Shown here: one piece after another, positions 1 through 64,000 of the stretch
How positions within the stretch are numbered: position 1 is the first letter of the stretch
Layout: the number at the start of each line of letters is the position of its first letter
From: a virus
Length of the DNA: 64,000 bases
Strand: one strand, 5' to 3'
Virus record (IMG/VR): IMGVR_UViG_3300025914_000010
Location: 1-64,000 of that record
Translations under genes and position numbers: made by a program
The notes under the pieces: model-generated
Seen by the model: only the letters and a program-made list of their open reading frames with translations
Databases searched by the model: none
Told to the model about the DNA's origin: nothing

Positions 1-133
1 GCGCACAGTCGGCGACGGCAGAGTGTACAGCATTAAACTGCCGCCCCCGCTCTACGACTGGTTGCGCTCGCGACCGACCGAGGAGGTACGCGAGCATCTG
101 ACCCGGTGGATGGTCGAGGCGCATATCGTCTAG
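1..133 (+). CDS. Partial small hypothetical protein (5' truncated by window)
   Basis: Open frame ...RVYSIKLPPPLYDWLRSRPTEEVREHLTRWMVEAHIV* ending at TAG 131-133. Confidence 0.45.
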   Translation, partial: RTVGDGRVYSIKLPPPLYDWLRSRPTEEVREHLTRWMVEAHIV

Positions 134-207
134 AGACGTTTCCGAGATGCCAACGCCGATCCGTCTCGACCCGCACCGCCTGCTCGAATAACTAGAGACG
201 TTTCCGA
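130..207. repeat. Two exact 16-bp direct repeats CTAGAGACGTTTCCGA
   Basis: Copies at 130-145 and 192-207. Confidence 0.9.
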
Positions 208-263
208 CCGAGCGATCGACCGCCCCGACAACCCGCAGCCGGTCATCGTCCCACGCTAAATCG

Positions 264-300
264 ATGCCTGATTGGTTGCTCATGCGCTCTAATCAGGCAT
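264..300. terminator. Inverted repeat between convergent genes, possible terminator
   Basis: ATGCCTGATT (264-273) / AATCAGGCAT (291-300), with an A-tract at ~308-312 (U-tract on minus strand lies on the wrong side for a classic minus terminator, so function uncertain). Confidence 0.35.
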
Positions 301-339
301 GAGAACAAAAAATCCTGCAACAGACAAGCAGCGGCGCGG

Positions 340-579
340 CTAACCGGCGTCGTCAGCCTCATGTGGGTATTTCAGACAGTACGAGCAATTCGGCAGACAC
401 TCCTTGTCAAAATGAGCGCAGAACTCGGTAAACGCCGCCAGACCAACCTTCAGCCCATCGATCACGTCTGCGGGATTGTCCGCAATGACCGAACTCGTGC
501 GCATCTGCGGGACATGGCCGCGCCATTTGCCGTCATCGGTTTCGGTCAAGATGTACCGCTGCTCACGCTTGTGCCTCAC
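340..579 (-). CDS. Small HicB-like (antitoxin N-terminal fold) protein
   Basis: YILTETDDGKWRGHVPQMRTSSVIADNPADVIDGL resembles the HicB pattern (E-DG-W-A-VP-L-G-x-T-G-T-EEA). Confidence 0.45.
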   Translation of the reverse strand: MRHKREQRYILTETDDGKWRGHVPQMRTSSVIADNPADVIDGLKVGLAAFTEFCAHFDKECLPNCSYCLKYPHEADDAG

Positions 580-923
580 GCCTCCACCTCCTCCCCTTCC
601 AACCCCTCCTGCGCCTCCTCAACCACGCCCGCTTGCTCAAACTCGATTGCCTGCAAGAATGAGTCGTACGATCCAATGAGATTCTTGAGCGCGCTGATTT
701 TCTTGAACGTGTCGATAGGCACAGGCTCACCACCATTCAACCTAATCTCAATCGGAGGTATTAGCCATTCGAATGCCCAAACCTCACGTTCACGTGCTTC
801 ACACTCTGCCGCCATACGAGCTTCGTTTAGGCTGTTCACGTCTCCAACCCCTCCCGCGCCAGGGCGATCAGCCGCTGTGCCGCTGCGCTGCGACTGTAGT
901 TCAACCGGTCCTTCATGCCGCAT
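576..923 (-). CDS. Hypothetical phage protein (start uncertain)
   Basis: Overlapping stop/start chain with neighbours; acidic C-terminus. Confidence 0.55.
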   Translation of the reverse strand: MRHEGPVELQSQRSGTAADRPGAGGVGDVNSLNEARMAAECEAREREVWAFEWLIPPIEIRLNGGEPVPIDTFKKISALKNLIGSYDSFLQAIEFEQAGVVEEAQEGLEGEEVEA

Positions 924-1132
924 GGAAGCACAGCCACCCAGTGCCGCGAGTAGCCCCGAAACGTCGTACGAAGCGTCCCTGAACGGTTAGTGCGCCAAAC
1001 TGCGTTGCTCTCGCTGTGGACCTCACCAACAACAGCACCGTCCACTTCGACCCGATAGGCAGTCGGCTTGCGCTTGTCGTTCGCAGCGTGGTTGTAGGAA
1101 TGCGCTTTGATAGGAATAAACTTCACGCTCAT
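836..1132 (-). CDS. Hypothetical phage protein
   Basis: ATGA overlap with upstream HTH gene; GGAAGG RBS. Confidence 0.65.
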   Translation of the reverse strand: MSVKFIPIKAHSYNHAANDKRKPTAYRVEVDGAVVGEVHSESNAVWRTNRSGTLRTTFRGYSRHWVAVLPCGMKDRLNYSRSAAAQRLIALAREGLET

Positions 1133-1425
1133 GGTGTCGCCTTCCTCCCCTCCCCCTCGCCGGTCCCCGCTCCCCCGTCGTCTCGGGTGGGGGTGGAGGA
1201 ACGGCGGTTCTTGCTGCCCGGTGGGCGCCCGCCCTTGACACGAGGAACGCCTTCTGGTTGCGTCCGCGCCTTGTACGCCGCCAACTCCTGCACGTGGATT
1301 AGCCGACGACCGTACAGACCACGCGCATTCAGTCGCCCCTTCGTGATAGCGATCCTCAATGCGGCCTCAGTCACGCCGAGCGCCGACGCAGCCTCGGGGA
1401 TCGTCATGTAGTCTTCAGGTTCCAT
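1129..1425 (-). CDS. Excisionase/MerR-like HTH DNA-binding protein with AT-hook-like tail
   Basis: YMTIPEAASALGVTEAALRIAITKGRLNA is a typical HTH_17 pattern; KGGRPPGSKN tail. Confidence 0.8.
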   Translation of the reverse strand: MEPEDYMTIPEAASALGVTEAALRIAITKGRLNARGLYGRRLIHVQELAAYKARTQPEGVPRVKGGRPPGSKNRRSSTPTRDDGGAGTGEGEGRKATP

Positions 1426-1431
1426 GCGAGT

Positions 1432-1461
1432 AGTATACCAAAATAATTTATGTTTGTGCAA
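1432..1461 (-). promoter_or_regulatory. Sigma70-type promoter for the HTH gene, probably giving a leaderless mRNA
   Basis: TTGCAC-18nt-TATACT with extended TG; ATG 7 nt downstream of -10. Confidence 0.6.
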
Positions 1462-1481
1462 GGTATTTATCAATAAAGCTA

Positions 1482-1510
1482 TTGACAAGGTAAAGTATCT
1501 GTGATACAAT
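1482..1510 (+). promoter_or_regulatory. Sigma70-type promoter, divergent from the previous one
   Basis: TTGACA-17nt-TACAAT. Confidence 0.8.
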
Positions 1511-1546
1511 AAGACAACACTGAAACGAACCGAGGAGACAACGACA

Positions 1547-1762
1547 ATGACACTACGAGAATTCTGCACCGCTCACGCCAACGACCGATTTACGATCGAA
1601 GATGACAGCTTGGGGCCAACCCCGCAGGTGACGCCGTACGATGCGGACGATGTTTCAACTTATTGGACGGGAACCGCGCTTCAGTCTGCACTGGTTGAGT
1701 ACGGCGGCGACTTCGCGAAGATGCTTGACGGCGACTTTATCCCTGAAGTCAAGTTCTGCTAG
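1547..1762 (+). CDS. Hypothetical protein
   Basis: GAGGAG RBS; first gene after the promoter. Confidence 0.7.
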   Translation: MTLREFCTAHANDRFTIEDDSLGPTPQVTPYDADDVSTYWTGTALQSALVEYGGDFAKMLDGDFIPEVKFC

Positions 1763-1838
1763 GTGCCCCGCCACCGACGAACCGGGGGCGCGCGCGAGGG
1801 AGACGACGACGACGACGAGGGGAAGGAGACAGCGAGCG

Positions 1839-2060
1839 ATGAAAGATACCGGGTTAGGGAGCATGGCAACAGTTACACGCATTGAAGGATGGGAAGTCAC
1901 ATGCCCGAAGTGCGGAGAGGGTGTTGGAAGTCCGGGTACAGGCGCGTTTATGTGGATCGCACAGGACTTGCTGAACCACGACGGCAAAGTACACTGCTAT
2001 CAATGCGGCTTCGACTCGCGCCTGCCCGCTCGATATATCAAGAAAGCGAAAACGCCATGA
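1839..2060 (+). CDS. Small zinc-ribbon protein
   Basis: CPKC...CYQC; AAGGAG RBS. Confidence 0.6.
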   Translation: MKDTGLGSMATVTRIEGWEVTCPKCGEGVGSPGTGAFMWIAQDLLNHDGKVHCYQCGFDSRLPARYIKKAKTP

Positions 2061-2572
2061 GCAACGACCTGCCCGACAAAATCACACTGGCCGACCTCGG
2101 AGGCATCGACTTCGGCACGCCGCAGGACTGGACCCCCACACCCCACCCCGCGCCGCCGCCGTCGGACGACACGAGCGCACTCAATCGCGAGATTGCGACT
2201 TTGCGCGGCTGGCACGACGCCGTGACGGTAGACCCGGAAGGCAACGAGCACAACATCGTCCGCAACGACGAAACCGATGAAGAGGAGTATGATTGGGATG
2301 CGCTGCCCGACTACGCCTCCGACCCGGCTGCCGCGTTCGAGCTGCTCCAGCACTGTCAAACTATTCGCGGCGTCAGTCGCGGTAAAGTGATGGATAACTG
2401 CGGAGGTATCAAGTTTACGATCTACAATGACACGCGGCAAGTCGTCGAATGGAGTGTTTGGCGCGGCCCGAACGGATACGCTGAGGCCGACACACTCACC
2501 GAAGCCATTGCAAGAGCCTGCCACGCCGCCCTCGCCGCAATCAAAGGAGACCGAGACGATGGAACCAACTAA
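2057..2572 (+). CDS. Phage ABA-sandwich / BC1872-like protein
   Basis: LNREIA..GW...LPDYASDPAAAFELL...ADTLTEAIARA pattern. Confidence 0.65.
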   Translation: MSNDLPDKITLADLGGIDFGTPQDWTPTPHPAPPPSDDTSALNREIATLRGWHDAVTVDPEGNEHNIVRNDETDEEEYDWDALPDYASDPAAAFELLQHCQTIRGVSRGKVMDNCGGIKFTIYNDTRQVVEWSVWRGPNGYAEADTLTEAIARACHAALAAIKGDRDDGTN

Positions 2573-2858
2573 GACGCCCACGGCATTCAGTCCTGGGCCG
2601 TGGGAGATAGACGAATTCCGCGAATCCTACAGCGGCAGACATACAGCGTTTATTGCCCAAGTTGGGGGTCAGCGAGTCGCGCAAGTTCGATACACCGACG
2701 CCACAGCCACAGAACGCAAGGCGAACGCTTATCTAATATCTGAGTCACCTGCCATGTATTCTGCGTTGCTTACGGCGCGCGAGCACCTACTACGCTATTC
2801 CGATAGTACGAACGTGGACTATATCGACAACGTGCTTGCAAAAGCGAGAGGCGAATGA
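2559..2858 (+). CDS. Conserved phage hypothetical protein
   Basis: FSPGPW...ANAYLISESPAMYSAL...LAKARGE, a common phage small-protein pattern. Confidence 0.7.
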   Translation: MEPTKTPTAFSPGPWEIDEFRESYSGRHTAFIAQVGGQRVAQVRYTDATATERKANAYLISESPAMYSALLTAREHLLRYSDSTNVDYIDNVLAKARGE

Positions 2859-3445
2859 TGATGGAACGAACTGACACCCCGCCCCCGACGCAGGGCTACG
2901 GCCACGATGAATTTCTGAACGACCTGCTTGAGAACATACCAGAAGAATGGGACACTGACGAAGCAGCAGAAGCGATTGCCATTGACTACTTGCGACACCT
3001 GGAAAGCGAGGTGAAACGGTTAGGCGGACGGTTCTATCCGTGGGCCGATGACACCCCGGCGCAAGGCGAGCGGGGCGAGGAGCCGATGCACCGGTACGCC
3101 AACCGCGACCCGGCCGCATTGGAACCTTACTACTCATGGCATGTTCAAGCCATGACCGAGGAAGGGCTGCACGCGAAGTCGGCAATAGCGGCTGAGTTAG
3201 CGTTTCGGGATGCCGAGATCACTGCCCTCCGACTAAATTGCAAAGTGCATCAGCGAGCATTCCGAGAACAGCGGGAGGTTGCGCAGGACGCAGGCGAGAA
3301 GTTGTTCCGGGCGCGGGAGGAAGTCGCCGGCCTGCGGGCGCGGCTGGGGGAGGCGGAAGTGGCACTGCGTCAGATGAGAGGGGAGTGTATGGAGCCGTCG
3401 CCGCCGTCAGCCACAGGGCAGGTGGCAGAAGGGAAGCAACCATGA
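2855..3445 (+). CDS. Hypothetical coiled-coil phage protein
   Basis: Overlapping stop/start chain; HVQAMTEEGLHAKSAIAAELA segment. Confidence 0.6.
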   Translation: MMMERTDTPPPTQGYGHDEFLNDLLENIPEEWDTDEAAEAIAIDYLRHLESEVKRLGGRFYPWADDTPAQGERGEEPMHRYANRDPAALEPYYSWHVQAMTEEGLHAKSAIAAELAFRDAEITALRLNCKVHQRAFREQREVAQDAGEKLFRAREEVAGLRARLGEAEVALRQMRGECMEPSPPSATGQVAEGKQP

Positions 3446-3873
3446 ACTACTACGCTGAAATGGAACAGAGAATCGACCAATTAACCGGCACGCTCCGCGC
3501 CGTCACCGCCGAGAGGGATGCGCTGCGGGAAGGGATTAAACAGCTTGCCGAAGAGTACGACGGCGAATACGAATTGGCACTATCGGCAGCATGTCGCGAC
3601 CTAATATTTCTGCTCGCCTTAGCAGACCGGGTGCGCGAGCAGGCGGCGGCGGGGCAGGCAGAGGAAGGGGAGGGAGGAGGGAAGGCGACGTGAGCGCACG
3701 CATCTTAGACATTGTGACAGAACGCCCGCCCGACGCTGGTGAAACCGTATTCTACGTCTGCTGGATCGACTGCACCGGCAAGCACGGGCAAGCGCGCAGG
3801 CCAAGAAGCTGCCACGCGGCCACGAACGAAGTGCGCGACCTTCAGCGCAAGTACCCGGAGACGCGATACTTTA

Positions 3874-4056
3874 TCATGCGCGAGACGACTCCTGAGCCTC
3901 CTCGCGCAGCCGTCTAGCCTCTTGCTCCCGCTTACCCACAGGAGGCTTCTTCTTCGCCTGCTGCTCCCGTCCTCCTGCGCGAGCGGAGGCCGGGGCGACA
4001 ACCGGGCCGGTGCCGACGTACTTTTTGATGCGTTCGATTTTCTGTTCGAGGGTCAT
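3874..4056 (-). CDS. Small basic protein coupled to the integrase
   Basis: ATGA overlap with integrase stop; AGGAGG RBS. Confidence 0.5.
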   Translation of the reverse strand: MTLEQKIERIKKYVGTGPVVAPASARAGGREQQAKKKPPVGKREQEARRLREEAQESSRA

Positions 4057-5102
4057 CTCGGTATCCTCCTAAACGCTGCCTGACGGTGGGCTGACATGGC
4101 GCGTTGTATGCGTGGATCGATTGGTTGTTGTTTCGGCTCGTGCTCGACTTCCATCGAAGCAATCAGCGCGTGTAATTCCTGCTGATCCATCCCCAAGTAG
4201 TTGTAGGAAGTGGCGGCATCACTGTGGCCGTAGAACGTCTGGATGTGCTTGATCGTACACCCTTTCACCTTCATCAGCGACGTGCCAGCAAACCGCCGGA
4301 ACGCGTGCGCCGAGAGGGGGCCTTTCTGGTCGATGCCCGCGATCCGGCAGAGCGCGACGAGAATTCCTTTCATCCTCTGTTCACTCATCGGGCGCACGAT
4401 CGGGCGCACGATCGGCGCGCCGCCCTGCGAGAACACCGGGACCGCGAACAGCCGCTCGTGCTCGCACGGCCTGTTCTCGATCCACGCCCGAACATGGCGC
4501 ACGGCGTTCGGGTGCAACGGCAGGGACCGGCTCTTACCGCCCTTGCCTTGCCGAACGGTAATCATCGGAAGCTTGTCGGATAGATCCAGGTCGGTTACGT
4601 GGAGCGCGCACACCTCCGCGCGGCGCAGCCCCGTGTACGCCAGGACCGCGAGTACCGCCGTCGCGAGATGCGCGCGGTAGAGCTGGTTGTCGCCGCGCCC
4701 GTCGATTAGGCGCGGGCACGCGTCGAAGAGCGCCTGCACCTCCTCGCGAGTCGCCCACCGCTTGCGCGGTTTCTCCGTCACCTTCACTTTGATCTCACCG
4801 ATCTCCGCGCACTGCTCCAAGCCGATCGCCTTCCGCTCCTTGTACAGCCACTTCGCAAAACTCTGGAACGCGGCGACCGCCGCCGCCCGTGTCCGCTGAG
4901 CACGCCCGGTCCGCTTGCGCAGGGTATCGTACATCCGCACGTAGTCGGCTGTCAGGTCGCCCGGTTCCGGCACGCGGCCGAGCTTCCCCGTCAACCACTT
5001 CACCAGCCCGCGCAGATGCGACACGTACGCGTGCCCGCTCGCACTGCTCCATCCCATCTTGTTGCACTTGTCCGCCCGGAACGCCTCGATCAGTTCGTCC
5101 AT
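4053..5102 (-). CDS. int: Tyrosine integrase/recombinase
   Basis: Catalytic R (TGLRRAE), K (GKGGKSR), H-x-x-R (HAFRR), H (GHSD) and Y (SYNYL); N-terminal SAM-like domain. Confidence 0.95.
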   Translation of the reverse strand: MDELIEAFRADKCNKMGWSSASGHAYVSHLRGLVKWLTGKLGRVPEPGDLTADYVRMYDTLRKRTGRAQRTRAAAVAAFQSFAKWLYKERKAIGLEQCAEIGEIKVKVTEKPRKRWATREEVQALFDACPRLIDGRGDNQLYRAHLATAVLAVLAYTGLRRAEVCALHVTDLDLSDKLPMITVRQGKGGKSRSLPLHPNAVRHVRAWIENRPCEHERLFAVPVFSQGGAPIVRPIVRPMSEQRMKGILVALCRIAGIDQKGPLSAHAFRRFAGTSLMKVKGCTIKHIQTFYGHSDAATSYNYLGMDQQELHALIASMEVEHEPKQQPIDPRIQRAMSAHRQAAFRRIPR

Positions 5103-5417
5103 TTGCGTGATCTCCTACTGACGATAAGTATACATGCGTCTACAATTATTGCAAGCATAAAACACCAAATTAATAAAAACGCGTAGAAATGCTGTAGGTA
5201 TCTTTACTGTGATTGTGTCTACCAGGGACCGTGAAATTAACGCTGATTATATGTCAGGTGTCTACGTGATTGAAGATTAGTAGAGGAGTTAAAAGCGGGG
5301 CGTCGGGGTTATGAGTGCCGGGATCGGTCGTTAATGTATTTTAAGAATGAATAGCCGGGAACTTACAGGTATATGGCGCACCGAACGAGCAATTAACGTT
5401 TGGCGTTAATGGGGTTG
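5103..5417. other. Probable attP region
   Basis: AT-rich 315-bp gap between int and repressor with repeated GTCTAC and AATTAACG/CGTTAAT motifs (arm-site-like). Confidence 0.5.
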
Positions 5418-5771
5418 TTAAACGGCCAGAAGTTCCGACAGACCGCGCGCATGATCCACAAGCAAACGTTCCGCCACGGCGCGTTTGTCCGGTCCGATCT
5501 GCATTAGGTAACCTTCGATTTGACGCGCCAACCGAACGTCAAGCTTAGTCTCCTCGGTACGCGTAAACACGCGGACTGCCTCCGCCTTGTTACAGCGATA
5601 GGCGTCTACAAGCTTTTCAACCGTAGACCACTCGGTTCCACTCTCACCGTTCTCTATCCGATTTACCTGCTGACGCGACATACCTGCCAGCTTTGCCGCT
5701 GCCTCCTGTGTTAACGGCACGTTGAGGCGCGCCTCTTTCAAGTACGCGCCTATTTTGCTATCCACAACCAT
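5418..5771 (-). CDS. CI-like XRE-family repressor
   Basis: LKEARLNVPLTQEAAAKLAGMSRQQVNRIENG HTH_3; GGAGGTG RBS; divergent from Cro-like gene. Confidence 0.9.
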   Translation of the reverse strand: MVVDSKIGAYLKEARLNVPLTQEAAAKLAGMSRQQVNRIENGESGTEWSTVEKLVDAYRCNKAEAVRVFTRTEETKLDVRLARQIEGYLMQIGPDKRAVAERLLVDHARGLSELLAV

Positions 5772-5802
5772 CACCTCCACTCTGTGACAGATTGTCCTAT
5801 AC

Positions 5803-5826
5803 ATGTTACAACATTTAATGTAACAT
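5803..5826. promoter_or_regulatory. Candidate repressor operator
   Basis: ATGTTACA-8nt-TGTAACAT inverted repeat; TTGTCCTAT and TGTAACATT recur around the promoter at 6139-6169. Confidence 0.55.
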
Positions 5827-5852
5827 TGCAAGAGACACCGCGTAAACTACGG

Positions 5853-5881
5853 TTGACAAATGGTATTTATATCTGTATAAT
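5853..5881 (+). promoter_or_regulatory. Lytic (PR-like) promoter
   Basis: Perfect TTGACA-17nt-TATAAT. Confidence 0.9.
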
Positions 5882-5888
5882 TGTTCAC

Positions 5889-6122
5889 ATGAGAACCTCA
5901 ACTTCCAAAAAGTTCATCTACAATGCCGACCCTGTAGCTGCTGAGCGTCGACGGCGCAACATCACACAGGAAACGATAGCCAAGCAAATCGGCTATACGC
6001 GCCAGCAAGTGAACCGTGCGGAAAACGGCGAAAGCGCGTCCTTTGTCCTGCTGCAAAGGCTATGCAAGGCTCTCGATGTTCCCCTATCTGAAGTCATTCC
6101 CGATCTATCTGCGGTTGCTTAA
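5889..6122 (+). CDS. Cro-like XRE HTH protein
   Basis: ERRRRNITQETIAKQIGYTRQQVNRAENG. Confidence 0.9.
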   Translation: MRTSTSKKFIYNADPVAAERRRRNITQETIAKQIGYTRQQVNRAENGESASFVLLQRLCKALDVPLSEVIPDLSAVA

Positions 6123-6151
6123 ACTATTTTAGGCTAATTTGTCCTATTTAC

Positions 6152-6180
6152 TTGACATGGTGTAACATTCATGGTACAAT
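6152..6180 (+). promoter_or_regulatory. Early promoter
   Basis: TTGACA-17nt-TACAAT with a TGTAACAT half-site in the spacer. Confidence 0.8.
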
Positions 6181-6218
6181 CCTATCAGTTCACACGAATT
6201 GATCGGAGGCGCGACACG

Positions 6219-6470
6219 ATGGATCGACAAGCAATCAAGCAAGCCCTATTCCTGCAGAAAGTGCAAATCGAACTCTTGGAAAATGCTCGGCAGGCGCGAC
6301 AGGCCGCTAGCGACTTTAGTCACGCTGGCTTTGCGTTTACCGGGTTCAGGCTCAGCAAGGAAGAATTCGCGACGATCGACGCGTTCCGTAAGATCGCCGC
6401 ACGGATAGAACAGGAGTGCCAGGAAGCGATCAACAACCCTGCGATCTTGCAGGCAGAGGCGCAATCATGA
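6219..6470 (+). CDS. Hypothetical protein
   Basis: GGAGG RBS after promoter. Confidence 0.65.
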   Translation: MDRQAIKQALFLQKVQIELLENARQARQAASDFSHAGFAFTGFRLSKEEFATIDAFRKIAARIEQECQEAINNPAILQAEAQS

Positions 6471-6865
6471 CAACCGCAACCACCGACCGACCGCGAACCA
6501 CGACGCGCGCGGCCAACAAACACGAGAAGGCAGACAGCCTGTACAAATTGGGTTACCGGATCACGCGGGTTCGCAATATGGAGATTTTGATCTCGAACCC
6601 ATCTGGCGCCATCTACCACATCGACTGCACAGCCGGAACGTGCAGCTGCCCCGCATCGGTAGCGTGCTGTCACCTGCTCGGAATTCACGGACTGCTACTC
6701 GATCAGGGCAACGCCCTCGGGTGCCGGGCGCAAGAGATGCTCCGCGCTGGTGGGAACACGGCGGAATGGATGACGCTGGCGGGGCGTGCGAAGCGGATGA
6801 GCGATCGGGCGTTTGATGTGTTGCTGGCGTTGGAAGCGAGAGACAACAAAGGGGCGGATGCTTAG
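6467..6865 (+). CDS. SWIM zinc-finger-like protein
   Basis: YHID...CSCPASVACCHL (CxC..CxH). Confidence 0.65.
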   Translation: MTTATTDRPRTTTRAANKHEKADSLYKLGYRITRVRNMEILISNPSGAIYHIDCTAGTCSCPASVACCHLLGIHGLLLDQGNALGCRAQEMLRAGGNTAEWMTLAGRAKRMSDRAFDVLLALEARDNKGADA

Positions 6866-7057
6866 AACAACCGCCCCGGCTCCCCGACCAGTGAGCATAG
6901 GTAAGCATTGTACCCGACCACTGGACGCCAGCGACCGCAGAAGATAGTCGCGTCCGCATCGCCTGAGAGAGCGATAGCAAGTCACACAGAATTCAGCGGC
7001 CCGGCTCCCGTCCCGGAACCGAGCCGCACCACCCGAAAGGACCGGGATACCAACATT

Positions 7058-7687
7058 ATGGCAGATCCAATACTCGCATGGCACTTTCGAGACAAAGACG
7101 GCACAACTAGCCGGCTAGCAAAGCCTGAAGAAGTCGGCGTTCGCTATTCCGTCACGCCACCGATCACCTGTTGCCGAAACGGACTGCACGGTTCGATCCG
7201 AGCGATTGACGCTCTCGGACACGCTGCATCGACCACAGCGATTGTCTGCCGGACTTCCCACGAAGGCGAGGTGGATCATCAGTCCGACAAGATCGCGTCC
7301 GAGCATCGAACCGTTCTGTGGCAGGCGGATTGTACGGCGGTTTTCCATGAGTTCGCGTGTCTGTGTGCCGAGCAATCGTTCGAAGTTATCAAAAAGCGCG
7401 GGACGGTTGTCGCGCCTGAAATGCTAGCGTGTGTGGATGCGAAGCGGAAGTGGTTGCGCGGAGAGATCAGTGACTCTGAACTGTATGCCGCCAGCGATGC
7501 CGCCTACGCTGCCGCCCGCGATGCCGCCAGCGATGCCGCCTACGCTGCCGCCTACGCTGCCGCCAGCGATGCCGCCTACGCTGCCGCCCGCGATGCCGCC
7601 CGCGCTGCCGCCCGCGCTGCCCAAAACACTTTGTTGGAAGAAATGCTCAACGCGCTTCAACCGAGAGGAGTACTGACCAATGGCTGA
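7058..7687 (+). CDS. Conserved phage protein with alanine-rich repeat tail
   Basis: AWHF...CRNGLHGS...DAL..A...DKIA..RTVLW pattern; AAxD/AAxA repeats. Confidence 0.75.
   Translation: MADPILAWHFRDKDGTTSRLAKPEEVGVRYSVTPPITCCRNGLHGSIRAIDALGHAASTTAIVCRTSHEGEVDHQSDKIASEHRTVLWQADCTAVFHEFACLCAEQSFEVIKKRGTVVAPEMLACVDAKRKWLRGEISDSELYAASDAAYAAARDAASDAAYAAAYAAASDAAYAAARDAARAAARAAQNTLLEEMLNALQPRGVLTNG
7487..7618 (+). repeat. 11 x 12-bp coding tandem repeat GCCGCC(AGC/TAC/CGC)G(A/C)T
   Basis: Encodes AASD AAYA AARD ... AARA. Confidence 0.9.
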
Positions 7688-8084
7688 CCTCTACCCCTGC
7701 CCAGCGCCGTCCTGCCCCGCTTTCCTCGACGCCCTGCCGGACTGCGACGACGACCCCGAAACCCTCGCCGCGGTAGACGCCGGAACGGACGCGGCGTACC
7801 GGCAACTCGGGTTCCACACGGAACTCGTTGCGCAGAACCTCCGGGCCGAGGCGGAGATGCGAAACAACGTCGTCCGGGACCGCGACGGGTCGCCGTGCTA
7901 CTTCGCCCCGCTGCGCCCCGATCCCGGCGAACTGCGGAGGCTGGAACTCGCGGAGGCGGCTGAGGAGGCCGAGAAGGGGCGGCGGAAGCGGCTCGCGGCA
8001 GTTGAGGAGGAGTTGGCGGCGGCGCGGGTACGGGTGGCGATGTTGGAGGGGTTGCTGGCGAGGAAGGAGCGGGCGGCGGCATGA
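7680..8084 (+). CDS. Hypothetical coiled-coil protein
   Basis: AGGAG RBS; overlapping operon chain. Confidence 0.55.
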   Translation: MADLYPCPAPSCPAFLDALPDCDDDPETLAAVDAGTDAAYRQLGFHTELVAQNLRAEAEMRNNVVRDRDGSPCYFAPLRPDPGELRRLELAEAAEEAEKGRRKRLAAVEEELAAARVRVAMLEGLLARKERAAA

Positions 8085-8347
8085 CACGCGCCCTGCTCGA
8101 CTACCTCGCCGCCTGCCTCGCCGCACGCACGGAACCGGACTACCGCCGCGTCTGCGCTATCACCGGCGTGACTGGCTTAGAGGCCGACCGCCTCGTGCAG
8201 CAGGCGTACGCACATATCGCACGGCAGCAGGTATCGGGCTGGCGGCATGAGCGGAAGTCGCAGGAGACGCGACGGCGGATCGGGGCCGGGGTGCGGCGGG
8301 CGCGGGAGGTCGGGGTGTTGGAGTTTGAGGAAGGGAGGGCTGCGTGA
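8081..8347 (+). CDS. Hypothetical protein
   Basis: ATGA overlap; basic C-terminus. Confidence 0.5.
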   Translation: MTRALLDYLAACLAARTEPDYRRVCAITGVTGLEADRLVQQAYAHIARQQVSGWRHERKSQETRRRIGAGVRRAREVGVLEFEEGRAA

Positions 8348-8604
8348 GAGCGTGTTGCAACTGTTATTTCTACCGCTTCAAAGCCAGCCACGACAGCGGA
8401 CCTGCAAACGAAATCGGCTGCTGCGACAGCCCAAAGACGAATGAGCAGATCAGGCCAGCCGGCGTTGCGTACGCGCTCTCACTCCTATCAGGCCACATCC
8501 CGGAAGACGTGTACCTTCGCAACTTGGAATCGCTGAGGCGCGAGATGACCGACTTCCGGGTGCGCGGCGACTTTCGCTGCATCAATTGGCAGAAAAGATC
8601 GTGA
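8344..8604 (+). CDS. Cys-rich hypothetical protein
   Basis: CCNC...CCD...FRCINW; GTG start with GGAGG. Confidence 0.5.
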   Translation: MRACCNCYFYRFKASHDSGPANEIGCCDSPKTNEQIRPAGVAYALSLLSGHIPEDVYLRNLESLRREMTDFRVRGDFRCINWQKRS

Positions 8605-9089
8605 CCATCGAAGCCGCCCACACCTACATTCGCGACTGCACCACGAGCGGGCGACCCGTTGACCTCGAACACGCGGGGAAGTTGAGCGGATTGCGCGGCC
8701 CGTCGCTCCATCGGTTCGTGGTGGACTGCCAGGCGAGCGGACCGGTTCCGAAGTCCGGCGGGAAGCGGCGCAAGATCGCGAGTGCAGAGGACGGTTGGCT
8801 GGCACTCGCGGCGGTGGTCTTGGGTGGTGATTGTGAGGAAGAAGAGGAGGCAGAGGAAGATGGGCAGCCAGACGCGCTATCGGAATGAGTACGGCACGAC
8901 AACCGGCTCCTACCACGAGCAGGGAACCACTCAGGACGCGCGGGAAGCCGCCGTAGAACGCCGCAGACGGGCATGGCGGGCGTGCCGGGTCAACGACGCT
9001 ATCAACGCGGTCGTGATCTCTCTCTGCTTCCTGGCGCTCGCTGGAACGCTCGGGTGGGCAGCGGTTTCGATCCTGATGGGGTGCGGGCA

Positions 9090-9128
9090 ATGACACAGCC
9101 TCGGCTGCTGGACTTGTTCTGCGGGGCG
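9090..9128 (+). pseudogene. Orphaned original N-terminus of the C5 methyltransferase
   Basis: MTQPRLLDLFCGA, cut at motif I by the endonuclease insertion; paralogous to MRRPRLLDLYAGA at 9738. Confidence 0.75.
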
Positions 9129-9189
9129 TCAAGTATACAGAATAAGTCAAAAAGGTATAATATAAGCAATCAATTGCAGGAGGGCTTAT

Positions 9190-9741
9190 ATGACCACCGT
9201 TACTTGCCAGCATTGCGGAAAAGTCTTTGAAAGTCAGCGGCGCACTCGGAAGTTTTGTTCTGTCACCTGTGCGAACCGTAGCATTCACGCAGTTGTAAAG
9301 GAGCGCAATTGCCGCCATTGCGGAGCGGCCTTTCCAGTTATCAGTTCAGCGGATGCCAATCGGCAACACTGCTCCAGAGCGTGCGCGAAAAACTACAACG
9401 CTCTGCGAATCCACAAGTGGAAAGAAGAGCGACCTGGGTACATGAAGCCTTACAACGAGACGCGCAAGGCTAAAGACCCTGAGATTAACAAGAGGAGAGC
9501 GCGAGAGCAGCGAGCAGAGATACTGAGGCTTTTAGGCGGGGCTTGTGTGGTTTGTGGTGCAAGCAATCCTAACTGGCTACACGTTGATTACATCCCTACG
9601 CAAAAGGATTTGCGATTCCGACACCCGCGCCACATTAAATTTGTACGTGAACACTTATCCGAATTCCGAATACTTTGCGCCAACCACCATTACGAACTGA
9701 CTTTAACAGGCGCAATCGAAGGAACAGACATTACGCAATGA
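9190..9741 (+). CDS. Free-standing HNH-like homing endonuclease with N-terminal zinc fingers
   Basis: Repeated CxxC..FCSxxC fingers; LGGACVVCG...LHVDYI...ILCANHH (HNH His appears as Tyr); lower GC. Confidence 0.8.
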   Translation: MTTVTCQHCGKVFESQRRTRKFCSVTCANRSIHAVVKERNCRHCGAAFPVISSADANRQHCSRACAKNYNALRIHKWKEERPGYMKPYNETRKAKDPEINKRRAREQRAEILRLLGGACVVCGASNPNWLHVDYIPTQKDLRFRHPRHIKFVREHLSEFRILCANHHYELTLTGAIEGTDITQ

Positions 9742-10529
9742 GACGACCGAGGTTGTTGGATCTTTACGCAGGAGCCGGTGGTGCCTCTATGGGCTATCAC
9801 CGCGCAGGCTTTGAAGTGGTCGGCGTGGACATGCGCCCGCAGCCGCACTTTCCGTTCCAATTCGTGCAAGCTGACGCGCTGCAGTACCTGCGCGAGTACG
9901 GACGATGTTTCGACGTGATCCACGCGTCGCCGCCGTGTCAGACAGACACACGGCTTGCGAAACTGCACCGCGCCAAAGGGCCAGAGTACGACGCTACGCA
10001 CAAGAGTATGACCGCGCCGACGCGCGACCTGCTGATAGCATCCGGCAAGCCGTACATCATCGAAGGCGTTGAAGGTGCGCCTCTGCTGAATGCCCTCACG
10101 CTCTGCGGCACGATGTTCAACCTTCGCACGGACTGCGGAGCCGAACTGCGGCGGCACAGGCTATTCGAGACGAATTGGTTTGACGATCTGCTGTCCGTGC
10201 CGCTCTGTCAACACGGCTCTGACCGAACGATTGGGGTGACCGGGACCGGTCACCCCATGACGGGAGCGCGGCGGTTCAGCAGAAATCGGACTGTGACCGT
10301 TACGGGTCACAGTCCGATGGACGGGCGCAAGAAACGCGTTATTACTATCACTGGCGCAACGCCGCAACAGAACACTGTGCGCAACCTGATTCGCGAGACG
10401 TTTCCGGTGAGCGCGGCACGAACGGCGATGGGCATTGACTGGATGACATCCATGAAAGAATTATCGCAAGCGATACCGCCTGCATACACGCAGTGGATAG
10501 GCGAACGGCTCATGGAGCAACTGAGATGA
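9738..10529 (+). CDS. DNA cytosine-C5 methyltransferase (phage type)
   Basis: LLDLYAGAGG motif I, ASPPCQ motif IV, IEGV motif VI variant, RHRLFE motif VIII, SQAIPPAY motif X. Confidence 0.9.
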   Translation: MRRPRLLDLYAGAGGASMGYHRAGFEVVGVDMRPQPHFPFQFVQADALQYLREYGRCFDVIHASPPCQTDTRLAKLHRAKGPEYDATHKSMTAPTRDLLIASGKPYIIEGVEGAPLLNALTLCGTMFNLRTDCGAELRRHRLFETNWFDDLLSVPLCQHGSDRTIGVTGTGHPMTGARRFSRNRTVTVTGHSPMDGRKKRVITITGATPQQNTVRNLIRETFPVSAARTAMGIDWMTSMKELSQAIPPAYTQWIGERLMEQLR

Positions 10530-10728
10530 AACCAGCGACCCCCGACTTCAACCCCCACCAGTCCCGCACCGTCCCCCACCGCCGCAGCTGGCGCGACCGG
10601 CCGGAAGCGCCGCACGGGAGGCGACGACGGGAAGTGCCTGAAGGGGCGGGCGTGGTGTGCTGGGGATGCTTGATGTTCCTCGGCTGGGCCGCGATCGGCT
10701 TGGGTTTCTTGCTGAAAGGACTGATGAA

Positions 10729-10965
10729 GTGAGCGACATTCAGACACGCATCAAAGACAAGCGCGCGGAAATCGTTCAGCAGTACCGGGCAATCAACGAA
10801 GCGAGAGCCGCACTACGTGACACGGAGAGACGCTTGGAGGTCTTAACGGCGCAGATGAGGGCGCTTGCCGAGGAAGAGGCGGAGACGGTCCCGTGTGCGG
10901 TTGTGGACAAGCTGCCGAAAGGGTATCAGGCTCCGGTGTATGTGCCAGCGGGCAAGGCGGCATGA
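10729..10965 (+). CDS. Hypothetical coiled-coil protein
   Basis: GTG start in operon chain. Confidence 0.5.
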   Translation: MSDIQTRIKDKRAEIVQQYRAINEARAALRDTERRLEVLTAQMRALAEEEAETVPCAVVDKLPKGYQAPVYVPAGKAA

Positions 10966-11273
10966 GCAAACCCATGATGAAGTGCGGCCACGCGGCCAAC
11001 GCTGTCACTGCTGACGGTAAGCCCTCGTGCGTTATCTGCGCTGGAATTCATCCCGGACACAACATCGTGGATGACGCCCCGCCCGACCTGAGCACCCGAA
11101 CCGCGCGCTGCTTCTACTACGGCATGGTGCCGAGCCGCAACGAGTGCAGTCAATGTCGCGGCAAAGATGCGTGTGGATGTGAGCGACCATCCAACACGGA
11201 TTTGGCTTTCTTCGCTCACAAGCCAGACGCACTGTTCGACGAATTCTACTGCGGGTGCATGTCGTGGGATTGA
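10962..11273 (+). CDS. Cys-rich hypothetical protein
   Basis: MMKCGH...CVIC...CSQC..CGC...DEFYCGC.SWD. Confidence 0.6.
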   Translation: MSKPMMKCGHAANAVTADGKPSCVICAGIHPGHNIVDDAPPDLSTRTARCFYYGMVPSRNECSQCRGKDACGCERPSNTDLAFFAHKPDALFDEFYCGCMSWD

Positions 11274-11732
11274 CCGGATCAACTCGGAGCCTGACGCGGA
11301 AATCCTGGTCGCGCACCGGCGAGAGACGCACGCCGGGTTGCGAGAGCGGCGCCTGGCGATCAGTGCCGTGCCAGCCGAACAGAGCGCAGCGTGAACCGCT
11401 CTACGTCCGGCAGAGAGCCGCTGGTGAGCGTCCTCGTGTTCCTCGCGGGGCTGGCGCTCGGACTGGCGGCGCACGCGATTATGGCGGCGATTGGGAGGTA
11501 TCCGTGACCGGCATGGAGATCAAGCGCCGATCGAACACCGGCATCCGCTACGTGAATTGGGGCGGATGGTACGACACGCCGGACGGTCGCGGTCTGTGCC
11601 TCGCGCGGTGGATGTCCGGACATCAGAAGCACATCCGCAATCCGCGAGGACGCAGGCGATGCGGTAGTCGGTTGTGGATGAAGCAGAACCGTGAGATGTG
11701 CCCGCGCCTGCGCCGGACCCGCAGGCGGTAGA

Positions 11733-12025
11733 GCAGCCACCGACGCCGGGTTAGTTGTCCCGGCCCCGGCTGCACGTTGCGTGAAGCCTACGGAACAAAC
11801 ATAAATCGGCCCACGAGATGGGGCATCCCCGAATAAGTTGCAGGAATAAGGGGAATGCCGTAGGTTTCACGGAGCGTGCATAGGCGGCACGTTCGGCCCC
11901 GCTCCTTACACGAGAAAGCGAGGTGAAGCCATGTGACGGACTTTGATACCGGGACGCGATCGGGGATACGCGAGCGAAGGTGAATATCAGCCGCAGGGGG
12001 TTTCGGGTTCGGTCCCTGCGGACTG
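11733..12025 (+). ncRNA. Highly structured intergenic RNA candidate
   Basis: Stems GCCGGG/CCCGGC; long stem TGCACG..GTGAAGCCTACGG / CCGTAGGTTTCAC..CGTGCA (11771-11880); CCGCAGGG/CCCTGCGG; no convincing ORF. Confidence 0.55.
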
Positions 12026-12114
12026 GCCCCAATAGCATAAGCGCCGAAAGGTGCGGGCAATGCGCCTGGAAACCAAGAGCCGGGAAGATGTCAGTTCGAG
12101 CCTGACAAGGGGCG
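12026..12114 (+). ncRNA. tRNA-like RNA (non-canonical, probably not a decoding tRNA)
   Basis: GCCCC/GGGGC acceptor with AA/AA mismatch; GCAT/ATGC D-stem holding an extra GCGCC-GAAA-GGTGC hairpin; CCTGG/CCGGG stem with 10-nt loop; T-arm GTCAG-TTCGAGC-CTGAC. Confidence 0.7.
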
Positions 12115-12136
12115 TTGTGTGAGAGAGGAGACGACG

Positions 12137-13138
12137 TTGGCTGAAAACACACTGATAAGCTGGGCCACGCATACGGCGAATTTTTGGACTGGTTGCATTA
12201 AGGTGTCCGACCCCGGACTTTGCACAAACTGCTACGCCGAGACGCTTATCAACCGATTCGGCGGCAACTTCGAGCGCGACAGGCCGATGGTCAAGAAGGT
12301 TTGGAGTGACATCCCGCGCTGGCAGAAACAATCCGAGAAAACCGGCGACCGGCCCCGCGTCTTCGTGATGAGCCTGGGTGATTTCTTCGAGGCCCTGCCT
12401 GAAAACCACAAGGACTACTACGACCTCTACGAAGCGCGGAGGCGTGCTATCGACCTGATGGAGCAGACAACCGGGATAGACTACCTGGTCCTGACGAAGC
12501 GCATCTCCAACGTCCGCAAGATGGTCCCGCGCCACTGGCTGGAGATTTGGCCCTCCCACATCCGCCTCGGCATCAGCGTCGGCACGCAGAAGGACGCCGA
12601 CCGGGACATACCCCGACTGTTGAAGATCGACGCGCCCAACTTCTTGAGCATGGAGCCCTTGCTGGAGAGGGTCGATATCTCATGGGCGCTTGAAAGCCAC
12701 GAGTTAGGCGAACTGCCGCAGGACGAAAACGGGCACGCATCTTCGGTGTACTCGAACGCGATTGACTGGGTAATCACGGGCGGCGAGTCGGGACCGCACG
12801 CGAGGCCGATGCACCCCGATTGGGCAAGGTCTCTGCGCGACCAGTGTCAAGCGGCTGGTGTTGCTTTCCACTTCAAGCAATGGGGCCGCAATCTGCCGGA
12901 AAGTCAATGGGACAGCTTCTCCGCAGACATCAACGCGCAACGATGCGCCCGGAATAGTTACGACCTGAGCGAACGAACCATTCGCAGCGTGCGCGCCCAC
13001 GGCGAACGCTTCTATCCGATGAACAAAAGTGAGACAGGCCATCTCCTCGACGGCGAAGTGTGGCAGCAGTTTCCCGAGGCGCTGACGCCGTCGCTCTTTG
13101 CCGCCACCGCCGCGACCGGGAGCGAGGGAGGGGCGTGA
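12137..13138 (+). CDS. Phage Gp37/Gp68 family (DUF5131) radical-SAM-like protein
   Basis: ISWATHTANFWTGCIKVS..CTNCYAE; RVFVMSLGDFF; LTKR; FLSMEPLL; DWVITGGESG; FHFKQWG. Confidence 0.92.
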   Translation: MAENTLISWATHTANFWTGCIKVSDPGLCTNCYAETLINRFGGNFERDRPMVKKVWSDIPRWQKQSEKTGDRPRVFVMSLGDFFEALPENHKDYYDLYEARRRAIDLMEQTTGIDYLVLTKRISNVRKMVPRHWLEIWPSHIRLGISVGTQKDADRDIPRLLKIDAPNFLSMEPLLERVDISWALESHELGELPQDENGHASSVYSNAIDWVITGGESGPHARPMHPDWARSLRDQCQAAGVAFHFKQWGRNLPESQWDSFSADINAQRCARNSYDLSERTIRSVRAHGERFYPMNKSETGHLLDGEVWQQFPEALTPSLFAATAATGSEGGA

Positions 13139-13962
13139 GCCGCCCTGTCCTACGATACCACGGCGGCAAATGGAAACTCGCTCCGTGGATCATATCGCAC
13201 TTCGGCCCGCACAAGGTCTACACCGAGACGTTCGGCGGCGGTGCGTCCGTCCTGATGCGAAAGGCGCGTTCCTACGCAGAAGTTTACAACGACCTTGACG
13301 GCGAAATTTGCAATCTCTTCTGCGTTCTTCGCCACCGATCGCACGAGCTGACCCGCGCACTCGAATTGACGCCGTTCGCGCGAGATGAATACAAGCGCAG
13401 CTTTGAGATAAGCAAAGACGAACTTGAGCAGGCGCGGCGCACGGTCATTCGCTCCTACATGGGATTCGGCTCGAACTCGTTGAACCGCGACCTCAAGAGC
13501 GGTTTCCGATCGTGCAGCAACCGAAGCGGAACGACGCCCGCACACGATTGGGCGAACTTCCCGAAAGCGATTGCTGAAATAGCCGACCGGCTGAGTGGCG
13601 TCGTGATTGAGAACCAAGACGCGAAGGAAGTCATGGCGGCGCACGACAGCACAGAAACGCTCCACTACGTGGATCCGCCCTACGTTCATTCGACGCGTTC
13701 AGGAGCGATGCACGGCAACCACGGATACGCCCACGAGATGACCGACGCCGAACACGAGGCATTGGCGGCGTTCCTGTGTGGATTGGAAGGCATGGTCGTC
13801 CTAAGCGGCTATCACAGCTCGCTCTATGACCGCCTGTATCGTGACTGGAAACGCACCGACAAATCCGCACTTGGCGACGGAGCGGTAAAGCGCACTGAGG
13901 TTCTATGGTTCAACGACAGGGCAGCGACGGCGATAGCCCAGGGCAACCTATTCGACCCATAG
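13135..13962 (+). CDS. DNA adenine methyltransferase (D12/Dam family)
   Basis: LRYHGGKW, ETFGGGASV, YNDLD, YVDPPY. Confidence 0.92.
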   Translation: MSRPVLRYHGGKWKLAPWIISHFGPHKVYTETFGGGASVLMRKARSYAEVYNDLDGEICNLFCVLRHRSHELTRALELTPFARDEYKRSFEISKDELEQARRTVIRSYMGFGSNSLNRDLKSGFRSCSNRSGTTPAHDWANFPKAIAEIADRLSGVVIENQDAKEVMAAHDSTETLHYVDPPYVHSTRSGAMHGNHGYAHEMTDAEHEALAAFLCGLEGMVVLSGYHSSLYDRLYRDWKRTDKSALGDGAVKRTEVLWFNDRAATAIAQGNLFDP

Positions 13963-13978
13963 CCTCCCTCACCCCGCC

Positions 13979-14015
13979 GACCCCGACGACCCCGGCGACC
14001 CCGACGACCCCGGCG
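13979..14015. repeat. 9-bp tandem repeat GACCCCG(A/G)C x4
   Basis: gaccccgac gaccccggc gaccccgac gaccccggc followed by a G-rich tract. Confidence 0.75.
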
Positions 14016-14062
14016 GCGGTTGCGGCGAGGGTGGTGGGGACGGGGCGCAGGGAGACGAGCGG

Positions 14063-14266
14063 CTAGTGATTGGCGCTCTCTGATGGGTCGCTCGGGTCAT
14101 GAGGCCAAGGAGCGTTCACGCTGTCGAGATATGCGAGGAGCGCCTTCTGCATGACAAGGCTTTTTGGTTCACGGCTCGACTTGGCATAGAGGTCAAGCCG
14201 CTCAAGAACATCTTCGTCGATACGGATTGTCAGTTGAACTTTGGGTGGAGTTGTGATTTTCGGCAT
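14063..14266 (-). CDS. Ribbon-helix-helix (CopG-like) regulator
   Basis: VQLTIRIDEDVLERLDLYAKSSREPKSLVMQKAL; AAGGAG RBS; GGTATAAT upstream on minus strand. Confidence 0.8.
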   Translation of the reverse strand: MPKITTPPKVQLTIRIDEDVLERLDLYAKSSREPKSLVMQKALLAYLDSVNAPWPHDPSDPSESANH

Positions 14267-14330
14267 TCGGGTCTCTCCTTTTGAGACAAAAACAGATTAT
14301 ACCATATAACTTAAATAGGTATTTCCTGTC

Positions 14331-14360
14331 TTGACTTTTCTTGGTATTACCGGGTATTAT
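14331..14360 (+). promoter_or_regulatory. Promoter for recombination/replication genes
   Basis: TTGACT-18nt-TATTAT. Confidence 0.5.
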
Positions 14361-14393
14361 CCGTCATACAGTACGAATTGATTGGAGAAACCA

Positions 14394-15269
14394 ATGAGCA
14401 CAGAAGACCCAATCGCCCAACTGAAGAAGTTGCGCGAACCGTTCCTACCAAACCAAATCAGCAAGTTGCCGAAGGGCAACATCACTCTCGACTATGTGGG
14501 GCATGCAGCTCTAACGGATCGGTTGCTTGACGTGGACCCGCTTTGGTCCTGGGAACCGCTTGCCCTTACGCCCGAAGGTCTGCCGCTGCTCGATAGCGAC
14601 GGCGGTCTGTGGATCAAATTAACAGTCTGTGGAATTACGCGCCTGGGCTACGGGGATGCGGCCGCGAAGTCTGGACCGAATGCAATGAAGGAGCGAATCG
14701 GGGACGCGCTTAGAAACGCTGGCATGAGGTTCGGGATAGCGCTCGACCTGTGGCACAAGGGCGAATTGCACGACAACGCAAATGCCGCGAAGCCCCCTGC
14801 GACGCGCACCGTCGTGCGGAACGGCCAGCGCGTCAATACAACGACCGGCGAAATCCATGACGACGAAGCCGTAAAAGCTGCTGCCGCAAAAGAAGCCGCC
14901 GAGCGTGCGGAAGCCGAGAAAGCCGAAAAGAAGCGGCGGCTCGACGAACTCAATCAAGAGTTATCTTCGCGGTTCAAGAAACTCGGCTACGACGGTGATC
15001 CTCAATATCTCGCCAAGGCGCTTTGCAAGAAGGACAAGCTGGTCGTGGTTGACATCAAGAACGCGATGATGCTCACAGACGAGGCGTGGATACACGCTCT
15101 CACGGAAGGCGGCATTAAGCGCCCGGAAGATATGCCGAAGACCAAGGCAAAGATGGTCGAGGAAGCGCCGCCGCTCGAATTGTCAGGCGACGACGATCCA
15201 TTCGCAGACAAGCCGCCCGTAAGCGCCGATGCTAGCGCGCAAACCTTGGCAGCGATCGCCGGACGTTAG
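14394..15269 (+). CDS. Rad52/Sak-like single-strand annealing protein
   Basis: LDYVGHAALTDRLLDVDPLWSW...KERIGDALRNAGMRFGIALDLW; acidic DDDPF tail. Confidence 0.85.
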   Translation: MSTEDPIAQLKKLREPFLPNQISKLPKGNITLDYVGHAALTDRLLDVDPLWSWEPLALTPEGLPLLDSDGGLWIKLTVCGITRLGYGDAAAKSGPNAMKERIGDALRNAGMRFGIALDLWHKGELHDNANAAKPPATRTVVRNGQRVNTTTGEIHDDEAVKAAAAKEAAERAEAEKAEKKRRLDELNQELSSRFKKLGYDGDPQYLAKALCKKDKLVVVDIKNAMMLTDEAWIHALTEGGIKRPEDMPKTKAKMVEEAPPLELSGDDDPFADKPPVSADASAQTLAAIAGR

Positions 15270-15276
15270 ACCATTT

Positions 15277-15386
15277 CAGTATGGCTAGGCCAGAGCCATA
15301 CTGTACAGACGGATGCACTCGTGGCATTCCGAGGGTGGGTGTTCGAAGCGGCTGGCCCCGCAGAGGACACCCGCCCGTTTTCATTT
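15277..15386 (+). terminator. Three-hairpin region ending in a terminator-like stem
   Basis: CAGTATGGCT/AGCCATACTG; GGATGC/GCATTCC; GGGTGGGTGTTC/GGACACCCGCCC followed by GTTTTCATTT. Confidence 0.55.
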
Positions 15387-15399
15387 ATTAGGTGACGAT

Positions 15400-15908
15400 T
15401 TGAACCGCAATCAACCTTCTGAATATCGCTCTTACGCTGAATACCTGCGACACCCAAAGTTCCGTGCTGTGCGGGCAATAGTCATGGGCCGCAATGGAAC
15501 TTCCTTTTCCTCACGAAATTCCCTGCCCGCTATGAAGAGTTTGCCGGTGAACTGCCAGACAACGCGTGGATCGGAACCACGGTTGACCGTCAGTGGGCCG
15601 TGCAGCGGGCAGAGAAGGCGTTCAAGAAGGTTATGGATGCAGGACACCAGGGCGTGCGCTGGCTGTCCTGCGAGCCGATGTTGGAGCGGTTGACCTTCGA
15701 GTCGCTCGACATGTTCAATTGGGTTGTGGTTGGCGGTGCGAGTCGAAGCACTCAAACACCGGAATTCAAGCCGCCGATCGAGTGGGCGTTCCATCTGTGG
15801 CAGCAGGCTCGCACGGCTAATGCCGCCTTTTACATGAAGACCAATCTTGGCGTGGATCACGGTTGCCGCATTCGAGAATATCCGTGGGAAACAGGCTCAG
15901 ACCTGTAG
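15400..15908 (+). pseudogene. Deletion chimera: HNH N-terminal stub fused out of frame to a DUF5131 C-terminal half
   Basis: SYAEYLRHPKFRAVRAIV (15400-~15495), then PQWNFLFLTKFP...WIGTTV...WLSCEPML...WVVVGG...FYMK in another frame from 15489. Confidence 0.7.
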
Positions 15909-15922
15909 CATAAGGACCGGGC

Positions 15923-16906
15923 ATGGCGCGAATCCGTTCTATCAAGCCGGAGTATTGGAGTGACGCAACGATTGCGACATTCGATTACTTCACACGGCTG
16001 TTCTACATCGCTCTTTGGAACTTCGCTGATGACGAAGGCAGAGGCCGCGCATTATGCAAAGAACTTGCGGGGTTCGCGTTTCCGCTAGACGACGACCTGC
16101 CGAACTCGGAAGTCGAGCGGGCGCTTCAAACCATAGCCGCGTCTGGCAGGATTATGCTTTACGAAAGCTCGGGCGTTCGCCATTTTCAGATCATGAAGTG
16201 GGCAGATCATCAGAAGGTAGACCGGGCTTCGAAATCGCGTTTACCTGAGCCGCCAACAGACTATCGTGGAAAGTCTCGCGAGACTATCGTCGATAGTCTC
16301 ACCGAACTATCTTGCAGTTCCGACCCTAGGAGTTTGGAATCTGGAGTTAGGAATTTGGAATCTGGAGGTGGGAGTGAGGAGCGCGTGGACGCGCCCGCTC
16401 ACGCCCCAAGTTTCAATGACATCGAGACAGATTTGATACCGGCAGGAGCAACGCAGATTCCGAGAGGCGATCCTGGGGAACTGATTCGCGCAGCCTCTTC
16501 CCTGCTAGGCCGGGCCACAAATCTGAACTCGAATGAACGGGCCGAATGGCGAAAGCTCGCCTTAGTGCTGCTTGAGCACTACACCGTTGCGCAAATCCTG
16601 GCGGTCTTGAGGGCTGGCATTCTGCGGAAGTCGGAATGCAAGCAAAAGTACCTCTTCAGGTATCTCAAGGACGACGTGCCGGATTTCTACACGACGCCCG
16701 ATGTTGCGTCGGCGCGGCAGGCTCAAAGCGCTGATGACGCTGTACGCGCCGAGCAGGAGGCGCAAGAGCGTGCGGATGCCGAACGGGAGCGAATTGCCAA
16801 ATCCGAGGCCGAACTTGAAGAGCGCCGCAGAAAAGCGAAAGCCGCTGTTGTGCCGCCGCCGCCGCTGGCAGAAAGCGAGAAGCCATGTCTGCTGCAATCG
16901 CTGTAA
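15923..16906 (+). CDS. Phage replication initiator
   Basis: MARIRSIKPEYWSD...RLFYIALWNFADDEGR...WADHQK N-terminal signature. Confidence 0.85.
   Translation: MARIRSIKPEYWSDATIATFDYFTRLFYIALWNFADDEGRGRALCKELAGFAFPLDDDLPNSEVERALQTIAASGRIMLYESSGVRHFQIMKWADHQKVDRASKSRLPEPPTDYRGKSRETIVDSLTELSCSSDPRSLESGVRNLESGGGSEERVDAPAHAPSFNDIETDLIPAGATQIPRGDPGELIRAASSLLGRATNLNSNERAEWRKLALVLLEHYTVAQILAVLRAGILRKSECKQKYLFRYLKDDVPDFYTTPDVASARQAQSADDAVRAEQEAQERADAERERIAKSEAELEERRRKAKAAVVPPPPLAESEKPCLLQSL
16257..16366. repeat. Iteron-like repeats (candidate origin) inside the initiator gene
   Basis: cAGACTATCGtgGAaAGTCTC and perfect GAGACTATCG-T-CGATAGTCTC (16280-16300); TTTGGAATCTGGAG x2. Confidence 0.65.
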
Positions 16907-17517
16907 AATCCCGATTGCCACGACCGAGGAACTTCGAATCGGACGTACGCGCCGCCGAGAGACTGAAAGAAACCAACCAGCGTATGCCGCCGCGCTTATG
17001 GGCTGCGTGGATCGGAAAATTGGCGGGACTCCAGGTCAATCATCCGTGCTACACGGCAAGCGGGGAATGCGTCGGGTTTGGAACGGACATCGGTGACGAT
17101 CCGAGATTGCGCGTCGTTTCGTACCAGCGACCTTCTGAAATCACCATTGCCATTCACCGTCTGATAGGCACGCCGACCGAGATATGGACGCTAAAAGAAC
17201 TCTCGGATATGGTCATGTGGCTGGACACGCAGGAGCAACGGAATTACTGCTACGAGGCGGTTGGGATGCTGGCAAGGGACGATGAGCACGAACCTCCCGG
17301 CCGCATGGTCATTCAGAAAGTCATCGGGCAGCTCGCTGTCAAGCAGACCATGCTCGACATCAACAGCGAACCGGCCAGACAGCACAGAGAGCAGATTCGC
17401 CAGTCGCCGCTACTCACGGAACCTGCCGAGAAGTTCTCTGCGGCACTTGAGCAATTAGCCAAGAACCCGCCGCACGACATCGTTAACAGCTTCTTCAACG
17501 AAGAGAGCGCTGCGTAA
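16885..17517 (+). CDS. Hypothetical protein in the helicase-loader position
   Basis: Overlaps the initiator 3' end; no Walker motif seen. Confidence 0.55.
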   Translation: MSAAIAVKSRLPRPRNFESDVRAAERLKETNQRMPPRLWAAWIGKLAGLQVNHPCYTASGECVGFGTDIGDDPRLRVVSYQRPSEITIAIHRLIGTPTEIWTLKELSDMVMWLDTQEQRNYCYEAVGMLARDDEHEPPGRMVIQKVIGQLAVKQTMLDINSEPARQHREQIRQSPLLTEPAEKFSAALEQLAKNPPHDIVNSFFNEESAA

Positions 17518-17538
17518 ATTCGCATGAAATGAGGAGAT

Positions 17539-17811
17539 GTGATGGCTGACCAAACTTTCGAGGTAAGCGGAACCGTGACAGAGCACTTAACCGCCGAGAA
17601 CGCACCGGATGTGAAGACAGAACGGCAGGCGGCGGCATGGTTCCGAGCAACGCGCGGTAAGTGGCCGGATTGGGTGAACGGCGCTCGCGTCGTCGGATAT
17701 TGCGTGCAGAGCGGGGAATCGGTTTTTGATGACGATCAGTATGACAGCGACTACGAAGATGGCATTCTCATTCTGACCAAAAAGAACCCCGAACACGACG
17801 AGCAGCCGTAA
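17539..17811 (+). CDS. Hypothetical protein
   Basis: GAGGAG RBS. Confidence 0.6.
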   Translation: MMADQTFEVSGTVTEHLTAENAPDVKTERQAAAWFRATRGKWPDWVNGARVVGYCVQSGESVFDDDQYDSDYEDGILILTKKNPEHDEQP

Positions 17812-17910
17812 ACCCACCACCGCCACCCACCCCCAGTGCCGCCGCGAGCGAGGCGGGATGGGATGGGACGGGGGTTGCGAGGCGGGGAAAGGAGAGAGAG
17901 GCGGTGAGGA

Positions 17911-18159
17911 ATGAGTGATCCGTTTACGAGAATTGCAGACTACGCGATCAACGCCGAGAAGCAGATCGCCGCGCTCACGGACGCGCTGGCCGGTATGGTG
18001 CGCCTGTTTTCGTGCGACGACGATGGCGCGGTCTATGCTGTCCATCCAGAGGATATGCAGGCAGTTCGGCTGCTTGCAGACGCAGGCTTGATCGAAATCG
18101 AACGCAACGCCGAGCACGTCGTGGAGGGCTTCTGGAAGGGACCGGCAGATGCCCGCTGA
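17911..18159 (+). CDS. Hypothetical protein
   Basis: Operon chain with RBS. Confidence 0.55.
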   Translation: MSDPFTRIADYAINAEKQIAALTDALAGMVRLFSCDDDGAVYAVHPEDMQAVRLLADAGLIEIERNAEHVVEGFWKGPADAR

Positions 18160-18409
18160 TCTCGACGCTTTGCAGATGGCAACCAACCGCGCCCTCAACG
18201 TCGCACGCGACCACGCGGCCCGTCGCTGGCCGGTCAACTGGAACCGCGTCTGCTGCATCGATGCGCGCGAGTGGCGCAACCAGAGCGGGGATACGGGGCT
18301 AACGGTGATCGTCGCTTACGCCGCGCCAGGGTGTGCCGCGCTATCCGAGTTTGTGGCGGGGCAGTTGAAGAATGATTTTGGGGATGTGGAAGTGGTGACG
18401 GAGTGGTGA
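18149..18409 (+). CDS. Hypothetical protein
   Basis: Operon chain. Confidence 0.55.
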   Translation: MPADLDALQMATNRALNVARDHAARRWPVNWNRVCCIDAREWRNQSGDTGLTVIVAYAAPGCAALSEFVAGQLKNDFGDVEVVTEW

Positions 18410-18813
18410 GCACGATGACAAAAGACGAATTCCTGGCACGCGCCGAAAACGCTTGGAACATGGGGCTGATTACCCCGGAGCGCATGGACCTGATGAACCA
18501 ATGGCTAGAAGTCGTTATGCGGGAAGGTCACAGTCGCGTGGCCGATCAGCGCGGCGGACAGGAGCAGTGGCGGTACGTCAAAGGCTTCTGGGACGGCGAG
18601 ATGCAGCGGCTGAACCGCAGGACCGACGAGACGTTCGGGGCGTCGGGTGCTACCTTCACGCTCGCCAATGACAGCGACGGGTACGCGCTCATCGAACTCG
18701 CCGCCGTGCTGTCTCATCCGTGTCAGGCTTGTGCGGCTTCGCGGAACGCTTGGCACACGAGGCGAGCTTTTTGCAACCACAAGAAGGCGGCAGAACCATG
18801 CCAGTCTACATGA
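18403..18813 (+). CDS. Hypothetical protein
   Basis: Operon chain; C-terminal CxxC..H..C. Confidence 0.55.
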   Translation: MVSTMTKDEFLARAENAWNMGLITPERMDLMNQWLEVVMREGHSRVADQRGGQEQWRYVKGFWDGEMQRLNRRTDETFGASGATFTLANDSDGYALIELAAVLSHPCQACAASRNAWHTRRAFCNHKKAAEPCQST

Positions 18814-19365
18814 ACGCGCGCGACGCGGCGAAACTGCAAGGAGGCTCGGAAGTAGCCCGGTCCCGGCAGGAATGTGCAGGCAAAACCCGTAGGCGGTTCT
18901 CCGCTTATGATTTTCCAATGAAAACGAGGATTTGAAGCATGGCACGAACAGCGATGACAGCAGAGAAGAAGGCTGCGCTCGTGGAAGCGCGAGCGCAGAC
19001 GATTGAGCAGAACGGCGACCTCTACGATATCGCCTGGAAATTTACAAATGGTGAGTGCTACGTGATCCGGCGCGACGGCGCCCCACGCGGAGGGGAGGAA
19101 TGAACGACGGGCCAAAATACAAACTCTTCTTTTGGGATGACGTGCTCGAAAATTACGGCACCGGTGTTATGTTCGCGATTGCCCGCGACCTGCAAGAAGC
19201 GAAGCAACTCATTCTCGCTCACATGCCTTGTGTTCCTGAGCACGAATTCGAGAAGGAATGCCAAATCATCGAAGGACCGTTCGGGTTCGCGATGTACGGG
19301 AGCGATTAGATGCCAGTCTACATGAACGCGCGCGACGCGGCGAAACTGCAAGGAGGCCCGGAAGT
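18798..19365 (+). repeat. 56-bp direct repeat (1 mismatch) flanking two small genes
   Basis: Copies at 18798-18853 and 19310-19365, each reading MPVYMNARDAAKLQGG(S/P)EV. Confidence 0.95.
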
Positions 19366-19369
19366 CACG

Positions 19370-19813
19370 ATGAAAGCTATCAGTTTATGGCAACCGTGGG
19401 CGTCCCTGGTTGGACGCGGCAAGATGCATGAAACGCGTTCGTGGCCGACTGCCTACCGAGGCCCTATTGCCATTCACGCAGCGAAGCACTTCACGCAGGA
19501 TGAACGAGACGTTTACTGCAGTGAACCGTTCAGGTCTGCTCTAAAAGAATTTTGGTTTTTCGACCAGGAGTTACCGCGTGGCGCGATTGTCGCTATTGCA
19601 AATTTAGTCGCGTGCAAACCCACGCGCGGGGCAAAAAATGAATTTGGCTCGGGACCGAAATACGCTGATTGGGTCCACATGATTTCAAAGGAAGATCGAG
19701 CGTTCGGCGACTTTACGCCAGGTCGATTCGGATGGCAGTTCGCAGACATTCGGATACTGCCACAGCCTATCCCGTACCGAGGCGCACAGGGATTGTTTGA
19801 AGTGCAACTTTGA
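19370..19813 (+). CDS. ASCH domain protein
   Basis: MKAISLWQPWASLVGRGKMHETRSW..YRGPIAIHAA...PIPYRGAQGLF. Confidence 0.9.
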   Translation: MKAISLWQPWASLVGRGKMHETRSWPTAYRGPIAIHAAKHFTQDERDVYCSEPFRSALKEFWFFDQELPRGAIVAIANLVACKPTRGAKNEFGSGPKYADWVHMISKEDRAFGDFTPGRFGWQFADIRILPQPIPYRGAQGLFEVQL

Positions 19814-19925
19814 GATCAAAAAGCAGACGAATGGCGAGCAATTCCGGGTATAATTTAGGTGTATGCAGAGGCGGTTTGGCGACCCCTCTGCGTGGACATC
19901 TACCTTCTCGTGAAAGGCGATTATC

Positions 19926-20975
19926 ATGCGTAAGTATACCCCTGAAGCCCCGACTCCGTGTTTTGGTTCATTCACTCCTTCGTCTGTTTACACCGAGTTC
20001 CGCAAGGTTCCATACACTCCTGAGCAAGATGAAATTCTGCGCCGCATGTACCTTACCCATTCTCACTTAGAGATCGGGATGCTTATTGGTCGTGTCGAGA
20101 AATCGGTTCGCAATAGGTGTTGGGTGCTGGGACTTCGCAAGCGCAATGGCCCCTGGACAGAAGCGGAATACGAGCAGGTTCGGCAGTGGTACGCAGATCA
20201 CGAAAGCGGCAAAGGTTTCTTTTTAGACGAGCTGAGTAGAATTATGCATCGTAGTAAATGCGATATTTGCGATAAAGCGGCCGCAATGGGGCTGACACGC
20301 AAGAAACGTTTCTACGGGCATAAAGAACCGCGCAAGCCAATGTTTGCAACAGAACCTGAACGTATTGCATTCCGTGCTGCTCAAATGAGACAGTGGTACT
20401 CTCTGAACAAACACCCGCGCGGATATCGCGGACACAAACATTCCGCTGACACCCGCGCCAAGATTTCCGCCCGAAGCATAGCGGCAGCGGCCAAGAAAAC
20501 GCCTGAACAGAGGAGCGAAATCAACATGCGATCTGTCCAAACCAAAATTGCAAAATATGGCACTGCGGGGCCGACCATGCTTTCAAGCAATGCCTACAGC
20601 CGCACCAAAAGCGGAAAGCGTGCCGATCTTGGCGGGCAGTTCTTTCGTTCGCGATGGGAAGCCAATTACGCTCGCTACTTGCGGATGCTGGTTGAAAAAG
20701 GGCAGATCAAGTCATGGGAATTCGAGCCTAAGACATTCGTATTTGTCGGCGTTACTCGCGGCCAACTGACCTACACTCCGGACTTTCGCATCACAGAAAA
20801 TGACGGATCGCAAGTTTGGCACGAAGTCAAAGGATGGATGGACGCCAAGAGCAAAGCCAAGTTGAAGCGGTTCGCTAAGTTCTTCCCCGAAGAAAAACTC
20901 ATTGTAATAGCACAGCCGGAATACAAGGCCATAGCGCAATACGCTCGTCTGATCGAAGGTTGGGAAGATGAATAA
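19926..20975 (+). CDS. Endonuclease with HTH/NUMOD3-like DNA-binding region and C-terminal PD-(D/E)XK (DUF1064-like) domain
   Basis: GHKHSADTRAKIS; FRSRWEANYA...YTPDF...HEVKGW. Confidence 0.8.
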   Translation: MRKYTPEAPTPCFGSFTPSSVYTEFRKVPYTPEQDEILRRMYLTHSHLEIGMLIGRVEKSVRNRCWVLGLRKRNGPWTEAEYEQVRQWYADHESGKGFFLDELSRIMHRSKCDICDKAAAMGLTRKKRFYGHKEPRKPMFATEPERIAFRAAQMRQWYSLNKHPRGYRGHKHSADTRAKISARSIAAAAKKTPEQRSEINMRSVQTKIAKYGTAGPTMLSSNAYSRTKSGKRADLGGQFFRSRWEANYARYLRMLVEKGQIKSWEFEPKTFVFVGVTRGQLTYTPDFRITENDGSQVWHEVKGWMDAKSKAKLKRFAKFFPEEKLIVIAQPEYKAIAQYARLIEGWEDE

Positions 20976-21108
20976 TGCCCTGGTAGAGATGAAGATACTG
21001 ATCGACGACAGCCGCAAGCACGTCACTGCTTACACTGCGTCGATTGTCGGGCGCGAAGTCGAAAAGGATCGCGCTTGTGTTGTCGTGCTGATTGAGGAGG
21101 ATATATGA
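20968..21108 (+). pseudogene. Possible C-terminal remnant of a RusA-like resolvase
   Basis: NALVEMKILIDDSRKHV...RACVVVLIEE resembles the RusA C-terminus. Confidence 0.4.
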
Positions 21109-21335
21109 GCAAGTTCATCATCCGCCCCGACAGTCACGGCCACGTAGACGACGTAGTTATCACATGCGACAGTTTTCGCATGGAACGCATGGACAAAGGC
21201 TCGTGGTGCATTGCCGTCTATCGCGGTGAAGAGCGGGTCTGCTTCAGCCTTACGAGCAGCAAGGGGAGCATTCGGGCGATCGTGACGGAGGATGATTTTG
21301 ACTGCGTGGATGATACGCCGAAGAAGGCGAAGTGA
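21105..21335 (+). CDS. Hypothetical protein
   Basis: GAGGAG RBS. Confidence 0.6.
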   Translation: MSKFIIRPDSHGHVDDVVITCDSFRMERMDKGSWCIAVYRGEERVCFSLTSSKGSIRAIVTEDDFDCVDDTPKKAK

Positions 21336-21636
21336 CCGCCGCTCCCGGCCCACCCCGCCAAGTGACCTGCCACAAGTGCGGCAGGATTGACGTGAACCAC
21401 GAGTGGGACGGGCAGACGGTTGAGGAGGGAGGAACGGGCGATGGCGAAGGTTAGCCCCAAATTCGTAAACTGCTTATCTTGTATCGTCGAAATTATAGAC
21501 GATGCGAACAAACCGCGCAGGATACGGGAATACAAGGTTCGGCGGGAAGCGTTCTTGGCCGACCTGTCCCCGTCCGAACGCCGCGCCGTCGCTAAGATCG
21601 AAGTGGCGATTGCTGAACTGAGCGAGGAAGCAGACG

Positions 21637-21873
21637 ATGGACGCTAAAAAAGCGACGGGAGTACGGCTAGTATCCGTGCTGCTGGTCGTCCTGCTCGGGT
21701 TCAACCTTGTCTTAGGGTATCAGTCAGAGCAGCGCCGGATAAACCGGCAACTCATCGCCCTGGCCGCCGGCCAGGACGCTCTCATCAACCAGTGCGACCG
21801 TATCCAGGCGGAACTGCGGAGGCATGAGGCGGTTGCCGGGAAAAAGAGGGCGGCAGAAGATGGCGGACGCTAA
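21637..21873 (+). CDS. Small membrane-anchored coiled-coil protein
   Basis: N-terminal hydrophobic helix. Confidence 0.55.
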   Translation: MDAKKATGVRLVSVLLVVLLGFNLVLGYQSEQRRINRQLIALAAGQDALINQCDRIQAELRRHEAVAGKKRAAEDGGR

Positions 21874-22517
21874 GAGGGTGCTGAAGTGGCTCAAGAGGGC
21901 CGAAGAGCGACGTTGGTACGGCGATGGTTATGATCGCCCGTGCTGCGGGTTTCATTATCGATTGGGGCAAGATGTGACGCATTCACCCACGTGCGAACTC
22001 GGCGCCTTAATCGCCGAATATGAGCACGAAGCTGCGACTACCGGCTGGCAATCCACCGTCGGCATGTTCACGGGTGACACCGCAATGATGGAGATTTCCG
22101 AGGCGACGCGGAAGGTCCGGGAGGATCATTGGGTAGATGGTTCGGGCGGATGGAGGCCGGGATCGGAGCTGGCGCGACCTCCCGCCGCTGCCGCCGACCG
22201 GGAAGGAGCCGAAGCCGTGAGCAACAAGCCAACATGGTTCCAGAAGCAACTCGACGCCGCCAGCGCACGCGCCGACAAACTGCCCGATTGGGCGAAGAAG
22301 GAGGCGGGGCTGCCGGTAACGGAGCCAATCGACCTCGCCGTTGAGTGCGGGCGGCTACGGAAGGGCATCGACCGGATCGCGCGAAAATGCGAGCACTCAC
22401 ATCATCCTGGCGTCCACGTGACGGGAGCGGAGCTGCGAGCGTTGATTGCCGAGCCGGAAATGCCGGTGGCTGTCCGGGCGGCGATGGAGGCGGAAGCGGA
22501 AGCGAAGGAGGAGGGCG

Positions 22518-22730
22518 GTGAAACTGAAACCTGAAAAATATACGCTTGTACCGCTGCCTGATGGCCGATGGAAGTGCCACGAGAACCAGATGCGCAGTTC
22601 ATGGAGCTACGGCGCAACGCCAAACGAAGCGATTGAAAACGCTCGTGTGTGCTTCGAGAATTTCAAAGCATTCTGCGCACGGATGGAAGAATTGTATCCG
22701 AGCCTGAGCGATAAGGCGAGCAACCAATGA
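22518..22730 (+). CDS. Second small HicB-like protein
   Basis: YTLVPLPDGRWKCHENQMRSSWSYGATPNEAIENAR; similar to 340-579. Confidence 0.5.
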   Translation: MKLKPEKYTLVPLPDGRWKCHENQMRSSWSYGATPNEAIENARVCFENFKAFCARMEELYPSLSDKASNQ

Positions 22731-22828
22731 CCTTCCCCGCGCACCCGCCGCTGCTTCTATGGCCAATGCCGCAGAGACAGGCGAGGCGGGCGGTCCGGGG
22801 GAACTCGGATACGAAGAGGAGGAGAGAG

Positions 22829-23143
22829 ATGAGCAATAATCTGGAAGTCAAAGCAACGCTTGATGGGCCATCAGTAACCGAGGCGATAACGAAGGCGATT
22901 CTCGACAGCGTTCTCGGTCAAGAGATCGAGAAGGAAGTCAAGAGTTATGTCAGCAAGTTGCACAATTCGTACAACAGTCCGCTTGAGTCTACGGTTAAGC
23001 GCATCGTGGATGAAGAGTTGTACAAGGTCATCACAATGGACTACATGGACCAAATCCGAGCCGTCATTCGCGAGAAGGTAGACGAGAAGATGGTCAGTAT
23101 TATCGTAGAAAAAGCGTGGGAATCGTTCGAAAAAAGGTGGTAG
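22829..23143 (+). CDS. Hypothetical protein, last gene of the + strand region
   Basis: GAGGAGG RBS. Confidence 0.65.
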   Translation: MSNNLEVKATLDGPSVTEAITKAILDSVLGQEIEKEVKSYVSKLHNSYNSPLESTVKRIVDEELYKVITMDYMDQIRAVIREKVDEKMVSIIVEKAWESFEKRW

Positions 23144-23190
23144 CGGATTAGGGCACTACCGCGCCGCAATCAAATCCATCTGCCCGTACG

Positions 23191-24771
23191 TCAAGACGCC
23201 TCAACCTCCACCAGCCGCGCATACCCGTCGGTAGCAGTATTTACCACCAGCCGGAACTTGCTGCTCGTAAAGGAGGCAAACGTCACCGTGCGCTTCACGA
23301 GCCGGTTGCCGGTCACGCTTGCAAGCGTCTGCCACTTGCTGCCGTCCCACCCGAGCACATCGAACGCGGTGACCCCGTACAGGCTGAACGTCGTCGCATC
23401 GGTCGGCTCGATCGGCGACGCGAGGTTATCTTGCAGCGTCGTGACGGTGAACTGAGAGAACGCGACAGGCTGTGGGAAGTCGAATTCCACCCACTTCGGA
23501 AACACTCCCTGCTGGCCGTCGTTCCACCCGCCGCCCGGCGCACCTTTGCCCCAGTTCGCCCCCTTGTGATCCCCGTCCACAAGGTTCGAAAGCGGGAACA
23601 TGCCCGACAGGTACGTGCTGGACGCGGACATGGAAGCAGAGGCGAGGGCGTTGCCGGGCAGCGGAGCAGGCCCGACAGTTTGCAGGGCGGGCACAGCCGC
23701 AATCACCTGCGTCTTGAACGCCTCCATCTCAGCCTTGAACGCAAGGAAATCTGCCTGGCTCATATCGTCTCCTATCATCCGACGGAGCGTTCCGTCACCG
23801 ATTCCGGTCGCAAGCGACTGCGAGTATTGCGTATGGGCGCGCTGGACGATCTTTCCGATCGGCGTCTGCTCGTCCCAACCGGACAGCGTTCCGCCGCCCC
23901 ATGCGTTGTACCAGACGAACTGCGAGCCACCGGCGAGCGCCGCCCGCATCAGCGGCCAAACGTCCCACTGCCACGCCCACGAGCAGAACAGCATCAGGGC
24001 GCATGTCTGCACCTTCCCACTCGCGAAGTCGTGCTCGCTCCCGATGTTGTACTCCCCGATCCCGCCGTCGTCTCCGCCGCGGCTAATCCCTCCGTCGAAC
24101 AGTGCCCCTGCGAGGAACGACTTCCCGGCGTTCACCGTGAACCAGTGGTACGCGTCATCGACATTCGTGAAGTCGAGGTTGTCGATCGCGCCGCCGACCA
24201 CATCGGTAAGGTCCGCCGTCAGTTTGTTCGTCAATCCAGCGAACAAGTAGTCGAGGTAGCACACGAGCGCGGCGCGTGGGCTGTAGGAATAGGCTCCGGT
24301 TCGGTAGTCGTGGTTACGATCGAGGTAGGCGTCGATGGCGGCTCCGGGGTCCGGGACAACATTGCTCATATCGTCGAAGTAGACGCGGCTGACCGATCGG
24401 ACGGCGGCTGTCGGCCAGAATCCCCACGCGCCGTTGACGCCCTCGAAGTGATCCGTGGCAGAATTGAAGCCCCAGCCGTCGAGAGTGTCGGTGGCGTAGA
24501 CGCAATCGATCGATCCAGCGCGTTCGATGTGTCCATCCGGGTCCCAGGTGACGGACGGAATAGCGACCTTCCCCCATATCTGAACGTGGTCGGGGGCCAG
24601 CGCGTGAATGCGGGCGGCTACGTCGGTGACGGAGACAGAGGCGTCAAGGGTGATCTGCGTGATAGAATGCCCTTCGTTTCTCGCGTCCTGCGCCCAGCGG
24701 AACAATCGCGTCGAGTTGCGTGCCTGGGTTGCGGTTTCTGTGATGGAGAGAATGTTCAACCCAGTCTCCAC
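23191..24771 (-). CDS. Protein with possible C25 (gingipain)-like N-terminal fold and C-terminal discoidin (F5/8C) domain
   Basis: C-terminal ASST..LVDG...W...WVEFDF...FDVLGWDGSKW...LVEVE; N-terminal GKVAIP, SRVYF, AYLDRNHDYRTG. Confidence 0.65.
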   Translation of the reverse strand: METGLNILSITETATQARNSTRLFRWAQDARNEGHSITQITLDASVSVTDVAARIHALAPDHVQIWGKVAIPSVTWDPDGHIERAGSIDCVYATDTLDGWGFNSATDHFEGVNGAWGFWPTAAVRSVSRVYFDDMSNVVPDPGAAIDAYLDRNHDYRTGAYSYSPRAALVCYLDYLFAGLTNKLTADLTDVVGGAIDNLDFTNVDDAYHWFTVNAGKSFLAGALFDGGISRGGDDGGIGEYNIGSEHDFASGKVQTCALMLFCSWAWQWDVWPLMRAALAGGSQFVWYNAWGGGTLSGWDEQTPIGKIVQRAHTQYSQSLATGIGDGTLRRMIGDDMSQADFLAFKAEMEAFKTQVIAAVPALQTVGPAPLPGNALASASMSASSTYLSGMFPLSNLVDGDHKGANWGKGAPGGGWNDGQQGVFPKWVEFDFPQPVAFSQFTVTTLQDNLASPIEPTDATTFSLYGVTAFDVLGWDGSKWQTLASVTGNRLVKRTVTFASFTSSKFRLVVNTATDGYARLVEVEAS

Positions 24772-25358
24772 CCGCCGCCGTCACCGTTACTTAGATCACC
24801 GTCCGCCGACATGCCCGCGATTGTCGCCGCCGCAAGCTGCTTCAAATTCCAGTCGAGGTATTTGCGCGACCCACTCCAGCCGCCGCTCTGAGCGAGCCAC
24901 GTCCAAGATACGTACCCTGCGCTCTTAAGCCCCGCACAGACCGCCCCAGAGCCGTAGACGCCCACATTGTAGGTGTCCTTGCCAATCTGCCCGTGACGTT
25001 GCAGGCTATCCCTCACGCCCTTGAAGTAATCGACCACCGTCGCCGCCGGAACGTCGCAATCGACCGCGAAGTAGATCGGTGCGCTGAACGGCTGGCCGAT
25101 GTGCTGCGCGAACGCGAACGCGGCGGCTCCGTCGAGGATGCCTTGCTGGTAGGTGAAGAAGGAGGCATGGTCGCCGGCACTCTCCCAGACGGTCACTACC
25201 GCGAGGAGGGCTTTCGAGAGTGCCTGCACTTCTGCGATCGTCATGTTCTTCCATGCGCTGTGGCTGATGTACCTCGCGACAAAACTATAGCCGAGACTCT
25301 TGATCTCGGCTATGTGGGGCGTGCAATTCTGCGTAGTATCAAGACCTTTGTTTGTCAT
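24756..25358 (-). CDS. Endolysin, DUF1906/GH25-like glycoside hydrolase
   Basis: GYSFVARY...KNMTIAEV...VWE...G..DG..A...PIYFAVD.D...YF.G...VGVYGSG.VC...WLAQS.GW. Confidence 0.88.
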   Translation of the reverse strand: MTNKGLDTTQNCTPHIAEIKSLGYSFVARYISHSAWKNMTIAEVQALSKALLAVVTVWESAGDHASFFTYQQGILDGAAAFAFAQHIGQPFSAPIYFAVDCDVPAATVVDYFKGVRDSLQRHGQIGKDTYNVGVYGSGAVCAGLKSAGYVSWTWLAQSGGWSGSRKYLDWNLKQLAAATIAGMSADGDLSNGDGGGWRLG

Positions 25359-25456
25359 CAGTGAGAAATCCCAAGCACCTGCCGCCCCACCAGCCAACAG
25401 AACACGATCATCGCGATGACGGTGAGCAGGGTTACAATCTCTTTCAGGCGGTCCAT
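25358..25456 (-). CDS. 32-aa single-TM peptide coupled to the endolysin
   Basis: MDRLKEIVTLLTVIAMIVFCWLVGRQVLGISH; TGATG overlap. Confidence 0.5.
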   Translation of the reverse strand: MDRLKEIVTLLTVIAMIVFCWLVGRQVLGISH

Positions 25457-25535
25457 AAGGCGGTATCTGTGTGCAGCGTCAGTACAGCGCTCGACACGAA
25501 ATCGAGCGTTATTACGAGAAGTCGGGGGCCAAATA

Positions 25536-25570
25536 ACAGAAAAGCCTCGCTCCGATGAGGGAACGAGGCT
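25536..25570 (-). terminator. Intrinsic terminator closing the ncRNA unit
   Basis: AGCCTCGTTCC-CTCATC-GGAGCGAGGCT-TTTCTGTT on minus strand. Confidence 0.75.
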
Positions 25571-25577
25571 GCTCGGC

Positions 25578-25624
25578 AAGTTACTCGGAAATTACTCGGA
25601 AGTTACTCGGAAGTTACTCGGAAG
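25578..25624. repeat. 4 x 11-bp tandem repeat AAGTTACTCGG
   Basis: Units start at 25578, 25589 (one mismatch), 25600 and 25611. Confidence 0.95.
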
Positions 25625-25627
25625 GTT

Positions 25628-25823
25628 TTTGATCTCTGCGGGCCGGTCGCTTAATCCGGCTCAGACTGCCCGATTTGTCCGCGCCCGGTGGTTGACTAAA
25701 CTCCGGTTCGTCGGGTGCCTGTAAGTATAGGTAGTCACTCCTATACCCTGTCTTCCTGGAGTGAGCGTGTCGATTAAAGGGAGCCAGCCTTCGTTGCCCT
25801 TCCACGCCGCCGCAGAGATCAAA
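25628..25823 (-). ncRNA. Large tRNA-like structured RNA domain
   Basis: Perfect 14-bp closing stem TTTGATCTCTGCGG/CCGCAGAGATCAAA; D-like arm GCGTG..CACGC; T-like arm GCCGG-ATTAAGCGA-CCGGC; internal TCACTCC/GGAGTGA. Confidence 0.65.
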
Positions 25824-25991
25824 CCGGTTTTCACTGCCGAACCATCCCAAGGGCAGGTAAAGGGTTCCTGTTGGCCGCGACTTTCGTCTCGCACCCTCCA
25901 CGTCAGGCATCTTTCAGCGACAGTGAAATCGGTAGAGGCATATAGGGAGCCTAACGCTTCACACGGCATGAAGCCGAGTTTCATGCCTCTA

Positions 25992-26065
25992 TAATGGCGG
26001 CGCGATTCGAACGCGCACTGTGCAGGGTTTAAGCCTGCTGTCTCCTGCCGTTGGACTACGCCATC
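25992..26065 (-). tRNA. tRNA-Leu(UAA), short variable arm, no encoded CCA
   Basis: GATGGCG/CGCCATT acceptor with A73; GTC..GAC D-stem; GCAGG-CTTAAAC-CCTGC; T-arm GCGCG-TTCGAAT-CGCGC. Confidence 0.88.
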
Positions 26066-26213
26066 GAAGCGCAGTCACCTCCGACACGGGTAAGGCGAAA
26101 GAGGTGACTGCTTGTGCGAGGTGGTATGGATGGAACTGTAGGTTAAACGCAAATCGTCCGAATCCGACTCGGAAAATCTAGGTCCTAGACAGCCCACCAC
26201 GACTCACATATCT

Positions 26214-26221
26214 ATTATACC
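26214..26221 (-). promoter_or_regulatory. -10 element driving the tRNA/ncRNA unit
   Basis: GGTATAAT on minus strand; no clear -35. Confidence 0.5.
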
Positions 26222-26533
26222 CCACCAGTCACCTGCTCACCGTCCGCAGTCCGCTTCCCGCCCAACCGCCCAACCGCCCCAGCAACTCCTCCTCGCCCAG
26301 CCGCTCGGCGTCGGCGGCTATCTGGCGGTCCCAGGCGTCCTGATCGGCCTGCAACTCAGCACGCGCTTCGGCGAGTAGATTCGGGTATTCCGGGTCGTCT
26401 TTGTAGCGGCGGCTGACGAGTTTGGCGGCAGGGCAGGTAATGGCTGTTGTGGGTCCGTATCAATCGGCGGCGTCAATAGTGATTATCGATTTCTGTTAAA
26501 TTGACCAGAATGCTTGTCGAGTAGTCTACTAAT

Positions 26534-26628
26534 TTTGATCTCAAATCAGGTATAATTTAGCAGACAAAACAAAAGCCCCCGCGACGGCTGGAACCGTCCG
26601 GGAGCGTGACACCGAAAGGGTAATTTCG
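26534..26628 (+). promoter_or_regulatory. Endonuclease promoter, operator and two-hairpin leader
   Basis: TTTGATCTCAAA, GGTATAAT, bulged-C hairpin, GTGA, start-occluding hairpin; same layout at 48874-48966 and 19809-19925. Confidence 0.7.
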
Positions 26629-27255
26629 ATGTGTAAGAAGTTTACCTCAACCCAGAACCACAGTCGCACGTGCTTGAATTGTGCCCAACCACTCAAACGC
26701 GGCAGTATAAAATATTGCTCAAAAATCTGCCACGATGCTGCTCAAACAATCAATCCCGTTGTGAATTTCTGGAACCATGTAAGCAAATCCAACATGTGTT
26801 GGATTTGGACAGGTTCATTAACAAGACAAAACGGTTATGGCAATTTTGCGTACCGCACGAACGGAAAACGCACGTATTGCAATGCTCATCGGTATTCTTG
26901 GGAGATACATTTCGGGTGCGTGCCTGCTGGAGTGTGCGTTTTACATAGATGCGATAATCCGCAATGTGTAAATCCTGACCACCTGTTTCTTGGCACGCAT
27001 AGAGATAATTCGCAAGACATGGTTTCTAAAGGACGACAAGCGTTTGGTGACAGGCATGGCTCCCACATTCAACCTGAAACTGTTCAGCGTGGGGAAGATA
27101 ACGGCAACTCCAAACTTACGCCTGAAATTGTACTTGAAATTCGTCGCCTGTATTTGATCGAAAAAGTCAAATCACTGGTGATTGCCAACAAATTCAATAT
27201 CTCCCAAGTTACCGTGACAAATATTGCACATCGCCGATCTTGGCAACATGTTTAG
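26629..27255 (+). CDS. HNH homing endonuclease (HNH_3 type with C-terminal HTH)
   Basis: CWIWTG...GYG...AHRYSW...VLHRCDNPQCVNPDHLFLGTHRDNSQDMVSKGR; low GC; antisense to late operon. Confidence 0.92.
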   Translation: MCKKFTSTQNHSRTCLNCAQPLKRGSIKYCSKICHDAAQTINPVVNFWNHVSKSNMCWIWTGSLTRQNGYGNFAYRTNGKRTYCNAHRYSWEIHFGCVPAGVCVLHRCDNPQCVNPDHLFLGTHRDNSQDMVSKGRQAFGDRHGSHIQPETVQRGEDNGNSKLTPEIVLEIRRLYLIEKVKSLVIANKFNISQVTVTNIAHRRSWQHV

Positions 27256-27467
27256 TCTGTATCCGTAACCGGTGGGGGGCTGACAACCTCCGTTTTCGTC
27301 ACACTCTGCACGCTCTGAGGTTGCAGGCTCTCCTGTGGCACGAGCACACCGAGCAATACCAAAAGAAGGTGCTCTATGATCGGCGGTACGGGCTGCTTCG
27401 CTACACCGAGCGCGATTTCCGCAACGACGCAGAGGGCCATGATGATTACGAGCGGGTTGAACTTCAT
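27252..27467 (-). CDS. Holin-like two-TM protein
   Basis: Two hydrophobic segments; lysis region. Confidence 0.55.
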   Translation of the reverse strand: MKFNPLVIIMALCVVAEIALGVAKQPVPPIIEHLLLVLLGVLVPQESLQPQSVQSVTKTEVVSPPPVTDTD

Positions 27468-27742
27468 GGCGCGGCCGGCTCCTGCCCGGTTTGCGGAGGG
27501 TCCGGCGTCGTGGTCGGCAGTACCGGCGATTGCGGGACGAGCGGCAGAGGTGCGCCAATTGCCGTAGTGTCTTGTCCGACATCCATTGGCTGATAGTTGC
27601 CGCTTGACGTGTAGGTGATCAGCGGCACGAACAGTCCCGCGAGATCGGAGTACAGTTCTCGCGCTTCGTCGATCGGCAACGTGATCGTCGTGCCGTCGCG
27701 GAGGGTTTTGGTGATGCTGATGTTGCTCATGCTATAATCCAC
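27464..27742 (-). CDS. Hypothetical protein
   Basis: Overlap chain. Confidence 0.5.
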   Translation of the reverse strand: MDYSMSNISITKTLRDGTTITLPIDEARELYSDLAGLFVPLITYTSSGNYQPMDVGQDTTAIGAPLPLVPQSPVLPTTTPDPPQTGQEPAAP

Positions 27743-27932
27743 CTATGGAAACAAACTTGGATGGTTGGCTAATCACCGACGCTATCGCCCACCTGCTAAA
27801 ACTCGCAGCCCCGCCTTCAGACTGCCCACAGAAGCCCGTAGAAGCCACGCACAGCGTCGATGCGGACGAGGGTGGGTATTGGGGCTTCTGTGACGTGTGC
27901 GGTCATACGTGGCAGTTTTGCGAGTGTCCTGA

Positions 27933-28232
27933 CTAGGGCTTGCCGTACTTAGCCTCAGCCGCCTGCATCATCGCTCTGGATTTCTGAAACGGATCTCCGC
28001 CGCCCTCGATGGTCTTCACGACATCCCCGCGTATCACGCCCGCCTCGTCCGCCGCCTCCGAGAGCCACTGCATCGCAATCGCCTTGAGCGTCGCCACTTC
28101 ATCGGGCTTGTCGTGGCCGACCGCGAAGACGAGCATTCGCGCGAAGTCGGCACTGTACTGCAAGCCGCGCTCCACACCCTTTTCTACTCCGGGGACGATG
28201 CCGCCGAGTAGGGAACCGAAATCGAATGCCAT
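27933..28232 (-). CDS. Hypothetical protein
   Basis: GGAGG RBS. Confidence 0.6.
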   Translation of the reverse strand: MAFDFGSLLGGIVPGVEKGVERGLQYSADFARMLVFAVGHDKPDEVATLKAIAMQWLSEAADEAGVIRGDVVKTIEGGGDPFQKSRAMMQAAEAKYGKP

Positions 28233-28234
28233 TG

Positions 28235-28408
28235 TTAGCCTCCCTTTCCGCCGAACACCGCGTACCCGAGAATACACAAATCAATGACAACCAACATGAA
28301 CGCCCCGTTGTGGTACAGCGGGCGGTTCGCCTCCGGTGCAAAGTTGACGCCGAGTGCTGCTAAAATCAAGAGCAGTGTAGAAACGATAAAGACGACTGTC
28401 AGTAACAT
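28235..28408 (-). CDS. 57-aa two-TM holin-like protein (missing from ORF track)
   Basis: MLLTVVFIVSTLLLILAALGVNFAPEANRPLYHNGAFMLVVIDLCILGYAVFGGKGG; AAGGAG RBS. Confidence 0.65.
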   Translation of the reverse strand: MLLTVVFIVSTLLLILAALGVNFAPEANRPLYHNGAFMLVVIDLCILGYAVFGGKGG

Positions 28409-28426
28409 CTCGATTACTCCTTCCTC

Positions 28427-28918
28427 CTACCCAATCACATCGCTCTCCGGGTGCAGCAAATTCATCTGCCGCCGCAGGCTCTCGCACTCTCCAGCCAACC
28501 TGCGGTTCTCGTTGCGTAGGTTGGCGAACTCGGTGTCCCGGTCTTTCATCGCGGCGCGCAGGTCGGCGTTCTCGGTCATCAGCCGCGCGTTCTGTTCCTG
28601 TACGGCGACAATCTCCCGCCGCGCCGCCAGCGTCTCGTTGCGCGACGTGTTTAACTCCGATTCGATGCCGCGAAACTTCTGGCTGAATTCTGCTTCCATG
28701 CTGCGCATCGTGTTTTCAACCGTGTCGAACCGCTCAACCGCCTTCAGTTCGCGATCCTGCGCGAGCCGCTTGTCGGTGTCCTTGCTTTCGAGTATCTTGC
28801 TGAGAAGCGAATAGCGGCTTGTCACGAACGCGGCGATGACTGCGCCGGAAACGGTGACGATCGCGAGGAACGCCGCAAAAAACGTGGGGAAGTTCCAGCC
28901 GGGAGTAAAGGTGGGCAT
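28427..28918 (-). CDS. Membrane-anchored coiled-coil protein (lysis module)
   Basis: N-terminal TM followed by a long coiled coil. Confidence 0.65.
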   Translation of the reverse strand: MPTFTPGWNFPTFFAAFLAIVTVSGAVIAAFVTSRYSLLSKILESKDTDKRLAQDRELKAVERFDTVENTMRSMEAEFSQKFRGIESELNTSRNETLAARREIVAVQEQNARLMTENADLRAAMKDRDTEFANLRNENRRLAGECESLRRQMNLLHPESDVIG

Positions 28919-29024
28919 AGGCTGTTTTCCTCGTAAGGTCAGGGTGCCATCCATAGCCGTAAATCTCCGTCCTGAGAAATCTAATGGCAGGGATAGATGC
29001 GCCGGGCAGGTGGAAAACTCGTTG

Positions 29025-29366
29025 TCAGTCCTTAATCAGAACGCCGACCGTCGGCGTCTCAGTGTCGTCGTCCCAGTGCGCCTTAAATTTCAGGTAGTAC
29101 CATTGGCCGGAAATCAACCCGAGCGTGGTTGGGTCGAAGTCCTCGAAACTCACGTACCACGTCGTATCAGCCGCCGTCGTGCCCGCCTGATTGACAAACC
29201 CGCCGGTTGCATCCGTGATCGGCGGCGTCCCAGCAGGCGCGTTGCTGCCGTCCACGAGCGAGCAGGTGACGGCGGTGATGGTGGTCGCCTCTCGGAACGT
29301 GATCGTCGCCGCCACGTCTTTGACGCTGCCCTGCCGTCGCGTGATGAGACTGTCTGCTTGGATCAT
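29025..29366 (-). CDS. Putative tail accessory protein
   Basis: Beta-rich; coupled to the upstream gene. Confidence 0.6.
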   Translation of the reverse strand: MIQADSLITRRQGSVKDVAATITFREATTITAVTCSLVDGSNAPAGTPPITDATGGFVNQAGTTAADTTWYVSFEDFDPTTLGLISGQWYYLKFKAHWDDDTETPTVGVLIKD

Positions 29367-30700
29367 TCGGCACTCCCGTACACTGGTTCGGCTGGTCCTG
29401 CGCTGTAGACGGCATCGGCGGGGCCGTCGCTGTACTTGGCGGGGTTGTACGGCGGTGTGGCAACCAGCCGAACGTTCTTCCGTAGCAACGCCAGCGCTGC
29501 CGCGCCTGCCGCGTTTAGGTGAACGCCGTCGCCGCTGTTGTACGCGCTCAAAAGATCATCGTTCTGCCCGGTCGATGTTCGGTTCTGTCCAAACGCCGAC
29601 CAGCAGGACACCACTCGCACGTTACTCTTGCCACTCGCCCATGACGCCAGCGCAGTATTCCACGAGCGAACCGCCGCTGCCTGAGTATCGTTGAAGTTGC
29701 TGTCCGGTAGCACCTCATCAATGAAGATCGGATTGACCGTGCCCCACAGCGTCCGGATGCTGTCGAGGTCCGCCTGGATCGCCGCGTTCGATCGTCCGCC
29801 CGCGATGTCATTCACCACGCAGTGTATCCAAAGCTCGGTTGCGCCGCAGGCAACGGAACCGTGCATTCCAGTTCCACTCAGGATCGCAGGGACGCCCGTC
29901 GAGAGTACCCATGCGAGGGTTTGCGACCCATTCGCAAAATCCTGGTAGTTCCACGAGCCGCCGATCAGCGGCTTCATGTTGTAGCCAAGTTCGCAAAGAG
30001 GCGCACCGTCTGAGCCGACGGCCGGACCGGTTCCATCGAAGTAGGAAGTGAATGTTCCTCCGTGACCAACCTCGATCGAATCGCCGGTCATTGCGGCGGT
30101 CGGCTGCGCTCCGAAGAATTCCAGATCGAGCGCAAAATTGGCGACCGTGTTGGGGAAGTTTACATTCGTGCCGCCCGGACTGCCCGCCACCCAGGGTATG
30201 TTGTTCCCCGAGGAGGCAGCGACCGAGATATCTGTAAAGGCAGCCCCGCCGCCATCAATGTCGACCCACACCCCGCACACGTCGCCCACTCGAACGCCGG
30301 TAATTGGCGTCGTAAGCGTGCGAGTCTGATTGCTGCCTGTAATTGGCGTGAAGGCTTCTGAAGCGCCCACGAAGTCGTAATTCGATCCGTTGACACGATA
30401 AACAACGAATTGCATTCCGTTGGTTGTGCCCGCAGTGACGCACCGATACGAGACGGCAGTAATGCTCCCAGCCTGAAGCATCCGATCCGTGACAATCCCG
30501 TCGAGGAAGACTCTCCCTCCGGCTCCGCCCGCCAACTGACTGCTGTTTACGAAATTACCGGAGCCGAAACCGCCCCATGAAGCGTTACTCATAGATGTAT
30601 GTGTTATCCGAATCCTGAGATTTGCTGGTTTGAGACTCGCAGTTGGATGAGCGCAACTAGCAAGAGAAAAAGCGAGCAGTATAGCGAGCACGTATCGCAT
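29363..30700 (-). CDS. SGNH/GDSL hydrolase with lipoprotein-type signal peptide
   Basis: GDSI block I, VND block III, DGVH block V; MRYVLAILLAFSLASC lipobox; GGAGG RBS. Confidence 0.8.
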   Translation of the reverse strand: MRYVLAILLAFSLASCAHPTASLKPANLRIRITHTSMSNASWGGFGSGNFVNSSQLAGGAGGRVFLDGIVTDRMLQAGSITAVSYRCVTAGTTNGMQFVVYRVNGSNYDFVGASEAFTPITGSNQTRTLTTPITGVRVGDVCGVWVDIDGGGAAFTDISVAASSGNNIPWVAGSPGGTNVNFPNTVANFALDLEFFGAQPTAAMTGDSIEVGHGGTFTSYFDGTGPAVGSDGAPLCELGYNMKPLIGGSWNYQDFANGSQTLAWVLSTGVPAILSGTGMHGSVACGATELWIHCVVNDIAGGRSNAAIQADLDSIRTLWGTVNPIFIDEVLPDSNFNDTQAAAVRSWNTALASWASGKSNVRVVSCWSAFGQNRTSTGQNDDLLSAYNSGDGVHLNAAGAAALALLRKNVRLVATPPYNPAKYSDGPADAVYSAGPAEPVYGSAE

Positions 30701-30907
30701 GTGTCAACACCTCCGATGAGATGTTCGGCACAATTTATGCCTAGCCCTAATCAACAGGAAGCAGTAGCCCCGCCACCCTCCTCCTCGCCCTCTGGCACGC
30801 CCTCCACCTGCCGGGCGAGGACGCGGTCGCCAACGTCGTCGGGGGCGTGCTGCTGACGGTCGGGTTTGCGTGTTACCGGCCGTGGCGGGGGCCGAGGGGA
30901 TGGTGAC

Positions 30908-30938
30908 AAACAAAAAGAGCCGGGATCGCTCCCAACTC
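30908..30938 (-). terminator. Intrinsic terminator after tail genes
   Basis: GAGTTGGGA-GCGA-TCCCGGCTC-TTTTTGTTT. Confidence 0.7.
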
Positions 30939-30993
30939 AAGAAACGCTCAATACTTTCCTGCACAATCACCAGGCGAGCGGTATCTACCCTCT

Positions 30994-31179
30994 ATGCCCA
31001 ACTGCGTGACCGCCATCATCCTGCTGCTCATCGCCGCCGCGCTTATCATCTCCGACCTGCGCGACCGATGGCGTCTGCGCCGGCAGCTCCGGCAGCAGGA
31101 GCGCGAGTGGGCCGAGCAGGATCACCGCGCGCTGGTGAGAGCCAGCGAGGATGAGGACGGCCTGCTGAGGCCCAAGTAG
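30994..31179 (+). CDS. Small membrane protein (antisense moron)
   Basis: N-terminal TM; convergent with tail gene. Confidence 0.45.
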   Translation: MPNCVTAIILLLIAAALIISDLRDRWRLRRQLRQQEREWAEQDHRALVRASEDEDGLLRPK

Positions 31180-31815
31180 CTATCCCACGCTGCCGTAAGC
31201 CCGTGTCGGCCCGAGCTGCAGCTGCGTCAGCTGCAAGACCGGCGTATTCCCGATCCACGCATCAAAACCGTCCGTCCGGGCCGTATCATCCCTCAATTTG
31301 TCGAACCAGCACACACTGTCCAGCCGGTCCAGGTTGTTGAACAGGTCCACCCACACCGTTCCCGCCACGATAGGGCTGACATTGACGGTGATCGTTACCC
31401 AACCTGCCCCGCTCGCCGCCGTGCCGGTCACATCAGCCCGAATGCCAGCATCCCCATTGGCGCGAACGACCATCGTAGGCCGAGGACTGAGGTTGAGCGG
31501 CTGGTACACGTCCACCGAGAGAGTTCGCGCTCCGGCAGCGAAGGTCCATGCGATCCGGCAGACGCCGCGTAACTGCATCTTCATCGATGGCGCAACGGGA
31601 CTGCCTACCGTTGCGTCCCGCGAGACCACGCAGATCGGTCGTCCGTCGCAGCCTGCCGCACCCCGGAACATGCCCGGAGAAGAGATCGTCGCCCCAGGCT
31701 GCGCATAGGAGTACCTGCCCGTCGCATGTCCGCCCTGGCGGTAAGTCCATGATTGCGAAAGACCCCCAGGATACGCCTGCCCGGAATGTTTTGCGATCGC
31801 GCCTAAATCTGTCAT
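31180..31815 (-). CDS. Putative virion/tail protein
   Basis: Position and composition. Confidence 0.6.
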   Translation of the reverse strand: MTDLGAIAKHSGQAYPGGLSQSWTYRQGGHATGRYSYAQPGATISSPGMFRGAAGCDGRPICVVSRDATVGSPVAPSMKMQLRGVCRIAWTFAAGARTLSVDVYQPLNLSPRPTMVVRANGDAGIRADVTGTAASGAGWVTITVNVSPIVAGTVWVDLFNNLDRLDSVCWFDKLRDDTARTDGFDAWIGNTPVLQLTQLQLGPTRAYGSVG

Positions 31816-31816
31816 C

Positions 31817-33169
31817 TTACGAACTCGTCAGCCAGGTGTTCGAGGTCTCTATGGCCATCCACCCGGGGCTGGAGCTTCCGCCAACGCCGCTGATAACCAT
31901 AAAAGAGCGCGACACCCCGTCCACAACCCCGCTAAAGGTAGTCCCGTCTGGGACCGACGCAACATACGTGAACTGGCTGTGGCAGATCGCCCACACGCCT
32001 CTCAGGTAGGCACGGCGGCCCGCAGTCGGAGGCGTTGTGTTATCGTAGATGCAGAGCTTGCACACGTAAAGGCCGCCGTCGAGATTGTTCGGGTAAACCA
32101 TCGCGCCTGAGAAAGCCGAGCTGTTCATAGCAATGGAGTCTGCGGGCGTTTTGATTACCGGTACAGAGCCTCCTAGGCCCGTATACCCGCGATCCATATA
32201 ATGCCCGGAAGTTGTGGTCGTCATAGTAGTCGCAAGAACACCAAAACAGTCCGTGCTGGAGAGAATGACGGTGCTATTCTCTGTTGTCCGCCCAATAATT
32301 ATGTTGCGGTACGAGTCCCCATTCGCGACCGAGCACGCGTCTCCGAAATGGAAGTTTGTGGCGTTCCCCGCACTGTCACCGGAAAAGATCATGAGCGTGA
32401 ACGTTTTATCGTCCGCGATCACCCTCCAGACCCTCGTTGTGGAGGTCGCAGCGGCGCTCTTGCGCACGATAATGCCCGCGGCAAACTGCGCCGCCGTAGG
32501 ATAGGCCTGCGTGCCCGTCCCGACCGCGCTCATCGTCTCGTAGCCGCGAAGTCGAGCTTCCTGAGTCGTCGCAGCCCCGGGCCCGGTGTCGTCCACGTCC
32601 AGGTATTGCAGGATGCCGCCGCCCTGCTTATACGCCCGCTTGTTGCTCGCGGTGTATGCCTCCAGCCAGCCGAGCACGGTTATCGAAGCAGCCTGCGGGT
32701 TCGTCGTTGGATTGGCTGAAGCCCGCACGCGCACCCAGTATTGCGTCACCGAGTTGACGGCCTTCGTCGCCCAGTCGGAAGGAGCGGTCCAGGTCAAAGT
32801 GCCACTCGCCGTCAACCCAGAAGTTCCATCGGAAACCGTCAGCGTCGTCCAGGCCGAGCCGTTCCAATACTCCCAGACGATGGTTCCGCCCACGCCCAGC
32901 GTGTTCAGATTGATCGTCACCTGCGAGAACTTATTGGTCATGCCAATGTAAGTTCGATCGCCGCTTGCTGGCGTTGGAAACAGCTTGAACTGCGTTCCGC
33001 CGTCGAGCCTGGCTTCCGTTGTGTTGTCCGTGAAGCTGACATCGTCCGCCGTCGAGAAGACAGAGTTAACGACCAGGCACGAGCTGAGCACGTTGATCAG
33101 CGCCCCGGCAAGGCCGGTCATCGATTGAGCGCCGCTGTCGGTCGACTGAAACAGGATGGGTGCTGCCAT
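31817..33169 (-). CDS. Putative tail fibre/virion protein
   Basis: STDSGA..TG.AGALINVL..CLV N-terminus typical of tail-associated proteins; Thr/Gly-rich. Confidence 0.7.
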   Translation of the reverse strand: MAAPILFQSTDSGAQSMTGLAGALINVLSSCLVVNSVFSTADDVSFTDNTTEARLDGGTQFKLFPTPASGDRTYIGMTNKFSQVTINLNTLGVGGTIVWEYWNGSAWTTLTVSDGTSGLTASGTLTWTAPSDWATKAVNSVTQYWVRVRASANPTTNPQAASITVLGWLEAYTASNKRAYKQGGGILQYLDVDDTGPGAATTQEARLRGYETMSAVGTGTQAYPTAAQFAAGIIVRKSAAATSTTRVWRVIADDKTFTLMIFSGDSAGNATNFHFGDACSVANGDSYRNIIIGRTTENSTVILSSTDCFGVLATTMTTTTSGHYMDRGYTGLGGSVPVIKTPADSIAMNSSAFSGAMVYPNNLDGGLYVCKLCIYDNTTPPTAGRRAYLRGVWAICHSQFTYVASVPDGTTFSGVVDGVSRSFMVISGVGGSSSPGWMAIETSNTWLTSS

Positions 33170-33176
33170 CTCTCTC

Positions 33177-34520
33177 CTAGCTCTTTAGCATATCAAGCTG
33201 TACTTCAACCCGAGTCGCAGCCGCGCAAGCCGGTAGGTTGAACTCGATCCAATCGCCCGCGCTCACGCTCGTCGTCCAGCCTGTCAGCGTGGTGAAAGCG
33301 CCCTTGGTGGAAGCGCTCACGTTCGGCGGCGCGCTCGCGCTGATCTTGTCACCGCTGCCTGGATGCGTTGCTCCACCATCATATTGGCTTTGAGTGCACT
33401 TCCTGATCTCAATCGAGATCGTGTCCGCAGCGTCTGCCCCTACGACCCAACCGGTGATTGTCCCGGCATAATTGCACCGGATAAAAAAGCGCGTCGCCGC
33501 GCACGCAGAACCGCCGCCGTCGAAGACGGCCATAACACAGCCAATCGCCTGATTCGCAGTCGCGCCGCCGAGTGGAAACGATGTGAAATTGATCGCGTCC
33601 GTCCCGATGACCGGCGTATCGGTGGTGCAGCTCCACGCTTTCCCCGCGTTGCTGGTGCCCGAGACCACGAAGATCAGCCGCTTGCTGAACTCGTTGTCAT
33701 ACTGCATGTCCTGAGCGCGGGTCAGCACGAAAGTGTGCGAGCCATCGCCCACCGTGGTCATCACGTACAGGCCGTTTTGTGCCGGAGCCGCCTGGTCTTT
33801 CACCAGGATCCTGCCGCGAATACCCATCGTCACGCCGTCGATCACCAGCGCGCCGTTGCTCGCGGCCGTCAGCGTGGCGCCCACGCCTGAGCTGCCATTG
33901 CTGTAGGTGCAGCTCGGCAGCGCGGCGGTCGTCGCCACTCCCGCGGTGGTAGCCATCAGGCCGGTCGCGTTATTGTTCAGGATCGCGAGCGTCACGGCAT
34001 CCTGCAGGGAGGCCGGGTCCGCCAGGTTCGTCAGCTTGTGCGATCCTAGCGACTGGTCGCCAGTGAACGGCTTCGTGCCGTCCTGGTGAATAAACGCGTC
34101 CGGCAGCGTCGCCAGCAGTTGAGACGGCGACCTGCTCCCCCACACGCCGCTCACGCTCTGGATAACGTTGTTGTGCATCGCGGACAGGCTGCTGATCGTG
34201 TCGAGCGCGCCGCTGTAGTTCGGAGCGTAGTAATCGACGCCGCGAACCGCGATCGAAACCGATGCGACCCCGCCGCTCACATCCTGCCGAAGAATGCCGC
34301 TCGTCAATGCACCCAGGTTGACTTCGTTCGTCAGGCCCGCTTCGGCTTGCGTCGTCACAAACCGCGCCGTCGAAGGTGCGCCGCCTGCTGATCCACCTCC
34401 GCTGCTGGCAGTTTCCCAGTCGGCGTTGAAGTCGGCGGCGTCGATTTTCGTCACGACCTGGCCCGCAAGCCCGCTCGGAGGGAGACCGCCTTGCTTTGGT
34501 GCGACTTTGGTGGTTGACAT
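33177..34520 (-). CDS. Tail fibre-like protein
   Basis: GQVVTK..DFNADW; LTNLADP..DAVT; GRILVKDQ..QNGLY. Confidence 0.75.
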   Translation of the reverse strand: MSTTKVAPKQGGLPPSGLAGQVVTKIDAADFNADWETASSGGGSAGGAPSTARFVTTQAEAGLTNEVNLGALTSGILRQDVSGGVASVSIAVRGVDYYAPNYSGALDTISSLSAMHNNVIQSVSGVWGSRSPSQLLATLPDAFIHQDGTKPFTGDQSLGSHKLTNLADPASLQDAVTLAILNNNATGLMATTAGVATTAALPSCTYSNGSSGVGATLTAASNGALVIDGVTMGIRGRILVKDQAAPAQNGLYVMTTVGDGSHTFVLTRAQDMQYDNEFSKRLIFVVSGTSNAGKAWSCTTDTPVIGTDAINFTSFPLGGATANQAIGCVMAVFDGGGSACAATRFFIRCNYAGTITGWVVGADAADTISIEIRKCTQSQYDGGATHPGSGDKISASAPPNVSASTKGAFTTLTGWTTSVSAGDWIEFNLPACAAATRVEVQLDMLKS

Positions 34521-34523
34521 CGT

Positions 34524-36293
34524 TTATGAAAGCGCGTGGAGCGCCGTCGTCTCCTCGGGCACGTACACCAGGCTGTCGCCGAGGGTCGGCGTGAGCGGGA
34601 ACAGACTGTCGAACGTCTTGGATTGCAGCGTTCCATCCGAAATCGCAATCCGCAGGAGCGAACTACGCGCAATGAGCACGTAGCCGTCGTTACCGATAAC
34701 CGGAGCCATTGCATGAGCGTTGCCTATCCGCTCACTGGTGTCGGTGTGTGTGTAAATCCAGTTCTCTGCGCCCGTCGCGGCGTCCAGGCAAACGCAGCAA
34801 TCATTGCTGCTCGTGCCGTTAATCGGCACCACAACCACGCCTGCGCCAACGCTCAATCCTTCGCTGAACTCCTGCTGCGCCATGTGCGTCTTGTAGTATT
34901 TCCAGACAAAGGAGCCGGTCGCAGCGTCCAGGCAGACGACGCAGTATCCCGGCGGATTGCTGCTGTCTCCAGCAGTCAGGAAGTAGAGATTGCCCCCTGA
35001 AATCGAAGGCGCGTATATTTCGTTACCAGAGAAGCCACCCGTCCACGACGAGCCGTCAGATGTCCATGTGACTGCTCCCGTCGCCGCATTGTGCTTGATA
35101 ACGGCCTGGTTAGAGCCGTTCATCACGAGATACACAGAACCTGAACTGTAGAGGAACCAGTTAAACTGATAGACGGTTTGCGGCCCATCCCATATCGCGC
35201 CGGGATCGCTGTCCCACGAGTGGTGAACGGTCCCGTTCGAAGCGTTGAGTGCGACGATCCAGCCGTTGCCGGTCGAGTTGTTGCTGATCGCACAATAGAT
35301 AAACCCGTCATCGCCAACACTCGCGGAAAGTGCGAGCACGGAGTCCGGTGATGGATCGTAATTCCAGAGCAAGTTTAGATCAAGATCATAAGCGTCTACC
35401 CCACCGTTGCTCGGGTTGTCCCGCACGATGATGATGGTGTTGCCAACCGTAGTCAGCGGCTGCGGGTTCAGGTTGAAAGACGATAGGTCTAGGATCGCCC
35501 GCTGCGTTCCGTCCGGGTTTATCGTCACCATGTTCAGGTTGTTGTCGAGGATCACCAGCGATCCGTTATCGGTCTGCACGGCGGGCGATCCGAAGCCCGC
35601 GCTCCCGTAAGACCAGCACTCAGTCCCAACGTCCGTCGCTGCGTCTCGGAAACTAGCCAGCGCCGCCGTTCCGCCGAACATAAACCATCCGCCGGTTGTA
35701 TCATCCGTACACCCGCCACCGCCGCCGCCGCCACCCCCGCCAGTTGTCTGCGCCACCGTGAGCCGCCCGTTCTTTTTGTAAGTGACGACCAGCTTGTCAG
35801 TCGCATCAGGCGCAACTACAAAGGTTATTGTCTCGCTCGAAATTGTGTAATCATCGCCGCCTGCCTGCTGCAGCAATCCATTCAGAAACACATGATCGGA
35901 GCCGGTCACCGGCACATACGTGAGCGTGAACACCTTATTCGAACTGTTCTTACTGCCGCTCGGTGCTTCTTTGAATATCCATCCGTCATCGACCGAGACG
36001 ACCTGCCCGGAGTTGCCTCCTCCGATCTGTCCACCGCCGCCGATGAACATGCTGTAGGCGCTGCTGCTCGTGCGCTCAATCGAAACGACATCGTTGAAAC
36101 TCGGCGGCGATTGCGGCGTAAACGGAACGTCGGTCATGTAGACCGGATTGCCGTTATTATCGACCATCCCGACATCGAGGATCGCCGTATTGGTCGTCGC
36201 GTTGACCGAAACGACGCGACCGCTCTGGATAGAACGGTCGCGTCGCGCTCGAAGCCCGTAATCCTCTGTGTTGCGAACTAAGTTTCCCGGCAT
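34524..36293 (-). CDS. Tail-tip protein with PQQ-like beta-propeller (candidate receptor-binding protein)
   Basis: Repeated (A/C)LDA.TG..W motifs; N-terminal GRVVSVN OB-like segment; VFLNGLLQ..DY module; poly-Gly linker. Confidence 0.7.
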   Translation of the reverse strand: MPGNLVRNTEDYGLRARRDRSIQSGRVVSVNATTNTAILDVGMVDNNGNPVYMTDVPFTPQSPPSFNDVVSIERTSSSAYSMFIGGGGQIGGGNSGQVVSVDDGWIFKEAPSGSKNSSNKVFTLTYVPVTGSDHVFLNGLLQQAGGDDYTISSETITFVVAPDATDKLVVTYKKNGRLTVAQTTGGGGGGGGGGCTDDTTGGWFMFGGTAALASFRDAATDVGTECWSYGSAGFGSPAVQTDNGSLVILDNNLNMVTINPDGTQRAILDLSSFNLNPQPLTTVGNTIIIVRDNPSNGGVDAYDLDLNLLWNYDPSPDSVLALSASVGDDGFIYCAISNNSTGNGWIVALNASNGTVHHSWDSDPGAIWDGPQTVYQFNWFLYSSGSVYLVMNGSNQAVIKHNAATGAVTWTSDGSSWTGGFSGNEIYAPSISGGNLYFLTAGDSSNPPGYCVVCLDAATGSFVWKYYKTHMAQQEFSEGLSVGAGVVVVPINGTSSNDCCVCLDAATGAENWIYTHTDTSERIGNAHAMAPVIGNDGYVLIARSSLLRIAISDGTLQSKTFDSLFPLTPTLGDSLVYVPEETTALHALS

Positions 36294-36355
36294 GGCTATA
36301 TATTTTCCTGCCCTATGTCGGGTACAATACTCATATCAGCGGAATAGGAGTATTT

Positions 36356-36673
36356 ATGCAAATCACAGAGTTCGTAGAGATGCTTTGTCGCGAAATCAAA
36401 AAGATCGGATCGCAGAAAAAAGCCGCTCAGGAGTGGGGCATTTCAACCCAATACCTGAACGACGTTATTCGGTATCGACGCGAGCCGGGCCGCAAGATAC
36501 TCGACGAATTCGGAATGTATAAATCTGTCACCTACGAGATGAAAAATATCTCTGGCGTCGGATTTGCGCATGAAACCTTGCCCGAACACATCAATCAGAA
36601 TTTCGAATATTCGCCAAGCACCGACCTTACACCTTACATCATCCGTGAAGATGCACTGGAGGATGAAGTATGA
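36356..36673 (+). CDS. HTH protein coupled to an HNH endonuclease
   Basis: SQKKAAQEWGISTQYLNDVIRYRREPG. Confidence 0.75.
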   Translation: MQITEFVEMLCREIKKIGSQKKAAQEWGISTQYLNDVIRYRREPGRKILDEFGMYKSVTYEMKNISGVGFAHETLPEHINQNFEYSPSTDLTPYIIREDALEDEV

Positions 36674-37386
36674 ATTCTGCGCAGGAGCAATTGGACTTGT
36701 TCGGGCAAATCCCTGTTACCGAGTTCTGTCACAAATGTAAACGCGACAAACCATTGTCGGATTTTCACAAATGCCGATGGCGTAAACATGGTGTTCATTG
36801 GTGGTGCAAGGAATGCAGACGCACTCACGAAAAGAACTTGTATAGGAAGCCCCCAAAGACTAGCATCAGATGGACACCGCCGCCAACCGACACAGAAAAA
36901 ATGTGTTCTAAATGCCGAGCATGGAAACCGTTTGATGCTTTTCGCCCACGGTCTGATCGTCCTACCAGGATGAACTCAGAGTGCCGTGTGTGCGAAGATG
37001 AATATCGTCTTCGATCTCGTCGTGAGCGGCGGCAAAAAGTAATCGAGCACTACGGCGGCAAATGCGTTTATTGTGAAGAAGACCGTCTGGAGTACCTGGA
37101 AATGGACCATGTAAACAATGACGGCAAATTCCACAGAATGCGCAATAGCGATAAAGGGAATGCAAGTGAAATTTGCGGTTGGCTTATTAAGCATAACTTC
37201 CCAAACAATTTTCAAATTTTGTGTACCAAGTGCAACCTTGCAAAGTCTAGGTTTTCCGGCGAGATGCCACCACTTTTTAAGCAAGTGGGCAGCCTTGCAT
37301 GGAAACAGGCAATCCATTGGCTTGTTAGTCAAATGGGCGGTCGCGATGCTGTTTTGGCAGAAGTTCAAAGTTTGTCTTCTACATAA
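36670..37386 (+). CDS. HNH endonuclease with N-terminal zinc ribbons
   Basis: YGGKCVYC...LEMDHVNNDG...FQILCTKCNLAK; low GC. Confidence 0.88.
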   Translation: MNSAQEQLDLFGQIPVTEFCHKCKRDKPLSDFHKCRWRKHGVHWWCKECRRTHEKNLYRKPPKTSIRWTPPPTDTEKMCSKCRAWKPFDAFRPRSDRPTRMNSECRVCEDEYRLRSRRERRQKVIEHYGGKCVYCEEDRLEYLEMDHVNNDGKFHRMRNSDKGNASEICGWLIKHNFPNNFQILCTKCNLAKSRFSGEMPPLFKQVGSLAWKQAIHWLVSQMGGRDAVLAEVQSLSST

Positions 37387-39871
37387 TAATGCACGAATCG
37401 GCATTTCCGGGTGTCCACTGTCGTGCCCTTGTTCTCATGCTGTTCCATATTCTGAACCATATTCTTAATCCTGAAAGATTAGTCGTCGTTCTTAAAGTGA
37501 AGACAAAATTTAATTGGCCGTCATCAACATTATTCCACTGTTTCGAGGCTAAAATTCTGTCCGGTGCCCACCAATTCCAGATGTCGTCGTGCAGCGGCCA
37601 TGAAGCAACCCTGTTGTCGGGGTTCGTCGGTTCCGAAGCACTCACCGCCGCTCCGACGTAACTCTGCGTGAAGCCGCAGCTCGGCGCGGTCCAGAGACCG
37701 AGGAATTGGTAGGTGTAATACCCTTGCGCGTCGGGACCGGCGGAAATAATGTTGTCAACCGTAAAATCGGTGATCGTGTAACACGTGATGCTCTGGCTGA
37801 AAGAGCCAGGCGTCGCCGTCAGGATTGCGCTCGGCAGCGACTCGTTCCCATCTGCATCCACTGAAGTTACGTACACCCACACCTGCACCCCGGCGGTCAG
37901 CGGGCCGAGGATGGACGCGCCGGATGCCGGGTCTGCGACTTTATAGAACGCAAAACCGCTGTTCTCGCTCGTCGAGGAAAGATAGACATTCACGTGATCG
38001 ACGGTCGGGTCGGTGATGAAATCGAAAAGCGCGGTCAGTTCTGTTGGGTCGCCGCCGACGATATTTAAATCCGTCAGGTTGGGAGCCGTCGCCGCCTGCG
38101 TCACGTACGGGATGAACTCGCCCTTCGCGAGCCACTGCCCGTAGGTGATGCTATGCGTGATCGCTACGAGCGACCACAGTTCCTGTAGCCTCTCTTTACC
38201 AGTCGCACTCGAAGCCCGAGCATAGAGATTGGGGCGCGCAGGTGCTCGGAACCCGAATATCTGCTTGATGCGCGTCTCGAATGTCGGGCGAATTCCGGCG
38301 CTTAAAGTCTCCAGGTTCCACGCGTAATCGCGCAGGAAGTGGTCGGCAACTTTCTCTCGCAGCGGGATCGTGCTCGCAAGCGGGTTGGTGATCCGTGTCG
38401 TCCGTGTGCCGTATCGCGCGACGCTGTTCGGTTCAAATCCTGTAATCGTCCCGGACCCGCTCGCCTTGCTGGTGCCGGTCTGCACGACCACACGATTGCG
38501 CATCTGCTTACCAGTCGCCTGCCGTTCGCAGTCGAACACGTCGTAGCAGCCATCATTGGCAGCGATGCACACGCGATCGGGATAATCCTGGCTGAAGGGC
38601 GGCTCAACCGCCTGCAGCACTCCATTTCCATCAGCATAGAAATTCCAGCCGATAACGCCGAACAACTCCTCGCAGTACCCAAGCATCGAATTCGTCTGGC
38701 CCTGCCAGAGCGGATAACGCAGGCCAGTCAGATTGCTGCCGTTCGCCCATCCGATCTCGGAACTGCTGAACGGCGCATCGTACTCCGATTCCGACTTCCA
38801 GTAAGCGGTGCTCGTCAGCAGCGAATAGACGATATCAGCAAGTTCGATCCCGCCACTGCTCGTCTGCCGGTACGGTGCCGTCAAAAACACGTCGTTGTTG
38901 TCTGCGAGCCGCTTCTTCATATCCACAGCCACGCATCGCACCTTCCCGGTATTCGAGAAGTCGAGCGTGTCGCCGAGGAACCCAGTAAAGATGTTCGCGC
39001 CAAGAGCCTTGTATATCTCGCCTCCATAGACCGCCAACTCGTCTAGCCCTAGCGTCTGCGCACCGGTCGGGATGATCCGAAAGCGAATGTACCGCGCCGA
39101 CGCCCGCAGGTCCGTAAACACCACATCAACTGTCGTGCCTTGCCGACTGTCCCCCCAATCGCCAGGATCAATGCTCACCGATCCGTTGCCACCAACCGGG
39201 CGCGTCGGCCAGGGAGTGTAATCGGTTCCGTTGGTCGAAAGCGCCACGGTCACGGAAGAAGGCAGGCGGAAATCCGTGCCGCTCGACCCTCCTACGTACG
39301 TCGCAAACCGGATCACGCAGTGCTTGATGTCGCTCGCGGCTCCGAGATCAACCGTCAGGTCGATGGGCGTCGCATCTGTGGGCGCGAACTCCACGTATCC
39401 GCTGATACTGTTCGTGATGTTCCCGAGGATACCGTCGGTCAGCACGCTCAACGGCCCCGCGCTCGGGCTGCGGGTGCTCGTGACGCTTAGCCCGACCGCG
39501 AGGTTGGTGTAACAGTTCGTGCCGACACGAGCGACGATCTTGCGCGCTTCATCCAGCAGTGGGTCAAAGTCGCCGTTGGTGTTGAAATTATACGGACTTT
39601 GCTTATTCTTCCGTCCGTAGAACCCGTACTGGTCGGGCAGGGTGAACGAGAGCGTGGACGGCTGCTTGTAAACCTGCGCCAATTCTAAGCCATTATCCGG
39701 CCCCGTGATCGGCTGCTCGGGAAAGAGATGCCACGCCGAATCGCGGCGATACCACAACTCGATCGGGTTTTCCGCATATCGAGAGATGCGGTGCACGCGA
39801 GCAGCCAGCGTTCGTGCGTCGCTGTCGATCTCCTGTATCTGGGTCTCGTACGTCGCAAACGGGTTGCTCAT
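37379..39871 (-). CDS. Minor tail/baseplate hub protein with discoidin- and FN3-like segments
   Basis: Directly after tape measure; WNFYADGNG, RNRVVV, SVARYG; VYVTSVDADGNES. Confidence 0.75.
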   Translation of the reverse strand: MSNPFATYETQIQEIDSDARTLAARVHRISRYAENPIELWYRRDSAWHLFPEQPITGPDNGLELAQVYKQPSTLSFTLPDQYGFYGRKNKQSPYNFNTNGDFDPLLDEARKIVARVGTNCYTNLAVGLSVTSTRSPSAGPLSVLTDGILGNITNSISGYVEFAPTDATPIDLTVDLGAASDIKHCVIRFATYVGGSSGTDFRLPSSVTVALSTNGTDYTPWPTRPVGGNGSVSIDPGDWGDSRQGTTVDVVFTDLRASARYIRFRIIPTGAQTLGLDELAVYGGEIYKALGANIFTGFLGDTLDFSNTGKVRCVAVDMKKRLADNNDVFLTAPYRQTSSGGIELADIVYSLLTSTAYWKSESEYDAPFSSSEIGWANGSNLTGLRYPLWQGQTNSMLGYCEELFGVIGWNFYADGNGVLQAVEPPFSQDYPDRVCIAANDGCYDVFDCERQATGKQMRNRVVVQTGTSKASGSGTITGFEPNSVARYGTRTTRITNPLASTIPLREKVADHFLRDYAWNLETLSAGIRPTFETRIKQIFGFRAPARPNLYARASSATGKERLQELWSLVAITHSITYGQWLAKGEFIPYVTQAATAPNLTDLNIVGGDPTELTALFDFITDPTVDHVNVYLSSTSENSGFAFYKVADPASGASILGPLTAGVQVWVYVTSVDADGNESLPSAILTATPGSFSQSITCYTITDFTVDNIISAGPDAQGYYTYQFLGLWTAPSCGFTQSYVGAAVSASEPTNPDNRVASWPLHDDIWNWWAPDRILASKQWNNVDDGQLNFVFTLRTTTNLSGLRIWFRIWNSMRTRARQWTPGNADSCIIM

Positions 39872-42800
39872 ACCGGCTGCAGCCCAAAATCACCGCCGTG
39901 GTTGAACAGCGAAGCGGTCCCGAGGCTCGTCTGCTGCGCGATAACGCGCTGCGTCGTCGTCTTCACGCCATCAACGTAGTTGTTAATCTCGAAGATCGGC
40001 GCATTCGTCGGCGGCACGGCAAACCCCACGTTCTGCATCGTCGGCTTGATCCCGTAAGCGGTGTAGTTGTACGCGCCAATGTCAAATGCTGAAGGAGCGT
40101 TGTAGAGACTGGGATTGAGGTCCTGCGGCGTCTGCGTCGGCTTGTTGCTCTGATGGAAAAGACCGCCGATCAGGTCCGCCACGCCGCCAACGGCCGCGCC
40201 GATCAATCCACCGATCGGCCCTCCGAAGCTCGCGCCGATGCTCGCGCCGGTAATCACGCCGCCAAGGAGGTTCCCCGCATTCACGCCCTGCTGCGCCGCC
40301 GTCGCGCCGATGCTGTAGGCCGCGAGCGCTGCACCGCCCGCTTTCTGCAAATCGGTCTGCCCAGCCTTGCGCCCCTTCGAACTCGTGCCCGTGCTGTTGC
40401 CGCCGCCCGTGCCTGCTGCCTGCGCGAAGCCGGCGACCACGCCCGCTGCCACGCTCTGTGCGACTGGCGAATTCGAAATGTTTCCGGTCGGCACGCCGAC
40501 GCCGGTTCCTGTACCTGAGAGCGTTGCGTTTAGCGCGTCGAGGGCGTCGGTGTTCCCCTGGAGGCTCAATATCTGGTTCGTCGTCGTCTGGATAAGGGGA
40601 TCGGTGAACCGTTTGATCTGCGCCTCAAGCGCGGCATCGACGATCTTCCCGCCAATGTCCTGTGCTACCGTCCCGATGTCCCCGCGCCCGTGGAAAAAAT
40701 TCAGGAACGCGCTGTTCACCGTCTCCTTCACGCTCCCGAAGACGTTCTGGTACTTCTGCAGCGCGCTCTCGATCTTGAAGTCACTCAGGTTCTGCTGCGC
40801 CTCCTGCAAGTTCTTCGAAGCCTTGCGGATCTCGCTATTGCCTGTCTCGCTGTACACCCCCTCGTTGATCTTCTTAACGGCGTCGAGGTGCTCCTGCGCT
40901 GTATGGATAAGTTCCTGGTACTTCGCGATCGTATCTTTCGTCGCGGCTCCTTCATCAGCGGCGAACTTTAACCGGTGCAGATGGTTGATCTCCTCGGCCT
41001 TAAGTTGATACGCGTCGGCTTCCGTCTGCACGCGCTTCTGATAGGCTTCCGCCGCAACCTTGTCCTTGAAGTCGATGAGCGCCGCGTTCGCGTCTGCGAG
41101 TTTATTGCGCATCTCCTTGAGTTGATCGACGTTCTCCTGCGTCGGCGATGTGATTTTCGCGAGAGCATCTACGGCCGCCTGAATGATCTCAACCGCCCGC
41201 TGCAGGCGCGAACTCTCGGCTGCGTTCTGGTTCGTGAAGATGTCGTTGCCGCGCGCGCCCCGCTGGAGCGCGTTCAGCCGGTCCTGTACCGCTTCGCCGA
41301 GGCTCTGCCCGTACTGGTTCTGAAGCGCCGCCGGACTGATACCGGTCCCGAAGAAGCCCTGCATGAAAGTCGTCGCCAGTTCCTTCAACGCATCCTTCTG
41401 CGTCGCCCCCGTGCCAGTCAGCCCCGCATTGATCTCCCGCAATTCCCCCGGCCCTGCCGCTGCCCGTTCCGCGAGGTCGGCTGCCTTTGCCGCTGCAATC
41501 GCCTGCGGGCTGAGGACGCCGTGCTGCTTAACGGCGATGTCGTAATCCCGACGCGTCGTCTCGGCGCGCGCCTTCATCATCGCTTCGGAGGCGTCGTGTG
41601 CGTTCTGCCACGCTTCGTTCTCGGCTTTCAGCGCGTCTTCGCGCGCCTTGTCCGCCTTGTCCGCCAACTCAACCTGCGCACCTTCGCGATTCGCGTTCAG
41701 CATCATCCGTGTCGCGTTGTCGTTCTCGGCCTTCGCGATCTGCTTGCGCAGGTTGTCGGTTTTCACCGCCGCCGCGACAATCTCGGGCGACTGGTAGTTC
41801 GGAGCCGCCTTCTCGCTTTCCTGGCCCACAAGGATGTCGAACTGTGCTTTCGCGGTGTTGTACTTGTCCTTCAGCGCGTCCATGTACTGCCGCGCCGCTT
41901 CGTTGGCCGCTCTCTCGGCGTCCTTGTCAGGAGGCGGCGTGTAGCCTCCCTTGACGTGCAGATTGCCCGTGTTTGGGTTTGCGGGTTGAAGTCCGACGGG
42001 AGGCAAACCGAAATGCGCGTTCTGGAGTTGTTGCTGCATAACGCGGGCGTCGCGCTGCATCGCCATCTGAACTTCGTGCAGCGAGATCCCCGCTTCCCTG
42101 GCGTACCGATACTTCACCATCTCGGCTTCGGCGGGCGTCATGCCGTCGGTGACGAGGTTCCAGTTCCATCCCTGGCCGATCGGCCTATTCATATCTTGTG
42201 GCGCTTGAAACGGACCCGAAGCCTGCGATCTGCGAATATTTCCCAGTGACTGTTGAACTGCACCCTGCGTGGTAGTTACGGCCTGCCTGACCGGAGCACC
42301 AGGTGCTAGAGCGCCGCGAGTGAACGCATCTCGTCCCTGCTGAAAGTCACGAACGATGCGCATCGCTTCTAGGATGTGCTGCAGGTCGTCCCCGATGCCA
42401 TGCAGCCAACCACGCAGAGGACTTATATCGATCAGGTTGGATAGATACGAGAAGGCCCCACCCCACACTCGTTTCCACTCCTGTTCAGTGGTCGTCATCG
42501 TCTGACGCAGATTGTCCGTCTCAGATGTCAACCCGTGCGTCGCCTTGGTAGCAGCATCCAATTTCTCCTGGATAACGCGCAGGAACTCGGGGTTAACCGT
42601 GCCGAACAACCGCCAAGCCTGCTGCGTGCCGCTGATCGCCTGCGAGAACTTCTGAGCAGTTGCGACTGGCATTCGGCTCGCGACTTCGTTGAAGTTCTTC
42701 ATCGTCTGGATCAAATCCAGACCGCCGGACGGAGTAAGCCCTGCCTGAAGTGTCGCGCCCTTGTTGCTGATAAGCCCGGTCGCGGGATTGAAATGTTGGA

Positions 42801-43698
42801 TCATCTGCGAGATCAACTGCGCCGACTCCGTGCCGCCCATCCTGCCGCGAACGCCCTCGAATGTTAGCGCGGAGATAGTCGCCGCCACTTGCTCCAGCGG
42901 TACGTGCGCTGCCTCTGCGATAGGGCCGAGATACTTCAATGAATTCGTGATCTCGGAAATCTCAGCCGCCGAGCCTTTCCACATGGACGCCAGCAGTTCG
43001 CCGGATCGCCTCATCTTCTCGCTCTGATCGACATTCTTTCCGAGCTGGTCACCAAATTGGTTGTAAACCTGCAGCATCGCCCGCGTCACGTCGCGCGCAT
43101 CGCTCTCGGTCCCCACCACGAGGTTCATGCTCGTCTGAAGTGCGGAAAACGCTGCCGCGTTGTCCTTAATCTGCGTCTTAAGCTGATAGTAAGCCTCACC
43201 GATGTCCTTGATATCGGCCCCCGTGCGCGCCGCCTCCGCCGCGAAATCAGCCCGAATTCCCGGTGTGCTGCCTGCCGGAGAAACCCGCTGAACCCGCGCC
43301 GCCTGCTTCTCCATCTCCTTCATCGCTTCAAATGCCGCGGTGATCGATCGCGTCACGCCCTCGAACACGAGCGAAACGGCGCGGTACTGCAGCATCCGTG
43401 CGAACAGGTTCCCCATTTGACCGCTCGCGCTATTCGCGGAATTTCCCATGTTCGTGATGCTGGTCGTCGCGCTGTTAATCGACCGGTTGACGTTGTTGGT
43501 CGTGTTGTTGATCGTCACGAACTGCGAGCCAAGCCGGTTCGCCCCCTGCGCGCTCGCCTGCATCGCTGCGTTGAAGTTGACGTAGCTTGCCGTGAGCGAC
43601 TGCAGGCGTCGGTCGTGCGTGCCGAGCGACGTGTTAAGTGCCTGAAGGTCGGAAAGACCGAGCACTTCTACCTGGATTTGACTGCGCCGAGTTGCCAT
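39868..43698 (-). CDS. Tail tape measure protein
   Basis: 1276 aa, helical and Ala-rich; TP901-like core; C-terminal GGPIGGLIGAAVGG. Confidence 0.9.
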   Translation of the reverse strand: MATRRSQIQVEVLGLSDLQALNTSLGTHDRRLQSLTASYVNFNAAMQASAQGANRLGSQFVTINNTTNNVNRSINSATTSITNMGNSANSASGQMGNLFARMLQYRAVSLVFEGVTRSITAAFEAMKEMEKQAARVQRVSPAGSTPGIRADFAAEAARTGADIKDIGEAYYQLKTQIKDNAAAFSALQTSMNLVVGTESDARDVTRAMLQVYNQFGDQLGKNVDQSEKMRRSGELLASMWKGSAAEISEITNSLKYLGPIAEAAHVPLEQVAATISALTFEGVRGRMGGTESAQLISQMIQHFNPATGLISNKGATLQAGLTPSGGLDLIQTMKNFNEVASRMPVATAQKFSQAISGTQQAWRLFGTVNPEFLRVIQEKLDAATKATHGLTSETDNLRQTMTTTEQEWKRVWGGAFSYLSNLIDISPLRGWLHGIGDDLQHILEAMRIVRDFQQGRDAFTRGALAPGAPVRQAVTTTQGAVQQSLGNIRRSQASGPFQAPQDMNRPIGQGWNWNLVTDGMTPAEAEMVKYRYAREAGISLHEVQMAMQRDARVMQQQLQNAHFGLPPVGLQPANPNTGNLHVKGGYTPPPDKDAERAANEAARQYMDALKDKYNTAKAQFDILVGQESEKAAPNYQSPEIVAAAVKTDNLRKQIAKAENDNATRMMLNANREGAQVELADKADKAREDALKAENEAWQNAHDASEAMMKARAETTRRDYDIAVKQHGVLSPQAIAAAKAADLAERAAAGPGELREINAGLTGTGATQKDALKELATTFMQGFFGTGISPAALQNQYGQSLGEAVQDRLNALQRGARGNDIFTNQNAAESSRLQRAVEIIQAAVDALAKITSPTQENVDQLKEMRNKLADANAALIDFKDKVAAEAYQKRVQTEADAYQLKAEEINHLHRLKFAADEGAATKDTIAKYQELIHTAQEHLDAVKKINEGVYSETGNSEIRKASKNLQEAQQNLSDFKIESALQKYQNVFGSVKETVNSAFLNFFHGRGDIGTVAQDIGGKIVDAALEAQIKRFTDPLIQTTTNQILSLQGNTDALDALNATLSGTGTGVGVPTGNISNSPVAQSVAAGVVAGFAQAAGTGGGNSTGTSSKGRKAGQTDLQKAGGAALAAYSIGATAAQQGVNAGNLLGGVITGASIGASFGGPIGGLIGAAVGGVADLIGGLFHQSNKPTQTPQDLNPSLYNAPSAFDIGAYNYTAYGIKPTMQNVGFAVPPTNAPIFEINNYVDGVKTTTQRVIAQQTSLGTASLFNHGGDFGLQPV

Positions 43699-43743
43699 TG
43701 CTGTGAGGTATTATCCTTAACGCTGCATAGGAGGCAGCCGAAC

Positions 43744-43902
43744 ATGCCGAACGAACCACAACGCCCACCGATGTCGCCCACTGACCAACTCTCAAGCTGC
43801 ATCATGTGGAGTTGCGCCGTGATCGTCGTCATCGGCGGCGTCATCGGGCTTATCTTCGCCGCTATTCTCTTCTCAGGCGCGTGGAAAGTGCTTCATCCCT
43901 AA
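43744..43902 (+). CDS. Small antisense membrane protein (moron)
   Basis: AGGAGG RBS; single TM. Confidence 0.6.
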   Translation: MPNEPQRPPMSPTDQLSSCIMWSCAVIVVIGGVIGLIFAAILFSGAWKVLHP

Positions 43903-44354
43903 AGTGTCATCTCTTGGACGATAATGTCGCATAGCATCTCGTCGAGATGACCTTCGACCATATCCAGCCCTTTTTCGAGAAAGTGCGCGATCTCTTCCCA
44001 GTGTTCGGCGTAGTCGAAGCCGCCGTCGGTCGCCTGCCCGTCTTCGACCTGCACCACGAACCCGTTTCCGTCGGGGATGACCGTAAGCGCGTTGTACATC
44101 TCGCCGCTCAAAATCAGCGGCTGGTCGGGCGATTTCCCTGGGAACCGCCGCAACTCTTTCAGGGATTGCTTGCGCGCCGCGTATTCCGGCGTCAGTCGAT
44201 AGAGGTAGTCCTGCCCAAGATTGTGACGGATAGCATCGAGCAGGTACGTTCCCGCCTCCGACTGGAAGCGCTCGCGGATACGCTGCGTCAGACCGGATCC
44301 CGGCACCGCCTGGAGCGTCGGCAGCGTCAACTTCAACTTCAACTGGTACGGCAT
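43899..44354 (-). CDS. Neck/tail-completion protein (HK97 gp10-like)
   Basis: LTPEYAARK...PLILSGEMYNAL. Confidence 0.65.
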   Translation of the reverse strand: MPYQLKLKLTLPTLQAVPGSGLTQRIRERFQSEAGTYLLDAIRHNLGQDYLYRLTPEYAARKQSLKELRRFPGKSPDQPLILSGEMYNALTVIPDGNGFVVQVEDGQATDGGFDYAEHWEEIAHFLEKGLDMVEGHLDEMLCDIIVQEMTL

Positions 44355-44702
44355 CTACCGGCTCGCCTCGACTTCCAGCGCCGCACAGAAACTCTGGTAG
44401 ACGGCGTAGACCGCTGCCGGCCCGTGGTAGGTCGTCACCTTCCCGGTCTTCTTGTGGGTGTACTTCATCGGCAGATTTCGCTCGAACACGACCTCTAGTT
44501 GTCCGCGATAGAGCCGCCCGATGTCGCCGCTCGATTGCTGGATCGCGTTCACCATCCCGAGCCACTGCAGCACGTCCACCGCCCAGTGCGGCAGATCAGG
44601 CTGGTTGATGACGACACCGCTCATTCGGAAATTCAGCGGGTCGCCGAGCCGGTAGATCGCACTTAGCCCCGACGTACCGAGGATACGCCGGGCTAGGTAG
44701 GG
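44355..44702 (-). CDS. Frameshift extension of the tail assembly chaperone (GT-like)
   Basis: -1 frame open from CCCTACC at 44696-44702 through 44355. Confidence 0.6.
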   Translation of the reverse strand, partial: PYLARRILGTSGLSAIYRLGDPLNFRMSGVVINQPDLPHWAVDVLQWLGMVNAIQQSSGDIGRLYRGQLEVVFERNLPMKYTHKKTGKVTTYHGPAAVYAVYQSFCAALEVEASR

Positions 44703-45370
44703 ATCTCTTCCTGCTTCACGGTGTCGAGCGTCTTGTAGTAGAACTCGCGCAGCGCCTCCTGAACAGCGTCGTCAGCGTCCTCGTACGCCTCCGCGCTCTT
44801 GAAGTACCGCTGCGTGTGGTCGTCGGGCAGACGCGTCGCGCGGTAGATCGTTTCGCGCTCGCGCCGCTTGATGAACGCCTTGCCCCACTCGTTGGCGTAA
44901 AACGTCTCGCAGCACCGTTCCTGGCGCACGCGGGCGGTTAGGTCGAGGTTCTTCTTGATCTCGGCGCGATACCGTGTCTCGAACGCCTTCTGCCGCTTAT
45001 CGTCCGCCTTCTTACACTCCTCTTCCCACGTAACCACTCTCTTACCGAACTCCTCCGGGCTGTCTTCGCCCTGCGTCGGCTTTTCTGGAATAGGGTATTT
45101 CTCGAACACTTCGCGCCGCATTTCCGGGAACTCGTTCTGTGCAAGGTAGGCTGCTTGATCCTCCTGGCTTTTCGCTTTGATCTCCGCGACCACATCCGCA
45201 TAATCGCTCTGGCCCTTCAGGAACGGCCGCGCCTCTTTCTGTGCGTACCACCGCGCCTTCTCGTCCGCCTCTTCGAAGAGACGAGAGTTCAGCGTGCACA
45301 CCCAGACGCGATCGCCGTTCGGCAAGGTTAGGTCGCCAGCGGTTCTGCGGGGAAATTCTGCATCTGACAT
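44693..45370 (-). CDS. Tail assembly chaperone (G-like)
   Basis: Between tail tube and tape measure; GGAGG RBS; ends EEIPT*. Confidence 0.7.
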   Translation of the reverse strand: MSDAEFPRRTAGDLTLPNGDRVWVCTLNSRLFEEADEKARWYAQKEARPFLKGQSDYADVVAEIKAKSQEDQAAYLAQNEFPEMRREVFEKYPIPEKPTQGEDSPEEFGKRVVTWEEECKKADDKRQKAFETRYRAEIKKNLDLTARVRQERCCETFYANEWGKAFIKRRERETIYRATRLPDDHTQRYFKSAEAYEDADDAVQEALREFYYKTLDTVKQEEIPT

Positions 45371-45451
45371 AAGGTTAAGCCGCCCTCCTATTGCGGCCAT
45401 TGACCTTGCCGAGACGCAGCGGATAGGAGCCACCGCATCTCGGCAAGTAGG

Positions 45452-46675
45452 TTACGCGGTAGATAGCCAGCCTCCCAAGCCTGCCCCATCCTGCGGATAC
45501 TGCCCGGCCAGCGCCGCGTGTGTGAATGCGTTACGCAGCCGTATCTGGCACGAGTAGCCGAGTACCGGGTCTTTCTTGGCCTGGAAGTTGCCGCCGACGG
45601 TCATCGTCTTATCCGCGCGCGTCCGGTCGGCGTCCATGAACTTCAGGTGAGGCAGGTAGAGTTCGTATTCGTAGTAGTAGCCGGTCGATCCGATCTGCGC
45701 GCCCCGGAACAGCATGTTGATGCCGAACTTGCAGTTGGCGAGCGTCCCCTGTATGACCTGGTTGTCGCGGAAGATGATGTCCATCTTCCCGCTCACGCTG
45801 AAGCCGCCCGCGACTGGCACGGAAGCATCGTAGCCGGAGCCGCCAACCATGTTGCGCTCGATGTCGCGAGTCAGTTTCACGCTGAAGCCGGGCAGGAAGT
45901 CGGCGGTGATGGGGTTGTCGTTGAGGGTCACGAAGGCGGAAGAGAAACCGGCGGCGTTGCCGTTGAACATGTTGGCGAAGACAAGCGGCCCGTTCCCACA
46001 GTTCGTCTGCGCGACATCGACGTAGTTGGGTGAAAGGTTGATCTTGACTTGCTTCGTATGGTCGCCGCCGAGTTGTGAGGGTAGCAGCCCTGCCGTGCTG
46101 GTAAAGTCGTAGTCGGTATCGACGCCTCCCGCTGCCGGGTAGCGGTTCGGGATCTGCCGGTGGGCGTAGTAGTTCGCCTCCATCATCAGGATCGCGGTGT
46201 GGTTCAGCGTAATCTCGTTGAAACAGACGCCGGTCGAGAGTTGCCCGTTGGTAGCATCGCCGAAACTCTCTTCCTGCGTAAAGCTCGGCATGTAGTGCGG
46301 GAACTTCGCGTACATCACGTGGTCGTAAACGCCGGACGTAACCGTGCTCTCGACGTCGCGACCGAGGATGCCGAGGAGTGGGTAATAGGCGTTCTCGGGG
46401 TCGAGTTTCCAACTATCCTTGCCGTCGTAGAGTTTGCCGGTGAGAGTGATCCGGTGGACTTCGAAATCGCCATCCTGCTCCGTGCTCGCGACATCTTTCG
46501 TCGGCTTCGTCGGATACCCGCCGCCCGGTTCCACTCCAATAAAGCGCATCGGGTTTGTCGCTGCGATGCCCGCGTTGTAGACGTTCCCGCTCAAGTTGGT
46601 AAGCGGGGCCGATCGAAAAGCGCTCTCGATCGCAAATCCCACCGCGCTTGACCTGCCGCTCTGTGCACCAGACAT
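45452..46675 (-). CDS. Major tail tube protein
   Basis: G..S.VGFAIES.F N-terminus; PSFTQE; SVSGKMDIIF; strong codon bias. Confidence 0.8.
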   Translation of the reverse strand: MSGAQSGRSSAVGFAIESAFRSAPLTNLSGNVYNAGIAATNPMRFIGVEPGGGYPTKPTKDVASTEQDGDFEVHRITLTGKLYDGKDSWKLDPENAYYPLLGILGRDVESTVTSGVYDHVMYAKFPHYMPSFTQEESFGDATNGQLSTGVCFNEITLNHTAILMMEANYYAHRQIPNRYPAAGGVDTDYDFTSTAGLLPSQLGGDHTKQVKINLSPNYVDVAQTNCGNGPLVFANMFNGNAAGFSSAFVTLNDNPITADFLPGFSVKLTRDIERNMVGGSGYDASVPVAGGFSVSGKMDIIFRDNQVIQGTLANCKFGINMLFRGAQIGSTGYYYEYELYLPHLKFMDADRTRADKTMTVGGNFQAKKDPVLGYSCQIRLRNAFTHAALAGQYPQDGAGLGGWLSTA

Positions 46676-46794
46676 TGTTTTTTGAACCTCCCTGCAAACG
46701 TCGTCCTCCGGCTGCGCCGCAGGAAGTGCAACAAAAAAGGGAACGGCCCGAAGGTCGCTCCCCGTTTACTCACATCACTGGTAAACCGAAAATC

Positions 46795-47355
46795 TTACGC
46801 GTCACACCCGACGAACCACGAATATCTGATCTGGAGAGGCAGTACGCATATCGCTTCCGCCACCTGCTGATTGTTCGCACCCGTCGCCGAGAGCCACACG
46901 CGCTCGCTCAGCGCGCCGCCGCCCGCGTTCCCCGGTATCGTCAGCTCGTACCAGTAGCCGGAAACAACGATCTGCTGGAGCAGGATTTGCTTGATGTTGT
47001 GCCGGAGCTGGTTGCGCTGCTTGCGCGCCGAGAACTTGTCCGCCGCCTGCACCGCGACGATCAGCGGGACCACGAGCACTCGATACTCGACACGCCCGCC
47101 GCTCGTCTGAACGGGGAAGTCGAGGCTGTCAGTCGCCTCCATCGCCCGCGTTCCCACATAAACCGCAGGGCGGTGCTTGCTGCCGTCGTCGTCGTACGGC
47201 TTGTCGAAGAGATTGATGTACCCGGCTGCGGGCGAACCACTCACGTCGGGGCGCAGCACACCCGTCCAGCCCGCGCCATAGGCGTTGCCACCGGCGTAGA
47301 GGCTCGCGTCCGCCTGCAGGATGTCGAGGACCTTGTCGCAAATCTTTTCGATCAC
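46795..47355 (-). CDS. Tail terminator-like protein
   Basis: Position before tail tube; GTGA overlap with GT9 gene. Confidence 0.65.
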   Translation of the reverse strand: MIEKICDKVLDILQADASLYAGGNAYGAGWTGVLRPDVSGSPAAGYINLFDKPYDDDGSKHRPAVYVGTRAMEATDSLDFPVQTSGGRVEYRVLVVPLIVAVQAADKFSARKQRNQLRHNIKQILLQQIVVSGYWYELTIPGNAGGGALSERVWLSATGANNQQVAEAICVLPLQIRYSWFVGCDA

Positions 47356-48368
47356 GCTTCCGGCTCCAACCACTCACACGCCGCCGCCTGGAACCCGCTG
47401 AACGTGCAATCCACATTGACGTATGTCAGCCGTTCACCGCGCTGCAGGAACCGTCGGTAGTAGCTGGAGAGGAACTGCGTCGCGAGGTTGCCGACACAAA
47501 GGCACTTCTGCCGCTGGATCACGCTCCAATGCGCAAGGTTATTCGGCGTGGTGATGACGCCTTCGCAGAAATTAGAGATCGTCAGTACTTCCAGATTACT
47601 CTTCGTCTTGCCGATCAGGTTGACGAGCCGAGGCGACTTCGGCAGGAACATGATCGGGTGCAATCCGGTCAGCAGGTACGTGTGCGGCGTCTTATCGATC
47701 AGCCATTCGATCGCGGCCAACCAGTGCGGCCAGTGGTTGTTGACACTCTCGCTCCAATCGGAAATTGGATGCAGGTGGATAAGCGTCTTCGGCTTAATCG
47801 GCAGCACTTTCTGCATCAACTGGCCTGCGGCAGTCGCGTCCTTCTGCGGGATAATGCCGTCATGCCAGAGTTGCGCTGGCAGTCCCGTTCGCGTCTCAAA
47901 CCATTGGCTGTTGATGTGCGTCTGCGTGAAAGCATCAGCCGATGGTAACCCACGATACTGCTCCCACAACATCCCGAGCCATGCCATTGGTTCACTGTCC
48001 GGGCGACTCGTCGCGTACCAGAACTTCTTGTAGAAGTCGCCGTTATCGCTCTTGATGCCGATCACTTCGCCCGTGAACGGCTGGAGCAGCAGCCAATCTA
48101 CGATGTTCAGATCCGGCCCCACGTACAGGATATTGATCTTCTCCTGCCCGGTTGCCGCCATCATCGCCTTCATCACACCCACGCACATGAAAATATCGCC
48201 CCAGTGCCCGAACGCCGTGCACCACTGCATCGGCCTCTCGGGAGCCTTTATCGGCTTCATCAGCGACTCCGCGAGCACCACATCTTCGGTAAGAAATCGA
48301 TTACAACTCGGGCAGATCGGCACGGGCATAGTGAGCAGGCACTGCGGGCAGCTAAAATGAGCAGGCAT
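47352..48368 (-). CDS. Glycosyltransferase family 9-like (heptosyltransferase fold)
   Basis: HWGDIFMC..MKAM; IHLHP; VNLIGKT..LE...CEGVITTPNNLAHWS match GT9 motifs. Confidence 0.75.
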   Translation of the reverse strand: MPAHFSCPQCLLTMPVPICPSCNRFLTEDVVLAESLMKPIKAPERPMQWCTAFGHWGDIFMCVGVMKAMMAATGQEKINILYVGPDLNIVDWLLLQPFTGEVIGIKSDNGDFYKKFWYATSRPDSEPMAWLGMLWEQYRGLPSADAFTQTHINSQWFETRTGLPAQLWHDGIIPQKDATAAGQLMQKVLPIKPKTLIHLHPISDWSESVNNHWPHWLAAIEWLIDKTPHTYLLTGLHPIMFLPKSPRLVNLIGKTKSNLEVLTISNFCEGVITTPNNLAHWSVIQRQKCLCVGNLATQFLSSYYRRFLQRGERLTYVNVDCTFSGFQAAACEWLEPEA

Positions 48369-48476
48369 CGTGTCTTGATCGTCTCCTATTCGACTTCAGA
48401 CGCAGGTGACGTAAAGAAGCCCCGCAATCGCGCTAGAAAGCACGTACGGGGCTTGCAGTCTCGATTAGGCGGGAAT

Positions 48477-48776
48477 TTACGGGCCGGGCGTTGCTGCCGA
48501 TGTCGCAGGCGATGTCCCGGCTTCAATCGCGGCGATCTGCGCTGTCAGGTCGGTGATAGTGGTCGCTGCATCATCGTTCTCGCTCTGCAGCGTGGTGATC
48601 TGCGCATCTTTCCCGGCGTTAGCAGCATCGGCCGCGTCTACGCGGGTTTTGAGGTCGGCGACGGCACTGTCAAGTCTAGTCAACGAATCGGTCAGTTTGC
48701 TCAACTTCTTTCTCGCTTTCTTAAGTCGTCTCTCCTGGTCTTCGATCAGGGAGAGGAGGAGGGGTGTGGTTTTCAT
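48477..48776 (-). CDS. Small coiled-coil protein (start uncertain)
   Basis: Heptad-rich LTRLDSAVADLKTRVD. Confidence 0.55.
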   Translation of the reverse strand: MKTTPLLLSLIEDQERRLKKARKKLSKLTDSLTRLDSAVADLKTRVDAADAANAGKDAQITTLQSENDDAATTITDLTAQIAAIEAGTSPATSAATPGP

Positions 48777-48873
48777 GCGCTTTATGCTCACGCGAGTAAA
48801 AGCCCCGCCGAGTGAACGGTCGAGGCTTAGGGTGACGGGACGGCTGGGCGAAACATTTGTAACTATAGCTAGT

Positions 48874-48966
48874 TTTGATCTCAAAGCAGGTATAATAAAA
48901 GGGACAGCAGGCGTTCGCAGCGCCTCTGTCCCGTGATCCGCATCCATCTTGAAAGGAGATGCAGAT
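48874..48966 (+). promoter_or_regulatory. Endonuclease promoter, operator and two-hairpin leader
   Basis: TTTTGATCTCAAAGCAGGTATAAT, nearly identical to 26533-26556; GGGACAG-C-AGGCG..CGCCT-CTGTCCC-GTGA; SD-occluding hairpin. Confidence 0.7.
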
Positions 48967-49653
48967 ATGCCAAGTTTACCCCGTATTGACCTCGTAGGCC
49001 AACGTTGCGGACGGCTAATTGTCCTCTCGGAAGTGTCTCTCGAAATCAGAAAAGATCGTGCGCAACGTACATTCCTCTGCCGTTGTGATTGTGGAAAAGA
49101 ATGTGTCGTGTGCCACGGCAATCTTCGGAACGGCATGACCAAATCATGCGGTTGTTTGCGCCGTGAGATGGTCACACATCATGGTCACGCCGCTGATGAA
49201 AAACAATCTGCCGAGTACCGTACTTGGCACGGCATCAAGGATAGATGTTCGCGACCTAAGAACAGGAACTACCATCGGTATGGCGGTCGTGGCATTACGA
49301 TGTGCGACAAGTGGAAGAACTCCTTTGAGAACTTCCTTGCGGATATGGGCGAACGGCCTTCCGATCAACATTCGATAGAGCGCAAAGACAATGACGGCAA
49401 CTACGAACCAGATAATTGTATTTGGGCAACCCGCGAAGATCAGGACAATAACAGAAGCGATTGTGTGTTCATCGAATTCGACGGATTGCGAATGACGCTC
49501 TCCCAATGGGGTCGCCACTTAAACATTTCACGCGGGACAATCAATGCACGGCGCCGTAATGGTTGGACGGACGAGCAAATCATCAAAGGCATCTCGCCGC
49601 GCGGTCGGAAGTTGCCGCCGCAAGGGATGAAGAAGCCTCGAAAGTCTAAATAA
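48967..49653 (+). CDS. HNH-like homing endonuclease (CxCDCG/SCGC type)
   Basis: GRLIV...CRCDCG...KSCGC...YGGRGITMC..W...F..DMG...SIERKDNDGNYEPDNC.WAT. Confidence 0.9.
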   Translation: MPSLPRIDLVGQRCGRLIVLSEVSLEIRKDRAQRTFLCRCDCGKECVVCHGNLRNGMTKSCGCLRREMVTHHGHAADEKQSAEYRTWHGIKDRCSRPKNRNYHRYGGRGITMCDKWKNSFENFLADMGERPSDQHSIERKDNDGNYEPDNCIWATREDQDNNRSDCVFIEFDGLRMTLSQWGRHLNISRGTINARRRNGWTDEQIIKGISPRGRKLPPQGMKKPRKSK

Positions 49654-50815
49654 AATCCACGTGGTCGGGAGGAGTTGCTGACGGAACCGGGCTAATACTT
49701 CCGTCAGCAACTCCCGCCAGTATTCGGTTCTGTGTTCCGAACAGACAGTTCGGGCATTGACTCACCGGATCATCTATGAGTGTGCGAATTGGCTTTTCGT
49801 AAAGTGACGCTGCGTCGGACCAGTGACATATTCTCCATTGCGGCCCGAAGTCGTGCTGCCCTGGCTCCCGCACTTCAGTGTTCAATGTGACCGCATCACA
49901 AGGATATAAAAACCCGTCCGAGTTCAGGATAGGGTGAAAAACGCCGACTGTGCAAGACGTATGCGGGTTCGGTAATTTTCGCTGAACGAAAACTCTTGAC
50001 GGATCTATCGCGTCGGCAATCTGTTGTAATTCGTCGCACCGTTCGTTCACGAGATGCGGCTGGAGGCAATTTGCAACGAGGCGAAGATAGCGCGGCAAAT
50101 GCTTGTCTACGTACTCGCGAAATTGTTCTGTAAGGCGCGGTAGCCGGTCGCGGCCCATAATAGGCGCTCTGCCGCCACTTCCGCCGTACTGAAGCAGGTC
50201 TTGCGGCGTGCTCACCTTGCCGTGGTTTTTTTCTCCAGGCGCAAAGTACAGATCGTGATAAATGTAGCTGAAGCCGAGTGTGGTTTTGGTCCGGTCAAAG
50301 TCAGGTACGAATACTTCTTCTTCTTTGTGATCGAGGCCGCTCATACTGATACGGCACCAGTCCAGCGAATCCAGGGTTTCAGGTGAAACTGTTGTCCACG
50401 ATGTTCGACCGCAAGGATACTTCTTCATTGGAGCACCGTTCGTGATAACTCCGATTTTCAGTCCGTACCACTTTATGCGAGCAATCAAATCGTTAAAGCC
50501 CATCTTTGTTTCAGGGCATCGATACAAAATTGGATTGCCCCCGCCCGAGATCACAACGGCTTTTAACCCGTATCGCACTAATATTTCGATGAACCCAATC
50601 ATGGCACTCATCGGCAAGATATTGCCCGCTCGTGTTTGCACGCTGCAAAACGCGCACGTATGATTGCAGCGGTCGGTCGGCATCAAATGGCACGTTATGG
50701 CGCGGCCGTATCCATTTACCAGTGTCCGCATTGCCTCCTGATGATGAAACAGCTTCGCGCCCGTAGACGTGAAGCTATTCGTGAGCGTCGCTGGTATTTC
50801 GAGTGTTGCTGTCAT
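49646..50815 (-). CDS. Radical SAM protein with C-terminal SPASM/twitch-like Cys cluster
   Basis: CNHTCAFC; SGGGNP; ITNG; DGFLYPC...CPNC. Confidence 0.88.
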   Translation of the reverse strand: MTATLEIPATLTNSFTSTGAKLFHHQEAMRTLVNGYGRAITCHLMPTDRCNHTCAFCSVQTRAGNILPMSAMIGFIEILVRYGLKAVVISGGGNPILYRCPETKMGFNDLIARIKWYGLKIGVITNGAPMKKYPCGRTSWTTVSPETLDSLDWCRISMSGLDHKEEEVFVPDFDRTKTTLGFSYIYHDLYFAPGEKNHGKVSTPQDLLQYGGSGGRAPIMGRDRLPRLTEQFREYVDKHLPRYLRLVANCLQPHLVNERCDELQQIADAIDPSRVFVQRKLPNPHTSCTVGVFHPILNSDGFLYPCDAVTLNTEVREPGQHDFGPQWRICHWSDAASLYEKPIRTLIDDPVSQCPNCLFGTQNRILAGVADGSISPVPSATPPDHVDFI

Positions 50816-51024
50816 TCGTAATTCACCACAATCGTTCCGCATGGCAAGTCCAAAACAACTTCGGGTTCTTTCTCAACTTCTCTTTCGTGAGTAAGTGGGT
50901 ACTCATCGCAAAAAGATGCTCCGTAATACTTCCGAATACTGTTGATCGCGAGGCTACGTGCCTCTTCCACGGTTTCGGCTACTCCGATATAGGTGTGGAA
51001 CCCGTACCATTTGAACAGTTTCAT
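50812..51024 (-). CDS. Hypothetical protein
   Basis: Overlap chain; GGAG RBS. Confidence 0.55.
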   Translation of the reverse strand: MKLFKWYGFHTYIGVAETVEEARSLAINSIRKYYGASFCDEYPLTHEREVEKEPEVVLDLPCGTIVVNYE

Positions 51025-51054
51025 AAAATCTCCGCCGCCTCCTATGCGGCAAGT

Positions 51055-51696
51055 TCAGCTTTTGAAAGCCTCCATAATCAGCGAATACTCCGCCCGCCGC
51101 TCGATCTGAGCGACATCGCTTGCGCAGTAGTGCCCCGGACGTGTCGTCTCTTTGAACGGCGCTCTCACAATATCCTGTGGCGCAAAGGAACCCTTTCGCG
51201 GATTTTCACGATTGGCAAGCGTGCACCACAAACTGTCTTCGGTAAACACTTGCCGATGGTCCTGATAAAGAAAGAGCGACCATCCCATCATCGTCTCGTA
51301 ACCGGCATGTCGCAACGGTTCTCCAAACAACCGCTCGCAGTTCTCGCGGTTATCTTCGGGATGAACGCGGCGGTAAAACGAAGCGTCGGGCACGGAGCAT
51401 CGAAGAACTCCTCCTGGCTTCAATATTCGGTAGCACTCGCGAAGCACTTCCTGTAAATCGACCGCATCGAAATGCTCGAAGCAGTGATGCGAGGCAATAC
51501 CATCCACGCTTTCATCCGCCCACGGCCAATCGTGTTTGCGAAGGTCCATGTGGAAATAGTTCTCTTCGCTCGCGATTTTGTTCAGTACCCACTCGTAACC
51601 GTAAGTCTGCTCGTTGAGAACGTCCGCCAAATTGTCAATGTTCAGCCAGGGGCGCTCAGGCCGTACGTCTCCAGCTCCAAGGTTGAGAAACAGCAT
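51055..51696 (-). CDS. Class I SAM-dependent methyltransferase (type 11-like)
   Basis: LNLGAG; DESVDGI..HCFEH; RILKPGG.LR.SVPD. Confidence 0.88.
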   Translation of the reverse strand: MLFLNLGAGDVRPERPWLNIDNLADVLNEQTYGYEWVLNKIASEENYFHMDLRKHDWPWADESVDGIASHHCFEHFDAVDLQEVLRECYRILKPGGVLRCSVPDASFYRRVHPEDNRENCERLFGEPLRHAGYETMMGWSLFLYQDHRQVFTEDSLWCTLANRENPRKGSFAPQDIVRAPFKETTRPGHYCASDVAQIERRAEYSLIMEAFKS

Positions 51697-52340
51697 CAGC
51701 CGACCACCTGCTTCATCGGTCGCCCACGTCGCCGATTCTCAACCTCTTCGGTAGGAGTATCCCATTTTTCACCAATATCCAGCCCGTCGCACGCCGGTTT
51801 CGGTTCGCGCTTCCTAGCTACGAGCAGTCCGCACTCGCTGTTCTCTTCGAGGAAGTCCCACCCCTCCCACGCCCGCATCTCCTCGCTGAACTTGCGGCTC
51901 CCTTCCCAGCTCACCGTGTCGTGAATGGCGATCAGCGTCGCGCCGAGTTTAACCGCCTTTTCGACATCGTGCTTGCAGACGTCGTAGGTATGGTTGCCGT
52001 CGATGTACGCGAAGTCAACGCGCTCCGGCCACTCGACTTCCTGGCTGCGGCCTTTGATGAGCGTCGCCCAGTCGCGGACACCGCAGAGCGTCAGGTTCGC
52101 TTCCCACTGTTCCTCCTGGTACTCCTCGGTCCAGCAGAACGGATCGACGCAGTAGAGGCGACCTTTGCCCATCAGTTGCAGTGCGCGGGCGATCCATACC
52201 GCAGTCGCGCCGATGTGAGTGCCGACTTCGACCACCGTCTCAGGCTGTAGCCACATTACCAGCGCCCCGATGAAGCGGCTGTGGCGGTATTGATACGGGA
52301 TAGATCCCGCTGACTCTTCGAATGGATGAAGTTGGATCAT
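51696..52340 (-). CDS. Class I SAM-dependent methyltransferase (Methyltransf_24-like, sugar O-MT type)
   Basis: VEVGTHIG; CVDPF; DFAYIDGNHTY; IHD. Confidence 0.88.
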   Translation of the reverse strand: MIQLHPFEESAGSIPYQYRHSRFIGALVMWLQPETVVEVGTHIGATAVWIARALQLMGKGRLYCVDPFCWTEEYQEEQWEANLTLCGVRDWATLIKGRSQEVEWPERVDFAYIDGNHTYDVCKHDVEKAVKLGATLIAIHDTVSWEGSRKFSEEMRAWEGWDFLEENSECGLLVARKREPKPACDGLDIGEKWDTPTEEVENRRRGRPMKQVVG

Positions 52341-52978
52341 GCCACGTCACCTGGTTCAAGCACGAAAATCTGCGGATGAATAGCCGCGTTTATGACCACG
52401 GTTTCTCCTATTCGATATAAGCCTCGCGCCTCGTGAATATGACCACACGTGACCAGTCTTGGTTGAATCTCTTCGATTCGCCGCCGCAGGTTCGTGTCGC
52501 CTACATGATCGTGCTGCACCTTGTCCCCGGCCATAAAGGGAGGCCCGTGACAAACGAGAATATCCGTATCGCTGGGTACAAGCGCCCATTTCTTCGCAAG
52601 GGCAACAGGATCCAGGTTAAACGCTAGGCAGTCAAACTTCTTAACCCATGGCGCTCCCCAAATCTTCACGCCGTTGAAATCGGTTCCGCTATCACACAAG
52701 TAAGTGGCGTTTTCTTTCCACGCCCAATCAAAAGCATTCGAAAACTTCAGCAACACTGTGTCGTGATTGCCGCCTACGATGACACATTTTTTATACTCAA
52801 GTCCGTGAAGCCACTCGCGGAACTCGCCGCAAAGCCAAGCGTTCCATTTTGCTTCCGTGCCGTCTGAAGCACCTGTCCAGTTGCCTCCAGTTAAGTCCCC
52901 GGACAATATCAGCAGGTCACACGGCGGGACCTCTTCAGGTAGAAAGCCGTGAAGATCAGCAAGAATGGTGATCCTCAT
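52337..52978 (-). CDS. Metallophosphoesterase (calcineurin-like)
   Basis: DLH, GDL, GNHD, HGPP, GHIHE. Confidence 0.92.
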   Translation of the reverse strand: MRITILADLHGFLPEEVPPCDLLILSGDLTGGNWTGASDGTEAKWNAWLCGEFREWLHGLEYKKCVIVGGNHDTVLLKFSNAFDWAWKENATYLCDSGTDFNGVKIWGAPWVKKFDCLAFNLDPVALAKKWALVPSDTDILVCHGPPFMAGDKVQHDHVGDTNLRRRIEEIQPRLVTCGHIHEARGLYRIGETVVINAAIHPQIFVLEPGDVA

Positions 52979-53769
52979 GCCACGTCACCTGTCGGTTCCA
53001 GCCCGCCCCGAAACTCCATCAGTGTCGGCGGCTTCTGCTTCTCGTGGATGCAGTTGTAGATGGCGATGTCGTGCTGCCTCTGCTCGGGCTCCATTCTCTT
53101 CACCACGAGATGATAGTGATCGAAAAAGACCTCTACGTTATCGTTGGTCGGCTGATACCAGTTCGGCGTTCCGCCGGTTCGGAAATCGACGAGCTGTTCG
53201 TGCATCGCGACATCGGGGCGGTATCCGATATGCTCGCAGTTGCGAAGAATACGAGCCTGCCAGTCGGCAATCATCTGCCAGTTCTGCGACGGGCTTCGGT
53301 GCCCCCACGACTGCCAGTGCCTGCGGCTCGTTACAATCGCGTCGAACTGCGGTTGCATCTGCGACTTGAGCGTGGTGATCTGGTCGTAACTCCCGACCTG
53401 CTCGACGCTTAACTTCATATCCACGAAGTTCGGATAATGTTCTTGCGGATAGAGTTCGTTCCCGCGACAGATTAGCCGCGGAGCCGTCTTATAGATACGC
53501 TCGTCGGCATCTCCAATCCACACCCACTCGGTCGGGCACATCGTCACCATCTCGGTTCGAACGCGGCCGAACCCCTTGTCGATGTCGCCGAACCGAACCT
53601 CCGCGCCGAACTTCTCGGCAATCTCGATCGTCCCGTCCGTGGAGTATTCACCCTGCGGCCCCGTGTGGTAGACCGTGATGTGATCCGCCCATTGAGCCGC
53701 GCTTTCAAGCCAACCTGGGAGTGCATTGCACTCGTTGAACACGTTTGCACACGCTGCTATGCTCGGCAT
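52975..53769 (-). CDS. Glycosyltransferase family 2 (WaaE/LgtF-like)
   Basis: FNE..LP..LES; STDGTIEIA; FG..R; EWVWIGDADE; HEQL. Confidence 0.85.
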   Translation of the reverse strand: MPSIAACANVFNECNALPGWLESAAQWADHITVYHTGPQGEYSTDGTIEIAEKFGAEVRFGDIDKGFGRVRTEMVTMCPTEWVWIGDADERIYKTAPRLICRGNELYPQEHYPNFVDMKLSVEQVGSYDQITTLKSQMQPQFDAIVTSRRHWQSWGHRSPSQNWQMIADWQARILRNCEHIGYRPDVAMHEQLVDFRTGGTPNWYQPTNDNVEVFFDHYHLVVKRMEPEQRQHDIAIYNCIHEKQKPPTLMEFRGGLEPTGDVA

Positions 53770-53805
53770 AATCTCTGCGCCCTCCTATTGCGCTTTGATC
53801 TCAAA

Positions 53806-54471
53806 CTAAAGTTGTACTTCCCTGCGGCACACTAGAAATCCGTTGCCCTCGTGCCACATTGCATAATTCTGCTTAATCCCCGGCACGAGATGGCACGCGC
53901 CCACACAGAAGCCGGGCCTGGTCAGCGCCTTCGCCCACCAGCCAAGCGTCCGGCGTTGAACGTGGGTCGCATCCTGCTCGTATTCAGGAACGACGTAAGG
54001 CTCGCCGTCTTTAGGACTGAGCGGTACTACGACAAACACCGCTTTACGCGCCTTGCTCATAAGAGTGTCGATCGTGCGCGCGAGTTCTTCATCCGGGATG
54101 TGTTCGAGAACGTCCTTCGCAATCACAAAGTCGAACTTCTTCGCCGACGCCTCGAAGTTGTTGACCCCGGTCGTGCCCGACCGGATCAGCCACACACGGT
54201 TTGCAACCTCCGCATCAGCGTTACTGATCGCCCAATCGCTCACGTCGAAACCGAAGGCGCGGTAACCGAGCTGCTTGAACGCCTTCACGAGATACCCGCG
54301 AGCGCAACCGAAATCACAGATCGTGTCGTCTTCGTCGATCCCGAGGTAATCGGCGATGCGGCGGGCGAACGGGATAGTCAAATCGGGCTTCCAAGAATAA
54401 TTCTCGTAGAGCGACTTCCCGCTCTGCGGCCCGTTGACGTAGTAGTCTTTATCGTAAACGTTGTAATCCAT
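53806..54471 (-). CDS. Class I SAM-dependent methyltransferase
   Basis: DFGCARGYLV; GFDVS; FDFVIAKDVLEHIP. Confidence 0.88.
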   Translation of the reverse strand: MDYNVYDKDYYVNGPQSGKSLYENYSWKPDLTIPFARRIADYLGIDEDDTICDFGCARGYLVKAFKQLGYRAFGFDVSDWAISNADAEVANRVWLIRSGTTGVNNFEASAKKFDFVIAKDVLEHIPDEELARTIDTLMSKARKAVFVVVPLSPKDGEPYVVPEYEQDATHVQRRTLGWWAKALTRPGFCVGACHLVPGIKQNYAMWHEGNGFLVCRREVQL

Positions 54472-54489
54472 TGCCCCTCCTATGGGCAT

Positions 54490-54521
54490 AGAAAAAGCCG
54501 CTGGACGCTAATCCATCGGCT
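54490..54521 (-). terminator. Intrinsic terminator-like stem within the glycosylation cluster
   Basis: AGCCGATGGA-TTAGCG-TCCAGCGGCT-TTTTC. Confidence 0.6.
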
Positions 54522-54548
54522 CTGTTGAACTCGCAATTTGTGCTGTCG

Positions 54549-55121
54549 TTACGTCGCCCGCTTGATCCGCTCGACCAGCCCGAGAAACAGCATGTGGAGG
54601 ATGACCATGTGCGCATCCTCCGCCTGCTGCATACTCTCGGTCGGCACGTGAATGCTGATGTCGGCGACCTTTGCAAGCAGACCGCCGTCGAAGCCGGAAA
54701 GACCGATTGTCTTCACGCATTCCATTTGTAAGGCAGTCTGTACGGCGTTCAAGATATTCGCGCTGTTTCCGCTACCAGAGACGGCCACCAGAACCGACCC
54801 GCATTGGCCCCACGTTTCCACCTGTGGGGCGAAGACGTTCGACCACGCGCTATCGTTGGCCCACGCGGAGACGAGGGGCGCAGCGTCACTTAAGCAAATC
54901 GCCTTCAGCGGCTTGCCGGTTTCCAGCCCGACGTTCTTTTGCAGGTCGTTGACGATGTGCGAGCACGATGAGCCGCTGCCGCCATTGCCGCAGAACATCA
55001 CAACTTTGCCGCGCTGCCACGACTGATAAAGTGCATCGACGGCGGCCGAAATCGACGGCAAGTACAGATGCCTCAACAGATCCGAAACGCTTATGGCGTA
55101 CCGAGCGAGAAATTCGTTCAT
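54549..55121 (-). CDS. gmhA: Phosphoheptose (sedoheptulose-7-P) isomerase, SIS domain
   Basis: CGNGGS, AWAND, F..Q, SGSGNSAN, GFDGG, EDAHMVILH. Confidence 0.88.
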   Translation of the reverse strand: MNEFLARYAISVSDLLRHLYLPSISAAVDALYQSWQRGKVVMFCGNGGSGSSCSHIVNDLQKNVGLETGKPLKAICLSDAAPLVSAWANDSAWSNVFAPQVETWGQCGSVLVAVSGSGNSANILNAVQTALQMECVKTIGLSGFDGGLLAKVADISIHVPTESMQQAEDAHMVILHMLFLGLVERIKRAT

Positions 55122-55348
55122 GGCTGTGCCGCCTTTAGTTCGGCTATCGCCTCGGCGGTTAAATACTTCTCCAGCACGGCGAACGCATCTTCCCGCGCTC
55201 TCATCATCTCATTGCGCTCGTGCGTCTGGGATGCGAGTCGGGTTGCAAGATGCTCGATTTCCGCGTTTTTAGTTTTGATGTATCGGCCAGAGTGGATGTA
55301 AGTCGAAAACGCTTGCTCAAGCGGAGATACTTTCTCTTCGTCGTCCAT
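55118..55348 (-). CDS. Hypothetical protein
   Basis: Coupled to gmhA; AGGAGG RBS. Confidence 0.6.
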   Translation of the reverse strand: MDDEEKVSPLEQAFSTYIHSGRYIKTKNAEIEHLATRLASQTHERNEMMRAREDAFAVLEKYLTAEAIAELKAAQP

Positions 55349-55383
55349 GTGCTTTCGCCGCCTCCTATACGGCTATTCACTCG

Positions 55384-55725
55384 CTATTCCGTTGTCTGCA
55401 CCACCAGTGCATTGCACTGGATCACCACGTTATCGTTCAGTTCCGGTATGATATTTCTAATCACGCACCGCCAGTCCAAAATCCCTTGCGTGATCTCGTC
55501 CCCGTTCTTCATGGAATAAGGCGAGTTGATCGCATAGTACGGCAGCCGGACCTCAAACGCCGTCAGCGCCCATTCGTTCGTGTTCAGAAACCGCTGGATC
55601 GCGATAATTCCGGCATTCTGCCAGAACCCTTTAATCGTCTCGCCGTTCCCGAGCGTGCTGGGACAGCCTTCGCTTTCGATGATGAACGTGTTCTCGTCGC
55701 GCCGCGCTTCTCCGAGTGCTCCCAT
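55384..55725 (-). CDS. Head-closure/stopper-like protein
   Basis: Size and position after the adaptor. Confidence 0.6.
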   Translation of the reverse strand: MGALGEARRDENTFIIESEGCPSTLGNGETIKGFWQNAGIIAIQRFLNTNEWALTAFEVRLPYYAINSPYSMKNGDEITQGILDWRCVIRNIIPELNDNVVIQCNALVVQTTE

Positions 55726-55729
55726 CGCC

Positions 55730-56392
55730 TTACGCCACCTTGATCCGGCGGTATCGGTTGAGCGCCTTCGTCAAGTTCTGCTGCGTCTGCGCCTGGAGGC
55801 GGGCGAATGCCTGCTGATCGTAGACGCGCTCGTCGGTGCCGATCACCCACGACTTCACGCCGCGAAACTTGCTGAACTCGAAATCTCCGAGCAGACTCAT
55901 GATCGCGATCGACAGGATACCGTCAACAGCAAGTGCGGACAAGCTGGCATACGCCCCGCGCTTACCAGTCACGCTGATGGGGGCCGCCTGACCGGGCAGT
56001 GCGATGTAGAACGAGATGAATGTTCCGTAGTAGCGATCGAACTTCAGGTACTGGATCGGTTTGCCGTTCGTTGCGGCGTTGAGCGGCATCGTCCTGTAAG
56101 CGGTGTTCAGCGTGACCGCGTTTCCATTCACCGCGACGCTCGTGATGCTCACGAAGCCGCCGCGTAGATCCACGATCGGCGATCCATCCGGTTCGAAGTA
56201 GTGGGTGCTGTCCACAGTGTCGGCAAGGAACGGCTTAAACCCGGTCATGTTCTCCCAGGCGTCCACAGCCGCTTCGCACGCGCCGTCAAAATCTATCTGT
56301 GCTTCAGTTGCCGTTGGCGGATCCGAGATAACACCCGCCGAATACAACCGAGCGCCGAGTTGTGTTCCGGTTGGATTAAAAGTCTGGCCCAT
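55730..56392 (-). CDS. Head-tail adaptor protein
   Basis: WENMTGFKPF...SITSV...ISVTGKRG...LNRYRR. Confidence 0.75.
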   Translation of the reverse strand: MGQTFNPTGTQLGARLYSAGVISDPPTATEAQIDFDGACEAAVDAWENMTGFKPFLADTVDSTHYFEPDGSPIVDLRGGFVSITSVAVNGNAVTLNTAYRTMPLNAATNGKPIQYLKFDRYYGTFISFYIALPGQAAPISVTGKRGAYASLSALAVDGILSIAIMSLLGDFEFSKFRGVKSWVIGTDERVYDQQAFARLQAQTQQNLTKALNRYRRIKVA

Positions 56393-56396
56393 GAGC

Positions 56397-56630
56397 CTAC
56401 TTGTCCTGGTCGGGTCGTATCATCTTGTTAGATTGCGGGCGGACGGCCTTTGCCTCGACAGGCTTTCCGTCTTCGCCGATCTCGCGAACTTCGCAGCCGA
56501 CGTAACTCGTGTGCGCGTCAAGCATGTGGGCGCGAATTCCGTTAGGCGAGTGCGACTGAACCACTTGACCGCAGTTCGTCTTTAGCCAGCCTGTGCCAAG
56601 CCATAGCCCGTAAACCTTGTTCATATCCAC
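56397..56630 (-). CDS. Small hypothetical virion-region protein
   Basis: C-terminal KAVRPQSNKM motif seen after capsid genes. Confidence 0.55.
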   Translation of the reverse strand: MDMNKVYGLWLGTGWLKTNCGQVVQSHSPNGIRAHMLDAHTSYVGCEVREIGEDGKPVEAKAVRPQSNKMIRPDQDK

Positions 56631-56705
56631 CTGCCGCCTCCTATGCGGACTTACTGCACGGGCAACCGCCAAACTCCCGGTAAGTCGGTCGCCCGCACAT
56701 CTTGC

Positions 56706-56921
56706 TTACTGACCGCTGACCTTCGACCACGTAGGACTCGCACTCGTGCCGCTGTTCTCGTAGAGAACCGAGTTGGTCGTATCGATCAACAACGCCCCTT
56801 TGCCTGCGTTCTGGTTGGCGTAAGTGCCGCTGGTGCCGTTGGTCGGCGCTCCGGCGTTGCGCAGCGGAGTGCCGAGGCCGGACCCGGCCCAAGCATTCGT
56901 GCTGCTTGCAATCACTGGCAT
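56706..56921 (-). CDS. Putative head decoration protein
   Basis: GAPTNG...GALLIDTTN..LYEN.GT.ASPTW; GGAGG RBS. Confidence 0.7.
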   Translation of the reverse strand: MPVIASSTNAWAGSGLGTPLRNAGAPTNGTSGTYANQNAGKGALLIDTTNSVLYENSGTSASPTWSKVSGQ

Positions 56922-56940
56922 TGGTTGTTACCTCCCGTAA

Positions 56941-56971
56941 AGACAAAGCCTCCGGCCAATAACCGGAGGCT
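56941..56971 (-). terminator. Terminator downstream of capsid/HNH
   Basis: AGCCTCCGG-TTATTGG-CCGGAGGCT-TTGTCTTT. Confidence 0.7.
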
Positions 56972-57001
56972 GGTGAGTGATGCTATGCGGTTGTGATCGG
57001 A

Positions 57002-57914
57002 TCATTCGATGCTGGCGAGTTTTCGTTCTAGTTCAAGAATGTGCGCTTTCGCTTCCTTTAGTTCATTCTCGATTTTTGCGCGCTTCTGCTTCAATTCACG
57101 TTGCGTTATTACGTTGTGGTCCGTAGGAGAAACTATCTGGAGATTCTCAATCCGATTATCATCCTTCACGCCGTTGATGTGATGGATGCATTCTTTTCGA
57201 GTAAGAAATCTCCCGATGCTCTGTTCAACCACTACGCGGTGATGAAATTGCCACCCTCGATTAGAACGATTAGGATGATCTGGAGACCACACCATAACGT
57301 AGCCTTCGGGTGTCAATTTCGCAGGTCGTCCATTGAATTCCCAGTCCAGAGGCCGCTTAATATCGTCCATCGCCTCGCACTCTTTGGAACAATAGCGCTG
57401 TTTGTGCTGGCTGGGTTTCAGAACGAGTTCCCTGTCGCAGGTTTCACATCGCTTGATTATTGGCGTTTTGGCACGAAAACGATTAGCACATCTTCGAGCA
57501 GAAAATGCCACTACCTTGACCGCTTTTGCTGCGATAAGTAGGTTTGCCGCAATGCTCACATGGGAATTCTTCGCCACGTCGCTTCTTTTTAGGTCGCACC
57601 CACTGTCCCGATGCCACACGGCGTTGCATCGTGTAAGTACCACGACACTTCGCGCCACAGAACCACGGGCGATCGACCCTCACCTGAGATAGATAACGTG
57701 TAACGTCAGTCCCACATTGCGAGCACGGACGTGTTTCTTTTTTTCCTCGGTAGGGATTGTCGCGCCAACCATCGGGCACATTTCCTAACCTGATACGAAG
57801 CATGTTGGCGCAACTGCGACCGCACGTCCAATACCGCCGCTGATACTGTTGAGCTGGTGTGCGAGTTACGGGTTGCCCACAGAACTCGCACGGCTTCGTT
57901 TCTGTGACTAGCAA
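57002..57914 (-). pseudogene. Frameshifted HNH endonuclease with multiple zinc fingers
   Basis: Zinc-finger ORF 57483-57914 continues in another frame into HHRVVVE...IHHINGVKDDNRIENL. Confidence 0.8.
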
Positions 57915-57969
57915 TATGGTATGCCTCCAGAATAGATTTAACTACCATATTCTAGTTACAGAATACAAT

Positions 57970-59235
57970 CTAAAGCCCCGTAATTTTGCAAAAAGCAGTC
58001 TGTCTTTTGATCTCCAGACTTTCGCGCATCTCCCCACGCACTACGAGTAAATTGCTCGTAAAATACGTGCTATGCTGGTTCGCAACGTCGATGCGGATGC
58101 CCATCCTGCGGCTGATGTGGCTGTACATCGTGAAGTCGCCGGTGAGAGCAGTTCCCTGCGTGATCGCCGGGGTGACAACGACCGACTTCCCGAACAGGTT
58201 CTCGCTGCCCGCTTCCTGCGGCGTCCCGAAGATGTAGAGACCGTCGGTCGTGCGCAGGAGCCTGATGTTCTGCCAATCCGTCGGATGCATGATAACCGCG
58301 CTCGGCTCGGCGAACCCGGTGTAGCGCACGAGCGTGAACGCCTTGTAGATCGCGTCCTGTCGGTCGTCGCCGCCCTTGGCCTGGAGTTGGATGTTCGGCG
58401 CGCTCAGGAACCCGAGCATCTGCGGGGAGGTGCCGGTGCCGGTCAGGAGCAGGACTTCTTCCTCAAGACCGAGCATGAGAACGATGTCGCGATTGATGAT
58501 CCCCATCATCGCCGGAACGTCGTCTACCTGCTCTTCCGTGACTGGGATGAACGTCGCGATCTTCTCGACCGTCGCCGACCGCTCCGTCCACGCCAGCGCC
58601 GACTCCGGCTTCGCGCCCCCTTCAGAGACGCTCGCCGCCGCATTCGTGAACGTGGTGTTCTCCATCCACTTCACGACCTGGAGCGTGGTCGGATCGCTCG
58701 GGATTACATCTGCAACCACCAGGCGGCGGTTCGGATAATCGACCACGATGTCAGTTCGGTAGTTCGGGGGAGTGTAGCCCGCGCCGATGCTGATGAGTGT
58801 CTTGAGGTCAACGTCTTCGAGTTCGAAGCTGAAGTGCTTGTTTCCGGTGTTTCGGAACTTGTACTCGTTGCTCTCGGTGACGATCTGGCCCAGGCTCTTG
58901 CCTTGATACTGAGCTGCGATGCGACGTGGCGTTCCCGCCTGATTGATCGGGCCGGTTGGCGGACGCGGTGTCGTGCGATCGACCTGCTTGAGTTCTTCGA
59001 TACGCGCCTCGTTGCTGATGCGCGCTTCTTGAACGCGAGCGTACTTCAGCTCGCTTTCAAAGGTGATTAGCTCTTTCTCGCGATCGTCGATCTCAGTCAG
59101 CAAATTGGCAGGCATGTCGTACATCTGCCTGCCGTCTGCGTCAACCTGATCGGTGCGGTGCTTCTGGAATATCTCCTGTAGTTCTTCTGTCTTTCGAACA
59201 ATGAGCGCCTGAATCTCGGCTACTGATTTAGCCAT
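57970..59235 (-). CDS. Major capsid protein, HK97 fold
   Basis: Coiled-coil delta domain; EGGAKPES; KIATFIPVT; GTG; MHPTDW..IRL..T.DG.Y; GDF; AFCK. Confidence 0.95.
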   Translation of the reverse strand: MAKSVAEIQALIVRKTEELQEIFQKHRTDQVDADGRQMYDMPANLLTEIDDREKELITFESELKYARVQEARISNEARIEELKQVDRTTPRPPTGPINQAGTPRRIAAQYQGKSLGQIVTESNEYKFRNTGNKHFSFELEDVDLKTLISIGAGYTPPNYRTDIVVDYPNRRLVVADVIPSDPTTLQVVKWMENTTFTNAAASVSEGGAKPESALAWTERSATVEKIATFIPVTEEQVDDVPAMMGIINRDIVLMLGLEEEVLLLTGTGTSPQMLGFLSAPNIQLQAKGGDDRQDAIYKAFTLVRYTGFAEPSAVIMHPTDWQNIRLLRTTDGLYIFGTPQEAGSENLFGKSVVVTPAITQGTALTGDFTMYSHISRRMGIRIDVANQHSTYFTSNLLVVRGEMRESLEIKRQTAFCKITGL

Positions 59236-59274
59236 TGTGTCGTTTCTCCGGCTCAGGCCAACACCGTATCGCGA

Positions 59275-60456
59275 TTAAACGCGTGCGATGCGTGCCTGAA
59301 AGGTCAGGAAGTTGGCGAAACGAGCCGAAACCAACCGACTGTCTGCCTTCTCCACAACCGGAACCGGGTCCGCAACAACGACAGGAGCCGCCTCGGTAGG
59401 CGGCTCCTGTTTCTCATTCTCTTGCGTTTCTGGCTCTGGCGGGATGGGGGAGGGAGTCGGTGTGTCCGGCTCATCGGGAGGCGTTTCCACCTCCGGGCTT
59501 GCGGCCTCGTCAGCATCCCGCTGGAGTCCTTTGAATAGCAACCCGATCGCAGTCACCGCTTCCGTGCGAGAGAGTCCTGAATCCCTCAGAAACCTCTCGA
59601 AGGCGCGTTTCGTCTGCAAATCGCCTGCCGTATATCGCTTAACCCGCGTAATGTCGGCCATGTCATTAGCCGGTGCTACCACGGGCGAAACTTCATATAA
59701 ATGCACGTTCGTCAAGAGGCGCGCACCGTTGCGCGACATCGCAATGTCTTTCTCGGACGGCTTGTACCCGACGCTCTTCCAGTAGTCGGCGACCTCTTTC
59801 GGCCCATCCAGCATCTCGTCGGAAAGCACCTTATAGCCGATGCTCATCTTCTTGAGCACGCCGTCCTTCAAGAGCACCATGCAGTCTTTGCCGTGCTGCG
59901 TCGGGCTGATCTTCCCCTGCACGAAAAGGCCCTTCGCGTCTTCCTTCGCGGAAGTGACTTTCCCGATCGGGCTATCCCACTGGTGGTTGATGCCCCCCAG
60001 AAAAATCACGTCGGTCGATCCTTCGGCCATCAACTTTTCAATGCTGCGCTTGAATGCCCCGGACGCGACGATCTCCTGCGCCGTATCGATGTTATGGAAC
60101 GCGTTTCCGTAGCCTTCGAACTCCGATCCGTCTCCGCTCGCGCTCTTCAGCTCGAACGGAACCGTCTTGAACGAGAGCACGTTGTCCGCCGACTTCCCCG
60201 GCTTGCTATCATCCGTGTCCTGATCGGTGTCCGGCCCCGTCTCCCAACCTTCCGGCAGAGAAAACCCGCGCCGCTTCGCGATCTCGATGATACGCGCCCT
60301 CACCGCTTGCGGGTCGGCAGCACGACCGTAGAGGTGAGCGGCGGCGAAGACGTGGGCTTGGGTATCGATCGGGAACGTGTGGTTCGGCCCAGCGAACGAG
60401 TCGTCGGGTATCCTCGCGCGTTCCGCCTCGGTTACATATTTAAGTCCGATATTCAT
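59275..60456 (-). CDS. HK97-type prohead protease with extra N-terminal domain
   Basis: FEGYG.AF..D..GAF; NHQW..PIG; KGLFV; KMSIGY; LYEVS.V..PAN; N-terminal R..IPD..FA..FPI..HV..A module. Confidence 0.92.
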   Translation of the reverse strand: MNIGLKYVTEAERARIPDDSFAGPNHTFPIDTQAHVFAAAHLYGRAADPQAVRARIIEIAKRRGFSLPEGWETGPDTDQDTDDSKPGKSADNVLSFKTVPFELKSASGDGSEFEGYGNAFHNIDTAQEIVASGAFKRSIEKLMAEGSTDVIFLGGINHQWDSPIGKVTSAKEDAKGLFVQGKISPTQHGKDCMVLLKDGVLKKMSIGYKVLSDEMLDGPKEVADYWKSVGYKPSEKDIAMSRNGARLLTNVHLYEVSPVVAPANDMADITRVKRYTAGDLQTKRAFERFLRDSGLSRTEAVTAIGLLFKGLQRDADEAASPEVETPPDEPDTPTPSPIPPEPETQENEKQEPPTEAAPVVVADPVPVVEKADSRLVSARFANFLTFQARIARV

Positions 60457-60473
60457 AAAGTTAATCCAGGCAT

Positions 60474-60506
60474 GAAAAAGCCCGCGACGCATGGTATCGC
60501 GGGCTT
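60474..60506 (-). terminator. Terminator-like stem upstream of the protease gene
   Basis: AAGCCCGCGA-TACCATGCG-TCGCGGGCTT-TTTC. Confidence 0.65.
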
Positions 60507-60531
60507 GGCAGCAAAGCGAACGGCGGACGCT

Positions 60532-60684
60532 CTACATCGGGCTAGGCTTCGGCACCATCGGCTTCGGGATCGCTCTCGGCTTTGGATGCGGAATGATCGT
60601 CGGGTTCGGCTTGTACGGCACGACTGTAGGCTTCGGGCTTGGCGCGGGCTTCGGCGGCGGCAGAGTTGGTTTAGATCGGGCCAT
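60532..60684 (-). CDS. 50-aa Pro/Lys-rich peptide (missing from ORF track)
   Basis: MARSKPTLPPPKPAPSPKPTVVPYKPNPTIIPHPKPRAIPKPMVPKPSPM; AAAGGA RBS. Confidence 0.6.
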   Translation of the reverse strand: MARSKPTLPPPKPAPSPKPTVVPYKPNPTIIPHPKPRAIPKPMVPKPSPM

Positions 60685-60689
60685 CGTCG

Positions 60690-60845
60690 TTATCCTTTCG
60701 GCTTCACGCGGGTCGGTTTCGGCTTGTTGACGGTCACAGGAATCGGCTTTACAGGCCGGTTAGGGAACGGAACGACAGTCCGCGTGCGCGGGTTTCGAGG
60801 CGCGTAGCCGTCGCCCTCGGAAATCAGTTTCTTTTCTTCGGCCAT
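60690..60845 (-). CDS. 51-aa Pro/Lys/Arg-rich peptide
   Basis: MAEEKK...PRNPRTRTVVPFPNRPVKPIPVTVNKPKPTRVKPKG; GAGG RBS. Confidence 0.6.
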   Translation of the reverse strand: MAEEKKLISEGDGYAPRNPRTRTVVPFPNRPVKPIPVTVNKPKPTRVKPKG

Positions 60846-60846
60846 C

Positions 60847-61458
60847 TCAAATCCTCGCGGCGGTCGGTCCGCTCGCACCTCCGACGATTTGCCAGCGACA
60901 GAGACACAATACTCCGCACTCACTCGTCCCGTCTCCTGGGTCAAACGTCACTAAATGCGCGTCGTACGGACCTCCAGCGGCTCTCTGTGGGCACGTTTGG
61001 CAGTGGTTGGTCTCAGGGACGCCTAACACCCAATCGAGTAATGTGCCGACTGGCTGTGCAAGCCGCCAGGCTCCATTTAACGTCCCAAGTAGACGCGTCG
61101 CGTACATCCGCAAGCGACGGATTACTTCTGCCTCACTGTTCGCCCCGCTTACAATGTCGCCAATCAACCCGCTCAGGTAGCGGCTCTGCTCGAACAGCAC
61201 TGTCTGTGCGAACGCCTCATCCGCCGGGTGGATCGGGTCAGTCACGCCCGCCATTCGCCTGCCTAAATGGGCGGCTTGAACATGCGCGCCCGTCAGCGTC
61301 GTTACGAATGCCTGCTGGAGTTGCGTGAGCGAGATGCGCTGGGCAATATATTCCTTGTAGGTGTCGATCAGCGTGTTGGCTGTGTCAGCCTGAAGATGTT
61401 GGAAGAAAAGCAAGAATGCTTCAGAGTCGGTCGTGTCACTTGACGTGCGGCGGTTCAT
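60847..61458 (-). CDS. Head morphogenesis (Mu gpF/SPP1 gp7-like) protein
   Basis: W.LG..E.HCQTC...PGDG.SEC...C.C. Confidence 0.7.
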   Translation of the reverse strand: MNRRTSSDTTDSEAFLLFFQHLQADTANTLIDTYKEYIAQRISLTQLQQAFVTTLTGAHVQAAHLGRRMAGVTDPIHPADEAFAQTVLFEQSRYLSGLIGDIVSGANSEAEVIRRLRMYATRLLGTLNGAWRLAQPVGTLLDWVLGVPETNHCQTCPQRAAGGPYDAHLVTFDPGDGTSECGVLCLCRWQIVGGASGPTAARI

Positions 61459-61464
61459 CGCGCC

Positions 61465-62028
61465 TCATTTGTGTAGAAACGGCTTCAATTCATCCATTGA
61501 TGCCGCCTGCGTCAAATCGCTGTGTTGCCAGTAAACCATTCTCACTCCATCATCGTCCGTTGATTTGTAAAGGAACGGCTTGTCGATCGGACAATAAAAA
61601 AGCCCCGTAGGACATTCCTCCGGGGCTTGCCAACGCTCTACATCTCGCGGCCAAGTGTCTGACTGCACATGCAAAAAGAACAACAGTACACGATGATCTG
61701 AATACTTTTGAACTTTCAGGTAATCCAGATAGTGATTGTGGTTTATGCCTGTTACGAACTTCTTTTCTATGCCGTACCAGCTAAAGCGCGTTTTACGTTT
61801 TGCCTCAACCCACCCATGCCAAAAATACCCGGAAGGCGCGGATGGGTTGAAAACAAACATGTCTGGCGCGACTAATTCTTCACCATCACAGAAGAATTGT
61901 GGTCCCTTATGATCGTCGGTTTCCTTCTCGTACACCGGTAGAACATGGAAACCAATCGACTTCAACCACAGCGCTATGATGCTTTCGCCCATTTTGCCTA
62001 TTAGAAGCTGCCTACGAAAATCCCTCAC
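61465..62028 (-). CDS. PD-(D/E)XK nuclease-like protein (candidate restriction endonuclease)
   Basis: G..GE...APD...WVEAKRK; GTGA overlap with MTase. Confidence 0.65.
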   Translation of the reverse strand: MRDFRRQLLIGKMGESIIALWLKSIGFHVLPVYEKETDDHKGPQFFCDGEELVAPDMFVFNPSAPSGYFWHGWVEAKRKTRFSWYGIEKKFVTGINHNHYLDYLKVQKYSDHRVLLFFLHVQSDTWPRDVERWQAPEECPTGLFYCPIDKPFLYKSTDDDGVRMVYWQHSDLTQAASMDELKPFLHK

Positions 62029-63086
62029 AGTGTCGCCCCCCATCCGTAGACAGAGAACGATTCTAAGAACCAATCACGATCTGGCCCAAGGTAGATAATC
62101 GCCTGCCCCTGCAATGGCGCGGAGAGTTTGCCGCCCGGTTCCCAAAACCGAACGCGGCCCCGCGTGAACACTACGGCGCTGGCAACCTCAACAATCTTGC
62201 AGAACCATGCCGTTTCCGTGGCATTGTTCACGAGCACAATAGCCGAAGTCACATCACCGGCGCGGAAATGCTCAACCAGTTTTGAAGCGAATTGGCCGAT
62301 GAGTTCGCCTGCATACGGCGGGTTCATCCATACCCGGCCTTGCCAACACTGCTTTAATCCGTCTGTCTCAGCATCGAAGAACTGAGCCGCGCCGACAACC
62401 TCATTGGCCGCTGCGCTGGATGCAGGATCGGTGTCGATACCGCCCATGACGGCGATTGCAGAAGTGATGTACTCCTTCGGTGTATACCATTCATTGTTTC
62501 CGGCGTTGTAGGAGACGTGCGCTGTCTTTTCAACTTCGCCCCATTTCGTTGTTTCGGCCCACTGCGCCCGCGCTTCCGGCGAAATGTGACAGTAGGGGCA
62601 ATACGGTAAGTCTGCCGCCCAAATATGTGATGGATTGACTTCGCACCGCTTCAGCCCGTCACTGTCTACATGAAATGACTTCGCGTCAGTATAAGCAGGC
62701 GCACTAAAAAACGCCGGTTCCTCTGTCAGAGGTTCCGGCGTAAATGCTGCCAACTCAATTTTGAGCGGAGGCGGCAATTCTTTTGGCTTGTTGAATATAT
62801 GAACAGCTTCGCGCAGACTAAGATTCGCAACGCGTTGCGAATCTTGCAGTAGTTCGTACCTGCGCTCATAAACGCGCATATAGAGATTGGCCGTCCTATG
62901 GCTTCCCTCAAAATTCTGCGCTACCCATTCAATCCATTTACCGTACTCAACCTTGCCCTTTTGTTCTGTAAGCAATTCCCCCGCACGAATTGCGTGCGGC
63001 AGTCCCGAAAGATATGCTGACTGAACGGCCCGATGTTCCTCATTGATTTCCGCTACAACGTCATACACTAATGCTAATTCGCTCAT
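62025..63086 (-). CDS. Phage N6-adenine DNA methyltransferase with N-terminal DUF3102-like domain
   Basis: AIRAGELL..K..V.YG.W..W; NEWYTP; DPAS; WMNPPY. Confidence 0.88.
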   Translation of the reverse strand: MSELALVYDVVAEINEEHRAVQSAYLSGLPHAIRAGELLTEQKGKVEYGKWIEWVAQNFEGSHRTANLYMRVYERRYELLQDSQRVANLSLREAVHIFNKPKELPPPLKIELAAFTPEPLTEEPAFFSAPAYTDAKSFHVDSDGLKRCEVNPSHIWAADLPYCPYCHISPEARAQWAETTKWGEVEKTAHVSYNAGNNEWYTPKEYITSAIAVMGGIDTDPASSAAANEVVGAAQFFDAETDGLKQCWQGRVWMNPPYAGELIGQFASKLVEHFRAGDVTSAIVLVNNATETAWFCKIVEVASAVVFTRGRVRFWEPGGKLSAPLQGQAIIYLGPDRDWFLESFSVYGWGATL

Positions 63087-63222
63087 GTTTGCGCCCCTCC
63101 CAGGCGCTTTATCCTCCAAACGACAAAAAGCGCATAGCAAGCGTTTGGAGGAACGCTTTTCGCCCCGTCGGGCTAGCTATGCGCAGGCTGGTGAACAGCC
63201 ATTTTCAGTTTTTAGCGAACGC

Positions 63223-63792
63223 TTACTTCTTGAGAATAATCTCCGTCTTCGGCATATTCCTCAGTTCCGCCATCCTGCGCTCTAGCAGCACCGCAACTTC
63301 CGCGAGTTCAGCCGGAATAGGGAATCGTTTCACCTGCTTCTCAAGCGCCGCCTGCACGATCGCGTCACCGACGTTCTTCGCGCTTTCGTCAAAAGTTCTA
63401 CCCGAGAAGAACTTCGCCAACTGCTCGCGAGCATCCGCTGCTGTCGGCAAGGGCTTGGCAAGCGCGTCCATCCCCTTTGCAGTGGGCACTTCGGTTGTAT
63501 CGCCCCAATTCGCTCGCCGCTTCCGCCGAAGAAAGTCCGTCACCTCAGCCATACTGGACTTCGCGCGATAGTATTCCTCGCCAATTTCGGTGATGCTCTT
63601 TTCGGGATGAGCGGCTGCGTAATCGGCAAGCGGTGTCTTAATTGACGCGCTGCGCTCGACCGGCGTCTTATAGACCGCCGCGCCCTCCACATAGCACGCA
63701 ACGCCTGCCATGCCAGTCAATCCGCAGTCGCAGCCGCGCCCGAGCGTGGTTTCACAATTCAGGGCGTGGTCGTGGGTTTCGGGAGTTATCAT
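63223..63792 (-). CDS. Hypothetical protein
   Basis: ATGA overlap with upstream gene. Confidence 0.6.
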   Translation of the reverse strand: MITPETHDHALNCETTLGRGCDCGLTGMAGVACYVEGAAVYKTPVERSASIKTPLADYAAAHPEKSITEIGEEYYRAKSSMAEVTDFLRRKRRANWGDTTEVPTAKGMDALAKPLPTAADAREQLAKFFSGRTFDESAKNVGDAIVQAALEKQVKRFPIPAELAEVAVLLERRMAELRNMPKTEIILKK

Positions 63793-64000
63793 GAACGATA
63801 CAAGGCTCCTATACTCGACTGTATCTCTTGCAGCAAATTCGCTTCGTGCGCCTTCCCCGTCCCGTTCCCATTAGTCGCCGCCGCAGGAGCGGGAACTGCC
63901 GCCATCGGCTTCGGTTCAGCGGGCACGGGCGGCTCGGGCAGAAACGACTGCAGGTACTCTTCGACATCCGTCTTCTGCTGGTCGGTCATGGCGTCGTAGC
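63789..64000 (-). CDS. Probable portal protein C-terminus (partial)
   Basis: Position upstream of head genes; Pro/Ala-rich tail; frame open to the window edge. Confidence 0.45.
   Translation of the reverse strand, partial: YDAMTDQQKTDVEEYLQSFLPEPPVPAEPKPMAAVPAPAAATNGNGTGKAHEANLLQEIQSSIGALYRS

Follow-up and report, generated by a model that had tools for sequence, protein, structure and literature searches.

The gap that precedes the DUF5131 gene in the early operon of this phage is a composite of three joined pieces, not a single RNA gene. It is an intercistronic spacer whose core is made up of a start-stop, a GC hairpin and a tRNA-like fold, and this order recurs in four phage lineages. By analogy with the t-elements of plant mitochondria, we put the probability at around 0.5 that the core serves as a signal read by RNase P and by a nuclease of the 3' tRNA end, with the hairpin upstream of the fold capping the newly made 3' end.

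The window, that is, the whole stretch of DNA analysed, covers the initial 64 kb of an IMG/VR virus record that is 78,660 bp long. Among public runs, the full-length sequence was present in one rhizosphere metagenome only, none of the runs recorded as RNA contained it, and the phage is termed here a soil phage. The genes and signals that frame the gap are as follows.

9675–10529, plus strand: DNA methyltransferase (PHROG 363)
Between the methyltransferase and the gap, plus strand: several small Cys-rich or coiled-coil ORFs
Stop codon at 11271–11273, plus strand: small Cys-rich gene, directly 5' of the stub of the intercistronic element at 11274
12121–12128, plus strand: Shine–Dalgarno (SD) sequence of the DUF5131 gene, GAGAGGAG
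12137 (TTG) to 13138, plus strand: DUF5131 gene (Pfam PF07505, 3.3e-64), the first cistron after the spacer
13060–13962, plus strand: Dam-type methylase
14331–14360: promoter-like site, followed by a single-strand annealing protein gene

Analysis of positions 11733–12136 revealed no third-position GC periodicity, the GC content by codon position being 0.63/0.55/0.60, 0.65/0.60/0.63 and 0.53/0.63/0.65, compared with 0.77/0.58/0.46 in the DUF5131 gene. The antisense ORFs of the gap have no PHROG match, and neither promoter-like nor terminator-like sites were found in it. The gap as a whole folds better than its shuffles (z −3.2). At gathering thresholds, Rfam returned only a tRNA-Leu and an int-alpA RNA from the 64-kb window, the latter at 63113–63183 on the minus strand with a passing score of 50.1 bits, and a relaxed Rfam scan over 39 kb gave no additional tRNA-like match. 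Matches in phage GenBank records were confined to the coding part of the DUF5131 gene, and an identical DUF5131 was found on a JGI contig of 21.8 kb and a Logan contig of 9.8 kb. An earlier note on this DNA had described a non-coding gap of about 385 nt, an interrupted stem of about 20 bp at 11771–11880 and a cloverleaf 22 nt ahead of the DUF5131 gene. Each element was found where the note had placed it: the lack of GC periodicity and of PHROG matches bears out the absence of coding, the stem has 22 bp (8 + 14) with one interruption, and the fold ends at 12114, the TTG start lying at 12137.

The composite nature of the gap emerged from a comparison of 11255–13138 with contigs (Logan) from four other public runs; the segment 12011–12136 is uncovered by the contigs of relatives. 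The features of the first piece and its left flank are these.

11274–11301, plus strand: 5' stub of the conserved intercistronic element, present in the Logan contigs of runs X3 and X4
11302–11891, plus strand: presence/absence cassette of 590 bp, with two small ORFs and a structured 3' domain
11391–11507, plus strand: cassette ORF for a 38-aa hydrophobic peptide
11513–11731, plus strand: cassette ORF for a 72-aa basic orphan protein
11733–11888, plus strand: closed RNA domain with a Y-shaped tip, 3'-most feature of the cassette, folding at −77.3 kcal/mol
11745–11764, plus strand: hairpin within this domain
11771–11793 with 11858–11880, plus strand: interrupted stem of 22 bp (8 + 14)

Contigs from X3, a rhizosphere run, and from X4 read through 11255/11274–11301, then through 20–24 foreign letters and then from 11890/11892 onward. 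The X3 contig joins 11301 to 11892 by way of 24 letters, skipping 590 nt, and the X4 contig joins it to 11890 by way of 20, skipping 588 nt; the cassette-less contigs of these two samples retain 11892–11975. The cassette-bearing form is also present in X2 and X3. In this phage the cassette is single-copy; it is absent from the related phage G001 (see below) and from every locus compared, and its 72-aa protein has no relatives beyond its own cluster. Further downstream, an X3 contig follows 11951–12010 and then diverges, and in an X4 contig the DUF5131 gene is present from 12138 behind other upstream sequence, resembling that of locus L082. Mosaic joints are thereby located at 11301/11892, ~12010 and 12137.

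The RNA domain of the cassette begins 2 nt past the stop codon of the 72-aa ORF and ends 3 nt short of the right edge of the cassette. Its folding energy of −77.3 kcal/mol compares with −55.2 ± 4.3 for shuffled sequences (z −5.1), and none of 200 shuffles folded as well. Because the contigs skip 11302–11891 and the domain lies inside the edges of the cassette, the long stem is assigned to the cassette and not to what follows. We conclude that the stem at 11771–11880 lies outside the conserved unit and forms the closing structure of the inserted cassette of 590 bp. With its 22 bp, the predicted helix is long enough for an RNase III site or for a 3' stabiliser of the cassette genes. At the tip of the domain there are two small hairpins, one of which has the loop GAAUAAG-N6-GAAUAAG. 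This loop, in the second hairpin at 11826–11846 (GAAUAAG-UUGCAG-GAAUAAG), resembles the conserved loop of RAGATH-9 RNAs. The Rfam match to RAGATH-9 (RF03146) at 11778–11862 is weak and non-significant (18.7 bits, E 2.8), and membership was rejected since the score is to be set against a gathering threshold of 75.2 bits and the central section of ~97 nt is absent.

The second piece, at the right edge of the cassette, is a short module that is conserved in all four lineages.

11892–11941, plus strand: conserved start-stop module, recognised by a four-lineage nhmmer profile
11897–11923, plus strand: module hairpin, CC-C-CGCU with AGCG-A-GG and one C.A mismatch, the pairing being read from the sequence
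11918–11925, plus strand: module SD sequence, GCGAGGUG, which fits the 16S tail
11931–11933, plus strand: module AUG
11934–11936, plus strand: module stop codon UGA

The stretch that can be aligned between L082 and window positions 11892–11941 reads TCGGCCC...GAAAGCGAGGTG(N1-2)GCCATGTGA. The four-lineage profile recognises the module in the window with an E-value of 2.5e-13, in L082 with 7e-13, in G001 with 8e-12 and in L185 with 5e-11, and it found nothing credible among ~200 other loci. In the window, L082 and G001, the module has the make-up of a start-stop, with an SD sequence (GCGAGGUG) at a working distance of 4–5 nt from an AUG that is followed directly by UGA; in L185, the codons are AUG-UAA instead and the three bases preceding the AUG also differ. 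The spacing between the SD sequence and the AUG varies by a one-base indel, so that no conserved frame runs into the module. Hidden coding in the form of UGA read-through, or of a GUG start within AUGUGA, was rejected, as it leads into unrelated short frames in each lineage. Start-stops in Escherichia coli bind ribosomes (bioRxiv 10.1101/520783). The predicted start-stop, judged by its codons, can only hold a ribosome and would yield no product.

The SD sequence can pair with CC(C/U)CGC(U) lying 15–20 nt upstream in the window, L082 and L185, and this pairing is absent in G001. A long-range pairing of AGAUGUGCGACC with the SD–AUG region, proposed by RNAalifold, was not adopted because both sides are invariant and L185 is without the 5' motif. 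In the minimum-energy fold of 11881–12139, CUCCUUACACG in the module loop (11902–11912) pairs with GUGUGAGAGAG just before the DUF5131 start (12114–12128); this pairing would enclose the whole unit and mask the DUF5131 ribosome site, and no counterpart was seen in the relatives. The word GAAAGCGAGG is also the ribosome site of a downstream gene in L082 (590–612) and in L163, the locus that corresponds to G001 (~8985–9010, minus strand), where the context is GAAAGCGAGGCCGAC followed by GTG or ATG. Its use at other genes of both relatives indicates that the module word is the usual strong SD context of this phage group.

Between the module and the DUF5131 gene lie a variable spacer and the tRNA-like fold.

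11945–12021, plus strand: variable spacer, a branched stem followed by a GC hairpin
11945–11988, plus strand: branched stem closed by GAUA/UAUC, from folding
11991–12021, plus strand: GC hairpin, CCGCAGGG/CCCUGCGG, ending 4 nt 5' of the tRNA-like fold
12026–12114, plus strand: tRNA-like structure (Rfam tRNA 20.1 bits; minimum-energy cloverleaf)

The acceptor stem of the fold has 5 bp and two A.A oppositions. It is followed by U8-A9 and by a D stem, GCAU/AUGC, with the pair G10-C25; the D loop of 21 nt contains a GCGCC-GAAA-GGUGC hairpin and GGG. The anticodon stem (CCUGG/CCGGG) carries the 10-nt loop AAACCAAGAG, the variable loop has 5 nt, and the T arm, GUCAG-UUCGAGC-CUGAC, includes G53-C61. 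The fold has G as its discriminator and lacks an encoded CCA. With its four stems and a UUCRANY-type T loop, the fold has the architecture of a tRNA, and the cloverleaf is the minimum-energy fold of 12020–12120. It is also the best Rfam match of the region, at 20.1 bits and an E-value of 0.46 against 4227 families in 1.8 kb, which by arithmetic corresponds to ~1e-4 for the tRNA model alone. The terminal cloverleaf of the earlier note is thus present according to both Rfam and folding, though below the gathering score of 29 bits. ARAGORN did not call it, even at lowered thresholds. Dinucleotide shuffles of the 89-nt fold gave a simple cloverleaf in only 7 of 2000 cases, while the stability of the fold alone is not above that of shuffles (z −0.85).

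A functional decoding tRNA (RF00005) was rejected on account of the score (20.1 < 29 bits) and of the 10-nt loop in place of a 7-nt loop with U33. A tmRNA was likewise rejected: the ARAGORN tmRNA search was negative at a lowered threshold too, there was no Rfam tmRNA match, and the sole frame is AUG-UGA. The one tRNA called in this phage, its own tRNA-Leu(UAA) at 25992–26065 on the minus strand, has 74 nt and a 5-nt variable loop, not the usual long arm of bacterial tRNA-Leu; it too has no encoded CCA (UAGAGG follows).

Relatives were sought among 160 DUF5131 loci from IMG/VR and metagenomes, none of which gave a sequence match to the spacer. ARAGORN reported a 'tRNA-???' upstream of DUF5131 in only two of them, L082 and L083, which are near-identical to each other and are the closest DUF5131 loci (54% protein identity). 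A scan with the module pattern gave one true match, L163, which is part of G001, a complete phage of 72.5 kb that is collinear with this phage at 65–90% nucleotide identity over many genes. L185, from the 64-kb G002, was found by searching with the nearest DUF5131 protein, P0002. The further lineages with the element are therefore L082/L083, L163 (G001) and L185 (G002). Other pattern matches, in L162, L164, L165–L167, L183 and L184, were set aside as chance, with coding sequence, the wrong GC content or other motifs missing, as were those in GTDB genomes and other IMG/VR contigs. Exact-pattern scans of IMG/VR with the 3' half of the fold, the D arm and the 11910–11930 21-mer gave no match, the loci around relatives of the nearby annealing-protein gene are without the module, Rfam gave no tRNA match on L082 and G001 at E-values up to 10, and ARAGORN found no tRNA on G001.

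A link to DUF5131 was dropped because only the two closest loci drew the tRNA-like call; we take the association to be incidental because other genes intervene in L082 and L185 and because G001 is without DUF5131. The upstream neighbours of the element differ as well, being various Cys-rich small proteins and, in L185, a phage metallopeptidase, and downstream lie DUF5131, a 66-aa coiled coil, a 45-aa ORF or a His-rich protein. From these sequences we conclude that it is the element itself that is kept across lineages and not the flanking genes, which are non-homologous between lineages.

Comparison with G001 brought out other shared non-coding stretches. The 67 nt at 25762–25828, beside the tRNA-Leu, are 91% identical to G001 11441–11505. 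Beyond the end of the window, an element of ~55 nt occurs in this phage in four copies (70237–70302, 74813–74867, 77038–77063 and 78232–78285), all of which match a single G001 site, 40625–40679, at 79–98% identity, and an element of ~130 nt occurs in two (74028–74155 and 76217–76343), matching G001 41053–41181. Both are repeated conserved non-coding units of the right arm.

The four lineages share a common order: the stop codon of an unrelated small gene, a 5' tract, the SD–AUG–stop module, a GC hairpin, the cloverleaf and the next gene. A spacer of variable make-up follows the module in every lineage. The GC hairpin equivalent lies 0–12 nt upstream of the fold in each relative, and the ribosome site or start codon of the next gene lies within ~20 nt of the fold in every lineage. 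None of the elements in the relatives has a counterpart of the long stem at 11771–11880. The folds themselves are the following.

Window, 12026–12114, plus strand: Rfam tRNA 20.1 bits; anticodon-loop equivalent of 10 nt; T loop UUCGAGC
L082, 338–410/411: ARAGORN 'tRNA-???'; anticodon-loop equivalent of 6 nt; T loop UUCGAGU
L185, 4331–4411/4412: Rfam tRNA clan 22.4 bits, E 0.045; anticodon-loop equivalent of 9 nt; T loop UUCAAUU
G001, L163:8819–8895, minus strand: minimum-energy cloverleaf only; anticodon-loop equivalent of 5 nt; no T loop, 22 nt enclosed

The anticodon-loop equivalents are thus 10, 6, 9 and 5 nt long and never 7 nt. A 7-nt UUCRANY-type T loop is present in three of the four lineages, the G001 fold being without both the T loop and the D-loop GG. 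The acceptor plus T stack amounts to 12 positions in three lineages, and U-A precedes a D stem opened by G-C in all four. No base is common to the four folds beyond general tRNA features, and the acceptor sequences and discriminators (G, A, A) differ. Every tRNA-like call is below the curated threshold of its own family. The false-call rate of ARAGORN was one in 0.94 Mb of shuffled L082 sequence, and the window, L082 and G001 folds are simple cloverleaves by minimum energy, an outcome seen in 7–8 of 2000 shuffles (0.35–0.4%); the minimum-energy structure of the L185 fold, taken alone, is not a simple cloverleaf.

A covariance model built from the window fold only re-finds the other three at the same coordinates; in the 48 kb searched they take ranks 2, 4 and 7, with 10.2, 9.1 and 7.2 bits. 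These scores are not significant alone, yet the matches carry weight because their places had been fixed beforehand. An alignment of the four folds with MAFFT was meaningless because they share no sequence, and a position template was therefore used. On this 19-pair cloverleaf template, 74 of the 76 pair cells are paired, against 28–36 in slid controls, a count that is inflated because the template derives from the sequences themselves. All 19 pairs form in the window fold, and 18 of the 19 pair columns of the common template differ on both sides between lineages. The statistics are thin, as only four lineages are known and L082 and L083 are near duplicates.

The L082 fold ends 3 nt before an ATG that lacks an SD sequence. 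In L185 (4429–4600), the fold is followed by a strong SD sequence, AAGGAGGG, and by a protein-like frame, SKELFSIGLNLRIQPEVIDLL..., with GC contents by codon position of 0.74/0.26/0.64 and no ATG, GTG or TTG until 4575; judged from this frame, translation of the gene may begin at a codon outside the canonical set, for instance ACG 4443.

Overall, the fold keeps those features that the enzymes of tRNA end processing would be expected to recognise, namely an acceptor-plus-T stack of 12 positions together with a T loop and the GG of the D loop, and has no usable anticodon loop. As in t-elements, a non-canonical fold with a T arm lies inside a polycistronic stretch, 22 nt before the DUF5131 gene, and this placement is repeated in L082, L185 and G001. 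We favour processing because the retained half of the tRNA that enzymes grip, the free anticodon loop, the hairpin upstream and the ribosome site downstream match the t-elements of plant mitochondria. In the mechanism proposed, host RNase P would cut at 12025/12026, immediately 5' of the fold, as suggested by the shape and position of the latter, and the hairpin at 11991–12021, 4 nt upstream of the cut, would become the protective 3' end of the upstream RNA. A 3' tRNA-end nuclease of the RNase Z or RNase E type would cut after the discriminator, at ~12114, and the DUF5131 message would then begin a few bases before its own ribosome site; without the 3' cut, the fold would remain attached and cap the 5' end of that message. 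The start-stop would keep a ribosome on an otherwise untranslated stretch, where it could act as a 5'/3' stabiliser or give protection from Rho. RNase P prefers U at the base before its cut site; the base before the proposed site is G in the window and A in L082, which counts against the proposed cut.

Other explanations have to be set against this. The fold could itself be the product, an excised stable RNA of ~90 nt acting in trans, for instance by decoying a host factor or defence that binds tRNAs by their acceptor/T-arm half; its targets could include tRNA-targeting nucleases, the CCA-adding enzyme, modification enzymes and EF-Tu. In keeping with this, the elbow and T-arm nucleotides are retained in three of the four lineages, the fold lies in the early host-takeover part of the genome beside DNA methylases, and t-elements can accumulate as stable RNAs (PMC1920247). 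We nevertheless think a decoy unlikely, given that the bases shared by the four folds are only those general to tRNAs, the acceptors and discriminators (G, A, A) differ, anticodon-loop equivalents of 5–10 nt argue against the mimicry of one particular tRNA, and the G001 version has no T loop. It is also quite unlikely that the conserved part is chiefly an element of transcription or recombination with the cloverleaf as a secondary feature, whether a Rho-dependent terminator or antiterminator or a PeSL-like boundary for gene swapping. Such an element would leave unexplained why a cloverleaf is rebuilt with different sequence at the same place in each lineage, the gap has no terminator-like site, and the boxA-like resemblance of CGCUCCUUACA, read by eye, holds in the window only. 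Its attraction lies in the conservation of the module while the genes on both sides differ, in the mosaic joints at 11301/11892, ~12010 and 12137, and, for Rho, in the 5' tracts of L082 and G001, which are C-rich and G-poor and read CCACCGGAACCCACCCAC and similar.

The window fold could also be a decaying tRNA pseudogene, tRNA genes being common in phages and open to decay, or a chance fold in a GC-rich spacer without function. All calls being under curated thresholds and the z-score of −0.85 for the window fold alone would suit this explanation. Neutral decay would, however, break the stems, and pairing is intact in 74 of 76 stem cells although the four lineages have hardly any sequence in common; moreover, the fold has the same placement each time with respect to module, hairpin and next gene, and false-positive rates are ~1 per Mb (ARAGORN) and 0.4% (cloverleaf). 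We consider this explanation improbable. Least credible is that 11733–12114 is one structured non-coding RNA of ~385 nt, as the earlier note had offered for an alternative. The full gap does fold well (z −3.2) without an ORF signal, but contigs of two other samples lack 11733–11891 and yet keep 11892–11975, most of the stability resides in 11733–11888 alone (z −5.1), the elements of the relatives have no long-stem counterpart and no Rfam family matches. The cassette-less contigs and the separate module thus count against this part of the earlier proposal, whereas its other part, a processing signal for RNase P and RNase Z, gives the best fit to the comparative data, in which four lineages keep a non-decoding fold with a hairpin upstream and a gene downstream.

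If the fold is cut as tRNA-style processing would have it, punctuation of messages by tRNA-like structures, so far a matter of mitochondria and a few eukaryotic lncRNAs, would extend to bacteriophages. Some of the structured gaps that look 'empty' in phage operons would then be accounted for, and annotation would gain a recognisable signal that tRNA finders miss. As a practical caution, such folds should not be annotated as tRNA genes or pseudogenes. A more tentative step would be to regard the series of SD–AUG–stop, GC hairpin and non-decoding tRNA mimic as a distinct conserved class of cis-acting phage RNA, in which a ribosome dock and a cut site cooperate and which moves between phages independently of its neighbours. 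Such a unit would set the ends, stability and translation of the neighbouring early messages, and its effect in L082 would be an mRNA with almost no leader. The coupling to a start-stop also offers a compact system in which to test the effect of a ribosome parked on a two-codon frame on the neighbouring RNA. No paper on tRNA-like punctuation in phages was found in the literature searched, and the coupling of a tRNA mimic to a conserved start-stop and hairpin is, as far as we have found, undescribed.

Among known RNAs, the canonical tRNA (RF00005, clan CL00001) shares with the window fold the cloverleaf, U8-A9, G10-C25, the D-loop GG, the 5-nt variable loop, the T loop UUCGAGC and G53-C61; the window fold differs in its 10-nt anticodon loop, the 14-nt hairpin inserted in the D loop and the two A.A oppositions of the acceptor. 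In phage T7, RNase III sites lie between early genes. These sites resemble only the stem at 11771–11880, which likewise lies between early-operon cistrons and is long and interrupted, with a length of about two helical turns; it has no sequence relation to them, is a predicted stem and belongs to an optional cassette. In MALAT1/mascRNA, an RNase P cut at a tRNA-like fold makes the 3' end of the upstream RNA, which is then protected by structure. As in our proposal, the tRNA-like fold lies downstream of a stabilising structure; MALAT1 differs in being a eukaryotic nuclear lncRNA with a triple helix, not a hairpin, and in having no downstream cistron. SD-like sites without a start codon, such as the STAB-SD of cry3A and the polypurine stabiliser of SP82, act on adjacent RNA by protecting or modulating it. 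Bacterial start-stops (Meydan et al., bioRxiv 10.1101/520783) have, like the module, a strong SD sequence and an AUG followed directly by a stop codon, but those of E. coli lie inside genes, whereas the phage start-stop occupies a spacer between cistrons, has been kept across phage lineages and goes together with a tRNA mimic.

The closest parallel is with plant mitochondria, in which non-canonical tRNA-like t-elements guide RNase P and RNase Z to the sites where mRNA 5' and 3' ends are made (PMC1920247, Forner et al. 2007). These t-elements and the punctuation of mitochondrial messages by tRNAs have in common with the phage element a non-canonical cloverleaf, with a good T arm and acceptor stem, set beside protein genes on a polycistronic RNA. 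Moreover, one plant mitochondrial mRNA has its 5' end at +2 of the ATG (PMC1920247), which resembles the situation in L082, with its ATG without an SD sequence 3 nt beyond the end of the fold. The t-elements differ in being organellar and in having mapped cleavages, whereas those of the phage fold are predicted, and, unlike them, the phage fold is coupled to a conserved SD–AUG–stop module and to an upstream GC hairpin.

What the first reader, a model, noticed from the sequence alone, without database searches (positions are those of the whole stretch)
19809..48966. Shared, covarying RNA leader in front of three dissimilar endonuclease genes
Seen: upstream of 19926, 26629 and 48967 the layout is the same: GGTATAAT, then a 7-bp stem, a bulged C, a 4-5-bp stem-loop, then GTG(A/G), then a second hairpin covering the SD/start region. 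The stem sequences differ but pairing is kept: GCAGAGG-C-GGTT..GACC-CCTCTGC; GCCCCCG-C-GACGG..CCGTC-CGGGAGC (one mismatch); GGGACAG-C-AGGCG..CGCCT-CTGTCCC. The downstream proteins belong to different nuclease types (PD-(D/E)XK, HNH_3, CxCDCG-type HNH). Inference: a portable RNA module controlling toxic nuclease translation, or a small RNA cofactor/antitoxin that travels with mobile nucleases. It may correspond to a catalogued motif of unknown function (for example a RAGATH-class motif); I cannot check that here.
Basis: partly seen in the sequence, partly recalled or inferred. Interest (0 to 1): 0.8.

Follow-up and report, generated by a model that had tools for sequence, protein, structure and literature searches.

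The report
Antisense-RNA control cassette heading homing endonucleases
Three unrelated selfish DNA-cutting-enzyme genes in this soil phage really do start with the same portable ~130-base control unit, but its conserved fold and a second, facing promoter hidden in the first codons suggest that it makes a small antisense RNA that holds the nuclease down, rather than being a simple mRNA leader.

Summary
GGTATAAT, a 7-bp stem, a bulged C, a 4-5-bp stem-loop, GTG(A/G) and a hairpin over the SD and start codon precede the nuclease genes at 19926, 26629 and 48967.

The unit is portable. A related phage (G002) has two copies of the 19.8-kb type, 86% and 72% identical, before two other HNH genes at other sites, with compensatory stem changes. 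Three more cassettes in unrelated viral contigs (L006, L159/L179, L172) also head HNH genes; two keep the bulged-C design with new stem sequences. A close relative (L074) lacks the whole 870-bp unit at 48776-49645.

New here: codons 2-6 of five of the nuclease genes (c1-c3, G002a/b) read GGTA(A/T)ACT on the opposite strand, a facing -10 like the sense GGTATAAT. It lies 91-97 bp away and falls in two reading frames.

The opposite strand folds better in 6 of 7 cassettes, into an anti-start/anti-SD hairpin plus the bulged hairpin. In 4 of 6 hairpin types that hairpin is followed by a U-run.

Best reading (about 0.6): an IS10 RNA-OUT- or SymR-like cis-antisense cassette. No Rfam match and no transcript data.

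The scan has noted similar cassettes in other phage lineages. Interest 0.6.

The parts
19809..19820 (+). GATC-containing near-palindrome TTTGAGATCAAA, the 5' edge of cassette 1
   Evidence: Conserved as T(A/T)TGATCT(C/T)AAA at the same place in both G002 copies.
19829..19844 (.). Small hairpin GAAT-N8-ATTC upstream of the sense -10 (c1-type cassettes only)
   Evidence: One compensatory pair (G-C to A-U) among three copies. It lies outside any transcript started at the sense promoter.
19847..19854 (+). P-IN of cassette 1: GGTATAAT, a -10 without a -35
19865..19891 (.). Bulged hairpin of cassette 1 (7 bp, bulged C, 4 bp, loop TGGC)
   Evidence: Two compensatory pairs against G002. Not a terminator on either strand (d = -42 and -46).
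19903..19928 (.). SD and start region of cassette 1. Sense strand: weak CCTT/AAGG hairpin. Antisense strand: a longer hairpin with G-U pairs.
19933..19940 (-). P-OUT of cassette 1: GGTATACT on the minus strand, inside codons 3-5 of the ORF
   Evidence: It lies 93 bp from P-IN.
19926..20975 (+). Nuclease gene 1: Myb-like N-terminus plus a DUF1064 / PD-(D/E)XK domain
   Evidence: GC3 is 0.54 against 0.7-0.8 for its neighbours.
26534..26556 (+). Cassette 2: TTTGATCTCAAA motif abutting P-IN GGTATAAT
26566..26605 (-). Cassette 2 bulged hairpin (26575-26605) plus a minus-strand U-run UUUUGUUUU (26574-26566). This is an intrinsic terminator on the minus strand.
   Evidence: d = +36.7; -24.3 against -19.0 kcal/mol. 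The C.A mismatch on the plus strand is a G-U pair on the minus strand.
26610..26631 (.). Cassette 2 hairpin over the SD and start codon: 8 bp on the antisense strand, 5 bp on the sense strand
26639..26646 (-). P-OUT of cassette 2: GGTAAACT inside codons 4-6
   Evidence: It lies 97 bp from P-IN.
26629..27255 (+). Nuclease gene 2 (HNH_3), antisense to the late operon
48776..49645 (+). The whole inserted block of cassette 3 (extra hairpin, promoter, leader, HNH gene), absent from relative L074
48874..48896 (+). Cassette 3: TTTGATCTCAAA motif plus P-IN GGTATAAT
48892..48932 (-). Cassette 3 bulged hairpin (48901-48932) plus a minus-strand U-run UUUUAUUAU. This is an intrinsic terminator on the minus strand.
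   Evidence: (d = +16.6).
48936..48969 (.). Cassette 3 hairpin over the SD and start codon. The anti-SD CUCCUUUC sits in the loop on the antisense strand.
48973..48980 (-). P-OUT of cassette 3: GGTAAACT inside codons 3-5. The same first seven codons (M-P/T-S-L-P-R-I/L) occur in both G002 cassettes.
   Evidence: It lies 91 bp from P-IN.
48967..49653 (+). Nuclease gene 3 (HNH, phrog_374), antisense to the late operon

Best explanation
Each of the three nuclease genes is a free-standing homing-endonuclease gene. Each carries a portable regulatory cassette of about 130 bp, built from two face-to-face promoters that lack a -35 element.

- P-IN (GGTATAAT) makes the nuclease mRNA.
- P-OUT (GGTA(A/T)ACT) lies on the other strand, inside codons 2-6 of the ORF.

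P-OUT would start a small RNA at about the start codon. This RNA would be roughly 65-80 nt in copies 2 and 3, and possibly about 115 nt in the copy-1 type. It would be fully complementary to the 5' UTR.

The antisense RNA folds into two hairpins. The 5' one displays the anti-SD and pairs the anti-start codon. The 3' one is the 'bulged-C leader hairpin'. In copies 2 and 3 this 3' hairpin is followed by a U-run and acts as the RNA's intrinsic terminator.

The antisense RNA pairs with the mRNA leader, probably starting with loop-loop contact, and blocks the ribosome site. Convergent transcription adds interference. Together these keep the nuclease low until P-IN outruns P-OUT.

What is shown:
- The sequence architecture.
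- Its portability.
- Its exclusive link to nuclease genes.
- Covariation in the stems.
- The strand asymmetry of the folds.

What is inferred:
- That P-OUT fires.
- That the RNA exists.
- That it represses.
For: 1. Convergent -10 motifs. GGTAWAMT occurs 11 times in the genome against 3.1 expected. All five cassettes in G000 and G002 have a convergent pair 91-97 bp apart.

2. Two reading frames. The sense-strand image AGTWTACC lies in frame S-L-P in copy 3 and both G002 copies. It lies in frame K-F/Y-T in copies 1 and 2, and as AGTCTACC (Q-S-T) in L006. Selection is therefore on the DNA or RNA, not the protein. Similarity between cassettes ends just after this motif.

3. Terminators on the opposite strand. 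The hairpins of copies 2 and 3 score d = +36.7 and +16.6, as good as or better than the phage's own late-strand terminators. On the sense strand they score -47 and -29. L006 and L159 also carry UUUUG after the hairpin on that strand.

4. Fold asymmetry. The antisense strand has the lower minimum free energy in 6 of 7 cassettes and the better z-score in 5 of 7. It always gives the same two-hairpin fold. Several pairs are G-U on the antisense strand and C.A on the sense strand. These include two columns in the c1-type alignment, one a U-G pair in all three copies.

5. A compensatory pair in a small hairpin upstream of the P-IN start site cannot belong to the P-IN mRNA.

6. Portability.
- L074 lacks the whole block.
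- G002 has the c1-type before two different HNH genes at other sites.
- L159/L179 and L172 carry the same 7 bp, bulged C, 4 bp design with different stems before HNH_3-type genes (Pfam HNH_3 confirmed for L159; L172's ORF is cut after 34 residues and judged by N-terminal similarity).

7. Precedent. SymR is a 77-nt RNA opposite the 5' end of symE, with its promoter embedded in the symE ORF (PMC1891008).
Against: - There are no transcript data. P-OUT is only a -10-like octamer (TAAACT or TATACT) with no -35.
- The c1-type hairpin (three copies) and L172 have no U-run on the antisense strand. Their 3' end is therefore undefined.
- For copy 3 and L159 the two strands fold about equally well.
- Antisense strands rich in G and U can fold better for compositional reasons, although the shuffled controls argue against this in most copies.
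- In copies 2 and 3 the U-runs could serve the late operon, which runs on that strand.
- The sample is small: 8 distinct cassettes and 6 hairpin types.
- Earlier notes of this scan gave me the lead, so my reading is not independent in origin, only in its tests.
Confidence: 0.6

Rival explanations
1. This is a sense-strand 5' UTR only. P-IN makes an mRNA whose 5'-proximal bulged hairpin protects it from 5'-end-dependent decay or binds a factor. A second hairpin damps translation by covering the SD and start codon. No antisense RNA is made.
For: - The hairpin starts 4-18 nt after the -10. In copies 1 and 3 and in G002 that puts it at or within a few nucleotides of the predicted 5' end.
- SD/AUG hairpins exist on the sense strand too.
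- Hairpin control of homing-endonuclease translation is established in T-even phages. One case, seg43(25), has a stable hairpin just upstream of the RBS that does not sequester it (PMC2988022).
- Copy 3 and L159 fold equally well on the sense strand.
Against: This reading does not explain:
- The conserved facing -10 motif in two reading frames at constant spacing.
- The U-runs on the other strand.
- The G-U against C.A asymmetry.
- The compensatory pair upstream of the sense start site.

In addition, sense SD hairpins are only 4-5 bp in copies 1 and 2.
Confidence: 0.2
2. The hairpins are simply intrinsic terminators or insulators of the phage's late (minus-strand) operon. They happen to lie next to inserted nuclease genes and play no part in nuclease control.
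For: - Copies 2 and 3 are canonical minus-strand terminators.
- The late operon has several similar inter-genic terminators at 62741, 61628, 56971 and 48453.
- Copy 2 sits at the end of the late operon.
Against: - The copy-3 hairpin lies inside the block that L074 lacks, between the nuclease's promoter and its start codon.
- The c1-type and L172 hairpins are not terminators on either strand, yet they keep the same design and covary.
- Copy 1 lies in a plus-strand operon.
Confidence: 0.08
3. T4-style read-through control. GGTATAAT and AGTWTACC are the two arms of a long-range helix. In transcripts coming from upstream, this helix closes the whole leader over the SD and start codon. Transcripts started at P-IN lack the 5' arm and are translated.
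For: - The two octamers are 6-7/8 complementary. In G002b a T-to-A change in P-IN restores a pair.
- The mechanism is established for I-TevI, segB and mobE (PMC2988022).
- Complementary conserved motifs before homing-endonuclease genes were reported by Dassa et al. (PMC2677866).
Against: - The helix would be an interrupted, AU-rich 4-7 bp stem closing an 80-nt domain.
- Both arms keep the TAnnnT plus GG signature of a -10, which a helix does not need.
- Copies 2 and 3 are antisense to their neighbours, so little sense read-through is expected.
Confidence: 0.07

Closest known systems
IS10/Tn10 RNA-IN / RNA-OUT, and the type I toxin-antitoxin pair SymE/SymR
   Same: - A selfish or toxic nuclease-type gene.
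- Face-to-face promoters.
- A small stem-loop RNA whose promoter lies in the first codons of the ORF and which covers the ribosome site and start codon.
- A stem interrupted by a bulge.

SymR is 77 nt, with its promoter embedded in symE (PMC1891008).
   Different: - The controlled genes here are phage homing endonucleases of several families.
- The cassette is swapped between them.
- Both promoters are of the GGTAnAnT type without a -35.
- No RNA or repression has been shown.
Translational-control hairpins of T-even homing endonucleases (I-TevI, I-TevII, I-TevIII, segB, mobE)
   Same: - A homing-endonuclease gene with its own promoter and an RNA hairpin at the ribosome site.
- The purpose is to keep the nuclease low or late (PMC2988022).
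   Different: - In those phages the promoter sits inside the hairpin, so its own transcripts escape. Here both hairpins lie downstream of P-IN.
- The main hairpin here does not contain the RBS.
- A facing promoter is present here.
Conserved 5' hairpins of 'fractured-gene' homing endonucleases in marine metagenomes (Dassa et al. 2009)
   Same: The same hairpin-forming leader is shared by endonuclease genes of different families and host genes (PMC2677866).
   Different: - Those belong to T4-like marine phages.
- They contain the TATAAATA late promoter.
- They were read as RBS-sequestering sense hairpins.
CfrI antisense RNA of cyanophage S-PM2
   Same: A phage antisense RNA associated with a homing-endonuclease gene (as summarised in PMC12197685).
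   Different: - CfrI is encoded between psbA and the endonuclease gene and is tied to psbA.
- It is not a portable 5' cassette with facing promoters.

Membership tests
cis-antisense control of the IS10 RNA-OUT / SymR type | Convergent promoters, with the antisense one inside or next to the 5' end of the ORF | tested here: met
   -10-like GGTAWACT lies on the opposite strand in codons 2-6 of five cassettes (c1-c3, G002a/b), 91-97 bp from GGTAWAAT, with close variants or pattern-imposed copies in L006, L159 and L172. This rests on sequence only.
cis-antisense control of the IS10 RNA-OUT / SymR type | The antisense RNA overlaps the SD and start codon of the target | tested here: met
   This follows from the geometry. 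The predicted start is at the start codon and the RNA runs through the whole 5' UTR.
cis-antisense control of the IS10 RNA-OUT / SymR type | A stable, structured antisense RNA with a defined 3' end | tested here: inconclusive
   The two-hairpin fold is conserved. A U-run terminator is present in copies 2 and 3, L006 and L159, but absent in the c1-type and L172.
cis-antisense control of the IS10 RNA-OUT / SymR type | The RNA is made and represses the target | not testable with these tools
   No transcriptome data are available for this uncultured phage.
T-even homing-endonuclease RBS-sequestering hairpin with an internal late promoter | The promoter lies inside the hairpin, so its own transcripts lack the 5' arm | tested here: not met
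   Both hairpins lie wholly downstream of GGTATAAT.
T-even homing-endonuclease RBS-sequestering hairpin with an internal late promoter | The main hairpin contains the RBS | tested here: not met
   The bulged hairpin ends 23-34 nt before the ATG. Only the weak second hairpin touches the SD and AUG.
Intrinsic (factor-independent) terminator | A GC-rich stem directly followed by a U-run | tested here: inconclusive
   Met on the minus strand for copy 2 (d = +36.7) and copy 3 (+16.6). Not met for copy 1 on either strand (-42 and -46).
Any Rfam family, including the RAGATH motifs held there | A covariance-model match | tested here: not met
   At gathering threshold on the window, the only matches are a tRNA and int-alpA. 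On 64-78.7 kb, no match at E <= 1.
Free-standing homing-endonuclease gene | A nuclease ORF present or absent between conserved neighbours in related genomes | tested here: met
   - L074 lacks 48776-49645 and 56949-57968.
- G002 carries its cassettes at other sites, and the match spacing suggests it lacks the copy-1 gene, though this was not aligned.
- The nuclease genes have low GC3.
- Cleavage and homing were not tested.

The most novel reading that the evidence does not exclude
Phage homing endonucleases of unrelated families are governed by an exchangeable antisense-RNA 'antitoxin' cassette, a type I toxin-antitoxin-like module. The cassette moves between nuclease genes and between phages. 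The bulged hairpin serves both as the terminator of the antisense RNA and as the kissing partner on the mRNA. Together with the similar cassettes this scan noted in T4-like and other phages, this would be a general, undescribed layer of control of selfish nucleases.
Probability: 0.45. Interest if true: 0.75.

Novelty: new variant of a known kind. Interest (0 to 1): 0.6.

Why it matters
Homing endonucleases are among the commonest selfish genes in phages. How they are kept from harming their carrier is known only for a few T-even cases, all of them sense-strand hairpins.

A swappable cassette with facing promoters and a small antisense RNA would be a different solution, the one used by IS10 and by type I toxin-antitoxin pairs. 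It would explain three things:
- Why unrelated nuclease genes share a 5' end.
- Why the first codons of these genes are conserved at the DNA level.
- Why such genes can sit antisense inside late operons.

It also gives a sequence signature for finding nuclease cassettes in metagenomes, and a compact natural repression module that can be tested with reporters.

Tried and rejected
- **Rfam.** No family matched at the three sites.
MAFFT could not align the hairpins because they share no primary sequence. No sound model could be built, so I used descriptor and pattern searches instead.
- **Searches that found nothing useful.**
  - Megablast of 19-27.5 kb against GenBank phages gave no match.
  - The exact promoter-plus-dyad pattern was absent from viral contigs and genome contigs.
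  - The c1 hairpin pattern in genome contigs gave only chance hits in unrelated genomes assembled from metagenomes (MAGs).
  - There were no relatives of the gene upstream of copy 1.
  - The genome search could not reach the metagenome records.
- **Ideas considered and dropped.**
  - lambda nut/boxB-like antitermination site: no boxA, and the hairpin sequences differ within one phage.
  - DNA operator palindrome: the three copies in one genome share no sequence.
  - RNase III site: the stems are too short.
  - REP/RAYT (repetitive extragenic palindrome and its transposase) or IS200-type hairpin: no conserved flanking tetranucleotide.
  - N4-type hairpin promoter: the phage has no virion RNA polymerase.
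- **Other HNH homologue loci (L003-L068).** They have their own promoters and SD-sequestering hairpins, but not this cassette, except L005/L006.

Full report
**Setting**

The window is the first 64 kb of a 78,660-bp IMG/VR virus record with 57.8% GC. It is a temperate siphophage.
- The integrase is at 4053-5102(-).
- The late operon is on the minus strand: protease 59275-60492, HK97-type capsid 57970-59235, tape measure 39868-43698.
- The early genes are on the plus strand.
- Early promoters are perfect TTGACA-N17-TATAAT.
- A second class, GGTATAAT without a -35, occurs six times against 0.47 expected.

**The observation**

All three leaders are as described. The layout is GGTATAAT, a 7-bp stem, a bulged C, a 4-5-bp stem-loop, GTG(A/G), and a small hairpin over the SD and start codon.

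The genes are dissimilar nucleases:
- A Myb-like domain plus DUF1064 / PD-(D/E)XK.
- HNH_3.
- An HNH of phrog_374.

Their GC3 is 0.48-0.54 against 0.7-0.8 for their neighbours. The hairpin shape alone is common in this GC-rich DNA, with about 100 loose matches, so the case rests on context and relatives.

Other nuclease genes lack the full unit. The gene at 9190 has only GGTATAAT and an SD-sequestering hairpin. The genes at 57002-57658(-) and 77607-78230 have none of it.

**The unit is a mobile block**

The close relative L074 has a capsid protein 89% identical. In L074 the two late genes that flank copy 3 are 10 nt apart. In the window, 870 bp (48776-49645) lie between them. This block holds an extra hairpin, the dyad, GGTATAAT, the bulged hairpin, the SD hairpin and the HNH gene. 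L074 also lacks the HNH gene after the capsid gene.

**The unit is portable between nucleases**

A search for a conserved hairpin led to relatives. One of them, G002, is 72.5 kb with terminal repeats. G002 holds two copies of the copy-1 leader, 86% and 72% identical over 84 and 134 nt. They precede two other HNH_3 genes at other genome positions. The proteins are otherwise unrelated.

Features of the G002 copies:
- The inner stem changes from GGTT/GACC to GTGT/ACAC, which is two compensatory pairs.
- The bulged C, the loop and GTGGACA are kept.
- A small hairpin upstream of the -10 has a further compensatory pair.

A last pattern scan returned about the chance number of hits. Three of them, two distinct cassettes, were real:
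- L159/L179: GCCCCCG-C-GCTG-...-CAGC-CGGGGGT.
- L172: GCCCCGG-C-GTGG-...-CCAC-CCGGGGC.

Both have again 7 bp, a bulged C and 4 bp, and both sit before HNH_3-type genes; Pfam HNH_3 was confirmed for L159, while L172's ORF is cut after 34 residues. L005/L006 carry a related leader before an HNH 34% identical to nuclease 2.

That makes eight distinct cassettes, all at nuclease genes.

**Which strand?**

Four results point to the opposite strand.

1. In five of the cassettes (c1-c3, G002a/b), codons 2-6 of the ORF read GGTA(A/T)ACT on the opposite strand. This has the same GG-TAnnnT signature as the sense promoter, and it lies 91-97 bp from it. Its sense image AGTWTACC sits in two different reading frames. 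Cassette similarity stops just after it.

2. On that strand the hairpins of copies 2 and 3 are followed by UUUUGUUUU and UUUUAUUAU. They score as strong intrinsic terminators (+36.7 and +16.6) and as non-terminators on the sense strand. L006 and L159 have the same feature.

3. The opposite strand has the lower energy in 6 of 7 cassettes and the better z-score in 5 of 7. It always folds as two hairpins. The 5' one pairs the anti-start codon and shows the anti-SD in or near its loop. The 3' one is the bulged hairpin. Several pairs are G-U there and C.A on the sense strand.

4. The covarying small hairpin lies upstream of the sense start site.

Earlier notes of this scan had proposed the same antisense reading for similar cassettes in other phage lineages. 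I took that as a lead and tested it here.

**Mechanism proposed**

P-OUT makes a small antisense RNA over the whole 5' UTR. This RNA and convergent transcription keep the nuclease low. P-IN may be timed by whatever reads the GATC-containing TTTGATCTCAAA motif, which is conserved in G000 and G002 but absent in L159, L172 and L006.

The firing of P-OUT, the existence of the RNA and the repression are all inferred.

Weak points:
- The c1-type and L172 have no U-run.
- P-OUT has no -35.
- For copy 3 and L159 the two strands fold equally well.

**Rivals**
- A purely sense-strand leader (0.2).
- Late-operon terminators unrelated to the nucleases (0.08).
- A T4-style long-range helix between the two octamers (0.07).

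**Comparison with what is known**

Hairpin control of homing endonucleases, and shared hairpin leaders before them, are published (PMC2988022, PMC2677866). So is cis-antisense control with a promoter inside the ORF (SymR, PMC1891008). A phage antisense RNA near a homing endonuclease is also known (CfrI).

My limited searches turned up no paper describing a swappable cassette with facing promoters on these genes. I therefore class this as a new variant of a known kind.

Noticed in passing
window 26575-26605; L069 6237-6266, 10093-10132, 10815-10841, 12285-12319, 13040-13075, 14230-14260 (genome 70237-78260): There is a family of GC-rich hairpins with an invariant CTGGAAC loop, all on the plus strand and 20-80 nt before plus-strand start codons. 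They sit right after stop codons or after a perfect sigma-70-type promoter. Two sequence types are conserved in about 15 soil and rhizosphere metagenome contigs. The downstream genes are mostly not nucleases. These hairpins are not terminators in general, and their function is unknown. The hairpin of copy 2 is a third type of this family.
   Followed up: partly
L069 12100-14660 against 9900-11400; window 1-144: The record's last 2.5 kb is a variant duplicate of 73.9-75.4 kb, and 75.8-75.96 kb resembles window 1-144. Contig L116 joins these regions directly. The record therefore looks like a circularly permuted assembly whose ends overlap through strain variation. The true genome is probably a few kb shorter.
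   Followed up: partly
window 56949-57968: A fourth homing-endonuclease insertion lies between the capsid gene's stop codon and the terminator hairpin that follows it. It holds an HNH_3 gene at 57002-57658(-) and is absent from relative L074. It is co-oriented with the late operon and has no promoter or antisense cassette.
   Followed up: partly
window 9154-9741: Another HNH gene (9190-9741) has the same GGTATAAT promoter but only a 28-nt leader. In that leader ATAAGC/GCTTAT encloses the SD. There is no bulged hairpin and no facing -10.
   Followed up: partly
window 62741, 61628, 60506, 56971, 48453, 48829 (minus strand): The late operon contains many inter-genic hairpin-plus-U-run elements, and two more were brought in by cassette 3. 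This suggests that late transcription is antiterminated, or that these elements set the ratios of the structural proteins.
   Followed up: no
window 63113-63183 (-): An int-alpA RNA (Rfam RF02996, 50 bits) overlaps the annotated 5' end (63140) of the gene 62025-63140(-). This gene carries a DNA methyltransferase-like domain rather than an integrase.
   Followed up: no
window 19809-19820, 26534-26545, 48874-48885, 53794-53805: The motif TTTGATCTCAAA occurs four times exactly against 0.24 expected and always contains GATC. The phage encodes a DNA methyltransferase-like domain (62025-63140). Methylation-sensitive promoter control, as at IS10 pIN, is conceivable. The 53794 copy is not conserved in L074.
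   Followed up: partly
L137 1402-1476 (-) (G002 about 7.3 kb): In G002a the cassette is followed by only a 15-codon ORF (MPSLPRIAPRIWTPE). The HNH ORF starts 75 nt further on in another frame. This could be a decaying gene, a frameshift, or a leader peptide.
   Followed up: no

Follow-up and report, generated by a model that had tools for sequence, protein, structure and literature searches.

A non-coding operon upstream of phage lysis genes carries a tRNA and one copy of a widespread, uncatalogued phage RNA

What does a phage keep in a gene-free gap of about 670 nt directly in front of its lysis genes? The window analysed here covers the first 64 kb of an IMG/VR virus record that has 78,660 bp and is rated complete, and the genome is that of a soil phage. 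Its late operon is on the minus strand, with the prohead protease and the major head protein at 58-60 kb and the tail genes at 30-46 kb. The gap (25536-26221) was originally predicted to be a self-contained non-coding transcription unit with an embedded tRNA, forming either a single large structured RNA or a precursor that is cut into several RNAs. Our analysis shows that the gap is an expressed non-coding operon, a mosaic of a tRNA-Leu and one copy of a folded RNA. The features of the locus are given below in their order on the minus strand.

26214-26221, minus strand: -10 promoter element GGTATAAT, within TGGTGGGGTATAATAG (octamer enrichment; same place in the related contig L041)
26113-26207, minus strand: 5' leader of nested hairpins, lineage-specific and weakly supported (MFE fold, z -2.1)
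26071-26111, minus strand: strong 11-12-bp hairpin, 5 nt before the tRNA (perfect inverted repeat and fold)
25992-26065, minus strand: tRNA of 74 nt with anticodon UAA, reading the Leu codons UUA/UUG (ARAGORN; Rfam RF00005, 52.9 bits)
25930-25991, minus strand: hairpin that can pair in two competing ways, immediately 3' of the tRNA (z -3.3, 0/200 shuffles)
25824-25929, minus strand: spacer domain closed by an 11-nt imperfect repeat (structure unsupported by z)
25628-25823, minus strand: motif RNA, a member of a widespread phage RNA family (covariance model R1; A2 alignment)
25572-25624, minus strand: 11-nt tandem repeat, 4.7 copies, unit CUUCCGAGUAA in the RNA sense (repeat scans)
25536-25570, minus strand: intrinsic terminator, an 11-bp stem with 7 G-C pairs followed by UUUUCUGU (hairpin 25543-25570 and T run)
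25358-25456, minus strand: 32-aa ORF with a single membrane span, holin-like (translation; its stop overlaps the endolysin start)
24756-25364, minus strand: endolysin with an Rv2525c-like glycoside hydrolase domain (PF08924 at 6e-27; PHROG 13480 endolysin)

Mechanical scans, ARAGORN, Rfam and folding located every element of the original prediction at its expected place on the minus strand, and with promoter, tRNA, hairpins, repeats and terminator found, a non-coding unit running from promoter to terminator around a tRNA is supported. The predicted position just upstream of the lysis genes was also correct: the unit is followed by the small membrane ORF, which matches no Pfam or PHROG family, by the endolysin gene, for which 185 homologs were found, and then by a gene for a 526-aa protein with a discoidin-like end. 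Two reading frames lie just upstream of the unit: one, at 26229-26459, is open over 76 codons but has no ordinary start codon, and the other, on the opposite strand, is an HNH endonuclease gene that has a GGTATAAT promoter of its own. The two longest ORFs that overlap the unit have no Pfam or PHROG match, in agreement with the claim that no ORF here has a credible product. The claimed -10 element is present as well, and its octamer occurs six times in the window vs 0.47 expected (0/100 shuffles); inspection of the sequence upstream of it revealed no recognisable -35 element.

The predicted structures differ in how well they stand out from shuffled sequences. The whole 678 nt folds at z -3.3. 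The stem predicted in front of the tRNA is a perfect inverted repeat (arms 26071-26081 and 26101-26111, 11 nt, 100% complementary) that folds into 12 bp at -25.7 kcal/mol (z -6.4, 0/200 shuffles), and the two-state hairpin claimed after the tRNA is likewise present. The predicted perfect 14-bp stem closing 25628-25823 was recovered as a 14-nt perfect inverted repeat (25628-25641 with 25810-25823), the four 11-nt repeats as part of the 4.7-copy tandem array, and the terminator as the hairpin with its T run; repeats and terminator folded together reach -31.6 kcal/mol (z -4.0). The spacing of the 11-nt repeats is about one helical turn. Two further domains stood only in part. The multi-stem domain at 26113-26207 has the claimed MFE fold, but its z is only -2.1, and the domain proposed at about 25823-25933 has its closing arms (25829-25839 with 25918-25928, 91% complementary), but it folds no better than chance (25824-25935 folded, z -1.4) and is absent from the three related contigs described below. 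BLAST found no homolog of either the 5' leader or the spacer domain in any fetched relative.

The embedded tRNA-Leu was called by both ARAGORN (taa) and Rfam, where its 52.9 bits compare with a gathering score of 29. It has A73 and no encoded CCA. The long variable arm of a bacterial class II tRNA-Leu is absent, with a variable loop of 5 nt in the 74-nt gene; the Leu identity follows from the anticodon only. In GenBank it matches tRNAs of Streptomyces and Microcystis phages at 82-85% identity. TTA is the rarest Leu codon of the phage (26/585).

GOLLD and ROOL are known to occur beside tRNAs. The original prediction had therefore offered a single large RNA of this kind, with all domains of the ~670-nt unit folding together, a possibility with which the fold of the whole unit (better than its shuffles) is in keeping. 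An Rfam search of 25000-26800 yielded only the tRNA, even at E values up to 10, and this excludes GOLLD, ROOL, Y RNA, skipping-rope and the known ribozymes as families to which the unit belongs. Like GOLLD (RF01998) and ROOL (RF03087), which are structured non-coding RNAs of phages and prophages, of unknown function and often found beside tRNA genes, the unit lies in a phage next to a tRNA; unlike them it shows no sequence or structure match, its conserved element spans 100-250 nt rather than 580-800 nt and combines a small, invariant core with a middle that varies freely, and the unit as a whole is a mosaic rather than one fold. A Y RNA (YrlA) was also rejected as a candidate, with no Rfam match and no TROVE domain in the 78.6-kb phage, while control genomes responded to the same search.

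Comparison with relatives revealed the mosaic. No close relative with the region was found among GenBank phages, where the match was limited to the tRNA, and none of the IMG/VR relatives retrieved with the endolysin and the major capsid protein contains it. JGI metagenome contigs scanned with an endolysin alignment provided three informative relatives, L041 (endolysin 84% identical to that of the window), L043 and L046 (65-66%). In BLAST comparisons with these, only the 14-bp-stem domain recurred, as two pieces from its 5' and 3' parts; none of the three has a tRNA or the 11-nt repeats. L041 has the TGGTGGGGTATAATAG promoter sequence at the same place as the window, followed after ~25 nt by a diverged motif with the same P1 (the stem formed by the motif's two ends), an ACCA tail and a terminator, and then by a 184-aa gene, a 34-aa hydrophobic membrane ORF equivalent to the 32-aa ORF of the window, and the endolysin. 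L046 has a GATATAAT promoter upstream, the motif and a terminator-like hairpin, and L043 has GGGTATAAT 35 nt before the motif, with no terminator seen after it. From these layouts, promoter and motif form the conserved core of the clade, and a terminator is seen in three of the four phages; the same parts would also have made up the ancestral unit of the clade. By sequence comparison, the ~400 nt comprising 5' leader, strong hairpin, tRNA, post-tRNA hairpin and spacer constitute a later insertion in the window's lineage, and the 11-nt repeats were inserted there as well.

Natural variants support the same division. In DNA sequencing runs, variants that are identical to the window on one side diverge exactly at 25828, which is 5 nt before P1, and at 25991, the 3' end of the tRNA. 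One integrated ~670-nt RNA is thus contradicted by modules that are swapped at these two points, by relatives that retain the motif alone, so that only 25628-25823 is conserved elsewhere, and by two proposed domains that do not rise above chance in the fold test. This alternative is already largely refuted, and we give it almost no credence.

To find further copies, IMG/VR was scanned with two seeds, first an exact 16-mer of the 3' arm (59 contigs) and next a degenerate 20-mer matching the P2 hairpin (at least 120 contigs), and 107 distinct members were parsed by script among the matches listed. They share one layout from 5' to 3': P1, an unpaired C then G, P2, a variable middle, a terminal hairpin and P1'. 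P1 has 5-25 bp in the listed members and a different sequence in almost every one. P2 is a 5-bp hairpin with the loop GAAAGCAGA; the middle part has 44-198 nt among the listed members, shows no conserved sequence and is followed by a nearly invariant A. The terminal hairpin has 5 bp and the loop AGUAGCGN, and the 3' strand of P1 comes directly after it with no spacer. About 25 unpaired nucleotides are near-invariant in the family.

The pairing was evaluated in an alignment of 60 short members (A3). Standard pairs occupy 99.6% of its cells vs 74.8% after shuffling, both sides change in 13/17 pairs, and the covariation score is 0.62 vs 0.13 in shuffles (0/500) and 0.06-0.09 with the partners slid. 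These statistics are partly circular for P1 and the terminal hairpin, since both were used to define members, and only P2 is exempt; its two variable pairs, left free (N) in the search pattern, are paired in 60/60 members (UA/CG/GC and GC/UA).

A covariance model (R1) built from A3 without the window copy or its close relatives gave one match in the window, at 25635-25816 on the minus strand, full length (model positions 1-134), with 40 bits and an E value of 8.5e-6. Over the whole 78.6-kb phage this is the sole match, so the motif is present as a single copy. The same model scored 68 bits on L043, 51 on L046, 67 on Pseudomonas phage Persinger and 70 on Ochrobactrum phage POI1126. The stretch 25628-25823 belongs to a widespread, covarying phage RNA family, a membership that the original prediction missed. 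The parts of the window copy are as follows.

25810-25823 with 25628-25641, minus strand: P1, 14/14 bp (inverted-repeat scan)
C25809 and G25808, minus strand: linker, identical to the family canon
25803-25807 with 25765-25769, minus strand: P2, 5-bp stem GCGUG/CACGC, as in the canon
25778-25800, minus strand: 23-nt hairpin inserted in the P2 loop (alignment)
25661-25764, minus strand: variable middle (alignment)
25656-25660 with 25642-25646, minus strand: terminal hairpin with loop AUUAAGCGA

In its loops the window copy is not canonical. Where canonical members have GAAAGCAGA, the P2 loop of the window starts with GA, continues with the 23-nt inserted hairpin and ends with UUAAUCGA. This variant is common to the window copy and L046, and the 5' part of the window motif is 91% identical to that of L046 over 67 nt (BLAST). 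The terminal hairpin (GCCGG/CCGGC) abuts P1' with no spacer, and its loop retains the AGCGA part of the canon.

The hosts of the carrier phages range from Proteobacteria to Acidobacteria, with low- and high-GC genomes. Cultured carriers, in which the motif is unannotated, are the Pseudomonas phages Persinger and PotUPM1, the P. syringae phages Orimi01 and Orisa01-03 and the Ochrobactrum phage POI1126. In bacterial genomes the motif is sporadic, occurring in 3/401 of the Alphaproteobacteria genomes searched and, in an exact-match scan of all species genomes, in three species; some alphaproteobacterial plasmids or phage-plasmids match as well. Complete E. coli genomes contain no match to a canonical member, and no T4-type phages are among the family matches. 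The family is uncatalogued: no Rfam 15 family matches any of the 16 member loci tested, and string and keyword searches of the literature found no description of the motif. A 2023 catalogue is described as holding 8,495 candidate structured RNAs from IMG/VR (PMC10690425), and the family may be an unnamed entry among these. A 2026 preprint on noncoding space does not mention phages.

tRNAs lie within 1.5 kb of 10/107 listed members, on the same strand in 10/10 loci, and in three phages the motif is located inside a tRNA array, 1-4 nt from the tRNAs. Together with the G-U pairs, this constant co-orientation fixes the RNA strand of the motif. It also bears on whether the conserved element acts as DNA, for instance as a place where recombination or integration occurs or as a repeat bound by protein, leaving the tRNA as the only functional RNA. 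Such a role would suit phage Persinger, where the motif directly follows the integrase gene, the module borders, which coincide with recombination break points, and the 11-nt repeats with their helical spacing. Compensatory changes that preserve pairing, G-U pairs on one strand only, an orientation that is always that of nearby tRNAs, and contigs covering the motif in RNA libraries of two studies all speak against it, and we regard a DNA element as very improbable.

Evidence of expression came from public RNA data. In a rhizosphere metatranscriptome (X4), 39% of the sampled words of a 1.2-kb query were present, and a 452-nt contig matched 25595-26046 with zero differences; it spans the post-tRNA hairpin, the spacer and the entire motif, with one end inside the tRNA and the other inside the repeats. 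The flanking coding DNA in the same query had no cover in X4, though DNA runs cover it. X4 also contains a contig of an L046-like copy, and a second RNA study (X20) provided a 154-nt contig over 25736-25828 that is joined to a different upstream sequence. Neither the ends nor the strand of a transcript can be read from such contigs, and DNA may be present in an RNA library, so the X4 contig is support for co-transcription of tRNA and motif and not proof of a defined product. Assemblies are expected to break at the tRNA and at the tandem repeats, where this contig stops, and a lack of cover in the RNA runs over other parts of the stretch does not argue for absence.

The X4 contig is uninterrupted across both borders of the motif, which is relevant to a possible role in cleavage at these borders: as a self-cleaving ribozyme or as a processing signal, the motif would cut polycistronic phage transcripts, among them tRNA precursors. 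Small phage ribozymes (hammerhead, twister and theta/HDV-like) resemble the motif in being small RNAs built on a junction around an invariant core, in their sporadic, phage-linked occurrence and, for some of them, in lying beside tRNAs. The compact junction with its highly conserved unpaired bases, the location in gaps between co-oriented genes, or 1-4 nt from flanking tRNAs, and the phage-restricted and sporadic distribution (like that of hammerhead and twister) would all be expected of such an element. However, neither the window nor any of the 16 family loci tested matches an Rfam ribozyme family, the RNA contig runs through both proposed cleavage sites, and a P1 of up to 25 bp is unusual for known small ribozymes. 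We consider a cleaving role quite unlikely.

The wider genomic context gives little indication of a fixed partner. The motif usually lies between co-oriented ORFs in the listed loci: in 43/89 of them the 100 nt upstream include the end of a same-strand ORF, and in 33/99 the 100 nt downstream include the start of one, vs 11/89 in a divergent control. A terminator-like site is found within 120 nt of only 12/106 listed members (vs 6/105 upstream), so that a stand-alone gene is not the rule for the family. No conserved neighbour or partner protein was detected, the largest cluster occurring at 6/107 listed loci. Some members lie at the 3' end of an integrase gene, with convergent genes facing them. 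This context fits an RNA module that is transcribed as part of operons or tRNA arrays and needs no phage protein of its own. The presence of ~25 near-invariant unpaired bases across distant hosts points to a universal bacterial partner, or to catalysis or ligand binding, and clean covariation combined with the lack of a fixed protein neighbour likewise speaks for contact with something that all bacteria have.

The most likely reading, and one we think probable, is that the motif is a stable RNA, cut from polycistronic transcripts and acting via its two near-invariant loops; of the two options in the original prediction, the precursor yielding several RNAs fits best. At this locus the GGTATAAT promoter would drive one ~670-nt transcript, with tRNA-Leu(UAA) and then, 170 nt on, the motif RNA, and this transcript would end at the intrinsic terminator before the holin-like ORF and the endolysin. 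Host tRNA-processing enzymes may cut this precursor at the tRNA, and the motif RNA would survive as a separate stable RNA, its ends locked in the long P1. The loops, GAAAGCAGA and AGUAGCGN in canonical members, would then act on something conserved across bacterial phyla, and the middle part would be free to vary. Precedent comes from the tRNA cluster of phage T4, in which species 1 and 2 (rnaC and rnaD) are stable, co-transcribed non-tRNA RNAs of unknown function that are released by tRNA-processing enzymes; the likeness to the motif is one of description. Against the main reading, the window copy deviates precisely in both presumed functional loops, with the insert in the P2 loop and AUUAAGCGA in the terminal hairpin.

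The late leader of phage lambda (pR', 6S RNA, tR', S, R, Rz) offers a different comparison. It likewise consists of a promoter, a non-coding leader and an intrinsic terminator followed by holin and endolysin, and the window too has a promoter and a terminator directly upstream of its lysis genes, the arrangement of a lambda-type gate. In both layouts the leader ends at an intrinsic terminator, so the lysis genes need read-through, and lysis-gene expression from the GGTATAAT promoter would depend on it. The leader here differs from that of lambda in spanning 670 nt with a tRNA and a conserved structured RNA and in the lack of a detected Q-like gene, the two Q-type antiterminator families searched (PF06530 and PF03589) being absent from the phage genome. 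In Stx phages, tRNAs are also found in the late leader.

The motif might accordingly be a cis-acting leader of the lysis operon, a riboswitch or a processive antitermination RNA that governs passage of the terminator at 25543-25570, as in the pR'-6S-tR' gate of lambda with an RNA replacing Q. Promoter and motif do precede the lysis genes in four related phages, three of them with the terminator, and no Q-type gene of the two families searched is present in the phage. A junction scaffold with some 25 unpaired, near-invariant nucleotides is what aptamers typically show, and one third of listed members have a same-strand ORF start nearby. But the downstream genes are unrelated across the listed family, terminators are as scarce as described above, and there is nothing to regulate for the members embedded in tRNA arrays or for those that face convergent genes from the 3' end of an integrase gene. 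In L041 and L046, moreover, the unit is separated from the lysis genes by a further gene. We therefore hold regulation in cis to be unlikely, and the stable RNA acting via its loops remains the preferred reading.

The motif was also compared with RNAs that resemble tRNAs. As in tmRNA, other tRNA-like RNAs with an insert and engineered tRNA scaffolds, its ends form an acceptor-like stem, it has a large variable part and it occurs among tRNA genes; a 5-bp hairpin abutting the 3' strand and a 2-nt linker to a second hairpin are tRNA-like traits too. The resemblance is only partial. Unlike tmRNA, the motif is without G3-U70, a tag frame or a general CCA, and its loops are unlike D and T loops; neither ARAGORN nor Rfam found a tmRNA in the window. 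ACCA follows P1 only in L041, L043 and L046, and the window has AACC. A CCA tail was rejected as a family feature, being present within 2 nt of P1 in 11/107 listed members vs 5/107 in the control. A true cloverleaf was likewise rejected, as a single helix closing the variable middle is not commoner than in shuffles, and the T-arm-like GGTTCGAATC is found in the middle part of just 3/107 listed members.

Candidate targets were considered as well, and no target or partner of the motif was found. A mimic of the ribosomal GTPase-associated centre, with which the motif shares AAGCAG, was rejected on a model score of 2.2 bits on the 23S region and on different structural contexts. Antisense matches of the unit within the phage are at chance level (40 11-mers vs about 25 expected by our own estimate).

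Widespread structured RNAs with a near-invariant core are rare, and past cases have been ribozymes, riboswitches and parts of conserved machines. A broader and decidedly tentative possibility is that the family represents a new functional RNA class, a portable module of phages of many bacterial phyla that is cut from operons and tRNA arrays. Its rigid scaffold of P1, P2, the terminal hairpin and two docking loops might display an evolving payload or disable a universal host factor, and in the clade studied here it might also gate the lysis genes. If the payload-display option is true, the motif would be a natural counterpart of engineered tRNA scaffolds. The family accounts for many "empty" intergenic gaps in phage genome annotation, and because the motif is present in cultured Pseudomonas and Ochrobactrum phages, it is directly testable.

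The non-coding unit on the minus strand (25536-26221) is embedded among several further features, and those lying in or directly around it are listed here.

Features in and around the non-coding unit
26229-26459, minus strand: open frame of 76 codons, upstream of the unit
26232-26244: arm of a 13-nt inverted repeat, located where the upstream open frame ends and before the -10 element
25992-26065, minus strand: tRNA with anticodon UAA, a short variable loop, a D stem of 3 bp and A73; CCA is not encoded
25418-25430: arm of the 13-nt inverted repeat, within the 32-aa membrane (holin-like) ORF that precedes the endolysin gene

The tRNA-Leu of bacteria has a long variable arm, whereas the variable loop of the UAA-anticodon tRNA in the window is short. 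Its nearest DNA matches were tRNAs of Streptomyces phages, which are annotated as either Leu or Gln. In the strong hairpin before the tRNA (26071-26111, minus strand), the 5' arm UCACCUCUUU resembles the anti-Shine-Dalgarno tail of 16S rRNA, and the 3' arm is a perfect GGAGGUGA, located 10 nt ahead of an AUG-GCG-UAG mini-frame that overlaps the 5' end of the tRNA.

Further along the unit is its copy of the phage RNA motif (25628-25823, minus strand), in which the tail of the P2 hairpin loop carries UUAAU (25773-25777, minus strand), the exact complement of the AUUAA with which the terminal loop begins (25651-25655, minus strand). Canonical members of the motif family have different letters at both of these sites, and the complementarity in the window copy may represent a compensated loop-loop contact. 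The word TTCCGAGT is confined to the minus strand of the genome, with seven occurrences. The unit itself accounts for five of them (25589-25623 and 26167-26174, minus strand): four belong to the 11-nt repeats, and the fifth is in the hairpin of the 5' leader.

The entire unit is enclosed by the perfect 13-nt inverted repeat, whose arms are 801 nt apart. By a rough estimate, such a repeat is expected by chance about 0.01 times in this 1-kb stretch; it was not found in L041, a metagenome contig from a relative of the window phage. The upstream 76-codon frame has a homolog in L041, an ORF of 96 aa (69% DNA identity), and the first ATG, GTG or TTG start in the 76-codon frame occurs only at codon 36. 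The expected start position is occupied by an HNH endonuclease cassette on the opposite strand (26480-27260). Truncation of the gene is one possibility, and use of an atypical start is another.

The genome has four copies of the near-palindrome TTTGATCTCAAA, read directly or as the complement, at 19809, 26534, 48874 and 53794. Three of the four copies precede GGTATAAT promoters that belong to endonuclease genes, with a spacing to the GGTATAAT octamer of 3 nt (two copies) or 26 nt (one copy), and the near-palindrome is a possible operator. Both arms of the 14-bp stem of the motif also begin with the first 9 letters of the near-palindrome.

In L043, another contig of a relative, a second, diverged motif-like start, GATTTGACCCTGCGGCAACGTGG, is followed by a different hairpin (4080-4130), approximately 230 nt past the L043 motif. 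The Inquilinus limosus genome (L303) has two adjoining matches to the covariance model, at 1493-1596 (36 bits) and 1639-1743 (23 bits), a region that was parsed by script as a single 251-nt member; the double match could reflect two copies in tandem or one copy nested in another. In Pseudomonas phage Persinger, the motif (L300, 2495-2595) is 12 nt past the integrase gene with convergent genes facing it, a position where attP commonly lies. Small genes resembling those for CsrA (L213, ~9900) and acyl carrier protein (L196, ~1370) start within 30-75 nt after some motif members, as judged by eye from the translated starts only.
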